From positions 1-36,687 of the forward strand of contig QPGO01000374.1 in the NCBI GenBank assembly GCA_008632985.1: a DNA stretch of 36,687 nucleotides, given 5' to 3'. Position numbers and translations under genes: made by a program. Positions within the stretch are counted from its first letter, which is position 1; each line of letters starts with the position of its first letter. Shown here one piece after another: positions 1 to 36,687 of this stretch. Origin of the DNA: Psammoneis japonica. Its lineage: Eukaryota. The notes under the pieces were generated by a model. It did no database searches and had not been told where the DNA came from. It saw only the letters and a list, made by a program, of their open reading frames with translations.

Positions 1-493
1 GGCTCTTGCTGGAAGCAACTCAAGACACCACAAATCAGTTGAGAGTCTGTTCCACAAACCACACAGCATTGTTGTTGCTGCCATTGCTGCTGCTGCTGCC
101 CATGCTTGTTGGGGAAGTGCACTGTGTTGCTCATGACAGTGGTTCATTGCCACAGAATCTTTCTGGAGTGGTGCATTTGCTCATGCCCAGTTTCCAGCAG
201 CCATGGCTGTTGCATCAGTGTCACTCATGCACCAACAGCAACAGAGCAACAACAGCAGAGCAACAGCAGCACCATGATGTCCAGCATCAACCTAGCTGTC
301 CATCTGTGAGCTGTCTGTGTGAGGAGCTCTTCACTTTTTGACAGAGCAGCGGTGCTGGAAACAGCTCAAGTTGATGCCTCTGTGTTGCTCCATGGCTCTG
401 CAAGCATTGACAACCACTGGGATGGCTTTTGCTGGCTGTTGTGCTGTGTGGGGCTGCTGTGCTTTGTGTGCACTGCTGTGCTCAGCTGCTTCC
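1..493. repeat. Degenerate dispersed repeat; uninterrupted paralogue of 18688-19113 + 26772-26893
   Basis: Colinear similarity (gcaactcaagacaccacaaa.cagttgagagtctgt ... cactttttgacagag|cagc...tgtgttgctcc) to the two flanks of the second copia; only one TpA seen in the segment. Confidence 0.85.
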
Positions 494-1245
494 TTTGAGC
501 AAGACAAGCTGGTGTGTTCAACTCAGATTGCTGCTGTGTTTGCCAAGAGCACTCTCACACAAAAATCAAGAGGTGTTTGTTTCTGGAGGCTTGTGTCACT
601 GATTGGTGACACAAGGTTCAAAAACTGAAAATGAAAAAAGTGATGAAAAGGTTTTTTGGCCAGCAGCCCCAAACATTTCTGGAGTCCGTGACTGAAATTT
701 TGGCCCCCAACACCTGCAGCAGGCACACATGCCCTGTGTGCTGCAGGCTTGTGCCAATGTGCAACCACAGTCCATCCATTGCATGCAAATGTCCATGTGC
801 TGTTGTTGTTCAAATAAAGAGGGCGGGTGGGGCTGCGCAGGCTTCAACAATTTGTCCTCGTTTCATGTGCATCAGATCAGTTGCGGGCCAGCTTCCCAAC
901 TCCAATGTGATTGCACATCGGCTGCGGGAACTTCAAGTTGTTGCACACCAAGGGTGGAGCTTTTCAACATTTTGATTTTTTTCCTGACACAGCAAACTCA
1001 CAATGATGCTCAACAACCAGCAGCAATGCTCTCAATGGGAGGGATGCAAACATTGTTTGACATTTTGCTTCATCCACAAACTTGTCACACAATGATGTCT
1101 GATGCACAGGCTGCTTTTGACACAAAAAAAAAGGCCAAGAAGACTTGCATTTGCAGCTGGGGCAATGAGCGCCACTTCACATTGTGCACTCAGCACACGT
1201 GCTTGGCACATCTGATGTCCGCAATGTGACCCATCTTGTGAAAGT

Positions 1246-1521
1246 TGACAGGATTTGAATGGGATTTAGGTGCGCGCGAAATGTCGCGCGCTGTTTAGTT
1301 TACCGCGCACAGTTTTGTGTGCTTTAGTTCCGCGCGTTCGCGCGCGATGTAGTTTGCTTTCGAGCCACAAGGCTCACAAGAATAACAACAGCAGCCCGAT
1401 TGTACCGACTTGCACGTCTTTCGGCTCCTGCAACGGTCTCTGAGCGGAGACTCATCTGCTGTTTAGACAGCAGCAAGGAGTCATTGTTTGAATTCTTGCC
1501 ACTTGCCTTCAATTTCTGTCA
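1246..1521 (+). repeat. 5' LTR of copia-1
   Basis: Aligns without gaps to 8080-8355; 23 mismatches by manual alignment, all transitions. Confidence 0.96.
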
Positions 1522-1532
1522 GATTGACAGTC
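1522..1532 (+). promoter_or_regulatory. Putative primer-binding site of copia-1 (GATTGACAGTC)
   Basis: Directly follows the 5' LTR; restoring one TG to TA gives GATTAACAGTC, the reverse complement of a tRNA-Asn(GTT) anticodon-arm sequence GACTGTTAATC. Confidence 0.45.
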
Positions 1533-2462
1533 TTGCTCATTGTCAACCCATTGAGCAACCGCCATCGTCGTCGTTGATTTTACCGACGACGCTATTTCAA
1601 TTCTGCGTGGACCTCCGCATATGTTCTACACACATCGGCAAGTCTGCGCGTGTTCAATGCCAGGGCATCGGCAGGAAGTTAACGTCACCGTCAAGTCTCC
1701 TTGCCGCTGGATGTCTGGATTGATTGTGCCATTTTCATCGCTGCAGACATGCTTCCAACGGTCACATCCAAGTCCATCTTTGATCATCATCCCTTGACAT
1801 GCACATTCAACGGTTGACGGTCAAGAACCCTGCATGTTCAAGTGTCTTCGTCGCTGAAGACACGTGTGCATGCATCCATGTCTTCACGGCCAAGAACTTG
1901 CACCCACTCTTTGGACTGCGGCTTTGCCATCACTCTGCAAGCACGCCGAGTCTATTGCACCTGATCTGCCCCGGACTGCTGGTGCTCTACAGTTCCACCA
2001 GGTCCACGAGGACGACTGTGAGAGCAAGCAGCCGTGATTGCAGCCTACGTTGGGGCGAGGGTGTTTTTTCCCGCGTTTGTTCGTTCGTCCACAGCGCCTG
2101 ACGCCTGCATCAACTGGCCAGCCTGATCGGGAAATCCAACCGACACAAAACAAGAACGGTTCGGGGGTCTTGTCCACCTCTGGTCAGCTCACCTGCAGGG
2201 GTTTACAACCCGCTACTCCGCTCGCAAGCAACCCAAAGTGCCGCCAGCTGCGGGTTCGGACGTGCCGGCACAACTCTGCGGACCGGACAGGAAGCTCAGC
2301 AACCAACTGCCAACGGGATGGCATGACCCGGTGGCTTCTGACTTGCAAGACAGTTCAAGTTTTCAAGTCAAGTTTCAAGTTTTCAAATCAAGTTTCAAGT
2401 TGATGCCAAGTCATTCCAAGTCCACCCTCCAACTCTAGTTCCGGCACCCAATCAGTTCCACC

Positions 2463-5400
2463 ATGGTTCTCACTCGTCAGCAACAAACCGATGGTTTCGA
2501 GCACGTTGTTGGAACCGTGCTTGCTCAAGGTGCTGGGAGCCCTCTTCGTTTGGCTTTGATCCAAGACGGCACAGACTCGCATCAAGAACTGTTCACGTTC
2601 ATGCCGTCCCAAATCGACTCGCTTGAGCATGACAACAGCACTGGTGTGATCCCTTTGCCCCGCGGTTACAAGAACATGTCAGCAGCTCTCATCAGTCTGT
2701 GCATTGTCAAAGCACACGAAGGTCTTGATGTTGCCAATGACTCCTCGTTGTTCACGCATGGCGAGTTCCTCGCCTGCCGCCTCAGCCCCGACTGCATGTC
2801 TTCTGTGTCCGTCGGCAGCTCACCCCTCGCACCTCCGCATGTCACCAACCCGACCAAGGCACGCGACCCGGTGCGAGACTTCAAACGAGGCATCAAGCGT
2901 GACCCCACTGCTTTCACGGCTCTCAAATCTGACAAGCAGTGGCACACTTGGCACACCTCACTTGTGGCACAAGCCCGTGCCCAAGACGTCGAGTGCATTC
3001 TAGACTCATCGTACAAACCGACCAGTCCTGAAGACAAACTGCTCTTTGCTGAACAGCAAAAGTGCATGTTCGCCGTCTTCGAACGCATCCTTCTCACCGA
3101 CAAGGGCAAGGCTCTCATTCGCGAAAATGTGGGGTCTTCTGACGCCTGGACCATCTGCCGCGCCTTGTCTGAGCATGCGCTCGCCTCCACCCGCGCATCT
3201 GTCGAGTCTTCCACTTTGCCAACGCACCTTGCCACCGCACGTCTTGGTGATGGCACTTGGAAAGGCCCGACCCACGGGTTCATCCTTCATTGGCAAGATC
3301 AGTTGTGCAAGTGCGAGGCACTCATCCCGGCCAGTGACCACTTCTCTGAAGGACAGAAGCGCGTCATGCTTGAGAATGCCATGCACCCTGTCGAGGAACT
3401 CCGTGCTGTCAAGAACCAAGCTGATCAGCATCGTACGCAGAGTGGCAAGAGCCTCACATGCGATCAACACTGTGGCTTGCTCCTCTCCGCGGCAGCTCAG
3501 TGCGACAGCACGTTTCAACCCAAGACGACACCTCGAGCTCCCCGACGCGCCACACACGCACACGATGTCTGCTCCGAGGAACCGTCCGACGATGTGTTCT
3601 ACGACATTGACAGTGACATTGACGTCCTTCAGGCTCACGCTGCCTGCACCCGCGGTCCCAGCCTCGCCGGTGACCAATGGCATCATCTCCCTCCCGACCA
3701 CCAACGGATTTGGGATTCGTTGCCTGATTCCTCCAAGGCGATCATCCTCGCGCATTCTCGCCCGCCTCCTCGCAACCCGCGCGCCAGCAACTGCCATGAG
3801 TGCGTTGAGATCAACCTTCACGACCAACGACTTGGGAGTGATGGTGATGTCAACTTGTCCAACACGACTCCTGCTGCCTCTGGTGACCCCGCCCCAAATG
3901 TGGATGCCACACCAGATAATCCCATTCTGGCGCACCTCACCAAGCGCAAGCCATTGCCTCCCGGTGATCTGCAATGCCTCTTGTCCCCCAACCAAGCCCC
4001 CAGCGCTAGTCGATCGGGCCCATCCGCCGCTCCCTCTACCTCGTCAGCTCCCACAGATGACACAGAACTCAACGGCCGTACCTGCCGCCGCGTCAACAAC
4101 CACAACGTCATTCACTCTGCCTCCACTCATCGCTCCACACGCACCGGTGCTCTAGTCGATCGTGGAGCCAACGGCGGCATTGCTGGCGACGACGTTCGCG
4201 TCATTGCACGCACCTCTCGCCAAGTCGACGTTCAGGGCATTGACGACCACCAATTGGTGGACATCCCCATTGTCACTGCTGGTGCCGTCATTGAGACACA
4301 GCGTGGTCCCGTTGTCGCCATTCTCCATCAGCACGCGTGCACTGGAAAGGGCAAGACCATCCATTCCTGCGGTCAGCTAGAATGGCACAAACACGATGTC
4401 AACGATCGCTCTGTCAAGGTGCCCAACGGCCTGCAGCGTGTCACCACCCCTGACGGCTACGTCATCCCAATCGACATCAAGGGTGGCCTGCCTTGTGTTG
4501 CCATGCGGCCCCACACTGACGACGAATGGGACACCCTGCCACATGTCATCCTCACTGGTGATGACACATGGGATCCTTCCGTCCTCGACCACTCTGTCAC
4601 TGACGACGACCAATGGCATGACGTGATCTGTGACCTGCAGGACGATCCCACTGCCAACCCATTTGACGAGTGCGGCAACTGCCGTCACCGTGTCGTTGTC
4701 AACCAGGCCATCATGTCCGCCTCCTTGTCCCCCGATCACGCGTCCGCCCTCGATGACCACCTCATTCCAACTGAGGACGTGTTCTGCGAATGCCACTTGC
4801 ACGCAATTGACCCCACGGACGACGATGTCCTGCCTCCGGAGCGCAATGTGCAGCCCAAGGACCCCCCTTACGAGTCCCTTCGGCCCTGCTTTGGTTTCCA
4901 ACCTGCCGACACGGTTCGCCGCACCTTCGACTGCACCACGCAATGCGCCCGCATGCCCGCCGGTGCGCACCTTCGGAAGGCCCATAAATTGCCCAACCCC
5001 GCCCTTAATGTGCACCGTCGCAACGAGCCCATCGCCACTGACACCGTTTGTGCTGACACCCCGGCTGTCGACTCTGGTTGCACCAGTGCCCAACTGTTTG
5101 TTGGCACCGAGTCTACCGTCACTGACGTCTACGGCACCAAAACCGACAAAGAATTTGTCAATGCACTCGAGGACCAAATCCGCGAGCGTGGTGCTCCATC
5201 CAAACTCATCAGCGACCGTGCTCAGGTTGAGATCAGCAACAAGGTGCTCGGGATCCTACGAGCCCTCTTCATCTCCAGCTGGCAAAGTGAGCCTCACCAG
5301 CAACACCAAAACTTTGCCGAGCGTCGATGCCAGACCGTGAAGCACATGGCGAACACTGTCATGGATCGTTTTGGTTCGCCCGCCCACACATGGCTGCTGG

Positions 5401-8132
5401 CGCTCATGTGTGTGTGCTTCACACTCAACCACACAGCGTCCCCACGTCTCCACTGGTGCACGCCCCTCGAGACTCTCACTGGCTCCACCCCGGACATCAG
5501 CCCATTGCTCCGCTTTCACTGGTGGGAACCCGTGTGCTTCCACCTCGATGACTCCGATTGGCCGTCCGAATCCCGTGAGTTGCGCGGACGCTTTGTTGGC
5601 ATTGCTGAGCACGTCGGCCACCAGATGACCTTCAAGATTCTCTCTGACGAGACTCAGAAGATTCTCTGCCGGTCCAACGTACGCTCCGCTGCCACCGATC
5701 CTGCCGTTCAAAACCTGCGCCTTGATCCTCCTGATGGGGAGCCACCTGAACCCATCATCAAATCTCGCCATGACGACAATCCCGTCAATTCCCCTGATGG
5801 GGAGATCAGGACACCCAAGATGCCAGTTTTCGATCCGCAGGACATCATTGGACGCACCTTCCTCATGCAGCCACAAGAGGACGGACAACGCCACAGAGCT
5901 CGCATCGTCAAGGCCATTGAAGATCATGAATGGAAAGTGAACGGCAATCCTGAGCTCACTAAATTCGTCTGCTCTGTCAACAACGACGAATGCGAGGAAG
6001 TCCTTGCTCACAACGACATCATGAATCACATCAAGCAAGAGGACGAAGACACTGCTGTTTGGAAATTTCGACGCATCGTGTCACACGAAGGACCCCTGAA
6101 GCCCCATGACCCAACCTGGAAAGGCTCAAGCTACAACATCATGCTTGAATGGGAAAGTGGGGAGATCACGTCCGAGCCTCTTGCCATCATCGCCAAGGAC
6201 AACCCTGTCACCTGCGCCATCCATGCGCGAGAGAACGGACTTCTCGACACTGATGGTTGGAAACGGTTCCGCACCATCGCGAGGCGTCAGAAGAAGCCAC
6301 TCCGCATGGCCAACCAAGCCAAGCTTCGCTCCTTCCGCACTGCACCTCGCTACAAGCACGGATGCGAAGTTCCCCGGAACTGCAAACACGCCATGTCCCT
6401 AGACGAACGCAACGGCAACCGCAAATGGGGAGACGCAACCAATCTCGAGATGGACCAACTCGATGATTACGAAGTCTTTCATGACTGCGGGCCCTCCGAG
6501 TCTTCCACTCCTCCTGCGGGACACAAGAGGATCCGAGTGCACCTGGTGCACGACGTGAAGCACGACGGTCGCCACAAGGCACGACTCGTAGCCGATGGAC
6601 ACCTCACGGACGTACCTGTCGACAGTGTGTGCTCTGGAGCAGTCTCCTTTTGTGGCCTTCGGCTGATGATTTTCCTGGCTGAACTCAACGAGTTGGAGAC
6701 ATGGGCCACCGACATTGGCAATGCCCACCTTGAGGCCACCACCAAGGATAAGCTGTACATTGTAGCTGGACCCGAATTTGGCAAACTCGAGGGCCACATT
6801 CTAGTCATCTACAAAGCCCTGTGTGGACTGCGCAGCTCCGGCCTCCGCTGGCACGAGCGCTTTGCCGACTGCCTGCGAGCTGAAGGTTTCTTCCCCTGTC
6901 GTGCGGAACCCGACATTTGGATGCGCAGGAACGGCGACCACTACGAACATGTTGCCGTTTATGTCGATGATCTCGCCATTGCCATGAAGGATCCTCAATC
7001 CTTCGTCGACACTCTCACGGAAAAGCACAAGTTCAAGCTCAAGGGCACGGGACCGATTGAGTTCCATCCAGGCTGCGACTTTTCCCGGGATCCTGACGGC
7101 ACCTTGTGCTTGTCTCCGCGCAAGTACATTGAACGCATGGTCGACAGTTGCGCACGACTGTTTGGGGAGAAACCTGCCACCAATGCCCTGTCACCCCTGG
7201 AGAAGGGTGACCACCCCGAACTGGACACATCCGAACTGCTGGGGCCCAATGGCGTTCAACAGTTCCAGTCTCTTGTTGGTTCCCTCCAATGGGCAGTGTC
7301 TCTTGGTCGCATTGACATCACCACAGCCGTCATGTCACTCTCTAGCTTCCGAGCTGCACCCCGTCAAGGCCACTTGGATCGTGCCAAACGCGTCTGTGGG
7401 TGCCTCTCCAAGATGCGACATGGCGCTCTCCGCGTTCGCACGGAAGAGCCCGACTGTTCGGATCTCCCTGCACCGGCCCATGAATGGATGCATTCCGTGT
7501 ACGGCGAAGCGGAGGAGATGATCCCGAAGGACGCTCCACCGCCCCTTGGCAAGTTCGTCACTGCCACCCACTGCGTCGATGCAAACCTGCATCATTGCAT
7601 GCTCACCGGACGCTCCGTCATGGGAATGCTCCACTTCCTCAACAAATTCCCGGCTGATTGGTTCTCTAAGAAGCAAGCCACTGTGGAGACTGCAACCCAC
7701 GGGTCTGAATTTGTTGCCGCCAGGACGTGTGTCGAGTGGATTGTTGACCTCCGCATTGCCCTGCGTCACCTCGGCGTCCCAGCCCGTGACATCAGTTGCA
7801 TGTTCGGTGACAACAAGTCGGTTGTGGACAGTGCCACCATCCCGCACTCCAAGTTACACAAGCGACACACCGCTCCATTGTTCCATCGTGTGCGTGAAGC
7901 GATTGCCTCTGGTTGCCTTGAGCTCCACTTCATTGAAGGCTCCCGCAACCCTGCTGACATTCTCAGCAAGCATTGGGGTTGCTCCCAAGTCTGGGACCTT
8001 CTCCGCCCCCTCATGTTTTGGAACTTCATTCCATCCGAAGTCGAATCTGTTTCTGTGACTCCTCAAGCAAACTGGGGAGTGACAGGATTTGAGTGGGATT
8101 TGGGTGCACGCGAAATGTCGCGCGCTGTTTAG
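2463..8132 (+). CDS. Copia gag-pol polyprotein, 1889 aa; open but hypermutated and probably non-functional
   Basis: Gag (DFKRGIKRD), protease LVDRGANGG (~4152), integrase D..D..E (DTVCADT, SDRAQ, AERR), RT (DVKHDGRHKARLVA, KALCGL, YVDD at 6960), RNase H (VDANL, GSEF, GDN, ADILSK). Many normally conserved Tyr read as Cys/His. Confidence 0.93.
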   Translation: MVLTRQQQTDGFEHVVGTVLAQGAGSPLRLALIQDGTDSHQELFTFMPSQIDSLEHDNSTGVIPLPRGYKNMSAALISLCIVKAHEGLDVANDSSLFTHGEFLACRLSPDCMSSVSVGSSPLAPPHVTNPTKARDPVRDFKRGIKRDPTAFTALKSDKQWHTWHTSLVAQARAQDVECILDSSYKPTSPEDKLLFAEQQKCMFAVFERILLTDKGKALIRENVGSSDAWTICRALSEHALASTRASVESSTLPTHLATARLGDGTWKGPTHGFILHWQDQLCKCEALIPASDHFSEGQKRVMLENAMHPVEELRAVKNQADQHRTQSGKSLTCDQHCGLLLSAAAQCDSTFQPKTTPRAPRRATHAHDVCSEEPSDDVFYDIDSDIDVLQAHAACTRGPSLAGDQWHHLPPDHQRIWDSLPDSSKAIILAHSRPPPRNPRASNCHECVEINLHDQRLGSDGDVNLSNTTPAASGDPAPNVDATPDNPILAHLTKRKPLPPGDLQCLLSPNQAPSASRSGPSAAPSTSSAPTDDTELNGRTCRRVNNHNVIHSASTHRSTRTGALVDRGANGGIAGDDVRVIARTSRQVDVQGIDDHQLVDIPIVTAGAVIETQRGPVVAILHQHACTGKGKTIHSCGQLEWHKHDVNDRSVKVPNGLQRVTTPDGYVIPIDIKGGLPCVAMRPHTDDEWDTLPHVILTGDDTWDPSVLDHSVTDDDQWHDVICDLQDDPTANPFDECGNCRHRVVVNQAIMSASLSPDHASALDDHLIPTEDVFCECHLHAIDPTDDDVLPPERNVQPKDPPYESLRPCFGFQPADTVRRTFDCTTQCARMPAGAHLRKAHKLPNPALNVHRRNEPIATDTVCADTPAVDSGCTSAQLFVGTESTVTDVYGTKTDKEFVNALEDQIRERGAPSKLISDRAQVEISNKVLGILRALFISSWQSEPHQQHQNFAERRCQTVKHMANTVMDRFGSPAHTWLLALMCVCFTLNHTASPRLHWCTPLETLTGSTPDISPLLRFHWWEPVCFHLDDSDWPSESRELRGRFVGIAEHVGHQMTFKILSDETQKILCRSNVRSAATDPAVQNLRLDPPDGEPPEPIIKSRHDDNPVNSPDGEIRTPKMPVFDPQDIIGRTFLMQPQEDGQRHRARIVKAIEDHEWKVNGNPELTKFVCSVNNDECEEVLAHNDIMNHIKQEDEDTAVWKFRRIVSHEGPLKPHDPTWKGSSYNIMLEWESGEITSEPLAIIAKDNPVTCAIHARENGLLDTDGWKRFRTIARRQKKPLRMANQAKLRSFRTAPRYKHGCEVPRNCKHAMSLDERNGNRKWGDATNLEMDQLDDYEVFHDCGPSESSTPPAGHKRIRVHLVHDVKHDGRHKARLVADGHLTDVPVDSVCSGAVSFCGLRLMIFLAELNELETWATDIGNAHLEATTKDKLYIVAGPEFGKLEGHILVIYKALCGLRSSGLRWHERFADCLRAEGFFPCRAEPDIWMRRNGDHYEHVAVYVDDLAIAMKDPQSFVDTLTEKHKFKLKGTGPIEFHPGCDFSRDPDGTLCLSPRKYIERMVDSCARLFGEKPATNALSPLEKGDHPELDTSELLGPNGVQQFQSLVGSLQWAVSLGRIDITTAVMSLSSFRAAPRQGHLDRAKRVCGCLSKMRHGALRVRTEEPDCSDLPAPAHEWMHSVYGEAEEMIPKDAPPPLGKFVTATHCVDANLHHCMLTGRSVMGMLHFLNKFPADWFSKKQATVETATHGSEFVAARTCVEWIVDLRIALRHLGVPARDISCMFGDNKSVVDSATIPHSKLHKRHTAPLFHRVREAIASGCLELHFIEGSRNPADILSKHWGCSQVWDLLRPLMFWNFIPSEVESVSVTPQANWGVTGFEWDLGAREMSRAV
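8074..8079 (+). promoter_or_regulatory. Polypurine tract of copia-1
   Basis: GGGGAG immediately upstream of the 3' LTR TG. Confidence 0.7.
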
Positions 8133-8355
8133 TTTGCCGCGCACAGTTTTGTGTGCTTCAGTTCCACGCATTCGCGCGCGATGTGGTTTGCTTTCGAGCC
8201 ACAAGGCTCACAAGAATGACAACAGCAGCCCGACCACACCGACTTGCATGTCTTTCAGCTCCTGTGACGGTCTCTGAGCAGAGACTCATCTGCCATTTAG
8301 ACAGCAGCAAGGAGTTGTTGTTTGAATTCTTGCCATTTGCCTTCAATTTCTGTCA
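8080..8355 (+). repeat. 3' LTR of copia-1
   Basis: Direct repeat of 1246-1521, followed by TSD AAAGT. Confidence 0.96.
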
Positions 8356-9020
8356 AAAGTCATGCAAGGAGACAAGAATGGTCCACTCCAACATTGTGTT
8401 GAGAATCACCCCCCAACCTTGACAGAGCAGATTGCAGGGAACAGCACAAAGTGCTGGCTCACCACTGGCCTCTTGAGCTCATGCGACGCAACCATGAAAA
8501 AGATGGCAAGGTGGTCACAAGCAAGTTCTGGGCAGAGATTGACAAAGTGGAAGCAGAATCACATGATTGCTCAATGGCCAAAGACTGCAACTGTTCTGAA
8601 GAGAATGCTGGTGCAAGAAGCACCAACCTGCCAGTGCACCGTGGATTTGGGGAAGACGACTCTTCACTGTGTCGGTGGTGTCAACAATGATGAGTTCAAA
8701 TGAAGACTGTTCACATGCCAAGGAATTGCAAACACATGCAGTCACAAAACAAACACAGCAGGAGAACAAAACAGCCTTCTTTTCCTTTTGTTGCTTGTGG
8801 GGGTTGTTCTGTTGAGATCTCAGTGGAAAAACTCCACACAGCTCCTCTGACAGCGACACTTTGAAACCAAAAGCAGGTTGGAGGAGTTCACCCAGGCTTT
8901 AGGTGCCACCTCTTAGAACAGGGCCTGTCTGTCCTGTTGTTTAAAATTACATTCATGGCTTTTACTTCATTCTCCAAGCATTCTCGCGAAAAAAAGAGCA
9001 TGCCGAGTCGACTGGTGTCT

Positions 9021-9103
9021 GTCTACCGTCTACCGTCTACCGTACCGGTGTGTACTGTGCGCAGCATCTACCGGTACCGGCATGCGTCGACCGTACTGTA
9101 CCG
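9021..9103. repeat. TACCG/GTAC-rich low-complexity tract upstream of the island gene
   Basis: (GTCTACC)x3 followed by TACCGG, CCGGTACCGG and GTACTGTACCG; ~250 bp upstream of ATG 9358. Confidence 0.6.
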
Positions 9104-9357
9104 CGCGCTTCGCAAATAGGCGCACGTCCGGAATATCCAGAAACTGCGTAGAATCCAGCGTAGAATCAGTATTAATACCAGGGATGTCAAAAAATGACGA
9201 AATTCCGGATTTGCTTCTTTTTTGGCATTTCTACTGGGGCCCCGGAACTGCTTCTACGTTGCGGGATAGCATTGCTCATGCACTTGCAAAAAAGCGTTGT
9301 TGCTGTTTGCTCGTTTTGTGTTACAAGTATTGTTGTTTTATATTACACAGAACTACA

Positions 9358-12300
9358 ATGGAGCAAGGGACTGACCACAACAATGTGGTCTCACAAACAG
9401 AAGCGGGGAAGCTCGTTGTCGAAACGAGCGGAGACGAAATCGATCAAACCAAACAAAAAGACGGACGCGACGAAATCCAGGCCGTGCTCGTTGTCGGGGA
9501 AGCCTCAAAGAAGGCTGTCGCACAAGTGAACAACATTATCAGAAATAAAGTCGAAGTACAAGCTGGGCAAATGACTGCGGGGAGTCAGCACAGGTCCGGT
9601 GTCAACAAATTGCAGTGTTTGTTTATTCGAGCCATCATGGTCGCGGCTGACAATGACGACCGTAATACTCTCCAGCTAATTGCTAGTTGGTGCAGCCAGC
9701 ATAACTTTCGCATCCCTTCCTTTCGGTACCCAGGACGCAAGACCGTGTCCTTTGCGCAAAATGAGCGACTCGACGAGTGGCTCGATCATATCGACAAAAA
9801 GGAGGTCCGCAAACCCGCTCCACCGTTTGAGCTTTGGATGCCTGTCGCTGTAGCCCAGTGTCGCATTCTTTTCTCCAATGGTGACCGCATCCCCCATATT
9901 GAGAGGGTTGCTTCAAAATTGTGCGCCTTATACTACATGCAGGCGCTCAAGTACCTGCAATCAACGGAAAACACGAACGACAAGAACAACTATGAAGTGC
10001 TCAAAGACCTCTTGAAACTGCCTCCCTCCGAGGTAGAATCGGCTATCCGTCTACCCTACGACAACCAGATTCGACCCGCTCCGAGTGCCGTTCAGTATTT
10101 GTCAACCACCGACGCGAAACCAGAAGCCAAGACCGTCCAAGTCGCCACTGACGGACTTAGGGGCGCTGCCAAGATGCCTCCCATTTTCGAAGACGACGAT
10201 TCGCCTCTACAAGGCACGGCCAAATTGCCCTCTCGACCGAAGAAGTCCCCCGGCACCGGTGCGCCGTCGATCAAAACTGTCTACAGCACGGACTCGCAAG
10301 ACTCGGACATCACCGATATCTCCACTCCCCCATCGAATAAGCGAGAATTGGAAGCCCGCTATCGTCTACTTGCAAAGACAAACCAGAAACTGCTGCGTCA
10401 ATGTCGCACGCGCGGAAGCCAACTCAAGCAATTGAGAAAATTGCCGTCAACCAGTCGGAAACCAACAAGAACCAATCTGCAACCATCCGGGAGAATGCGA
10501 CTACCGTCAAAGAAATGTACGCGGAGGTAAAGCGACTTGTCTCTGAGAACGACGATTTGAGGCGTCAACTTATGGACAACATTATGGCCATGGACCAACT
10601 CATGAAGGCGGGCCGCGACCGGACCGACGAGTACTTCCGTAATTTAGATCGACTGTTCCCGAAAGACTTTCTTTCAAAGCTTGTGAAGACGCCAGAGAAA
10701 CGTAAAGAGCTCAAGGACCTCGTGGACGTACTCACTTCGGAGGGTTTCAAGTATCCCCGCATTTTGGAGGGCGATCTTACGAAGATGCCGGAGGAAGCGC
10801 TGCGAAGCTGTTTGAACTACTCAAACCTGCGTCGGGCTTGTATGATAAGCGCTCTGGAATATTTCTGTTCCTAACGCACGGCGACAATCGCGACGAAGTC
10901 ACCGTCGACGACATTGACAACATGTGTTACGAGATTCTACCGAAGGTTGGATTCACTGTGCAGTTCGGTATTACCGTGAAAGACACGAGTAGCAACGAGT
11001 TTGTTCTCGGTCTCATTAGTAGGTCCCAAGACGAGATCCCCGATTTGTATGGATCTCTTGCTGTCGTCGCTGCTCGTACGCCGAACGCAGAGCATACGAC
11101 ATTGGAGAGCGACAGTTCCGAAGGCACTTCTACTTTGCCCATGACTCCACGCATTCTCCAAGATTTCGTCTACCCTGACTGCCGCGAGTCGACCGCAACC
11201 AAGACCACTGTGACGAAGTTCCGTCTCACCTCCAAGCATCAACAAGGATTGCACACGCCATTTGAAAACGATCCAGTCATGCTTGTCCTTGACAGTGTGG
11301 ACCTCGACGATGGCGGCAAGGCTCTTTGGGACCAAGCGACTCGAAAAAGCCAATGATGTTGACGTTTGTCAAAAAGCTTGACGGTGATTTTCCGTCCTTG
11401 AAGGGTGCCATTGAGGAAGAGCGAGTGAGCTTTTTTGGATTGAATGCGATCCAACTCTGCAACGACGACCATCAGAACGTCAAGGAACTGCTAGTTGCTG
11501 CTCGATCGAGCGGCTGCGAGTACAGTTTGGAAAATATCACCCACAAAGAATTGACTGAAGATGAATTGATCGAGCACTTTGCTGACCTCGTTGAGCCAAA
11601 GCGTTTCAAGACCTCCCGCCGGACATTGGAGCCGACGACTACCAGGATGACTATTCTCCGGACGTCACCTTTGCCAAAAAGGAGGATACGCCTGACAGCG
11701 ATGGCATGTGGAAGGTACAGCCGAATACTACGAAATGCAATTATTGCCTTGCCCCTAACGCTATCGACGCCGAGACCTGTGTGTCTTGCCAACAATCTTT
11801 TGTTCCAGCCCGCAGCCCGATCCTCCCACTCCCAAAGCGACCTCTTTGGAGGGGAGCTCAACGAATTCGGGTTTTCGTTTACGGGCACGGGGACGGTTCG
11901 GCTTCTACTCATTTGGCCAGTACGGGAAACGCTTTTACGGGCAGTGATTCGAGCGTCAATGCGCCGGGAGGATGGACGTTTGATCCAGCATCCTCGAATC
12001 CAAGCGAAAGCGCCAATGCGCCGGAAGGATGGACGTTTGATCCAAGCAAGAGCGCTCAGGAGCCGACAGAAACCACCACGGGAGGTGGTGCTGTCACGGA
12101 CGTGACCGTCAAGCCAAGCAAGAGCGTCGATCAGCCGACAGCAACCACCACGGGAGGTGGTGCCGTCACGGACTCGGCCGTCAAACCAAGCAAGAGCATT
12201 ACGGAGCCGACAGCAACCACCACGGGAGGTGGCACCGTCACGGAATCGGCCGTCAAACCAAGCAAGAGCGCCGAAGCCAACGGGAAGGCGCCGGGATCGT

Positions 12301-12746
12301 CTTCGGCTGCCGACATGAGATTCTCCATTAACGGCATGTTCCCTGCTACGGGTGGACCTGCCCCGGGAGCGACCTCCGAATCCGTCAAGACCGATATGTT
12401 TGCTTTCAACGATGTCGTCGAATCTCCTGCCGCAACTGGAAATGCCAACGAGACAAAGGGGAGCGGGGGATCCTTGAAGAAAGTCGCGACGACCACGGAA
12501 ACAAGCGATGCTGCCGCGACGACTGGGGCTTCCAAGAAAGCGGACTTGGAGAACGAATCCAACGGAAAGGCGAAATCCAAGACGAAGAAGAAGCCCGGTC
12601 AAGGTCGTCCACCTGTTGCGCGAAGCCGTTCGGCGGCCAATGAAGTCGTTGAAGACCAAAATGAGCGTCGTCCTCCCTTGACTCGCTCCGCCTCGGGCCC
12701 GCGCCGCTCTGCTCGTTTGCGAAATCAGGAAGGGCGAAACGACTGA
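9358..12746 (+). CDS. ~1130-aa protein with coiled coil, RanBP2-type zinc finger and low-complexity S/T/G repeat tail; frame broken by 4-7 single-base deletions
   Basis: Successive overlapping + strand ORFs join into one frame when one base is added in short homopolymers; normal Tyr, TpA and CpG content; C-x2-C-x3-N-x6-C-x2-C at 11736-11790; basic C-terminus (RRSARLR). Start codon is my best guess. Confidence 0.7.
12042..12270 (+). repeat. 72-bp (24-aa) coding tandem repeat, ~3.2 copies
   Basis: ccaagcaagagc recurs at 12042, 12114, 12186 and 12258 (PSKS..PT.TTTGGG.VT...VK); preceded by a 57-bp-spaced duplicate NAP.GWTFDP at 11958/12015. Confidence 0.92.
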
Positions 12747-13159
12747 TTTTTACCCGCAATTGCTCCGATAGCCTTCCTACCACGAGCCTCTCTTAGCGTT
12801 TAGTCCTTGATTGAAATTGCCAAAGCTGTACAGCGTCAGTTCGTTTAGTTAGAAGTTTACTTGAACTACTTGTATTCCGGTAATCGAGGTAGCTCGAATT
12901 TTCCTCTAGTGAAATCGTTTACACAGATCAATCGGCGAAACATCGTCATTGAGCATTTTTCGTGCTTCGAGTGGCAACGTCTTGATGAACAGAGATTTTG
13001 GTGCCTATTCTTTGCAAATTCGTGCAGTCAAGCTACGTTCACTGCCAGTTCCTTCCCTTTTAAGCTGCCTCGGGCAATTTACTGGGCCCAAAATGCACTT
13101 CAAGTGCTGCTCCACCTTCGAATTAGCATTCAGGGATTACAAAATTGGTGTTAAGCAAA

Positions 13160-15556
13160 CAGTCAGTGGTGCAAGCTGTCCCAAAGGCTGTCTTTTCCGT
13201 CTTGAATGATTGTGGGACAGTGTGGGGGAAGGGTGCAGAGAACAAGAGCACGCACTTGCGAGTCCAAGAACTCATCAGAAAGGGCTTGGACTTTCAGCAG
13301 TTTTCAAAGTGTTGCCATGTCACTGTTCATTTTGCAAACATTGGCCACAAGAGCCGGTGCGGTGAAAATGTGGGATGCAAACAATTGACACTCCGTGTCA
13401 TCATGGAGACTGCAGTTGATGAGTTAAAGCAACACAAGATTCATTGCCAAGACAACCAATTGAGTTGGATTGGCAAGACCTGGTCTAAGGAGATTCTGAA
13501 ACCTGACATTCCAGGTGCAGAAGAAATTGCTGTGCCACTGGCAAAATGGCAGACCATCTGGGTGACTCCGTTCATTGGAGCATGCAACAAAACTTGAGAG
13601 TGATGGATGATTCATGTCTCACAAAGATGCAGAGACCATTGTCAGCTGAGGAACAAGTTGGAGTGCAGAATTTGATGATTGGTGTCATCAATGTTCACAT
13701 TTAGCTGCAAAAGATGGGGTCGCACCTTCGGGTGGCATTTTGATTCCAAGCTGGTGGCACATGATGCTTGTTTGTTGAAATGTTCTTTGCATGCCATGTG
13801 TGCAAAGCAGTGGCCAGCATAGACTGGTTGTGTGGACTCATTGACAATCTCTGCAATGACTTTGGTGCAAAGGCTCCAGGCCTTTTGGACAGTTTTGCAT
13901 GACTCTTCTTGAAAATTTTCAACACAGTCTTTGGCTGCAGGAAAAACCAAACCGTCTTTGCCCGCAAGTGGTGGGTTGAAATGAAAAGAATCATTGCACC
14001 AGTTTTCACTCCCAGCAAGTGTTGGATGCTGTCATGGCTGGCTTCATGTCATGCTTTGAATGTGCAAGCACCAACAACTCAGGTTTCTTCACCAGAAGGT
14101 CAGCGGGTTGCATTGTCCACCATCAATGTCAGCTGGCTCAATTTTGCTCAATGCCAAGCACACAGTGTGCACACATGGCTCATCATCAAGCTGATCTAGA
14201 TGGTGTGACATGTCAACTGCATTTCCAGTTTCCCCAACAATCCATGGATCAAGTCAATGACATGTCTGCCTGTCTGCTGACACAATGTGGCAGCGCATTG
14301 TTCTCACTGGATGTGGTTTGATGGTTGATTTTTTCACATTCTCAGCCTTTTTCTGCCAGTGCTGTGCACTCTTCTTCTGGAGAAAAAGTGATGTGGCCTT
14401 CAGATTGAAGTTTGTGCCACCATCGTTGGAGGCGGCACTTGCCTGCTCTTCCAAATCTGGCACTGGGGGTGTGATGCAATGCTTCTTGTTCACAGTGGCT
14501 CTAAAAAGTTTTCTCGATGACTCCAATGAAGTGGGTGATGTGAGCCTTTCATTGGATGGAGCATCATTCACAGAAGGTTCCTGCGGCAACTGTCTGGCCA
14601 ATTGACTTCTCCAACACATGCGGTTTGTTCCAAGGCACTGTCCAGTGTGGGCAAAACTGCTCACGGCAATGCTGTGGCTCTGCTGTCAATTGGAGCAAGC
14701 TTGACTTCAATTGCAGCCTTTTGATCCATCAAAGTGCAAACTCATTGTTCATGTGTGGTCTTCTCCCATTGCACCATCTCACTCCAGCATGTTTTCTCCT
14801 GCTTCTGGTCAGCAGCATTCATCTCAACAAAACTCCAAACCTTCTTGAAAATGGTGTGCCAGCTCATGTCATGACTGGCTGTGTGGCATGGTGTTGCACC
14901 TCCACCGTGTTCCAACTTGAGCACCACAATGATTGACAAGCTGTCTGTGGCATCAACCAGCATCATTTGCCTCTCCTTGGCCTGATTGTGTGATGGAACA
15001 GCTTCAGTGCATTGCATTGGGTGACCCCATTCAACTGCATGTTGTTCAATGATGGGGCCATTCTCTCAACAATCTTGAAAGCTCAGCAGTCACTTGACAC
15101 TCTCAGATTGTGTGCATTGTTTGTGAGAGCCATCAGCATTGTTTTGGTGAAGCTGCAAGATGACATGTCCGCAGCTCTCATCATGGTGTGTGTTGTTTTG
15201 ATGTTTTCCCAACAGAAGTTTTTTGCAGTGCCCCAACAAAGTCCAGATGGAGCCGCTGTGCGTGGCACCAGCCAGCCAGTTTCCAGATGAAGCCCTTTCT
15301 GGCAGGCACTCTTCTGCAGTGCCACAATTGTCACAGAAAATCTGTGCTCCAGATTGTGGTTCAGAGCTGGTGCAGATTTCAATGGGTTCCACAGAAACAG
15401 GTGCAGATTTTCAACAAGTGCAGATTTTTAAGAAAAATGATGTTTTGTCACCCAATTTGGAAGCTCCTCAAGCATGCGCACTTTGGCGCAGTCTGCCGCA
15501 TGTGCGTCATGCACACATTTGCAGCATGTGTGTGTGTGTGGGGGGGGGGGGGGGGG
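13160..15556. other. TpA- and CpG-depleted degenerate sequence, probably decayed TE; family not recognised
   Basis: Abrupt return to TpA-poor, TG/CA-rich composition; only short Cys/His-rich ORFs. Confidence 0.45.
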
Positions 15557-15676
15557 NNNNNNNNNNNNNNNNNNNNNNNNNNNNNNNNNNNNNNNNNNNN
15601 NNNNNNNNNNNNNNNNNNNNNNNNNNNNNNNNNNNNNNNNNNNNNNNNNNNNNNNNNNNNNNNNNNNNNNNNNNNN
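15557..15676. other. Assembly gap (120 N) preceded by (TG)n and poly-G
   Basis: Seen directly. Confidence 0.99.
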
Positions 15677-15887
15677 TGCGCAATGACTCTTGAGAGTTGA
15701 GAGGTGCGCGATTCTTCCCAGGAAGCATGGGAAAGTGCAAAGCAACCAAAGCATGCAATTGCATTCATGATTTAATGTGACTCATTGGACATTTTTCTTT
15801 TGTGAGAGCTTGGAAAAAGTTCTCAAGTCGTCAAGTTTCAGAACTGTCCCAGCTCCTTCGAAAATTTCAGTTGACGTTTTCATGGGC

Positions 15888-16510
15888 CTTCAAAGTGACT
15901 TCAAAGAAACTTCAAAGTTTTTCAAAGTGTCTTCCATGTAAAACACAATGCAGTTGTTAACAAATTTGCAGATGCTTTGAAGAAACTTCAAAGTTTCTTT
16001 GAAGGCAGATTGTGGCTGGAGGTTGGAAAATGTCTGTCCCTGAAAACCTTTATTTCCACAGTCAGAAACAAGTTTTTGCCAAGTTTCAAATGTGAGCATG
16101 TCTCATTGGCTTGGTGCTGAGCACTGAGCCAAAAGCACACACAAGTTTTGCTTTGAAGGTTGCATGGGACGAAGAGGCAACAAGTTGTCAGCCACAATGT
16201 CGCAATGATGCCATTGCTTCTGCTTCCTTGGCATTCGTTGTTTGGCAGCACACGGCGGATGTGGCATGCAGCCAGAAAAATTTTGGCTGGTGGTGCGTTG
16301 CATGCGTGCTGCACTGGCTGTGTGCATCTTGAGAAAGATGTGGTGACGTGGCATCACTCAGGGGTTTGTGAAAGAAGTTCTTCAAAGTGAGCCTCAAAGA
16401 AACTTTGAAGGAACTTTGAAGCACCTCCATTGTTGAATGCTGCAATGTCATCATCAATTGAACCAAATGCTTCAAAGCTCTTTTGAAGTTTCTTTGAAGT
16501 GCATTCAAAG
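15888..16510. repeat. Two clusters of ~11-bp-spaced CTTCAAAG/CTTTGAAG motifs
   Basis: Clusters at ~15888-16004 and ~16380-16510 around a ~370-bp spacer. Confidence 0.7.
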
Positions 16511-18687
16511 CTTTCACTGCTGTGCTGTCAGGGAAATCTGACAAAATGTGTGACATCGTGCGACTTCAACGGAAACCAGCAAACCCCCAATCTTAAGAGC
16601 TGTTGATGCTCACAACTAAAAAACATGTTTCAGTCTTGCCTTTTCTGCATGTTTCAGCAAAGCTGAGTTGTGCATCAAAAATGCATGTTTCAGCAATTGC
16701 TGAAACCTGCTGCATGCTTCAGCAGATTTTGCTGAAATGTGCAACAGGCAAAATCGTGTGTTGAAGCATGACTTGGTTTCGGAACAAAGAAAATGCCACC
16801 CACATTGCTGGCACCAACTCTGCTTGTGAACACACAGTGCATTGAAATGCAAACTCACCATTGCAGTCAGTGCCTTTGAGCATGCTTTGGCAAGGCTCAA
16901 AGCATGCAAATTGCTGCAAAAATAAAATGTTCAAGTGGCCCATGTTTTGGTTAGTCTGCTGCATCGATGCTGTGCTGTGATGATGTGCTTTAATCACTGC
17001 ACGGTTGACATTGTCTTGGCACGACAGAGAATTGCTGTCGCAAAGTGTCCCTCATCTTTTTTGGGGTCTTTCACACCTTGTTCCTCCAAAAGCTTTCAGC
17101 TGGACGCCACATTGTTTTTTGCCAATTGATGCAGGCCACTTCTGCAGCTGTGGAGATGAAACAGGCATCAAAAAACACAGCACACGTCCGTCAAGACTTT
17201 TCAGGAAAATGACGGCCATCAACTGCTTCACCTGTGGGACTCTACGTGCCTCTGGCATGTGATGTGTGCACCGAGCACCAATTGCCATGATGAAAAATGT
17301 TGTTGCCCGTGTCATCTCACAGCACCCGTTTCCGACAAAAGAAAGGCAAAAATGCCCCAACGCACCAATTCGAATGCGTGCAATTTGATTGTGCAATTGG
17401 GTTTTACATTTGGGATGATTGTTGTGCTCATTGAGAGTGCTGCGCGGCTGTCAATGTTGCAACAGCAGCTTTCTACATTTGTTGGTCATTTCAGACACAA
17501 GAATGCTACAAAACACTGTCACATGCAAGCTGTGGAAGATCTGGCAAGTTTGTGGTTGGCAGCCAACCATCATCGATGCATGCTGCCTGCCACAGATCTG
17601 AAAAACTGGCCCACAGGCCAAGTCATGTGTTTTCTTGATTCAATGCAGTCTCAAACCCAAGAACTTCACTCACAGCAGATGCAATTGTGGCAATGAATGT
17701 AAAGCATGGCATGGCGGCAAGCAAAAACTCAGAAATTCTGTTTCGACACTGGCAGCTTGCAGTGGCTGCAGGTGCGACAAGCCAAGGCGTCTCTGGTCGA
17801 ATGCATGTGCCGGGCTTTCTCACCCATTTCATTTGCTTTTCCAATGATGTCTCCAAGAGATGAAGCAATCCTCAATGTTGTTGTGTGTCTCACAACAACA
17901 CAGGGCTGCATGAAATTTGTTTGCCCTCTCTGCCGCTCCCTGTGTCAATCAAAAGTGGGAAAGTCACTGGCAGTTGATGTGTTTTTTTGCAGAAGAAAGA
18001 CTTTTGTCATCCCATTTGCACTGAGATGATTGTGTCTGATCCAAAGGACAGTGACAATGGACGTGTGAAAAAGATGGTTTGGATTGTGTCACCAGCGGCG
18101 GTGGGAGCTGCGGTTGCATTTGTGGAGCTGCAGCGTTGATGGCTGCACTGGACAATTTCTTGCAGGCATGTGCAACCTCATGCAAGGAACTTTTGTTTTA
18201 AAATGTTTGATTGTTGCAGAGGTGCAAACACAGCAATTGGGGCACTTTGCAGACACAAACTGCTGTTGTCCTTGGTTCATGAGGCACCTCATCGGTGCAT
18301 CGGCAACTCTGCATGTTAGACCCAACATGCTCTCACTTGAACCAGACCATGGGATCAATTGTCGTTGGTCTCATGGGTCTTCCATGACTGTAATTTGACA
18401 AAGAAAGTCAACACAGTGCATCGGAATGAAGCATGCACTGTGTTGTTGCATCCACAAAGAAATGATGGACAGTTGACATCTTGAATTGTTGAGCTCTTGA
18501 CTGTGCTGCCAGCCAGCAGACATCTCTCAGGAGAAAGCCAACACCAGATGGAGGCCATGGTGCAGTGTGTGGCAGCTGGCCAGCCAGCTGGACAGGCTGT
18601 GCTTGAGCCAAATGTCCAGTTGGAGCAAGCTGGAGAGAGTGGCCAATGAAAGGCAAGAATGCTGCACAGTCATTTCACCGGCAAACT

Positions 18688-19113
18688 GGCCATTGCTGGA
18701 AGGAGCAACTCAAGACACCACAAACCAGTTGAGAGTCTGTGCAGCCACAAACCACATGGCATTGTTGTTGTCATTGCTGCTGCTGCTCATGGCCATGCTT
18801 TTTAGGGCAGTGTGCTGTGTTGCTCATGACAGCGGTCCCCACAAAACCTTTCTGCAGTGATGTGTTTGCTCACACCCAGTTTCCAGCAGCCATCATGGCT
18901 GCTGCATCATCAGCGTCGCTCAAGCAACAGTGACAGAGCAACAACAGCAGAGCAACAGCAGTGCCATGACATCCAGCATCAACCTCTTTGTCCATCAAAG
19001 CATCTGCTGTCCATTCAATGTCAATGATTTCCAGCACAGGGTGACTCCCAGCAGCGGCGGCATGCGAGCTGCCTCTGTGAGATGCGAGACACGCTCTCCA
19101 CTTTTTGACAGAG
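18688..19113. repeat. Dispersed repeat copy, left part, interrupted by copia-2
   Basis: Similar to 1-346; continues at 26772. Confidence 0.82.
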
Positions 19114-19299
19114 TGAATGAATGCTGACATGCTGTCACGGATGTGGGCAGTTTATGTGCTGTTGGCAATTGGTCCACTGTTGCTTGTTCAGTGGTCCCAG
19201 CAGTGCAACATCTCACAATTCTAGAACCTGTTGACATGCTGTTGAACATTCTATCTTGTCTTGCACCCAATTCTTGGCTGTCATGGCAGCATTTGTTCA
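19114..19299 (+). repeat. 5' LTR of copia-2 (186 bp)
   Basis: Aligns to 26588-26771 with about 22 substitutions and one 2-bp indel (manual count). Confidence 0.92.
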
Positions 19300-19312
19300 C
19301 TTTGTCAGAGCC
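19300..19312 (+). promoter_or_regulatory. Primer-binding site, tRNA-iMet type, mutated
   Basis: CTTTGTCAGAGCC right after the LTR; matches the TATCAGAGCC core of the canonical TGGTATCAGAGCC with TA->TG. Confidence 0.7.
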
Positions 19313-19842
19313 AATGTGCTGTGATGTTCATCGCCTGGAATGGGCATTGTGAACGGTGCAATGGTGTTGTTGCAATCGATTGATTTTTGCGGCAAGCGCC
19401 ATGTTGGTCCCATGGTTGCTTGCGTGATCGCTGAGTCCTTTGCACACATGATGTTCATGAATGTCAACGACATGCTCTTTGAGACCAGAGCTGTGATCCG
19501 TTAGACATGATGTCAGTGGACGAAATGTTTCATTGCATAAATGGAACATGCAGGCCAAGAGACACAAACATTTGTGATTGAGTTCACACAATGGTTTGTG
19601 TGTTAACGTCTGTCATCTGACCACACACATTTGATTAACCAAAATACGTTGTCAATCTCCTCAGACGCTCTGCATGTGGATGCATGTCTGTTGGAAATTG
19701 TTGCTTGGGAGTGACACCGCCTGCTCGTGGGTTCGCTAAGTAGAAACCGCCAAATCGGCACAAGAACCACACATTTTCTCACTTTTCTCCACTCACACAA
19801 GTGATGCTCACGCGTCGAAATGCGAACAACTGTTGACACACC

Positions 19843-22800
19843 ATGGCCGCTGCCGCTGCCTTTGCCGCTGCTCTTGCGTGTTGTGGATGCAATGTGCAGA
19901 CACGTGACTGCACAGCCAGTCAAGGCTTTGCCACTGTTCAGGACCCAGAACAGGTTCCTTTGGCAGAAATCACTGGCATGACTGAGGGCATCATGAAGGG
20001 GTGGATGCCGCTGCAAACCCTCAAGTCCATTTCCCACACCTGGTGAATCACAAGCTCAAGGCCCTGCATGCATGGGCTGACTGCCACAGGGCCCACAACC
20101 AAGAACCAACCCCGGCTCTCTTCACTGGTGACACCACAGGCCAATGGACGGCACATCTCATGGAATTGGAGCAGGTCAAGTCAGCGGATTTGGATGACAA
20201 CTTGGCGACCAAGACGGCCGTGGAGCTCAAGAACCTTCATGACTGGCCCACCTTCCAAGAGTTTCTGGAGACTGAACTGCGCCATCACCACAGCACCGTC
20301 ACCGGAGTGCCCCTCATCTGCCTTGTTGTTTGGGAGCATGAAGCAGTTGCCGCCAAGATGTTGAGTGCTGCCTGCTCTGCCATTGACGAAGACCTCATTG
20401 CTGCCACTCGACTTGCAGGAGCACAGCATGCACAGGACAGGCAATGCCTGCATGATCTCCTGAAAAAGTTGGTGACAGGTGGACCCGGGTGGGCTTTTGT
20501 CAAACCTTCCAACCGCAATCGTGATGGTCGCACTGCCTTCTTTGCCTTGAAACAGCAAGTGGAAGGATCAGCTGCCTCCACCACCCAAAAGAACCATGCT
20601 CATGCACAGATTGCTGCCGCAAAGAACACCAGATGGGGTTGCTTCACTTTTGACCAGTGCATCCAACGATGTCAGAAAGCCCACAATGACTTGTCAGAGC
20701 TGGGCAAACTGACAGCTGAGACCAAGAAGGTCTGTGACTTTCTCAAGGGCATCTCCAACCTGAGGTTGGAGACTGACAAGAGTGTGGTGGACGGTGACCC
20801 GGCAAAGCTTGCTGATTTCAAGGCATGCCAGCAGCACATGAAGACGCTGGTGGAGAATGCCAAGAACCGCAACACCGATGCCCGCGGGATGGCATCCATC
20901 CAGCACCGCAACAACCGGTGTGGAAACCCAGGTGGCAAACAACAACCCAAGAAGAAAAAAAAAACCGGAAATCCATTTTACCGCTGCCTTGCCACTGCCC
21001 ACACCAACACCGACCACAGTGGACCCACGTTCCCCAGCACCCACAAAGGGCGGCAGGGACAATTGAAACACTGTCAAACGTTGTTAGAAAGACAATGCCA
21101 TCAACACATTGTCCAAAGGCAATGCCGTTGATGCATCATCAGAAAGAGGCTGTTTGTTTGAAGTCGGAACAGCAACCAACCAGATGCTTGTTACACGGCA
21201 ACCACAGTTGCTGTGCCTCGAAGAATGGACAAGCCCAACCACACCACTTGGGAGACACCAAAATGAACACTGCAGAAAACTAAACACGTGTCTGTCTCCA
21301 AAGACAACATGCTTGAAGAGAAGTGAGAGAAATTCCTGGGATGAAAACACCCAAGAAAGTCCAACACGGACCCCAACAAAGAAAGGGAAATGATGGTCGG
21401 AAACATCGGATGAAATTTCCGTCATGCGCAGAATTGCACAGAAATTGTGCACTGAAGCTGCAAAATCGAAGAGCAAGAGGAGCAACACCAAGACTTGGAG
21501 ATGCCAGCCACTTGAAAGCCTTATGATGACCCACTTTGGAACACCGTAGAATGTCCATCATGGACTGCAACACATTGGGAAGAAAACTCAAAGGAAGCAC
21601 GTTGGTGAAAGAACAAAGACAAACCTGAAACGGTCGTCGCCTCGAAATTCTGGCCAAACGCATAGAATTGCACCTGAAATTTGTGCTGGAATGGCTGACT
21701 TGGAAATTGCTGAATCACGTAGAATTTAACACAGAAAACACACTGACATCGGGAAAGAAAATGCAAAGAGATGCGACACCATGGCGGCGCCGCTCTCCCG
21801 AACACAGACACAACAGAGTGTCCCCTCCGGCACCTTTTGGTTTCTCTGTCATTGGCACAACTGCCTGACATCCCAAAGTGCCCGAGGAGGTTGGCATGCC
21901 ACCACACTCTCACACAGGACAATCCTGCGGGTGCTTGCACAGAATTGCAACAACAACCCAAGAAGGACAAGCCCAGGATGTGGGCAGGCCATCATCCCAT
22001 TGATGAGTGGGATGCTCTTGACGACCCAGAAAAGGAACAAGTCAAGAAGCTCTGTGAAGCAAAGCAAGCCAAGAAGAAATGCAAGGCTACAGCTGTGTCT
22101 TTGGAGGCAGAGTCAAAAGAGACTCATGCTGTAAAAGGTGTCTGTTGCTGAGCCTGAAACCAAACCTGCTGACAAACAAAAAGACTCAGAGGAGTTGGAT
22201 TCGAAGCCTGCTGCCAATGCAGGCATGCAGTTTGGACGCAGTGCCCATGAGAAACCTCAGAAAGAGGAACGAATGGTTGCGTCAGCACCAGAAGGTGTGG
22301 AACCGACTGTTGCTGCACCTGCTGGCACTGCACATTTATCTGGGCAATTCTTGAAAGACATGCATGTCTCTCTGTCATCTGCTGGACATTCAGATGGTGA
22401 GGCAATGAATGACTTGGACTCGCACACTGATGCGTGTGCCGTTGGGTCCAATTTTATCATGTGCTCTGCAGATGTTGACCACACTGTTGCAGTGCATCCT
22501 TGCTCCAAAGAGTGTGCACCAATGAGGAACATCCCTGTTTGCACGGCTGCTGCCATGTGGGTTGATCCATCCAATGGACAACCATGCTTGCTGCCAGTCC
22601 ACGAGGCTGTGTTTTTTGGGGACAGAATGACAAACACCCTGCTGTGCCCCAACCAACTGCAAGCAAACGGGCTGACTGTCCATGACACCCCTTGCCAGTT
22701 TGACCCCAATGGCACACACTCCATTGCTTTCCCTGACTTGAAGATCAGGACACCCTTGCACATGCGAGGTGTTGCATTGGTCTTTGACTCACACAAGCCA

Positions 22801-25800
22801 ACTCAGGAGGATCTGCAGAACCTCCCCCGGCTGGAACTCACATCACCCCTGAAGTGGGAGCCTTCTGCTGATGCCATGGCACAAAAGGAGGAAGAGCATG
22901 CATGTGCCAGTGTGTGCCAAGGATCAGTGAAGTCTGATGGACAGGCGACAATGATGAACGCGACCAGGTGTGTCACTTCAATTCATTCGCATCAAACGTC
23001 TCATCACGACAAGAGTGTCATTGTGGACACCAATGACAATGATTCTCTGTGTCACTGCTTGGTTGCTCAGGCAAATGTCTGCCACAACGACATTGATGGA
23101 GACGGGCTTCATTGCCGGTGCAACCCTGACGTTCATCCAGATTGTGCCGAGCAGAAACGGGTGCATGCACTGTTGACCTTGAGTCGTGCATCAACTGTTG
23201 CGCCCATCTCTAAAAGGTGGAACATTGGCTTGATGGCTGCTGAGAACACACTTAGAGTGACAACCCAGGCAGGGGTCCGCAATGTCTGCACCCCACCGAA
23301 TGGAAAGTCCGGAAGAAGGCCCCATGGCTTGAGTTCCCTGCTGTCAAGGGATGCTTCTACTCTGACCAAATGTTTTTGAAGGTCAAATCAACACATGATG
23401 AGATGGGAGGAAGTGCACTTGCCAACAGAAGAGGGCATGATGGGTTCTGTCCTTGGAAAAGGAAGCAGGACCACCCAGATGCTGTCATGTCATTTGCACA
23501 TGACGTTGGTGCACCTCAGATCCTTGTGTCGGATGGCACGCCAGAAATGGCAGAAGGCCAGACCAAGGACATCTGCAAGGAGCATGGGATGCATCAAGAA
23601 GTGTCCACCCCATGCAGCCCCTGGCAGAACCAGCCAAGGCATCCATTCGTGAGTTGAAGAAGAGAGTCCGTGTGACTCTATGCCAGACTGGTGCTCACAG
23701 GCAACTTTGGTCCTGTGGTGTCAAATGGATGTGCAACATCCAACGCATGATTGCAACTGGCATGACGGATGTGGGAGGACGAGTCCCAGAGGAGGAGGTG
23801 ACAGGCTCAACACCTGACATCTCATCCCTCTCTCTTTTTGATTGGTGCTGACCTGTCTGCCATTGCATGCCTGTGGCAGAGTTCCCACACAAGAAGAAGT
23901 GCATTGGCTGTTGGCTCGGAGCAGCCGACAACTGCGCTGATGATGTGGCATTTGTCATCCTGTCTGAATCAGGCAAACCCACAATTCAGAAGGATGCATG
24001 GGCCACACTGGAGGATGACCTCAAAACTCCAGCAATCTAGACGGATTTGCATCAGTTGATCAGGCTTTGATCGAACAACTTGCCATCCCAGAACAGGATG
24101 TCGCAGCTGACTTCCCTGAACTCCCTGACAACTTCATGGATGAAGGGGATGATGTTGTTGAGCCTGTGGAGCCAGATGCTTCCAAACCAGAGGCTGATGA
24201 GTGCACCCTGGAGGGGCTCAACAAACACCTCACAGCTCAGGTTGTGTTGCCACGTGGAGGCAAGCTGACCCATGCCAGGGTCATTGCTTGCAAACGGGAC
24301 AGTGACGGGGTCCCTGTCAGTGCTGGGAATGACAACCCTGTCCTTGACTCTGGGACATGTGACGTGGAATTCCCTGATGGATCCACTGACTCCCACACTG
24401 CCAACATAATTGCAGAGAACCCATTTGCCCAGATGGATTCTGAAGGCAATGCCCACCAGATCTTGAAGGAGACAGTCGATCACCAAAGTGATGGTGATGC
24501 TCGTGTTGCAAAGGCTGATGACGGGCACACAATGACCAAGTCTGGCAGGCATGCTCCTGGGATGACGACCACAGACTGGGACCCACAAGTCAAGTGGAAG
24601 GATGGGACTGCATCCTGGGTTCCTCTCAAGGATTTAAAGGAATCCAACCCAGTTGAGGTTGCTGAGCACACTGCAGCAAACAAAGCAGCCAGTGAACCAG
24701 CCTTTAACTGGTGGGTCCAAGACGTCTTGCATTGCAGATCAAGGATCTTGAAGAAGGTCAAGCTGTGTTGCTGGAAATGCACGCATGAGTTTGGAACTGA
24801 ACTCCCAAAATCTGTCAAGGAAGCCATGGAGACAGACAACAGAATGGGCACTGACTTCTGGTTCAAAGCTGTTGAGAAGGAAATGCACAACGTCATGCCT
24901 GTGTTCAAGTTCCGCAATGACGACACTGTGCCGGTCGGGTGCAAGCATGTTGATTGTCATGTGATTTTTGACGTCAAAAGCACCCTCTAATGTGGAGCAA
25001 GGTTCGTGGCTGGAGGCCATCATGCCAATCCACCCAAGGAATTGACTTGCTCCAGTGTGGTTTCACATGACAGCATCAGGATGGCATTCACTGTGGTGGA
25101 ATGTGGTGGCTCCCAATGACCTGGAGGTCCTGAGTGCTGACGTTCAGAATGCCTGCTTGAACGCACACACTGAGGAGAAGTTGTCATGCTGCTGCTGGCC
25201 TGGAATTTGGGAAGCATGATGAAGGAAGGCCGGTGACCGTTGTCCAAGCCTTGCATGGTCTCAAGTCTTCAGGTGCAAGATTTAGAGAACCTTGTGAGGC
25301 TGACCTGGACATTTGGACGGTGCAAGCTGCTGTTGAGCTGGATGGCTTCAAGCACTGGGGATGTGTGCTTGTCTACGTGGACAACTTGTTGTGCGTCTCT
25401 CATGAACCTCAGAAGGTCATGGATTGTGTGAGCTCCAGGCACACGCTCAAAGATGGAAGTGTCTGCGAGCTGGAAGAGCACTTGGGCACCCAGATCAGAA
25501 AGCACCAGTTGTCTGACTCAGATGGCAAGACACGCTGGGCCATGTCCTCTGACTTGTGTGTCAAAAGGGCATCAGCTGACGTTGAATTAGAGCCCAAGAA
25601 AACTGACAAGTGCCTTGAGCTCAGGACACAGGCCTGAACTGGACAGTTCACCTGAGTTGAGTGCCAAAATGGCTGGCCACTGTCAAGGCCTTGTTGGTGT
25701 GCTCTGGCAGGCAGTTGAACCAGGGCAAGTGGATGTTTTTGTTGCTGTCTTGCTCATGTCCTCCTGCTTGGCAGCACCACGAGTTGGACACCTGGACAAG

Positions 25801-26436
25801 GTGCTCCACATCTTGGTGCACTTGAAGGCTCACTCCAAGTCTGTGCTGGTGTTCGACAACACTGAGCCTGTCTTTGAAAAGAGTCATTTTGCCAAGTGTG
25901 ATTGGGAAGAGTGTCACCCTGGCACAGCTGAACCAATGCCGCCAAATGTGCTGGAAGCACATGGGAACAGCGCGACCACTGCTTGCTTTGTTGATGCCAA
26001 TCACGCCAGATGCCATGTGACGCACAGGTCCCACACTGGAATCCTGACATTCATCCAATGAGTGCCCATCTTGTGCTGCTCTGAGCGGCAGAGTGCCGTA
26101 GAGTCCTCTGCTTTTGGGTCTGAATTTGCAGTGATGAAGACTGCAGTGGAGCAAATTGAGGCTTTGCGTTGCAAGCTTCAGATGCTCGGAATCCCCATGG
26201 ATGGGGCCACCAATGTCTTCTGTGACAATGAAGCTGTCTTCAAGAACTCAATGAAGCCAGAGTCCATGTTGAAGAAGAAGCACAATGCAATTGACCATCA
26301 CAGGACTCACGAGGCACAAGCCACTGGAACAGCGCGCATTGCTTGGGAAGATGGGTGCACGAATCTAGCGGATGCACTGACTGAGTTGTTGCCTGGACCA
26401 AAGCTCCGAGAGATCATGAGTCACATCTTGTGGTGA
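19843..26436 (+). pseudogene. Copia-2 gag-pol pseudogene
   Basis: Gag (GVPL, RDGR.AFFALK, KKV.DFLKGI), protease LDSHTDAC (~22413), integrase (LVSDG, SPWQN..E), RT (FDVK, LHGLKSSG, YVDN at 25374), RNase H (FVDANHA, FGSEF, CDNEAV, NLADALT); multiple stops and frameshifts. Confidence 0.9.
20955..21948. mobile_element. ~1-kb unidentified insertion in copia-2 gag, flanked by a 17-bp direct repeat
   Basis: AACAACAACCCAAGAAG at 20938-20954 and 21949-21965; removing the insert restores gag (..GGKQQPKK|DKPRMWAGHHPIDEWDAL..). Confidence 0.8.
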
Positions 26437-26579
26437 GTCCCAAAAGGGGACAAACCAAATGGGTTTGCCATGCAGGTGCAGCTTTTTCCCACCCCCAAAA
26501 TGAAATGCCACCCTGGAACAGGGCAGCATCAGGTTGCATTTGGTTGTTGATCTGGCCCGAGTGGAGCCAGCATCAGTTC

Positions 26580-26586
26580 AAGGGGA
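26580..26586 (+). promoter_or_regulatory. Polypurine tract of copia-2
   Basis: AAGGGGA one base before the 3' LTR. Confidence 0.65.
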
Positions 26587-26587
26587 T

Positions 26588-26771
26588 TGAGTGAATGCTG
26601 ACACACTGTCACAGATGTGGGCAGTTTGTGTGCCATTGGCGATTGGTCCACCATTGCTTGTTTGGTGGTCCCAGCAGCGTGACATCTCACAATTCTAGAA
26701 CCTGTTGATGCTGTTCAACACTCTGTCTTGTCTCACACCCAATTCTTGGCCATCATGGCAGCATTTGTTCA
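26588..26771 (+). repeat. 3' LTR of copia-2 (184 bp)
   Basis: Direct repeat of 19114-19299. Confidence 0.92.
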
Positions 26772-26893
26772 AGAGAGCAGCAGCACTGGAAATGCAAGTT
26801 GACATCTCTGTGTTGCTCCTTGGTTGCAAGTGTGACAGCCCCAGGGATGGCTGGCAGCTGGCTGCTGTGCTTTGCACAATGCTGGTGTGCTCA
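26772..26893. repeat. Dispersed repeat copy, right part
   Basis: Similar to ~341-493. Confidence 0.75.
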
Positions 26894-27167
26894 GCCACTT
26901 CCCGTGGCATCTCCAACATGTTTTGGTGCTTGTCAAGGCATGCGCAGGAGTCGCGCGCAGCAGCTCAATGTCAGAAGACGACGGTCATGCTGTTTTCGCG
27001 ATTTGCACGACAAATTGCCGTTCAACGCCGACAATGACGATGACGATGACACGTTTGCGACGCTCCCAGCCAGAGAAAGACTTTGCAATTGGCGCTTGAT
27101 GACTGCATCAACAATGCTCTTAAGAACATGGGTGCGTCAAGAAAGCCCCCTGGACGAACTCTCAATT

Positions 27168-27327
27168 GTTCCACAATCAAGGGCATCAAACGATGGCTGA
27201 AAAATTGAGCTCAGCATTGGTGTGATGTTTTGCTTTCAAACGGAGGCGTTCCACAATCAAATGCATCAAACGATGGTCGAAAAATTGAGCTCGGCATTGG
27301 TGCGACGTTTTGCTTTCAAACGGAGGC
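27168..27327. repeat. 80-bp tandem duplication (2 copies)
   Basis: gttccacaatcaa...tttcaaacggaggc starting at 27168 and 27248; copies differ largely by CG vs TG/CA. Confidence 0.9.
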
Positions 27328-29587
27328 TTCTCCCGGGGACTTTCATGACTGGGTGCACTCTTAAACTTAACAAACTAAATGTCTGTAATGCCCAAACAGT
27401 CAAGGACATGTCGTTGTCATTGCTGTCATTACGACAACGCACCATCGTCATTTCGCCGATTTTTAGGATGATGCGTGCAGCGCGCACGAAGTTTCCAGCA
27501 CAAAAAAAAAATCAAAAAGTCGAATCGTCTTGTCATCTCTCACGCGGTTCTGCAATCACCTCATTAAGAATGAAACTCATTGACAATCAAAATTATTGTC
27601 ACATGCGTGCTGTCTCTGTCCACTGATCTTCAATGTTCTCACTTGTCAATTGTGCATTCTCAGAAGAGCTCATTCACAAGTGATTTGATTGTGAAACTTG
27701 TCAACAAACAAAATTGTTGCAAACGTGCTAACTCTGTCCAGTTGTCAATCATGCATTTTTGCAAACGTCAAGTCACAAATGATTTGACCATTTTTTACCT
27801 GCGTGCCCGATTCGTGGTCGGCGGATGCACATTTTTTCACACCACACCACAGACACCAACAACAGCCACAATGATGTTGACACGACCCATGTCGACAACG
27901 TCGCAGAGGCAAGTTCTTTCTTTGTTTTCTCATTTTACACCAATTGCATGCTTGCTGAAGATGTTGTTTGTGCTTTGTTGAAGCTTCACAGGTGGATTGA
28001 TTGTCTCGTGTGGTCGATTGTTGCATCTGTGATGTTGGTGTTTTTTTGCTGCATTTGCACCACCACAGTGCATCCGTTTGGGAGCCTTGTGCCTCATCCC
28101 ACTCTGCATCCTTTGGCACACCTGTCGTGCACATTGACATGGATTTGTGACGTGCTTGACATGTTTTTGAAGGTCTTGGTTGGCTTGTAATCACAGCATG
28201 TCGTTTTTCGGCAAACAACAATTTCTTGAGAAAGTGCGTGTCATGGGAACAAAATGATGCGATGGAGTCTTGGGGATGCTCACGACGTTGGCATTTGTCA
28301 GACAGCCTTCTCACAGTCCAAAAAAGGCAATCCTGTGAGCACAATGTAATTGTTTGAGCATTGGACTCGTTTTGATGAAACTTGCACACCTCACGAGCCT
28401 TTTTTTGTGCCTCTCATCCATGCATGTGGGTGTCTGGTCCTTTTTGACCCTTTCTTCCTGCTCTGCAATCGTGTCATCTTTATGATCTGAGGCACAATGT
28501 CTCCCACATTGTTTTGGGTGATCTTGTTGGTGCAACTACCAGACTGGGTTTTGCACTGGGCAAAACAGAGAAGTGGAGGCTTGTGTGGCCGGGCTCCTTG
28601 CCTGCTCTTGGATGCGTGGATGCAACGATCTGCTGGTGGCATTTGAGGCCATGAAATTTGCTGGGGCAACTCAGAACTGCCTCGGAAAGGTGACCCAGTG
28701 AGTGCAATGTGACATGTGGCCTCAATGGATTGTTGTTGTGTGTGTTGTTCTCCTCACATTTTCATTTTGCCTGTCATGTTTTCAGCATGATTGTCTGGGA
28801 CTGTGGGTGCTGAAAGTGGCCTTTCCATGCCAACACTCCACATGACACAAGTCCTTTGATGACACTTGTTCATTTGGGGAATCAGAGCTTGGAGCGTTTG
28901 GTGTCTATTCGGGTCTAGAGAGGTGCGAGTGTTGGATGAAATGTGGACCAGGTTGTGAATGGAATTTGGCTGACGTGCTGTTTTTTCTTGATGGTGCAGT
29001 TGGTCAGTGCATGGGTTTGTGAGCATGGATGGACTCTTCATTGAGGGCCACTGTTCTGGAATGCTTTGCTCTGGAGCATGACTTTGCGCAAATGGCAAGA
29101 GATCCATCATCATTTGTGATTTTCGACTCATCGCGGCGTTTTTGGCGTTGTCCGACGTTAACCCTCATGTCCAAAACCGTCTGTTTGCCGCCTGATTGTG
29201 CTGTGTGCGGGACCACAATCGCTCTCGTAGGACAATGCCACATTTCTCGTAGAAGATCTTTCCGTTGCAACGCTTTTCGAATGCAAAAACTCCATCCGAC
29301 AACCAACCCTTTAGATGGAGTCTAAAAACGATGTCATTCCAAAACACTCCATCCATTGTGATGGAACATTTTCCATGAGATGTTCAGGAGTGCATTGTTG
29401 GATGAACATTCCAGTGCAGCGAGCTGGTTTTTTTTCTCCGGGCATTTCAAAACGCAAGTGTTTTTGACCCGCCGTTTCGTGACAATGCGTTGAAGCGGTC
29501 GCCGATGTTGATGTTCAGATCAACACCGATGCCAACAATTCAAGTCGAGTCTGCCTGGCAGCAAATCAGAAACGCACAAGTGGTGCA

Positions 29588-32500
29588 ATGAGTGCATCAT
29601 TCGATTTTGACTGTTCCTTGGAATCAGATTGGGTGCAGTGCTGCAAGCAAAAGGAGGACGCTGGTTTTTCTGAAGAGGACCTGCACTTGTTTGTTGATTC
29701 CACGCAGGACAAGTGTTCATCACAATCAACACAGAACCGTCCAAACTGGAGAACAGATGATGATTTTGGGAAAGGTGTTGCAATCACATTTGGCCAGGCC
29801 CGCGCCAAGGTGTGGAAAGCAGCACAAGAGGAGACAAAAGGATGCCAAGAGAGGGTGCAGCAGAAGATGCGGAAGAGCTTCCATGACATGGACCCCATTG
29901 AAGACATTCTGTTGCTCTGCATGGGGAAATCAAGTCCAATGACACAGTTGCTGCAATCAGAACTCTCCATGGATTTCGACGAGGTTGCAGCTTTCCTTGC
30001 TGCGTGTTGCACGCAAAAAGCATGCCGTCTTTCAGCAGAAGAACTGTGCGACGATGGTGACGAGAGACTTGACAATTCTGACTTGATGGATGAAGAAAAG
30101 TGCAAAGCTGTTTAGAAAATCATTGGCAAATCTCCTTCATCAATGGCAGTGCGGAAAAAGACACCTTTTTGGGAGAAGTTCCAAGAGCGGTTCAATGAAG
30201 TGTGTCAGAGCATGAATGTGAGTGACAACATGTCGTTGACAGTGTCGCCAGACAATGACAAGAAAAAGGCTGCTGCAAACAATGGTGCTGACATGCAAGG
30301 ATTAAAGCAAGTCATGCACACTGACAAGCGAAAAGGGACAGTCGGCCACACAGCAGTGTCTCCAGCTGCGCTTCTTGCTTGCAGTGTTTGTTGGGAGCAA
30401 GAGGGGGATTCGACGTACGAGTGCCATGTGAAGCTGGTGAAAACAATGTTTGGAAACAAACCGGTGCTTGACAGGGTTGCATTTTGTTCTGATCATGGAT
30501 GCTGGATTCTCAAGCCACTGGTTTGCTTGTTGGATGATGGAGCCGAAGTGCACGGCACAGTGTGGCGTCAACATTGGTGTCAATTTACATGCGATCAAGA
30601 GTTGAAAGCGGGTGATCCTCGAACTCTAGTCGACAAGGTGGGGCCAAAAACTCTGTGCACTGGGACCGGCAAGGTTGCAGAACGTGACACATGTGGCAAT
30701 GCATGTCGAAACGGCACTGGCGGAGTGGCGCTGACAATGTCATCGATTGTTCATGGCGCGCATTGGGATTGTGCACCCATTGAAGAAAAACGAGTCTCCA
30801 ATCGAATCCCATTGGTGTGCAGTGCAGAGTGGCGTCAGGCTCTAACTTTCCGTCCATTTCTCGTAAACAAGAATGTTGCTGTCGAGGAGGAAATGCTGTT
30901 GGAATTGAGCAAGTTAGCCACAGATCATGTCACTGAGAATCAAGGACATGTGGAGTGGTTCCATGGCAGGGAGTTTGCGGTTGCCTCATCAGGCTCTGAC
31001 ACACAAGTTTTGATGCAGCTAAAACTGGACAAAGACAGAGAGCAGTGACGACCCCACTGGGTGACTTTGGAACAGTGTCTTGACACGTCGTGTGGCACAG
31101 ACGAGGAGCCCAACGAAGAGGTTGATGCAAACGCACAAGGCAGCGCTGTCACAGCAGGCAGCAGTGGTGCCGAGTCGGCTGACACCAGCTCTGACAATGC
31201 TTGTTTGGACAACGTTGTCGGGGATTTGGCAGAGCTGACAAAAGACTTAGATTCAGACACAGACTCAGCCAAACTTGAAAAGGACCTTGAGTCAGACATG
31301 GAAGAGGATGAAAGGCAATCAGTCATTGAAAGACACGTGTCGGAAGCTCGCGACGCAAAAACGAAACGGGAAGAGAAGGCAAAGGAGCTGATTGATGATG
31401 CGGCTGACACCACTGAACGGAACAATGAGATTCGTGTGAAATTGATGTCCGATTTGAAGGCCGGTTTGCACAAAGAGCTGCTCACGGAGATTGTGAAATA
31501 CATGGGTTGGAAGGTTTGTAAGTCACGTGATGCAAACATGAAAAATGCCATCAAATGGCTGGAGGCCACACCCGCCTCTAGGCCGCACATTGTGCTTAAC
31601 AAGAATCAGCTGAAGGTGAGGACAAGAACGCTTTGTTTGGATGTCACAATTGCAGTCCATTCTCCAATGCTGCGTTCCATCGTACCCGCACATGCCTTCA
31701 AGGAAAAGCACAGAGAATGCATCAACAGCACCACACCATCAAGTGTGAGCAAGAACAACGACTTCATGTCGATTTTAAGTGGCGAAACTGCTGCACCCGC
31801 GGCGGAGAGAGAAAGCAGCCCCAATCCCGCCACGCCTCTTGAAGCCGCGACACACACGAACTGTCTTCCTCCACTGAAAGGCGAGGCAGCTGAGTTGTGT
31901 CAATTGGGTCACAAGATGGAGAAAAAGCATGGAGAGGATCTTCTTGCAGTTGCCAAAGATGGCGTGATGCTGGAGAATGGTGCAGTCTTGGCAGTCGAGT
32001 GTCTCTTCAGAGCCGGGTTGCTGCAGAAACGAGGGCGACCATGTCAAAAAGACTCTCCAGATTTGATTGCTGCAGCAACTCTTGACGGTGAACGAGTCAT
32101 TGCTGTTGCAGAAATGAAGGCTCGTTGCAAATCGCTGACCGCGGCAAAAGAAAGGAAGCGACTGTCGGAGGTTGGTGAGTTCTCATTTGTCGATTGCAAT
32201 TCCCCCGACTTGCGCAAATGCACATTGAAACGATCGGAAGCGGTTCAGGCAAGTGTTGGTTGATGCAGCGCATTCCTCACACAAACACTCGCCAGTTCAC
32301 CCCAATTTATTCTGCAACACAATGTGGCAGTGCACCCATCATGCCAGCACGGTCGGAGTGAACTGTGTCGTGCTCGCAACAGGTGACCGCCTTGGTCCAA
32401 CAGGAGTCATGGTTGTCAAGTGTGACAAGTCATTTCTTGCCAACTGCCAGCAATGTGTAGATGACATGCACGAATCATCTTTGAAGTGGGCGTGCGAGGG

Positions 32501-33723
32501 GAAGGACAAGGACCGCAACGACGACTGGAACAGAGACAAGGTGGACATTCCCATCAATGAGATGAAGGTTTGCAGCAAAGAAAGCACAAGCAAAGCTGGA
32601 TTTTGAGACATTCATGAAATCACATTGCTTCTGGAAAGAACTCACAAAACCCAAGAACTTGCCTCTTCCAGCGTGTGACAGAATCACTCCAATGCATGAC
32701 GGCTGTTGGAATGTTGCCAAATGCAGATCCGACGTCAAGACCCAATGTTGTCAAGCACAAGCCGCTTGCATTCCTGATGATGCTGCAGGTGCAAAGTCAT
32801 TTGACCGCGTGCAAATGACAGTGTTGTCTGACGTGCACAAGGGAGCTCAGAACTTCCTTGCAAGCAACGATCCAGACAAGTGCGATTCTCTAGAGAAGTG
32901 TCGCGACCGCGCCCGTCGTGCTTTGACATTCCGCAAACTGCCACTTCGATCATCAAGGATTTTTGAGAGGCTGTCAAAACAAGAACAAACCGTGAGCAGA
33001 TCAAGAGCACCTGCAGCAATGCCACCAGCGACTCCTGCAAAGCCTTCAGAAGGGAGGCGGTGGCTCCGAGGCTCTGTTGAAAAAGAGGAAACTGCCACAA
33101 TTGCAAGAGAGACTCTCAAGTCACCAAAGCGTGGCATGCTTCATGCTCTCACAAGCAATCCCAAGACTCTTGACCAAGATTTTGCTTCCAAGCACTTCAA
33201 GAGCTGCCAAGGTGTGCCTGTTCCTCGAGTGTGTCCAAACACTGGCAGCGAGTCTGGATCCGGGGCCGTGGGACGTTGCGTTCTTTGCAAAAAAAAGACC
33301 AACTTCTGCTGCTCAGACTGCAGGAACTGGTTTTGTCATTGCAGGTCTTGCCCCAGCAACACAGGACCTCCCCATTTTGAAGACGCCGCGACGTGTCAAG
33401 ACGGAAAGCAGCAAATCACGGGTGAGTGCACGTGCTTCATGCAGCGTCATCCAACAATTGCACCTGAGTTGGAAAAAAGACACAGAACAGAACAAGTGGC
33501 AAAACAAGGGAACAATGCACAAGAACAATGGACTTTTCAACTGTGCTGGACATGGAAAGTCATTCGACCACTCGACTTGCCGATTCTCTCAATGGCGTGG
33601 CGGAGCTGCCAGCGAGTCAAACATTTCCTTCAAAACTTGTCTTTGCAAGGTGCTTCTGGCACTTCGTCCAGAACAGAAACAAGCGACACCTTTCCCGATC
33701 ATCTTGCTGACACACTTTGTTGA
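29588..33723 (+). pseudogene. Decayed piggyBac-like DDD transposase with embedded YqaJ/lambda-exonuclease (PD-(D/E)XK) domain and C-terminal Cys-rich domain
   Basis: Same-frame ORFs 29588/30143/31061 separated by single stops. Motifs: PDNDK, FCSDHGC (DRGY-like), TENQ...EWF..R....SS, KDSPD...EMK, Q..HH, WN..K..SD, and CVLC-x4-TNFCCSDC..WFCH. Probable intron 32249-32330; frameshift ~32570. The true C-terminus may end near 33500. Confidence 0.7.
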
Positions 33724-34071
33724 AGCACTGTCATGCTTGCACGATGCCGTCAATTTCGGCCACTGCAAACAATGTCCGAGGGTGTGGAAGCAACAACAAC
33801 AAGGGAAAACGTGCTGTCAGTTGAAGTTTCAAAAAAAAGGCTTTGTCGTTGCAAGTCTCCATTGATGCCAACTTGCCACAACCTTTGCGAAGTGCCGCAA
33901 GAGAGATTGCTGCTGCGACACCAACTCAGGCTTGAGCGCGCGCCTTCGCAAACGATGCAACCTCCATGGTTGGTTGCTGTTTTTTCTCGTGCTAAAAGCA
34001 CGGGAAGTTTTGATGGCAGACAGACTCAAAGAAAAAGTCTGCGCAGATTTTCAGCATGTTCTACGAGGGCC

Positions 34072-34643
34072 TCTGTTGTGCTGCATCGTTTGGTCGTGGC
34101 GCCAGAACCCCGGGTGCGGCACCCGGTTTTTTTTTTTAATTTTTTTAATGCGGAAATTATGCATTCGACCAAGAAATTGATTTTTTCATACGGAGCACTA
34201 ACATTTTCGGCTACTTTGTTCGGCATTACGTGCCAACACTCTTTCGATGTAACATAACGCCACCCTCTCACACTCTGTATGGTTCTGAAAGATTTCTCAA
34301 TAGAAAACCAACGGCAAAGTGTGCACTCTACAAGAGATACAGCTGTCACCAGAAACAGGGCGTGGCGCCCGGGTTTTTCATTTTTGGATATATCAACCTC
34401 ATTTTGATCTTCAATTATTTAAGTAAGAGCACATATATGAGGCCCGAAATGATTGTAAACAATCGTGTTGACATCTTATCGATTCAACGGACGCATGTGT
34501 CATTTGTCAACGGCTATTGTTCCGTATTAAAAACAGTAATTTCTTGGTCGAATGCATAATTTCCTTGTTAAAAAAATTTAAAAAAAAAACGGGTGCCGCA
34601 CCCGGGGTTCTGGCGCCACGACTAAACGATGCGGCACAATAGA
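34072..34643. repeat. ~106-bp inverted repeat (34072-34178 / 34538-34643) around a ~360-bp AT-rich spacer
   Basis: gtcgtggcgccagaaccccgggtgcggcacccg...ggaaattatgcattcgaccaagaaatt occurs in both orientations. Confidence 0.93.
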
Positions 34644-34687
34644 AATCTATTGTGCCGCATGCGGCACCATGCGCACATGCGGGTTAA
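34629..34687 (+). mobile_element. Putative piggyBac-type right terminus (hairpin followed by GGG|TTAA)
   Basis: Hairpin atgcggcacaatag-aaat-ctattgtgccgcat (34629-34660), then GGG 34681-34683 and TTAA 34684-34687, at the edge of a compositional island. No matching left end found. Confidence 0.5.
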
Positions 34688-35330
34688 AAAAGACTCATGG
34701 CATTTTGCTGTTCTTTAGAGGTGTGATTGCACAGCTCTCAACATTCCAGTTTTCTTTGAGGGTGGGATTGTGTCACATGTCATTCGGGAAGCGTTGTCAC
34801 AGCGCTCTTGCTTGCGGGTTCATGCCTTGTCCTGACAGAGGCTGGAAAGAATGTCTCGCCTTCTTCCCTCTTGCCATCACTGCAAATGAAGACAATGGCC
34901 AGAGTTCATCAGCCACACATCCTCAGTTCCGAGGGGTTCACTCTGGTGGCAAGTTTGATGACATGACTTGCTGGTGTCTCCAGCTGGAGCAACAAACTTG
35001 CTGTGGTGCATGATGCACAAGCCAGCGCCGCTTGAGAAACCAAAATGGATCATGTGGCGGTGCTCCAGATCATCATCATCACCATCAATGCACACTGGTT
35101 TAAGTTGCTGCCTGCATGACATGCACCCCAAATGCACTCAGCCTGCACTTGTTGAGTGGGTTCTTGACCCAAGTGTGGTGTCTTTGCAACCTTGATTTGG
35201 GGAGCTGCAAGCCATGTCTTGGGCAGCAGCAGCAGCCCCTTGCATGATTCCTCCACACAAGAAGATGCCCAGCTGCACAAGGTGTGAAAGCACCGTGCCC
35301 ACAGATGTGGCAAAAGAGGTTTGCAGCTGT

Positions 35331-35610
35331 CTTGGGATGGCATTGGAGGACTCCAGTGGATCCCAGAGGATGCAACAACAACAATGGCTGGGGAGCAAAG
35401 GTTTTGTCTTGTGTCCATGCAGCCCTTTGTCTCTCTGACATGACTGGGTTTCTTGGCCCAGCCACCCTGCCTGCAAAAACAAGAAAGCCATGTGTGTGAC
35501 AGCGCAAGTGCTCTGTTGTCTTGGGGCGGCCTTGGATGACTTGATCCGGCCCCAGAGAATGCAGCACCAACCATGGCTGGGAAGCAAAGGCCTTGTCTTG
35601 TGTCGGTGTG
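35331..35610. repeat. Diverged ~189-bp-period duplication preceding the satellite
   Basis: cttggg...cccagag.atgca.ca.caa.catggctggg.agcaaagg.ttgtcttgtgtc at ~35331 and ~35520. Confidence 0.7.
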
Positions 35611-35690
35611 GCACTTGGACCATTCAACTCCCTGCCACGGCTCTTCAAGGTTTGCCTTGGGTCTGCCAAAGACAGTCAATGATGTTTCAA

Positions 35691-36687
35691 CAACAGTTGT
35701 TGGGTGGGTGGGTGCACTCATGGTGTTGTTTCCATTCAGAAGTTGGGGCTCAAGTCTCACCCTGACATTTTGTGAAGTGACATGGGCTGCAGCTGAGGCA
35801 GGTTGGCTTTGAAACTCCCTGCCATGGCACTCAAAGTGTTGCCTGGGGTCCACAGAAGACATTCAACGGTGTTTGACAACAGTTGTTTGGTGTGTTGGCA
35901 CATTCATGATGTTGTTTCACTTTTGATTTTGGGGCTCAAGTCTCGCCCTGACATGTGAAGTGACATGTGGGCCACAGCTGAGCCAGGGTGGCTTTGCCAC
36001 TCCCTGCCATTGCTCTCAAAGTGTCACCTGGGGTCCACTGCATGCATTCAATGGTGTTTGACAACAGTTGTTTGGTGTGTTGGTGTGTTCATGATGTTGT
36101 TTCACTTCAGAAATTGGGGCTCAAGTCTCGCCCTGATGTTGTGAGGTGACACAGAGCCAGAGTTGCACCACGGCGGCTTTGAAGCTCCTCTGGCCATGGC
36201 TCTGAAAGTGTTGCCTGGGGTCCACTGCAGACATTCAATGGTGTTTGACAACAGTTGTTGGGTGGGTGGGTGCACACATGGTGCTGTTTCATTTCAGAAG
36301 TTGGGAATCAAGTCTCACCCTGACATTTTGTGAAGTGACATGGGTTGCAGCTGAGGCAGGTTGGCTTTGAAACTCCCTGCCATGGCACTCAAAGTGTTGC
36401 CTGGGGTCCAAAAAAGACATTCAATGGTGTTTGACAACAGCATTTGGTGCGCTGGCACATTCATGATGTTGTTTCACTTTTGATTTTGGGGCTCAAGTCT
36501 CACCCTGACATTTGTGAAGTGACATGGGCCACAGCTGAGCCAGGGTGGCTTTGCCACTTCCTGCCATTGCTCTTGAAGTGTCACCTGGGATCCACCACAT
36601 GCATTCGATGGTGTTTGACAACAGTTGTTGGGTGGGTGGGTGCACACATGGTGCTGTTTCACTTCAGAAGTTGGGAATCAAGTCTCA
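35691..36687. repeat. ~186-bp tandem repeat array, at least 5.4 copies, continuing past the window end
   Basis: caacag anchor at 35691, 35877, 36062, 36249, 36435 and 36619. Confidence 0.95.

Follow-up and report, generated by a model that had tools for sequence, protein, structure and literature searches.

In fungal RIP, C:G pairs are converted to T:A, mainly at CpA, which creates TpA, lowers the GC content and makes stop codons; TpA/ApT rises and (CpA+TpG)/(ApC+GpT) falls accordingly. RIP takes place before meiosis, depends on a RID-type DNMT and needs duplicated sequence, leaving single-copy DNA untouched. RNA deaminases typically convert A to G with a preference for a 5' U, and both ADAR and fungal editing favor a 3' G; the natural substrate of TadA is U-A-C-G, and a 5' U or T is favored by TadA-derived editors and by fungal ADAT editing. 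To our knowledge, no natural DNA adenine deaminase takes part in genome defense. In dinoflagellates, a TET/JBP enzyme generates 5-hydroxymethyluracil (5hmU), a mark that is concentrated in repeats and that silences transposable elements (TEs) (PMC11572971, PMC11071213); older work cited there places 5hmU preferentially at TA and TC, whereas in another dinoflagellate 5hmU shows no sequence preference (PMC11071213). Two further papers describe RIP-like TCG hypermutation, a form of methylation-driven CpG decay, in basidiomycetes (PMC3318451) and a RID-like DNMT4 of unknown function in diatoms (PMC9998398).

Here we analyze a 36.7-kb stretch of DNA (the window) in which TpA has been replaced by TpG or CpA. 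It resembles RIP in several respects: transitions are dense and limited to repeated or silent sequence that ends abruptly at genes, entire TE families decay, a dinucleotide context rule applies, and mutation goes together with DNA methylation (presumed here). The change nevertheless runs from A:T to G:C at TpA, so that TpA is removed, GC content is raised and no in-frame stops arise. The first-pass annotation had called the process opposite to RIP, and the ratios in the depleted DNA (TpA/ApT 0.081; (CpA+TpG)/(ApC+GpT) 1.80), with a spectrum of TA to TG/CA, agree and reject fungal RIP. APOBEC-type editing, which leaves one-strand clusters of G-to-A or C-to-T changes, was also rejected, as change is concentrated at TA and the conserved non-CpG C/G dinucleotides (GC, GG and CC) of a Copia element in the window are kept at 0.88-1.00.

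Decay of CpG to TpG/CpA, as expected of 5-methylcytosine deamination, is evident in the depleted domains (observed/expected ratio, O/E, of CG 0.12-0.36 in the oldest parts; six CG-to-TG/CA differences between LTRs) and explains the CpG part only, with methylation presumed. It cannot remove TpA, and because the young Copia element has a TA O/E of 0.16 while its CG O/E is 0.87, TpA is lost by a distinct and more rapid process. The dinoflagellate system resembles the process proposed here in that an enzyme modifies one member of the A:T pair, preferentially in repeats, and its lineage is another SAR protist, but 5hmU is an epigenetic mark for which the accessible text describes no mutational consequence (PMC11572971, PMC11071213), and the organism here is likely a diatom relative. 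ADAR and fungal ADAT2/3 share a net A-to-G change and a 5' U/T preference; they act on RNA and on one strand, whereas here the two strands are hit equally, and a non-transcribed satellite and differing LTRs are involved. In enterobacteria, VSP repair removes a TA-containing word through a T-to-C bias, but this loss is slow, genome-wide and limited to the single tetranucleotide CTAG, which is among the best-surviving TA contexts in the window. The earlier statement that no described mechanism fits was borne out by a literature search, which found no published precedent for TpA-erasing hypermutation.

Results

TpA depletion across the window

With expectations taken from base composition over this one 36.7-kb window, O/E was 0.152 for TA, 1.65 for TG, 1.54 for CA and 0.63 for CG, in agreement with the reported over-representation of TG and CA. 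The earlier TpA counts were exact, with 2 at positions 1-1245 (80.8 expected), 0 at 35103-36687 (91.3 expected) and 6 in the gene-island segment 9301-9360 (6.3 expected). The depletion is far beyond chance and specific to TpA. Other A/T dinucleotides show none (O/E 1.20 for AA and 0.86 for AT). The gene island retains a TpA O/E of 0.52, and the ratio drops to 0.16 in the young Copia element and to 0.07 across the older silent DNA (24.4 kb). Across 24,359 bases of old TpA-poor DNA, TA falls 1456 and CG 873 below expectation (2329 together), and TG plus CA exceeds it by 2302; this near equality between the excess and the missing TA plus missing CG supports conversion of TA, along with CG, to TG/CA.

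Table 1. Features of the window, with dinucleotide O/E ratios for each feature where available.
Feature	Position	Strand	TA O/E	CG O/E	TG+CA O/E	Remarks
Old TpA-poor, CpG-poor repeat DNA	1-1245		0.02	0.15	2.02	
5' LTR of Copia element	1246-1521	+	0.47			91.7% identical to 8080-8355; spared, TA and CpG normal; 8 TA, 22 CG
Intact Copia polyprotein ORF P0001	2463-8132	+				1889 aa; RVT_2 match 1e-22
3' LTR of Copia element	8080-8355	+				2 TA, 16 CG; mutated after insertion
TpA-free spacer	8356-8900			0.19		0 TA; extends to the gene island, whose left boundary is sharp
Spared gene island	8900-13150	+	0.52	1.21	1.00	Orphan gene(s), TA-rich flanks on both sides; single-copy depth ~58; O/E for 9001-13000
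TpA-poor, CpG-poor DNA	13250-19110		0.06	0.28	1.86	N gap at 15557-15676
Second Copia-type LTR element, degenerate	19111-26771	+	0.08	0.36	1.75	LTRs 19111-19299 and 26585-26771, 86.8% identical
Unclassified element with long ORFs	29483-34000	+	0.07	0.68	1.58	CpG half-decayed; ORF Tyr 0-0.6%
MITE-like insertion	34072-34643		0.64	1.32		31 TA; TA and CpG normal; terminal inverted repeats of ~130 bases (34072-34200 and 34515-34643, 89% identical)
Satellite	35626-36687		0.00	0.12	1.94	TRF array, period ~185 bases, 5.7 copies

The signature extends to the encoded proteins, which had been described as Tyr-poor and Cys/His-rich. A list of stop-to-stop ORFs of at least 120 aa, from which the Copia body and the gene island were excluded, has 58 entries; Tyr makes up 0-1.5% of 57 of them, and the single exception (7.4%) sits in the spared MITE-like element. 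In the second Copia-type element, which has a weak rve match, the ORF at 22135-23376 has 2105 relatives at E<=0.001 (RVT_2 in two of the four scanned) and no Tyr in 414 residues, against 0.75-3.8% in 29 relatives.

Of the repeat classes named in the first-pass annotation, the LTR elements (two of Copia type) and the satellite were affected, as was unclassified DNA; the DNA transposon lacked confirmation, as neither a Pfam match nor a sequence homologue was found for 29483-34254. The satellite has no TA in 1062 bases, and the process is therefore not transcript-borne. Between satellite monomers, TG and CA replace one another (38 double differences in 10 monomer pairs), the LTRs of the second element show 7 TG-vs-CA double differences, and repeat pairs contain 16 CG-vs-TG/CA differences in 832 aligned bases. 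Bases 6-304 pair with 18693-18996 at 81% identity.

Direction and strands of the change in the Copia element

The element at 1246-8355 has the organization of Ty1/Copia, with RVT_2 in a single polyprotein between LTRs, and 1497 relatives; its nearest atlas cluster is Bacillariophyta, as judged from the one cluster member whose phylum is known. Its internal region (1522-8079) has an O/E of 0.16 for TA, 0.87 for CG and 1.43 for TG+CA. The polyprotein contains 0.79% Tyr, compared with 3.0-4.5% in relatives (at least 3.03% in all 120 relatives listed), and most Tyr codons are now Cys or His codons. At 60 Tyr columns aligned with 39 protein relatives, the window copy has Cys at 22, His at 18, Tyr at 13, Phe at 5, and Leu and Trp at one each; where Tyr is present in at least 80% of these relatives (39 columns), it has Tyr at 10, Cys at 14, His at 12 and Phe at 3. 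Residue classes other than Tyr are kept at 76-100% of columns conserved in the same 39 relatives. The DNA comparison gave the same result, with 7 of 25 conserved TA sites still TA and the others CA (9), TG (7) or TT (2), whereas 34 of 36 DNA relatives keep 78-100% of these sites. Other dinucleotides, pooled, are kept at 0.81 (range in relatives 0.72-0.87), and CpG is nearly intact (22 of 24 conserved CG kept).

Relatives thus have Tyr or TA at these sites, contrary to the refuting outcome named in the first-pass annotation, a family consensus already lacking TpA. The claimed direction, TpA to TpG/CpA, is established by the 39 protein relatives, 34 DNA relatives and the LTR pair. The process acts on both strands, as had also been proposed: the 22 Tyr-to-Cys and 18 Tyr-to-His changes are interleaved (24 runs against 20.8 expected, z = 1.04).

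The change occurred after insertion. In the 276 aligned bases of the LTR pair, TA in the 5' LTR faces TG/CA in the 3' LTR at 6 sites and the reverse at none; further differences comprise 4 TG-vs-CA, 6 CG-to-TG/CA and 3 other transitions. The 3' LTR therefore lost about 6-10 TA against only 3 other changes, with the caveat that the two LTRs might derive from different copies (by recombination or chimeric assembly), the summed depth of the element being very high. The loss of 6 CG from the 3' LTR, while CpG of the Copia body is nearly intact, indicates that the relation between TA and CG is not simple.

Recurrence and sequence context

The change recurs in different copies. Contigs from other sequencing runs of the same sample reproduce the window sequence (runs X1-X3 are one sample, possibly the one from which the window itself was derived), and further copies in that sample carry TA at sites that read CA in the window, as in about 90% of the depth at 6440. 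At Tyr codons 1299, 1647 and 1673, X1 contigs mix T and C at the first base and G and A at the second, and at a CAT codon of the window X1 depth has T at 80% for 7479 and G at 62% for 7480 (variants from 40 of the 317 rows of the read table). Copies are thus polymorphic for TGY, CAY and TAY at Tyr codons. Of 79 metagenome contigs, two (L053 and L029) show the signature in a weaker form, with Tyr changed to Cys/His at 45% and 31%, respectively, and only 0.50 of conserved TA kept; the remaining 77 loci show 0-13% Tyr to Cys/His.

Loss depends on the flanks. TAT/ATA was lost most, to 0.04 of the relatives' density versus 0.17-0.32 in the other three contexts, and surviving TA in depleted DNA has T as its 3' neighbor at only 0.34 of the T base frequency; beyond TAT being worst, the order of flanks differs between these two baselines. 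TAG is among the least affected contexts. This flank dependence suggests an enzyme. Models in which A or T is attacked predict equal flank dependence, and the sequence data fit both.

Spared DNA and domain boundaries

The gene island, for whose gene(s) no homologues were found, is bounded sharply. TA is absent from 8298-8900 and then dense, and the non-coding flanks of the gene(s) are rich in TA (17 sites at 9001-9250, 15 at 12751-13000). At both edges, near 8900 and near 13150, the boundaries for TA and CG agree to within some 200 bases. The MITE-like element is spared or very recent.

The first-pass annotation had restricted the process to repeats and described the depleted DNA as repeat-derived. 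The restriction is not supported, and the description holds only in part: at an identity criterion of at least 90% part of the depleted DNA is not repetitive, low-copy DNA at 13285-14152 (summed word depth 81-96, versus ~58 in single-copy genes) is equally TpA-poor, and the MITE-like element and the 5' LTR are TA-normal within depleted DNA. The older depleted parts are also CpG-poor, and the domain that also loses CpG is a better-fitting unit than repeats. The DNA right of the island is low-copy over the part covered, which extends to 15000 (summed depth 63-158 over 12851-15000; genes ~58), and 13336-14352 is spanned by one contig at depth 62.9 with 3 other letters in 1020 bases. The near-single-copy DNA at 13285-14352 may be old repeats that have diverged below 90% identity.

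Discussion

We tentatively favor a process that acts on DNA and converts TpA to TpG/CpA in silenced domains, with an adenine deaminase acting at T-A as its cause. The A:T pair of 5'-TpA-3' is changed to G:C on either strand and in place, at what would be hundreds of times the background rate, within domains taken to be silenced chromatin (transposons, satellite and low-copy junk) and with a sharp stop at gene islands. The same domains also lose CpG to TpG/CpA, more slowly and presumably by 5-methylcytosine deamination, giving an aging series from normal TA and CG, through loss of TA with normal CG, to loss of both. The enzyme would deaminate adenine to hypoxanthine, which is read as G, in a T-A context; a candidate would be a deaminase that resembles TadA/ADAT or derives from a toxin and that is targeted to heterochromatin or methylated DNA.

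It is less likely, but would fit the sequence evidence equally well, that thymine is the base attacked, with a TET/JBP-type dioxygenase oxidizing T at TpA to 5-hydroxymethyl- or 5-formyluracil in silenced repeats and mispairing with G or mis-repair producing T-to-C changes. A single enzyme family active on 5-methylpyrimidines (T and 5-methylcytosine) could account for the joint decay of TA and CG in shared domains, and the repeat-enriched, TE-silencing 5hmU of dinoflagellates, with its older TA/TC preference, offers a parallel, although the second dinoflagellate lacks such a preference. However, 5hmU forms a normal pair with A, and 5-formyluracil mispairs weakly. A loss of 93-100% while background divergence stays at about 1% is difficult to attain by this route. 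The nearest Copia cluster moreover indicates diatoms rather than dinoflagellates, for which our literature search found no report of TpA loss.

Depletion of the low-copy DNA to the level of high-copy elements, and the lowish TA O/E of the gene island itself, would also be expected if nothing were targeted, that is, if a genome-wide neutral bias against TpA were combined with CpG decay and TA were kept near genes by selection or transcription-coupled repair. We consider this improbable, since the edges are sharp, the flanks that retain TA are non-coding, and the TA-normal MITE-like element and 5' LTR lie within depleted DNA; the disparity in the 3' LTR between lost TA and other changes is likewise too great, unless genes are equally exposed and then repaired.

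Biased repair or gene conversion, in which an over-zealous mismatch glycosylase would resolve T:G or A:C mismatches at TpA to G:C, the mismatches coming from errors of replication or from heteroduplexes formed by repeat copies, has a precedent in VSP repair, which depletes CTAG in E. coli, and accords with the AT-to-GC direction and with the many ectopic conversion partners implied by the very high summed depth of the Copia element. It is nonetheless a poor candidate: AA and AT are not depleted, low-copy DNA is affected, the supply of mismatches would cap the rate, and copies that resolve one site to either TG or CA show divergence rather than homogenization.

That the best-studied elements here are retrotransposons could point to ADAR/ADAT A-to-I editing of their transcripts, fixed by reverse transcription. 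Edited genomic RNA would give only A-to-G changes, however, whereas sense T-to-C (His, 18) is as common as A-to-G (Cys, 22), and this strand symmetry largely refutes RNA editing, which is very improbable also because 6 TA sites distinguish two LTRs that should have received any fixed edit alike, neither the satellite nor the low-copy DNA is spared, and TAG is relatively unaffected despite the 3' G preference of these editors. Least probable of all is a sequencing or assembly artifact in which base modifications in silent DNA cause A to be read as G, and C as T, giving a TG or CA consensus. The 1-base deletions relative to the run contigs (10794, 11325, 11600 and others) do indicate that the window comes from error-prone reads, and if misreading occurred only in methylated domains, it would produce a similar domain pattern. 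Against this, the sequence recurs in contigs of runs X1 and X2, the single-copy depth of TpA-poor DNA (62.9) equals that of the gene island (57.7) with no halving from strand-specific misreads, the metagenome contigs share the signature, and CG misread in both strands would yield TA, of which there is none.

If an adenine deaminase is responsible, its effect would be genome defense, with TE proteins wrecked through the change of Tyr to Cys or His; no in-frame stop would be created, because TAA becomes only TGA or CAA. The label 'genome-defense system' is in this sense one that we infer. It is possible, if doubtful, that a natural, chromatin-guided DNA adenine deaminase, or an equivalent enzyme modifying the T:A step, serves as a 'reverse RIP' defense in a diatom-like protist and in more than one environmental lineage (L053 and L029). 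Were this so, 'reverse RIP' would remove TpA from all silenced sequence and drive silent DNA toward richness in CA and TG.

Loss of TpA across the window

The TpA-loss signature is real and extreme. Over the window as a whole, the observed/expected ratio (O/E, from base composition) is 0.152 for TA and 0.63 for CG, and TG (1.65) and CA (1.54) are over-represented as the first-pass annotation had held. Its TpA counts also proved exact, with 2 observed against 80.8 expected in 1-1245, 0 against 91.3 in 35103-36687, and 6 against 6.3 in 9301-9360. Over most of the window each 250-base bin contains 0-2 TA, the only TA-normal bins being 1251-1750, 8751-13250 and 34001-34750. In the old depleted DNA (24,359 bases; O/E of TA 0.07 and of CG 0.41), the deficits of TA (-1456) and CG (-873) together equal the excess of TG plus CA (+2302), and a corresponding balance holds for the Copia element (TA -255, CG -71, TG+CA +345). 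Arranged as an age series, the O/E values of TA and CG are 0.47-0.64 and 1.2-1.3 in spared DNA, 0.16 and 0.87 in the young Copia, 0.07-0.13 and 0.7 at 27-34 kb, 0.06-0.08 and 0.28-0.36 at 13-27 kb, and 0-0.02 and 0.12-0.19 in the satellite and flanks.

Since a change of TA to TG or CA creates no in-frame stop (TAA becomes TGA or CAA; TAG becomes TGG or CAG), ORFs stay open however damaged the DNA. On both strands of the 31.2 kb of depleted DNA, TAA and TAG together number 219 versus 1498 for TGA, and all frames are full of long spurious ORFs, 40 ORFs of at least 150 aa being listed in the window. Such stop-poor DNA is a trap for gene finders.

Elements and genes

Features of the window
Feature	Position	Strand	Remarks
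Copia LTR pair	1246-1521 and 8080-8355		91.7% identical
Intact Copia polyprotein, 1889 aa	2463-8132	+	RVT_2 match
Gene island with orphan ORFs	8900-13150		orphan by homologue search
Orphan gene(s), single-copy	9340-12746	+	no homologue among near-length proteins
Coding tandem repeat in orphan gene(s)	12042-12274		72-base unit, 3.2 copies
Assembly gap, 120 N	15557-15676		inside TpA-poor low-copy stretch
Second Copia-type LTR element, degenerate	19111-26771		LTRs 86.8% identical
Long ORFs, unclassified mobile or heavily mutated element	29483-34254	+	no Pfam or sequence match
MITE-like element, ~570 bases	34072-34643		~130-base terminal inverted repeats, 89% identical
Satellite	35626-36687		period ~185 bases

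The Copia polyprotein has 1497 relatives at E<=0.001, metagenomic almost throughout, and the atlas cluster nearest to it is Bacillariophyta by label, the phylum being known for one member only. In its RT/RNase H part (6132-7906), CG occupies 16 of the 63 positions that are TG by consensus of the relatives, and GC content is 57% versus about 40-53% in relatives; the element is unusually CpG-rich amid CpG-decaying surroundings. For the second Copia-type element, RVT_2 was present in two of four scanned relatives and its own rve match was weak. The unclassified element has two long reading frames, of 715 and 563 codons, each containing one TGA; they include an acidic stretch, and the C-terminal part is rich in Cys. 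The earlier label of DNA transposon is unconfirmed because these long ORFs lack any homologue. Neither the gene-island ORF 9340-10527 nor ORF 32566-33720 had a homologue among near-length proteins, and the data sets listed as matching 8001-14000 included none of RNA. At a threshold of 0.001, 13 of 14 scanned ORFs had no Pfam match, a laxer scan of 18 ORFs added only the weak rve match and chance-level matches, and the window yielded 0 Rfam matches at gathering scores and 0 tRNAs with ARAGORN.

Mutation rather than inherited composition

By all four polarised tests, the signature arose through mutation and was not inherited as composition. Of the 39 columns with Tyr in at least 80% of 39 relatives, the Copia of the window retains Tyr at 10 and has Cys at 14, His at 12 and Phe at 3; the remaining residue classes are retained at 76-100%. 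A 50% threshold gives 60 Tyr columns, with Cys at 22, His at 18, Tyr at 13, Phe at 5, and Leu and Trp at one each. The codons behind Cys and His at Tyr columns are TGY and CAY, and Tyr makes up 0.79% of the polyprotein versus at least 3.03% in each of 120 listed relatives. At the DNA level, 1.8 kb were aligned to 36 relatives from metagenomes, of which the 34 ordinary ones defined the conserved sites. At the 25 conserved TA sites the Copia of the window has TA 7, CA 9, TG 7 and TT 2, while retaining 0.81 of all other conserved dinucleotides together. Scored in the same way, the 34 relatives retain 0.78-1.00 of conserved TA and 0.72-0.87 of other dinucleotides; the window lies inside the latter range, indicating that it is ordinary except at TA.

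The LTRs of one element are identical upon insertion. In the 276 bases of the LTR pair, six sites are TA in the 5' LTR and TG or CA in the 3' LTR with none in reverse, and the other differences comprise four TG-versus-CA, six CG->TG/CA and three other transitions. By our estimate from these counts, the TpA rate exceeds the background by two orders of magnitude and the CpG rate several-fold. In four dispersed repeat pairs in the window (832 aligned bases), TG stands against CA 18 times (double differences), TA against TG/CA 9 times and CG against TG/CA 16 times, alongside 15 other transitions and 11 transversions. The older Copia-like element offers a weak test, as no column reaches 60% Tyr in 29 relatives, and at the seven columns with at least 30% Tyr it has C 2 and one each of H, W, F, V and S. 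The polarised tests thus support the directional TpA->TpG/CpA change on both strands in silent DNA that had been proposed from the sequence alone.

Other copies in the sample and in metagenomes

Of the 8466 contig pieces from X1, one of three public runs of a single sample, placed over 2001-15000, 1899 had at least 99%, 2806 had 95-99% and 3761 had 90-95% identity. Summed word depth was 28,000-216,000 over the Copia element versus ~58 over genes, which means very many copies, though depth is itself no copy number. Transitions (A>G 58, T>C 84, C>T 74, G>A 45) make up nearly all differences in X1, against 41 transversions. Among the 40 of 317 variant rows covered, TA is regained where the window has CA at 6440 (90% of depth), 7479 (80%) and 6357 (78%), and neighbouring changes flip TG and CA at 2404/5, 2412/3, 6357/8, 7319/20, 7401/2 and 7479/80, three of these pairs falling in Tyr codons 1299, 1647 and 1673. 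Flips and restorations at ancestral Tyr sites indicate that copies vary there between Cys, His and Tyr codons, the trace expected of independent hits in separate copies.

Among 79 related metagenome loci, TpA O/E is 0.31-0.97 versus 0.15 for the element of the window. The lowest values belong to two separate records with ~65-68% nucleotide identity to the window, L053 (1-2759; 0.31) and L029 (1-2561; 0.33), in which Tyr->Cys/His reaches 45% and 31%, respectively, versus 0-13% in the other 77 loci, and both of which retain 0.50 of conserved TA. By this weaker signature, the trait is present in other environmental lineages or copies.

These data also bear on whether strand-specific misreading in silent DNA could be the source of the pattern, which we consider very improbable. 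Over the TpA-poor stretch 13336-14352, X1 contigs at single-copy depth match the window (1020 bases, 3 other letters) at a depth of 62.9, not halved as such misreads would cause. The X1 contigs reproduce the substitution pattern, with the proviso that the one sample behind the runs may be the source of the window, and L053 and L029 give independent support. The window is one base short relative to public-run contigs at positions including 10794, 11325, 11600, 11797, 11839, 11896, 12955, 13546, 14104 and 14297. Such single-base deletions mark the window as a long-read assembly with indel errors, and because of them the gene-island frames are broken into at least five overlapping ORFs.

Strands, domains and context

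The process acts on both strands. Cys and His outcomes are finely interleaved along the Copia polyprotein (24 runs versus 20.8 expected), and strand-coherent runs, the trace of a processive single-strand deaminase, were absent along it (z = 1.04). It operates at the DNA level, since the satellite is without TA and the LTRs of one element differ. Its domains have sharp boundaries: TA is absent from 8298-8900 and dense from 8900, and is dense to 13152 and sparse thereafter, with CpG edges within ~200 bases of the TA edges. The non-coding gene flanks hold 17 TA in 9001-9250 and 15 in 12751-13000.

The first-pass annotation had called the process repeat-restricted; several stretches suggest that it is not strictly so. 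Summed depth is 81-96 over 13285-14152 and 140-158 over 14153-15000 (genes ~58), yet TA O/E there is 0.03-0.15. Conversely, the MITE-like element (TA O/E 0.64, CpG O/E 1.32) is spared amid TpA-free surroundings; it either inserted very recently or belongs to a class that escapes the process. The 5' LTR and ~180 bases beyond it are likewise spared (TA O/E 0.47); 1246-1700 retains TA and CpG while the 3' LTR is stripped of most TA, which could reflect active-promoter protection or two copies joined. Restriction to repeats and a defence role both remain inferences. By context, the share of relatives' TA density left is 0.04 for TAT/ATA, 0.17 for TAA, 0.31 for TAC and 0.32 for TAG; at the 160 TA sites surviving in depleted DNA the share of a 3' T is 0.34 of its base frequency, and the commonest surviving words are TTAA and CTAG.

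Mechanism

Taken together, the observations demonstrate a TpA-specific A:T->G:C process that is in place, on both strands and domain-bounded, beside slower CpG decay. A 5'-T preference is typical of TadA/ADAT enzymes. We favor a mechanism in which an enzyme, with a candidate in a deaminase of such preference, would deaminate adenine to hypoxanthine, read as G, and may be recruited to silenced or methylated chromatin. Adenine deamination is favored because it would be fully mutagenic and able to saturate with background near 1%. The sequence data fit attack on adenine or on thymine alike. The chief alternative is that a TET/JBP enzyme oxidises thymine, an activity that two papers (PMC11572971, PMC11071213) describe as marking repeats in dinoflagellates, with mention of an old report of TA/TC preference.

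Other explanations fare worse. Undepleted AA and AT, and copies that diverge to TG or CA, are hard to square with biased repair or gene conversion. A general mutation bias combined with selection in genes accounts poorly for the sharp edges, TA-rich gene flanks and spared elements. RNA editing is rejected on three grounds: both strands change alike, the LTRs of one element differ, and the satellite is TA-free. Mutagenesis at WA of the pol-eta type is ruled out by undepleted AA (O/E 1.20). A UV T-A photoproduct, which yields A-to-T, is ruled out because only 2 of the 25 conserved TA became TT.

Relation to known systems and significance

As in RIP, dense context-specific transitions occur here in silent DNA. 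However, the defining chemistry and direction of RIP are not matched by the window, in which RIP indices of depleted DNA are inverted (TpA/ApT 0.081; (CpA+TpG)/(ApC+GpT) 1.80), and any dependence on duplication, a trait of RIP, is putative here. The described self-mutation systems, namely RIP, RIP-like CpG hypermutation and APOBEC, all act, to our knowledge, by cytosine deamination; A:T->G:C at TpA needs a different activity. Diatoms have a RID-like DNMT4 of unknown function (PMC9998398), a lead on targeting and not on the A:T chemistry. A full-text literature search, with subscription journals and supplements outside its reach, returned no account of TpA->TpG/CpA loss in repeats, and the portion of a paper on diatom retrotransposons covered by a term search (PMC2806351) has no mention of deamination, dinucleotides or hypermutation. 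As far as we found, the TpA-erasing signature is undescribed, though the organism's own genome paper may describe it.

If correct, this reading would add a second, chemically distinct route by which eukaryotes mutate silent DNA of their own. Interest in natural DNA adenine deaminases is wide, since those in base editors had to be evolved from an enzyme that acts on RNA. The process would also explain the origin of CA/TG-rich, stop-codon-poor 'junk' in repeat-rich protist genomes and would provide a built-in clock to date silent DNA, with TA lost first and CG later, and the question would be open to direct test in culture.

What the first reader, a model, noticed from the sequence alone, without database searches (positions are those of the whole stretch)
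1246..8355. Paired LTRs of copia-1 record the mutation spectrum after insertion
LTRs are identical at integration. Manual alignment gives 23/276 mismatches, all transitions and no indels: 6 TA vs TG/CA, 4 reciprocal TG vs CA doublets (8 positions, as expected if one ancestral TA or CG was hit on opposite strands in the two copies), 6 CG vs CA/TG, and 3 others. The TA and CG forms are always the ones kept in the 5' LTR, so the 3' LTR is more heavily hit. This points to mutation of integrated DNA rather than RNA editing before reverse transcription. It also means LTR-divergence dating would overestimate age.
Basis: seen in the sequence. Interest (0 to 1): 0.82.

Follow-up and report, generated by a model that had tools for sequence, protein, structure and literature searches.

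The report
TpA-targeted hypermutation recorded in copia LTRs
The two end-repeats of a retrotransposon, identical when it inserted, now differ only by changes that turn TA and CG into TG or CA, showing that this organism heavily mutates silenced repeat DNA at TA sites, a rare process so far reported in only one alga.

Summary
The LTRs at 1246-1521 and 8080-8355 are 276 nt each, end in TG..CA and are flanked by the 5-bp duplication AAAGT. They differ at 23 sites, all transitions, with no indels.

TA is the ancestral state. At 40 columns where Tyr is conserved in 39 relatives, this copy keeps 10 and has 15 Cys (TGY) and 12 His (CAY).

The change is strand-symmetric: 22 TpA>TpG against 16 TpA>CpA. 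It also affects non-element flanks.

It is confined to domains. Repeat DNA has TA at 0.53% of dinucleotides; two islands of equal G+C have 3.24%.

A second LTR pair in the window shows the same pattern.

The best reading is post-integration, DNA-level TpA>TpG/CpA hypermutation of silenced repeats, with slower CpG decay alongside it. The closest precedent is a 2026 preprint on Bigelowiella natans.

The 5' LTR plus leader is a spared tract. The cause of this 5'/3' asymmetry is unresolved.

LTR dating is inflated about 3.7-fold. The organism was not identified.

The parts
1241..1245 (+). Target-site duplication, left copy (AAAGT)
   Evidence: Read directly; identical to 8356-8360.
1246..1521 (+). 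5' LTR, 276 nt, TGACAG...CTGTCA. The less mutated copy: 8 TA, 22 CG, TA o/e 0.49.
   Evidence: The first 28 nt are joined to unique flank in a run-X1 contig with 0 differences (record 1).
1522..2462 (+). Leader between the 5' LTR and the start codon. Its first ~180 nt (1522-1700) keep 5 TA and belong to the spared tract.
   Evidence: TA counts. Retained TA are unevenly spread (permutation p = 0.004), driven by the first 455 nt.
2463..8132 (+). Polyprotein frame: ATG at 2463, open from 2439, TAG at 8130-8132 inside the 3' LTR. Hypermutated: Tyr 0.8% against 3.0-4.3% in 120 relatives. The native stop, expected near 8046-8075, appears erased.
   Evidence: Most of the 39 relatives end at residues 1868-1887 of this frame. 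tblastn matches of relatives span 2463-8042.
6513..7148 (+). Ty1/copia-type reverse transcriptase domain (residues 1359-1570)
   Evidence: Pfam RVT_2 PF07727, E = 1e-22, 81 bits, against 104 bits in the intact relative P0002.
8066..8079 (+). Purine-rich tract ending in GGGGAG directly before the 3' LTR (polypurine-tract-like)
   Evidence: Read. Function is inferred from position only.
8080..8355 (+). 3' LTR, 276 nt. The more mutated copy: 2 TA, 16 CG, TA o/e 0.12.
   Evidence: The last 26 nt are joined to unique flank in a run-X1 contig (record 8).
8356..8360 (+). Target-site duplication, right copy (AAAGT)
8881..13200 (.). Spared island: TA 3-16 and CG 11-23 per 200 nt in most bins, with sharp edges. 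Probably a host gene region. Serves as the internal control.
   Evidence: ORFs here have Tyr 0.5-2.8%. No Pfam match and no homologue found.
19111..19299 (+). 5' LTR of a second, older and distantly related copia element
   Evidence: Relatives match 23579-26451 at 20-35% identity.
26585..26771 (+). 3' LTR of the second element. The pair differs by 21 transitions, 2 transversions and one 2-nt gap, including 7 TG/CA doublets.
34001..34800 (.). Second small spared island (5-14 TA per 200 nt)

Best explanation
Copia-1 is one intact Ty1/copia-type insertion whose LTRs were identical at integration. Since then the integrated double-stranded DNA has been exposed to a domain-restricted hypermutation. 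It converts 5'-TpA-3' to TpG or, when the other strand is hit, to CpA.

A slower CpG to TpG/CpA decay, of the kind methylated cytosine gives, runs in the same domains. Both processes end in TpG/CpA, which is why these dinucleotides pile up to 21% of all dinucleotides.

Where both LTRs were hit at the same ancestral TA or CG but on opposite strands, a TG/CA doublet results.

The most likely chemistry is deamination of adenine at TpA on either strand of silenced repeat DNA. The resulting hypoxanthine is read as G at replication. The process acts in tracts, and one tract (the 5' LTR plus about 180 nt of leader) was largely spared.

Shown here: direction, dinucleotide context, strand symmetry, timing after integration, and confinement to repeat domains.

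Inferred: the enzyme, any link to silencing or methylation, and the cause of the spared tract.
For: Direction:
- 30 of 40 conserved Tyr are lost, 27 of them to TGY or CAY codons.
- Of 74 single-step differences at conserved columns, 38-39 are TpA>TpG/CpA, 9 are CpG>TpG/CpA, 5 are other AT>GC transitions and 20 are transversions.
- At several of the 40 best-supported variable places, other copies in run X1 read TA where the window has TG or CA. They also show TG/CA doublets at 1651/1652, 2245/2246, 2404/2405 and 2412/2413.

Symmetry: 22 TpA>TpG against 16 TpA>CpA, p = 0.42.

Magnitude:
- TA o/e is 0.16 in the element, against a median of 0.72 (minimum 0.33) in 79 related loci.
- G+C is 57% against 48%.

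Domains:
- 31.4 kb of depleted DNA: TA 0.53%, TG 10.65%, CA 10.31%, CG 3.51% of dinucleotides.
- 5.1 kb of islands: TA 3.24%, TG 6.19%, CA 6.93%, CG 7.44%.
- G+C is equal (50.9% vs 50.6%).
- The edges fall within about 200 nt.

Post-integration timing: the LTRs differ and the target-site duplication is intact.

Replication: the copia-2 LTR pair has 19 of 23 substituted positions in the same classes.

TA loss outruns CpG loss: the young element has TA o/e 0.16 but CG o/e 0.89, while old flanks have 0.02-0.1 and 0.13-0.46.

Precedent: mutation-accumulation lines of B. natans gave 230 of 231 new mutations in two integrated viral regions as A>G or T>C. All of these GC-biased mutations fell on TpA, at about 6e-7 per site per generation (bioRxiv 10.64898/2026.01.13.699255, Results read).
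Against: - No enzyme, DNA modification or methylation data could be examined, because no genome is held.
- CpG loss accompanies TpA loss here. In B. natans, G/C>A/T changes were essentially absent from the hypermutable regions. So the processes may not be identical, or two processes overlap.
- 3 of the 23 LTR differences and 5 of 74 coding differences are transitions outside TpA/CpG.
- Only 3 of the 23 LTR positions are verified by flank-anchored contigs, and run X1 may not be independent of the assembly.
- Whether the islands are truly host genes is unproven.
- With only two LTR pairs, the 5'/3' asymmetry cannot be generalised. In copia-2 the private CG are 1 in the 5' LTR against 2 in the 3' LTR.
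Confidence: 0.8

Rival explanations
1. Assembly, polishing or base-calling artefact. Reads from many copies, or strand-specific miscalls at modified bases, are merged position by position. That would produce TA, CG, TG or CA at random at the same site. It would also make one LTR look consensus-like and therefore less mutated.
For: - Summed contig depth over the element is 17,557-282,825 per bin, against 92-122 in the two bins right of the element (8476-9000) and 9,006 in the left edge bin (1000-1266, which takes in 21 nt of the 5' LTR). This suggests a high-copy family that is hard to assemble.
- A per-position majority over copies that carry TG or CA would regenerate TA.
- 20 of the 23 LTR positions are not verified by flank-anchored contigs.
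Against: - Run-X1 contigs at single-copy depth (59.5-73.9) reproduce the TA-free flanks 1000-1273 and 8330-9000 with 0 and 1 differences. They include 3 diagnostic LTR positions.
- An artefact would not respect sharp domain edges or leave islands of equal G+C normal.
- Tyr>Cys/His occurs throughout a 5.7-kb frame with no frameshift.
- This rival could at most explain the 5'/3' asymmetry, not the TpA depletion.
Confidence: 0.06
2. Editing of the element's RNA (ADAR-like A>I) or of its cDNA during reverse transcription (APOBEC-like), so that the changes predate integration.
For: - All changes are transitions.
- From recall, ADAR prefers U before the edited A.
- cDNA editing after plus-strand strong-stop synthesis could in principle make the LTRs unequal (inference from the retroviral replication scheme).
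Against: - The changes are strand-symmetric (22 vs 16). The LTR differences include A/G 14 and C/T 9 in both directions.
- Non-element DNA on both sides (1-1245 and 8356-8880) is more TA-depleted than the element.
- Older repeats of other kinds, including satellite-like DNA at 35-36.7 kb, are also depleted.
Confidence: 0.03
3. The 12:0 asymmetry arises because the 5' LTR and leader were overwritten by gene conversion from a younger, less mutated copy. Under this reading there was no unequal mutation in place.
For: - The family appears high-copy.
- The spared tract is contiguous (1246 to about 1700) and spares TA and CG alike.
- Conversion would keep the target-site duplication.
Against: - The LTRs differ by 0 transversions and 0 indels.
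- Among 620 variable places between this copy and other copies, 89 are transversions. By my arithmetic, a random donor would give no transversion in 23 differences with probability about 0.03.
- A very close sister copy as donor is not excluded.
Confidence: 0.1
4. Ordinary composition or GC-biased gene conversion among repeats. No targeted mutation process is involved.
For: G+C of the element is 9 points above its relatives.
Against: - The gain is confined to TpA. Other AT>GC transitions account for only 5 of 74 changes.
- GC>AT changes at CpG accumulate at the same time.
- Depleted DNA and islands have the same G+C.
Confidence: 0.02

Closest known systems
TpA>TpG/CpA hypermutation of integrated viral DNA in Bigelowiella natans (Mettrop et al., bioRxiv 10.64898/2026.01.13.699255). 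I read the abstract, Results and Discussion and ran a term search. I did not see the supplements.
   Same: - A>G and T>C only at TpA, on both strands.
- Acts on nuclear DNA.
- Confined to foreign-derived regions while neighbouring DNA is normal.
- Long-term signature of TpA depletion with CpA+TpG enrichment.
- The preprint reports that TpA-poor coding sequences are enriched for reverse-transcriptase and DDE domains.
   Different: - Here the targets are LTR retrotransposons and whole repeat domains, not giant-virus or virophage insertions.
- Depletion is much deeper: o/e 0.02-0.27, against Rho 0.45 for their NCLDV region.
- CpG decay runs alongside, whereas G/C>A/T was nearly absent there.
- The preprint text holds no occurrence of LTR, copia, retrotransposon or CpG.
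- Whether this window's organism is B. natans is unknown.
- No protein above 70% identity to this polyprotein was listed in either search. In the first search (120 hits) none was Tyr-poor. This argues weakly against an organism whose annotated proteome is in the collection.
Repeat-induced point mutation (RIP) of fungi (from established knowledge; the fungal papers were seen only as listings)
   Same: - Transition-only hypermutation of repeated or mobile DNA in the genome.
- Dinucleotide-specific and strand-symmetric.
- Inactivates elements and inflates divergence.
   Different: - The direction is opposite. RIP turns CpA into TpA and enriches TpA; here TpA is destroyed and CpA/TpG are enriched.
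- RIP creates stop codons. This process removes TAA and TAG: 1.6-1.75 per kb against 5.1-6.25 per kb in the islands. A 1897-codon frame is left open.
Deamination of 5-methylcytosine at CpG in silenced repeats (established knowledge)
   Same: - CG>TG/CA at 6 of the 23 LTR differences.
- CpG o/e is 0.12-0.5 in old repeat DNA against 1.1-1.3 in the island.
   Different: - It cannot produce TA>TG/CA, which is the dominant change.
- Methylation itself could not be tested.
APOBEC3 and ADAR hypermutation of retroelements (established knowledge and the preprint's Discussion)
   Same: Deaminase-type, transition-only damage to retroelements.
   Different: - Those act on cDNA or RNA of one strand before integration and give strand-biased G>A or A>G.
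- Here the damage is symmetric, occurs after integration and extends into flanking DNA.
Diatom-type Ty1/copia elements (CoDi). The name is recalled. For PMC2806351 I ran only a term search.
   Same: - RVT_2 reverse transcriptase, LTRs and a 5-bp duplication.
- The nearest Atlas clusters list Bacillariophyta as the commonest phylum, but the phylum is known for only 2 members.
   Different: - Assignment to a named CoDi clade was not tested.
- That paper has no occurrence of 'hypermut' or 'dinucleotide'.

Membership tests
Ty1/copia LTR retrotransposon | Paired LTRs with TG...CA ends flanked by a 5-bp target-site duplication | tested here: met
   276-nt LTRs with TGACAG...CTGTCA ends; AAAGT on both sides.
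Ty1/copia LTR retrotransposon | Copia-type reverse transcriptase (Pfam RVT_2) | tested here: met
   PF07727, E = 1e-22, 81.4 bits against a cut-off of 31.6, residues 1359-1570.
Ty1/copia LTR retrotransposon | Integrase encoded upstream of reverse transcriptase | tested here: inconclusive
   - No Pfam integrase match, even in the intact relative P0002 at E up to 1.
- A profile search of solved structures found nothing relevant.
- About 1350 residues precede the RT. From recall, a stretch around residues 950-965 resembles the integrase core.
Ty1/copia LTR retrotransposon | Primer-binding site after the 5' LTR and polypurine tract before the 3' LTR | tested here: inconclusive
   A purine run GGGGAG abuts the 3' LTR. 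The primer-binding site was not matched to any tRNA.
TpA-directed A:T>G:C DNA hypermutation (B. natans type) | Changes are A>G / T>C at TpA, with TpA ancestral | tested here: met
   27 of 40 conserved Tyr codons are now TGY or CAY. 38-39 of 74 single-step changes are TpA>TpG/CpA.
TpA-directed A:T>G:C DNA hypermutation (B. natans type) | Both strands are hit (TpG and CpA products alike) | tested here: met
   22 against 16. TG 10.65% and CA 10.31% in depleted DNA.
TpA-directed A:T>G:C DNA hypermutation (B. natans type) | Local: foreign or repeat DNA is hit, adjacent DNA is spared | tested here: met
   Islands at 8881-13200 and 34001-34800 have 6-fold more TA at equal G+C, with edges within about 200 nt. 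This covers one window only.
TpA-directed A:T>G:C DNA hypermutation (B. natans type) | Spectrum almost exclusively AT>GC | tested here: not met
   CpG>TpG/CpA accounts for 6 of the 23 LTR differences and 9 of 74 coding changes. This may be a separate overlaid process.
TpA-directed A:T>G:C DNA hypermutation (B. natans type) | Directly measured elevated de novo rate | not testable with these tools
   This needs mutation-accumulation or resequencing data. The only figure here is my indirect arithmetic: TpA loss -ln(10/37) = 1.3, against 3/132 = 0.023 divergence at other positions for two lineages. That puts the TpA rate in the order of 100 times the background rate.
Fungal RIP | C>T at CpA (or CpG), producing TpA enrichment | tested here: not met
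   TpA is depleted (o/e 0.16) and is the ancestral state.
Pre-integration RNA/cDNA editing (ADAR, APOBEC) | Strand-biased changes limited to the element | tested here: not met
   The changes are symmetric and the flanks are also depleted.
Methyl-CpG decay | CpG>TpG/CpA with low CpG o/e in silenced DNA; cytosine methylation present | tested here: inconclusive
   The sequence signature is present. Methylation is not testable here.

The most novel reading that the evidence does not exclude
This organism is not B. natans. On this reading, a second eukaryotic lineage, possibly a stramenopile given the element's nearest relatives, runs a 'reverse RIP'. That would be a chromatin-domain-wide DNA editing system that destroys TpA on both strands of retrotransposons and other repeats. 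It would act roughly 100 times faster than background and several times faster than CpG decay, and it would spare the 5' LTR/leader. TpA-directed DNA editing would then be a widespread genome defence, and LTR clocks in such genomes would need recalibration.
Probability: 0.35. Interest if true: 0.9.

Novelty: new member of a known kind. Interest (0 to 1): 0.76.

Why it matters
Natural A:T>G:C hypermutation of nuclear DNA is almost unknown. In six searches of the held library, the only report I found is a 2026 preprint on integrated viruses in one alga (hits other than the preprint were seen as listings only).

What this window adds:
- The same signature acts on LTR retrotransposons, close to saturation.
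- LTR pairs give an internal clock showing that it happens after integration.
- The domain edges are sharp.
- TpA loss outruns CpG decay.

Practical consequences:
- LTR-divergence ages are inflated, here about 3.7-fold.
- Because TAA and TAG are erased, dead elements keep very long open frames and look intact.
- Tyr>His/Cys changes weaken domain detection: RVT_2 scores 81 bits here against 104 in a relative.

If an enzyme can be tied to this process, it would be a natural DNA adenine (or thymine) editor with TpA specificity.

Tried and rejected
- Whole-genome route: no genome is held for this window.
- Earlier notes of this scan: three look-ups returned nothing.
- Organism identity: not obtained.
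  - The runs are coded.
  - No protein above 70% identity in either of two searches of the polyprotein.
  - The island ORF 8917-10530 has no homologue in the length range searched.
  - 13 other long ORFs have no Pfam match.
  - The Atlas taxa rest on 2 members.
- No RNA holder was listed among the sequencing runs, so nothing can be said about expression.
- Read laying showed only 40 of 645 variable places, none of them inside the LTRs. The LTR sites could therefore not be polarised from other copies.
- Integrase and protease were not detectable by Pfam or by a search of solved-structure sequences.
- LTR pairs of metagenomic relatives as controls:
  - 7 pairs are identical, and a further pair (L030) differs at only 2 sites.
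  - L026 and L039 have ordinary ratios (5:11 and 12:13).
  - L001 (19:1) and L064 (64:8) are transition-rich, but mostly outside TA/CG classes.
  - Terminal repeats of metagenome contigs may join different copies, so I draw no conclusion.
- Transcription-coupled mutation as the cause of the asymmetry: rejected. The transcribed leader is spared too, and there is no strand bias.
- Context preference: surviving TA are rarest after A or before T (ATAT 1, ATAC/GTAT 2) and commonest in CTAA/TTAG (35) and CTAC/GTAG (31). This is suggestive only, because ancestral contexts are unknown.
- One script stopped on a formatting error after printing the needed table.

Full report
THE OBSERVATION

The window holds one 276-nt direct repeat pair at 1246-1521 and 8080-8355, at 92% identity. 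The copies align without gaps. Each starts with TGACAG and ends with CTGTCA. They are bracketed by the same five bases, AAAGT, at 1241-1245 and 8356-8360.

Between them a frame is open from 2439 to 8132, with its ATG at 2463 (1897 codons). It carries a copia-type reverse transcriptase (Pfam RVT_2, E = 1e-22, residues 1359-1570). This is a single, structurally intact Ty1/copia-type insertion.

The LTRs differ at 23 positions. All are transitions, with no indel.
- 6 sites with TA in the 5' LTR against TG (4) or CA (2) in the 3' LTR.
- 6 sites with CG against CA (5) or TG (1).
- 4 TG/CA doublets.
- 3 others, at LTR positions 14, 155 and 257.

No TA or CG is private to the 3' LTR.

Chance is a poor explanation:
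- (2/3)^23 = 9e-5 for all transitions.
- 20 of 23 differences lie in pyrimidine-purine steps, which make up 144 of 276 positions (p = 5e-4).
- The 12:0 asymmetry gives p = 5e-4.

WHICH STATE IS ANCESTRAL

A search with residues 900-1897 found 1245 relatives at up to 70% identity, nearly all from metagenome assemblies. I aligned 39 of the 120 listed relatives with the window's protein.

- At 735 columns conserved in at least 80% of relatives, 642 are unchanged.
- Tyr is the exception: of 40 Tyr columns only 10 are kept, 15 are Cys, 12 are His and 3 are Phe.
- The codons are TGC/TGT and CAC/CAT.
- Every other residue type is kept at 79-100% (Fisher p = 4e-21).
- Of the 74 differences explicable by one base change, 22 are TpA>TpG, 16 are TpA>CpA, 1 is ambiguous, 9 are CpG>TpG/CpA, 5 are other AT>GC transitions, 1 is an ambiguous GC>AT transition or transversion, and 20 are transversions.

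Composition agrees:
- The protein has 0.79% Tyr, against at least 3.03% in all 120 listed relatives.
- The element's interior has TA o/e 0.16 and 57% G+C.
- 79 related loci have median TA o/e 0.72 (minimum 0.33) and 48% G+C.

So TA is ancestral and TG/CA are derived.

Contigs of run X1 add to this. About 11,650 pieces lie on the element at 85% likeness or more, and 531 of 620 variable places are transitions. Several of the 40 best-supported places read TA in other copies where the window has TG or CA. Four are TG/CA doublets.

DNA OR RNA, BEFORE OR AFTER INTEGRATION

Three facts place the process on integrated double-stranded DNA:
- The LTRs, identical at integration, now differ.
- The two strand-equivalent products are equally common: 22 against 16, p = 0.42.
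- DNA outside the element is even poorer in TA (o/e 0.02 left of it, and 0 TA in 8401-8800).

Editing of the RNA, or of one cDNA strand, predicts strand bias and normal flanks.

TARGETED, NOT GENOME-WIDE COMPOSITION

The window as a whole has TA o/e 0.15, but not uniformly. Two islands, 8881-13200 and 34001-34800, have ordinary values. The rest is depleted.

| Region | TA | TG | CA | CG | G+C |
|---|---|---|---|---|---|
| Depleted, 31.4 kb | 0.53% | 10.65% | 10.31% | 3.51% | 50.9% |
| Islands, 5.1 kb | 3.24% | 6.19% | 6.93% | 7.44% | 50.6% |

(Percent of dinucleotides.)

The transitions between states occur within about 200 nt. The larger island carries long ORFs with 0.5-2.8% Tyr and a 24-residue Thr/Gly-rich repeat. 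It has no recognisable family or homologue. I take it as a probable host gene, but this is unproven.

CpG IS A SECOND, SLOWER CLOCK

Old repeat DNA has lost both TA (o/e 0.02-0.15) and CG (0.12-0.55). The young copia-1 has lost TA (0.16) but hardly any CG (0.89).

In the 3' LTR, 6 of 8 identifiable TA and 6 of 22 CG are gone.

My arithmetic:
- TpA loss: -ln(10/37) = 1.3 in the frame.
- CpG loss: -ln(16/22) = 0.32.
- Other positions: 3/132 = 0.023 for two lineages.

This puts TpA in the order of 100 times background, and CpG at about 30 times. The margins are wide because the denominator is 3 events.

LTR divergence is 8.3% overall but 2.3% at positions outside pyrimidine-purine steps.

REPLICATION INSIDE THE WINDOW

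A second, distantly related and more decayed copia element has LTRs at 19111-19299 and 26585-26771 (relatives match 23579-26451 at 20-35% identity). They differ by 21 transitions, 2 transversions and one 2-nt gap. The classes are:
- 7 TG/CA doublets.
- 2 TA (5' LTR) against TG.
- 3 CG against TG/CA: the CG is in the 5' LTR at 1 site and in the 3' LTR at 2.
- 2 other transitions.

Many doublets are what near-saturation predicts, when both LTRs have been hit at most ancestral TA or CG sites.

THE 5'/3' ASYMMETRY

The 3' LTR (TA o/e 0.12) looks like the interior (0.16). The 5' LTR (0.49) is the outlier. The spared tract continues into the leader: 13 TA in 1246-1700, against 46 in the remaining 6655 nt (p = 7e-5).

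Retained TA are unevenly spread over the element (permutation p = 0.004). That signal disappears when the first 455 nt are left out (p = 0.20).

The tract spares TA and CG alike. I considered three causes:
1. Less exposure in place, for example a promoter-proximal stretch that stayed outside the silenced or methylated state, or tract-wise bursts that missed it. I favour this, but it is inference.
2. Gene conversion from a younger copy. The absence of any transversion or indel among the 23 differences argues against a random donor. The family shows 89 transversions among 620 variable places, giving a probability of about 0.03. A close sister copy is not excluded.
3. Consensus-like polishing of one LTR in a high-copy family. 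Flank-anchored contigs verify only LTR positions 14 and 23 in the 5' LTR and 257 in the 3' LTR.

With two LTR pairs, no general 5'/3' rule can be claimed.

MECHANISM

TpA is palindromic, so sequence alone cannot say whether A or T is the base attacked. I commit to adenine deamination at TpA on either strand of silenced repeat DNA as the most likely chemistry, at roughly 45% given the process is real. The B. natans authors propose this too, naming an ADAT2-like candidate.

The alternative is oxidation of thymine to a base that mispairs with G (from my own knowledge, roughly 20%). The remainder is unknown.

Side effects seen here:
- TAA and TAG are erased: 1.6-1.75 per kb against 5.1-6.25 per kb in the islands.
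- Dead DNA therefore keeps long open frames.
- The element's own stop seems lost. Most relatives end at residues 1868-1887 of this frame, which instead runs on to a TAG inside the 3' LTR.

COMPARISON WITH WHAT IS KNOWN

The only matching report I found is the 2026 preprint on Bigelowiella natans mutation-accumulation lines. There, 230 of 231 new mutations in two integrated viral regions were A>G or T>C. All of these GC-biased mutations fell on TpA, at about 6e-7 per site per generation. TpA-poor coding sequences were enriched for reverse-transcriptase and DDE domains. Its text does not mention LTRs, copia, retrotransposons or CpG. Its supplements were not available to me.

Five further searches gave only fungal RIP, CpG and unrelated papers (seen as listings only). 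A term search of the diatom copia paper PMC2806351 found nothing on hypermutation or dinucleotides.

The organism here is unknown. No listed relative exceeds 70% identity, and none of the 120 full-length relatives checked is Tyr-poor. The nearest Atlas clusters point weakly to diatoms. If it is B. natans, this is a new locus and a new kind of evidence for a published process. If not, it is a second lineage.

VERDICT

- The spared copy, not the hit copy, is the anomaly.
- The CG changes are probably a separate process.

This is a new member of a recently described and very unusual kind of genome-directed hypermutation.

Noticed in passing
window 19111-26771: A second, older copia-like element with 186-189-nt LTRs. 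TA o/e is 0.02-0.15 and CG o/e 0.25-0.55. No Pfam match is left in its ORFs, but tblastn to relatives still finds the RT/RNase H part at 23579-26451.
   Followed up: partly
window 8881-13200: Spared island with normal TA and high CpG (o/e 1.1-1.3). It has long + strand ORFs and three 72-nt (24-residue, Thr/Gly-rich) tandem repeats at 12042-12274. No homologue or Pfam family was found. Probably a host gene lying 525 nt from the copia-1 insertion.
   Followed up: partly
window 34001-34800: Small AT-richer island (G+C down to 34%) with 5-14 TA per 200 nt, inside otherwise TA-free DNA. Its nature is unknown.
   Followed up: no
window 35328-36687: Satellite-like tandem array with a period of about 185-187 nt (higher-order spacing 557-558). 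It is almost free of TA (0-1 per kb) and CpG-poor, and it runs to the window's end.
   Followed up: no
window 27168-27327: Tandem duplication of an 80-nt unit at 91% identity. The differences were not classified.
   Followed up: no
window 15557-15676: A run of 120 N (an assembly gap) inside depleted DNA.
   Followed up: no
window, all depleted parts: Loss of TAA and TAG leaves TGA as almost the only stop (23.8 per kb against 1.6-1.75). Many long ORFs here (for example 29483-33723 and 19986-24990) may be meaningless, and an intact-looking frame is no sign of an active element.
   Followed up: partly
window 8046-8132: The polyprotein frame overruns the point where most relatives end. It stops only at a TAG inside the 3' LTR. 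The native stop was probably erased by the same TpA change.
   Followed up: partly
L001:1-537 and 7493-8029; L064:1055-1553 and 7425-7923: Two metagenomic relatives have terminal repeats that differ almost only by transitions: L001 19:1, with 17 of them C/T on the coding strand, and L064 64:8. Most lie outside TA/CG classes. This could be a different editing process or a chimeric assembly.
   Followed up: partly
L058 (2561 nt): This locus has the lowest TA o/e among the 79 related loci (0.33, with CA/TG at 1.3). It may be a partly hypermutated relative from another sample.
   Followed up: no

Follow-up and report, generated by a model that had tools for sequence, protein, structure and literature searches.

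How can a retrotransposon lose about three quarters of its conserved tyrosines and still keep a polyprotein reading frame of 1889 codons open from end to end? The question is raised by a 36.7-kb window (the whole stretch of DNA that was analysed), in which an earlier note had described an open ORF at 2463..8132 with systematic loss of Tyr to Cys or His. The ORF lies exactly there on the plus strand, contains no internal stop and ends in TAG. The retrotransposon in question is a complete Ty1/copia LTR element, with the ORF as its gag-pol frame. We consider it probable, at roughly 0.85, that this element was struck after its integration by a DNA-level, TpA-specific A:T>G:C hypermutation belonging to the host genome.

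Conserved tyrosines are replaced by cysteine or histidine

The ORF encodes 15 Tyr (0.79%), 59 Cys (3.12%) and 98 His (5.19%). Among its 120 best full-length homologues, the medians are 3.82% Tyr, 0.98% Cys and 3.52% His, with Tyr ranging from 3.0 to 5.0% (minimum 3.03%). The ORF was aligned with 60 full-length homologues using MAFFT, and columns with Tyr in at least 70% of the homologues were taken as conserved Tyr columns. At the 50 columns so defined, the ORF carries Y at 12, C at 19, H at 14, F at 4 and W at 1. Tyr columns are thus changed in 38 of 50 cases, compared to 105 of 841 columns conserved for other residues (Fisher p = 1.7e-22); depending on residue type, 73–100% of the latter are retained in the same alignment. 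Counted in this way against copia polyproteins, the changes show a clear excess at Tyr, and the systematic loss claimed earlier is confirmed. Approximately 73% of the conserved Tyr codons are converted (33/45 of Y+C+H); in the homologues, C and H together fill just 45 of the 3000 cells at these columns. Tyr has been lost from seven columns where all 60 homologues have it; the Tyr of YVDD and 11 other conserved Tyr survive.

The individual motifs that had been read as altered from Tyr behave accordingly. Tyr occupies the altered position in 60/60 homologues for GNAHLEA, KALCGL and DSVCSG, in 59/60 for TATHGSEF and LRHLGVP, in 56/60 for HQHACTG, in 55/60 for HCVDAN, in 54/60 for HWGCSQ, in 46/60 for SCMFGDN and in 41/60 for AERRCQ. 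Two further changes had been attributed to GTA->GCA (SGAVS) and CTA->CCA (FHPG). At the first, all 60 homologues have V where the ORF has A, encoded by GCA; at the second, all 60 have L where the ORF has P, encoded by CCA.

Structure of the element

The features of the element and of the surrounding window are listed in Table 1. The LTRs have the termini TGACAG...CTGTCA, and the final 53 nt of the ORF overlap the 3' LTR. Residue 1 of the homologues P0001, P0002 and P0036 aligns to nt 2463. The RVT_2 score of the ORF is 81.4 bits (cut-off 31.6), compared to 97.8–104 bits in three unmutated homologues. Neither the ORF nor these three homologues gave a Pfam match to gag or protease, and rve went undetected in this lineage, whether in the mutated ORF or in unmutated homologues. 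A profile (A1) built from residues ~781–1046 together with 14 metagenome relatives weakly matched the integrase chains 5cz1 (E 3.4e-4), 3jca (9e-4) and PFV 3oyi (8.7e-3), which places the integrase region upstream of the reverse transcriptase; by itself, the window stretch gave no integrase match in a phmmer search of solved structures. In the protein collection, no relative, full-length or shorter, exceeds 70% identity, the best being at 70%. One of the nearest Atlas clusters bears the automatic name 'Blackbeard family protein' (score 0.93).

Table 1. Positions of the element, its parts and the compositional blocks in the window
Feature	Position	Strand	Remarks
Target-site duplication, left	1241..1245	+	AAAGT, 5 bp, abuts outer end of 5' LTR
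5' LTR	1246..1521	+	276 nt, TG...CA ends, 8 TA and 22 CG remaining
Leader	1522..2462	+	Between 5' LTR and ORF; assigned by position alone
gag-pol ORF	2463..8132	+	1889 codons + TAG, Tyr-depleted; homologue alignment
Integrase catalytic core region	4803..5600	+	Weak profile match to retroviral integrase chains
Reverse transcriptase	6513..7148	+	Pfam RVT_2, residues 1351-1562, E 1e-22
3' LTR	8080..8355	+	276 nt, 2 TA and 16 CG remaining
Target-site duplication, right	8356..8360	+	AAAGT, abuts outer end of 3' LTR
TpA-depleted block	1..9000	.	Element and older flanking repeats; TpA o/e 0.03-0.27 per kb
Ordinary-TpA block	9001..13000	.	TpA o/e 0.39-0.68 per kb, CpG 1.1-1.3
TpA- and CpG-depleted block	13251..34000	.	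Contains second, frameshifted copia
Second copia LTR pieces	19111-19299 and 26585-26771	.	Frameshifted element in block 13251..34000

TpA is the target and TpG or CpA the product

Within the ORF, the observed/expected ratio (o/e) is 0.15 for TpA (39 TA), 1.56 for TG, 1.32 for CA and 0.90 for CpG (410 CG). The statement that CpG is still plentiful and that TpA loss outpaces CpG decay therefore holds. Drift in overall composition, or gene conversion between repeats with a GC bias, combined with CpG decay and without any TpA-specific process, might be considered, as the GC content of the element (0.56–0.60) is above that of the remainder of the window and the older repeats are CpG-poor (o/e 0.13–0.45). 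However, the other A/T dinucleotides of the ORF are at expectation (AT 1.01, AA 1.06, TT 1.01), and the TpA deficit is thus not a general AT>GC drift. Since CpG in the element is close to expected, its decay is not the source of the TG and CA excess; outgroups moreover fix the direction of change from Tyr to Cys or His. We regard an origin by drift as extremely unlikely.

The signature extends beyond Tyr codons. At codon junctions, NNT|ANN was seen 12 times (~95 expected from base frequencies), T|G 238 times (~146 expected) and C|A 296 times (~182 expected). Replacements of ANN by GNN codons are preceded by T in 16 of 25 cases, compared to 119 of 324 unchanged GNN codons (p 0.0098), and all three L>P changes have the codon CCA.

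Several observations agree with the polarity TA->TG/CA proposed from the sequence. Tyr is invariant in outgroup proteins at positions where the ORF has TGY or CAY, and independent relatives have C or H, respectively, at an identical Tyr codon. In the family copies found in public contigs, TA stands at a window TG or CA in 16 of the best-supported differences and the reverse occurs once, a count made on a selected sample, the best 40 of 659 variant places; in total, places with C/G in the window and those with T/A in the window (X1) are balanced, at 269 versus 265. In the leader, too, many family copies have TA where the window reads TG or CA.

The family is very abundant in these public contigs, with 12141 pieces, 2394 of them with at least 99% likeness. 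The public-run contigs and the assembly possibly share one source sample, in which case they are not independent.

In some long-read data, modified bases lead to miscalls at particular motifs, and a modified TpA base in heterochromatin, misread by the sequencer, could have led to TA being written as TG or CA. The public-run contigs, however, carry the TG and CA letters of the window at part of the depth, beside TA-bearing copies. The Tyr>Cys/His pattern is also present in independent metagenome contigs and in database proteins, and a fixed, copy-specific TG or CA is unlike the consensus that a strand-dependent miscall would be expected to give. A sequencing artefact thus seems hardly credible.

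Both strands are affected independently

On the coding strand, 22 Tyr>Cys changes (A>G) are matched by 17 Tyr>His changes (T>C; p 0.52). A runs test revealed no strand-coordinated clustering of changes in the window (z = 0.6) or in two related copies, L035 (0.2) and L032 (0.03). This per-site, strand-symmetric and unclustered signature points to a process acting on double-stranded DNA rather than to one that is processive on a single strand or operates on RNA. Editing enzymes are well known to attack retroelements, and the changes could in principle have been made before integration, by ADAR-like A>I editing of RNA or by a deaminase acting during reverse transcription. A preference of ADAR for a 5' U, mentioned in the Discussion of a recent preprint (bioRxiv 10.64898/2026.01.13.699255), would fit such an origin. 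The equal use of both strands does not.

The two LTRs diverged after integration

The LTR pair is 91.7% identical without gaps, and every one of its 23 differences is a transition. Six are TA<>TG/CA differences, six are CG<>TG/CA differences and four are TG<>CA doubles; only three fall outside these classes, such that 3 of the 276 LTR sites differ outside the TA and CG classes, against ~73% of conserved Tyr codons converted in the ORF, an indirect measure of how far the process exceeds background. Since the LTRs were identical at integration and have diverged by the same transition signature, the damage post-dates integration. Editing of RNA or cDNA could not have produced this divergence, which is possible only after integration.

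CpG-type changes are thus present as well, making up 6 of the 23 LTR differences. The four TG<>CA doubles might derive from CG and not from TA.

TpA depletion covers blocks of the window

The earlier note had framed the depletion at the level of the ORF. The ORF is depleted, but the effect is not specific to it: the same depletion covers ~31.7 kb of the 36.7-kb window, with sharp borders at ~9000, ~13000–13250 and 34000–34750. The segment from 34.0 to 34.75 kb is not TpA-depleted. In this one window, both copia elements, a satellite and flanking DNA are depleted, and the block borders do not track the element borders. That the satellite and flanks, which are not retroelements, are equally TpA-poor also counts against editing before integration, which we consider highly improbable overall. 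CpG o/e is 0.13 (1–1000) and 0.21–0.24 (8251–9000) in the flanks, compared to 0.80–0.99 within the element. Repeat specificity of the depletion is suggested by a single 36.7-kb window, in which no gene of the host could be recognized in the ordinary block at 9–13 kb.

No Pfam family was detected in the ORFs of 9001..13000, and the ORF at 9082–10527 has no homologue, Atlas match or Pfam family. A further 20 ORFs of the window gave no Pfam family at E <= 0.01, and 10 of them, rescanned at E <= 5, gave chance-level matches only. We also considered that TA loss might open all six frames. This was rejected, as the number of stop trinucleotides for each kb and strand is 27.6 in depleted and 29.2 in ordinary DNA. 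Their density is barely lowered in the depleted blocks because TGA rises, and TA loss consequently does not account for the long overlapping ORFs of the window.

Related copies carry the same signature

TA o/e has a median of 0.68 across 41 pol regions from metagenomes, compared to 0.16 in the window. Three of them, L035, L032 and L014, are likewise TA-depleted (0.15, 0.26 and 0.33), and C or H was chosen independently in each at shared Tyr columns. The column counts of L004, which showed 18 stops when translated in a single frame, were disregarded. Homologues with the same Cys or His residues had been named as the observation that would speak against mutation. Hypermutated relatives are indeed changed at the same Tyr codons, with a choice of C or H that is specific to the copy, as expected for mutation. 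Between L035 and L032, which share 94.5% identity, 99 sites differ, with 87 transitions; 20 TG<>CA doubles and 25 TA<>TG/CA sites were counted.

An open frame without selection

The statement that A:T->G:C changes cannot create a stop was upheld by enumeration and by simulation: a sense codon never becomes a stop through A>G or T>C. When 160 random substitutions were applied, all trials under an AT>GC spectrum (100%) retained an open frame, compared to 1.6% under a uniform spectrum and none (0%) when the spectrum was GC>AT or RIP-like. With the RIP-like spectrum, it was open in 0.4% of trials (2/500) at 50 changes and in 0% at 100 and 160. The contrast with RIP drawn in the earlier note likewise stands, as a TpA o/e of 0.15 and the absence of any stop in 1889 codons are not what fungal RIP leaves behind. 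Since A>G and T>C never yield a stop, the frame has remained intact with no need for selection.

This bears on the possibility that the element comes from a lineage that is still active, in which the polyprotein copes with, or has become adapted to, Cys and His at former Tyr sites, with selection holding the frame open. The intact frame, the retained Tyr of YVDD and the great abundance of the family, at its 12141 pieces with the near-identical fraction noted above, would be compatible with activity. However, an open frame requires no selection under an AT>GC spectrum, and Tyr is missing at seven otherwise invariant columns. The LTRs have diverged solely by the same kinds of transition, other family copies retain TA at TG and CA sites of the window, and the RVT_2 score is ~16–23 bits below that of the three unmutated homologues. 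The choice between C and H is independent in hypermutated relatives, two of which have lost the Tyr of YVDD. Continued activity is therefore very unlikely. Judging from the invariant residues that are lost, the protein of the element is probably disabled, even though the Tyr of YVDD is retained.

A model for TpA-directed hypermutation

Under post-integration hypermutation, each TpA would be converted independently, to TpG by a change on one strand or to CpA by a change on the other, with roughly equal odds, and conversion would be confined to sharply bounded repeat blocks. In coding sequence, TAY (Tyr) would become TGY (Cys) or CAY (His), with NTA codons and NNT|ANN junctions affected likewise. 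No stops would arise and the frame would stay open while some three quarters of the conserved Tyr were lost. Such targeting may serve as a defence against repeats or heterochromatin. As to chemistry, our guess would be enzymatic adenine-to-inosine deamination at TpA in double-stranded DNA, a candidate to which we give not quite even odds. The main alternative, a base modification placed symmetrically on TpA and prone to errors in replication or repair, appears rather unlikely.

The process is not new: a 2026 preprint describes it for integrated viruses of a single alga, Bigelowiella natans (Mettrop et al., bioRxiv 10.64898/2026.01.13.699255). In mutation-accumulation lines of this species, viral DNA inserted in the genome is hypermutated from TpA to TpG or CpA; RT and DDE domains are over-represented among the TpA-poor coding sequences, an NCLDV region has a Rho of 0.45 and 124 small clusters are described. 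The present locus shares with B. natans the TpA target, the occurrence of TpG and CpA on either strand, the change from A:T to G:C and regional confinement to foreign or repeated DNA, and the link of TpA-poor coding sequences to RT and DDE domains is a further point of agreement. Unlike in B. natans, it involves an LTR retrotransposon and ~31.7 kb of repeats, near saturation, at a TpA o/e of 0.02–0.15. The main text of the preprint does not mention stop codons, tyrosine, open reading frames, retrotransposons or LTRs. A full-text literature search found no other report of TpA-directed A:T>G:C hypermutation.

Other known systems share part of the pattern. Fungal RIP also acts after integration, is directed at repeats and inactivates transposons by dinucleotide-specific transitions. 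Its changes, however, run in the opposite direction: C>T, for the most part CpA>TpA, so that TpA goes up and stops become numerous, whereas here TpA is destroyed and stops are impossible. Decay of methylated CpG likewise alters a palindromic dinucleotide on either strand, giving the same products and the TG<>CA double footprint, but at this locus TpA is targeted, with ~80% gone in the element, and CpG is near expected. APOBEC3 and ADAR editing resemble it in being deaminase-type hypermutation of retroelements that gives missense-laden copies. Their action precedes integration and is limited to a single cDNA or RNA strand, and the G>A changes made by APOBEC introduce stops, unlike the post-integration changes on both strands seen here. 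Among diatom elements, CoDi/Blackbeard (Maumus et al. 2009, PMC2806351) likewise encodes a Ty1/copia polyprotein with RVT_2 as its sole Pfam match, and the text of that study contains none of the terms 'RIP', 'hypermutat' or 'dinucleotide'. The sole lead to a CoDi/Blackbeard likeness is the automatic Atlas cluster name; the best database identity is 70%.

We tentatively propose, as a joint claim that we hold slightly more doubtful than not, that a second eukaryotic lineage outside the chlorarachniophytes possesses a heterochromatin-wide 'anti-RIP', which would convert essentially every TpA in repeats by way of a symmetric mark or a double-stranded DNA adenine deaminase and would leave stop-free ORFs behind. 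As part of this claim, the changes would strike each site independently and both strands alike, at a pace far exceeding that of CpG decay, and stop-free 'zombie' ORFs may already be present among public predicted proteins (P0252, P0181). The Blackbeard/CoDi-like copia sequence suggests that the lineage could be an ochrophyte such as a diatom.

This locus displays the effect of the process on a retrotransposon, in which mobile DNA can be killed without stop codons. It leaves recognizable signatures in the sequence, namely Tyr>Cys/His at invariant sites, TG<>CA doubles between sister copies, a 50:50, unclustered choice of strand and TpA loss ahead of CpG decay. Because killed elements keep their full-length ORFs, ORF integrity and LTR identity are misleading as guides to activity and age, and gene predictors will annotate such frames as proteins.

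Anatomy of the element

The ORF described in the earlier note is present and open over 1889 codons, and it is housed in a complete LTR retrotransposon with two LTRs and a target duplication. RVT_2 is the one domain that Pfam recognises. A profile of ORF residues ~781-1046 and 14 relatives, covering the region upstream of the reverse transcriptase, matched integrase cores of retroviruses (E 3.4e-4 to 8.7e-3); this arrangement is the Ty1/copia gene order. Nucleotide 2463 is the alignment start for the first residue of three full-length homologues. The closest database proteins share at most 70% identity with the ORF, and one of the nearest Atlas clusters (score 0.93) bears the automatic name 'Blackbeard family protein'. 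Blackbeard is a diatom CoDi element, and we regard this link as a lead, not a placement. Such elements are described in PMC2806351.

Coordinates of the element and of other features in the window
Feature	Position	Strand	Description
ORF	2463-8132	+	1889 aa; ORF listing
RVT_2	residues 1351-1562	+	Pfam, E 1e-22
LTRs (276-nt direct repeats)	1246-1521, 8080-8355		ends TGACAG...CTGTCA; 91.7% identical, gap-free
Target duplication	both sides of element		5 bp, AAAGT
Second copia, other family	19111-26771		frameshifted
LTR pieces of second copia	19111-19299, 26585-26771		86.8% identical
CAG/CAA-rich repeat copies	6-304, 18693-18996		81.5% identical
Orphan ORF	9082-10530		482 aa
In-frame 72-nt tandem repeat	12042-12274		in block 9001-13000
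Island	34001-34750		750 nt
Inverted repeat in island	34072-34200, 34515-34643		89%
Tandem satellite	35626-36687		period ~186 nt; continues past window end

Tyrosine loss in an open frame

Tyrosine accounts for 15 residues of the ORF (0.79%), compared with a median of 3.82% (range 3.03-4.95%) in the 120 best full-length homologues, while cysteine (59 residues, 3.12%) and histidine (98, 5.19%) exceed their medians of 0.98% and 3.52%. The ORF was aligned to the first 60 of these homologues with lengths of 1800-2000 aa, and columns with Tyr in at least 70% of the 60 were taken as conserved (n = 50). At these columns the ORF carries Tyr 12, Cys 19, His 14, Phe 4 and Trp 1 times, whereas other residue classes kept 73-100% of theirs; 38/50 Tyr columns are changed versus 105/841 of the rest (Fisher p 1.7e-22). 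Cys or His fill 45 of the 3000 homologue cells at the Tyr columns. The YVDD tyrosine is kept. The systematic loss of Tyr to Cys or His is therefore far beyond chance, and every altered copia motif that had been named was borne out in the alignment, including V>A in SGAVS (codon GCA) and L>P in FHPG (codon CCA), where all 60 homologues have V and L, respectively.

TpA alone is lost from the ORF (o/e 0.15, 39 sites), since ApT (1.01), ApA (1.06), TpT (1.01) and CpG (0.90, 410 sites) are near expectation; TpG and CpA stand at 1.56 and 1.32. gBGC is contradicted by this restriction to TpA, with ApT, ApA and TpT near 1, and CpG decay alone by the CpG ratio, CpG being still plentiful as the earlier note had claimed. 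The outgroup Tyr sets the polarity as TA>TG/CA. The codons ATA, TTA, CTA and GTA occur 0, 1, 6 and 4 times, and T-A junctions between codons (NNT followed by ANN) number 12 versus ~95 expected from base frequencies, with T-G (238 versus ~146) and C-A (296 versus ~182) junctions in excess. A T precedes 16/25 ANN>GNN replacements (I>V, T>A, N>D, S>G) versus 119/324 unchanged GNN codons (p 0.0098). After the change, L>P codons are CCA (3/3), the single L>S is TCA and I>M codons are ATG (2/2); only 1/6 V>A changes is GCA, so part of the changes are not TpA-type. TpA o/e of pol DNA is 0.16 in the window versus a median of 0.68 (range 0.15-1.16) in 41 of 51 metagenome loci, 10 with matches below ~1.3 kb being excluded and several near-duplicate pairs being among the 41.

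Enumeration confirmed that A>G or T>C cannot make a stop from a sense codon, which is why the frame is open. With 160 random substitutions, it stayed open in 100% of trials under AT>GC, 1.6% under uniform change, 1.4% under transitions only, and 0% under both GC>AT and RIP-like CpA>TpA; 50 RIP-like substitutions left it open in 0.4% (2/500). TAG or TAA can likewise turn into sense codons by TA>TG/CA. The ORF extends 53 nt into the 3' LTR (8080-8132), and 55/60 homologues end 10-28 residues before it does, which may reflect an original stop lost in this way, the tail being too variable for proof.

Independent hits in the window and its relatives

Conserved Tyr changed to Cys 22 times (A>G on the coding strand) and to His 17 times (T>C; binomial p 0.52), and the two outcomes are unclustered along the ORF (runs test z 0.6). 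Three metagenome loci with related pol regions (57-64% aa identity) are likewise Tyr-poor: L035, L032 and L014, with TpA o/e of 0.15, 0.26 and 0.33. At their conserved Tyr columns, L035 has C 9, H 6 and Y 2 (n = 20), L032 has H 10, C 8 and Y 1 (n = 22) and L014 has C 9, H 4 and Y 13 (n = 26); the unmutated loci L001 and L003 keep Y at 25 of 30 and 29 of 31. The YVDD tyrosine is gone in L035 (to C) and L032 (to H). These two are 94.5% identical, with 99 differences, 87 of them transitions, comprising 20 TG<>CA doubles (40 sites), 25 TA<>TG/CA and 8 CG-type; TG/CA outcomes are not clustered in either (z 0.2 and 0.03). Two of 120 shorter database proteins, P0252 (Y 0.91%) and P0181 (Y 2.31%), also have C or H at conserved Tyr columns, and no Tyr-depleted protein was found among the 120 full-length homologues.

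Homologues sharing the same Cys/His residues would, according to the earlier note, speak against mutational loss. Cys and His do occur there, and the choice between them differs from copy to copy (window/L035/L032: column 1390 C/C/H, 1422 H/H/C, 1454 C/C/H). As judged from these alignments, they are independent mutational outcomes and not a shared functional state. In another metagenome locus, L027 (match 2-1666), the pol region has nearly no CpG (o/e 0.07) and ordinary TpA (0.61); the CpG route is apparently how the family decays in other hosts instead.

Damage after integration

The way in which LTRs are synthesised makes the two copies of such an element identical at integration. Here 23 sites differ between them, every one a transition, so the damage arose in the chromosome. 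RNA-level or cDNA-level editing is contradicted by this divergence and by the strand symmetry. The differences comprise 6 TA<>TG/CA, 6 CG<>TG/CA, 4 TG<>CA doubles (8 sites) and 3 others. Conversion of 33/45 conserved Tyr codons (Y+C+H) versus 3/276 LTR sites differing outside the TA/CG classes, a rough ratio, would put the per-site excess at two orders of magnitude.

In all 12 TA<>TG/CA and CG<>TG/CA differences the 5' LTR holds TA or CG and the 3' LTR the mutated form, leaving TA 8 vs 2 and CG 22 vs 16. TpA and CpG loss thus co-vary between the element's ends; a shared chromatin cue, or protection of the 5' LTR, could explain this.

Logan contigs of four runs contain the family in great abundance (12141 pieces from run X1); the runs come from one sample of a single study, from which the assembly may also derive. 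Among the best-supported 40 of 659 variant places, a selected sample, 16 were 'window TG/CA, family TA' and 1 the reverse; the X1 tallies by direction were balanced (window C/G at 269 places, T/A at 265).

Regional extent

TpA depletion is regional and not specific to the element. About 31.7 kb of the window have a per-kb TpA o/e of 0.02-0.27, and TG and CA stand at 1.15-2.3 there; TpA reaches 0.39-0.68 in the 9-13 kb stretch and 0.47 in the 34-35 kb stretch. The borders (~9000, ~13000-13250, 34000-34750) are sharp when resolved at 250 nt. The element's flanks, which are older repeats, have CpG o/e of 0.13-0.24 and TpA of 0.00-0.26, whereas the TpA-depleted element retains CpG at 0.80-0.99. 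TpA therefore decays first and CpG later, in line with the earlier claim that TpA loss outpaces CpG decay.

Among 717 residues translated from the second copia are 1 Tyr, 34 Cys and 38 His, and its LTR pieces show 7 TG<>CA doubles. Differences between the CAG/CAA-rich repeat copies include 10 such doubles, so the footprint extends to non-copia DNA. The satellite lacks TpA entirely across the compared 2 x 500 nt, and its CpG o/e is 0.06-0.28. The island, surrounded by depleted DNA, has ordinary TpA (o/e 0.44-0.65) and CpG and may be a young insertion, as yet unhit. Block 9001-13000 also has ordinary TpA, with high CpG (o/e 1.1-1.5); its orphan ORF gave no Pfam family, homologue or Atlas match.

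ATA/TAT context is rare at surviving TpA: 28/346 symmetrised neighbours in depleted blocks (1-9000, 13251-34000, 34751-36687) versus 70/308 in ordinary blocks. A precedes 0/12 retained conserved Tyr codons. The rarity of ATA/TAT hints at a process with a wider sequence preference.

Mechanism and precedent

Altogether, these results show a DNA-level, post-integration change that is TpA-specific, strand-symmetric, independent per site and regionally bounded. It matches the TpA>TpG/CpA hypermutation of Bigelowiella natans mutation-accumulation lines (bioRxiv 10.64898/2026.01.13.699255); according to the preprint text, A>G or T>C made up 230/231 mutations in two viral regions, each of the 230 lying at TpA, and RT and DDE domains were over-represented among TpA-poor CDS. 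'Stop codon', 'tyrosine', 'open reading', 'retrotransposon' and 'LTR' are absent from that text, whose supplements may list copia-type CDS. Our full-text literature search found no further reports of hypermutation in the A:T>G:C direction, nor the stop-free 'zombie ORF' and Tyr>Cys/His signature as its consequences; the bulk of the matches concerned fungal RIP, which runs in the opposite direction.

The favoured chemistry would be deamination of adenine at TpA in dsDNA, as hypothesised in the same preprint text, which names an ADAT2-like candidate. Symmetric TpA modification followed by mutagenic replication or repair, analogous to methyl-CpG, fits the 50:50 unclustered pattern equally well. 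Whatever the chemistry, we hypothesize a host process that targets repeats or heterochromatin and would inactivate the polyprotein.
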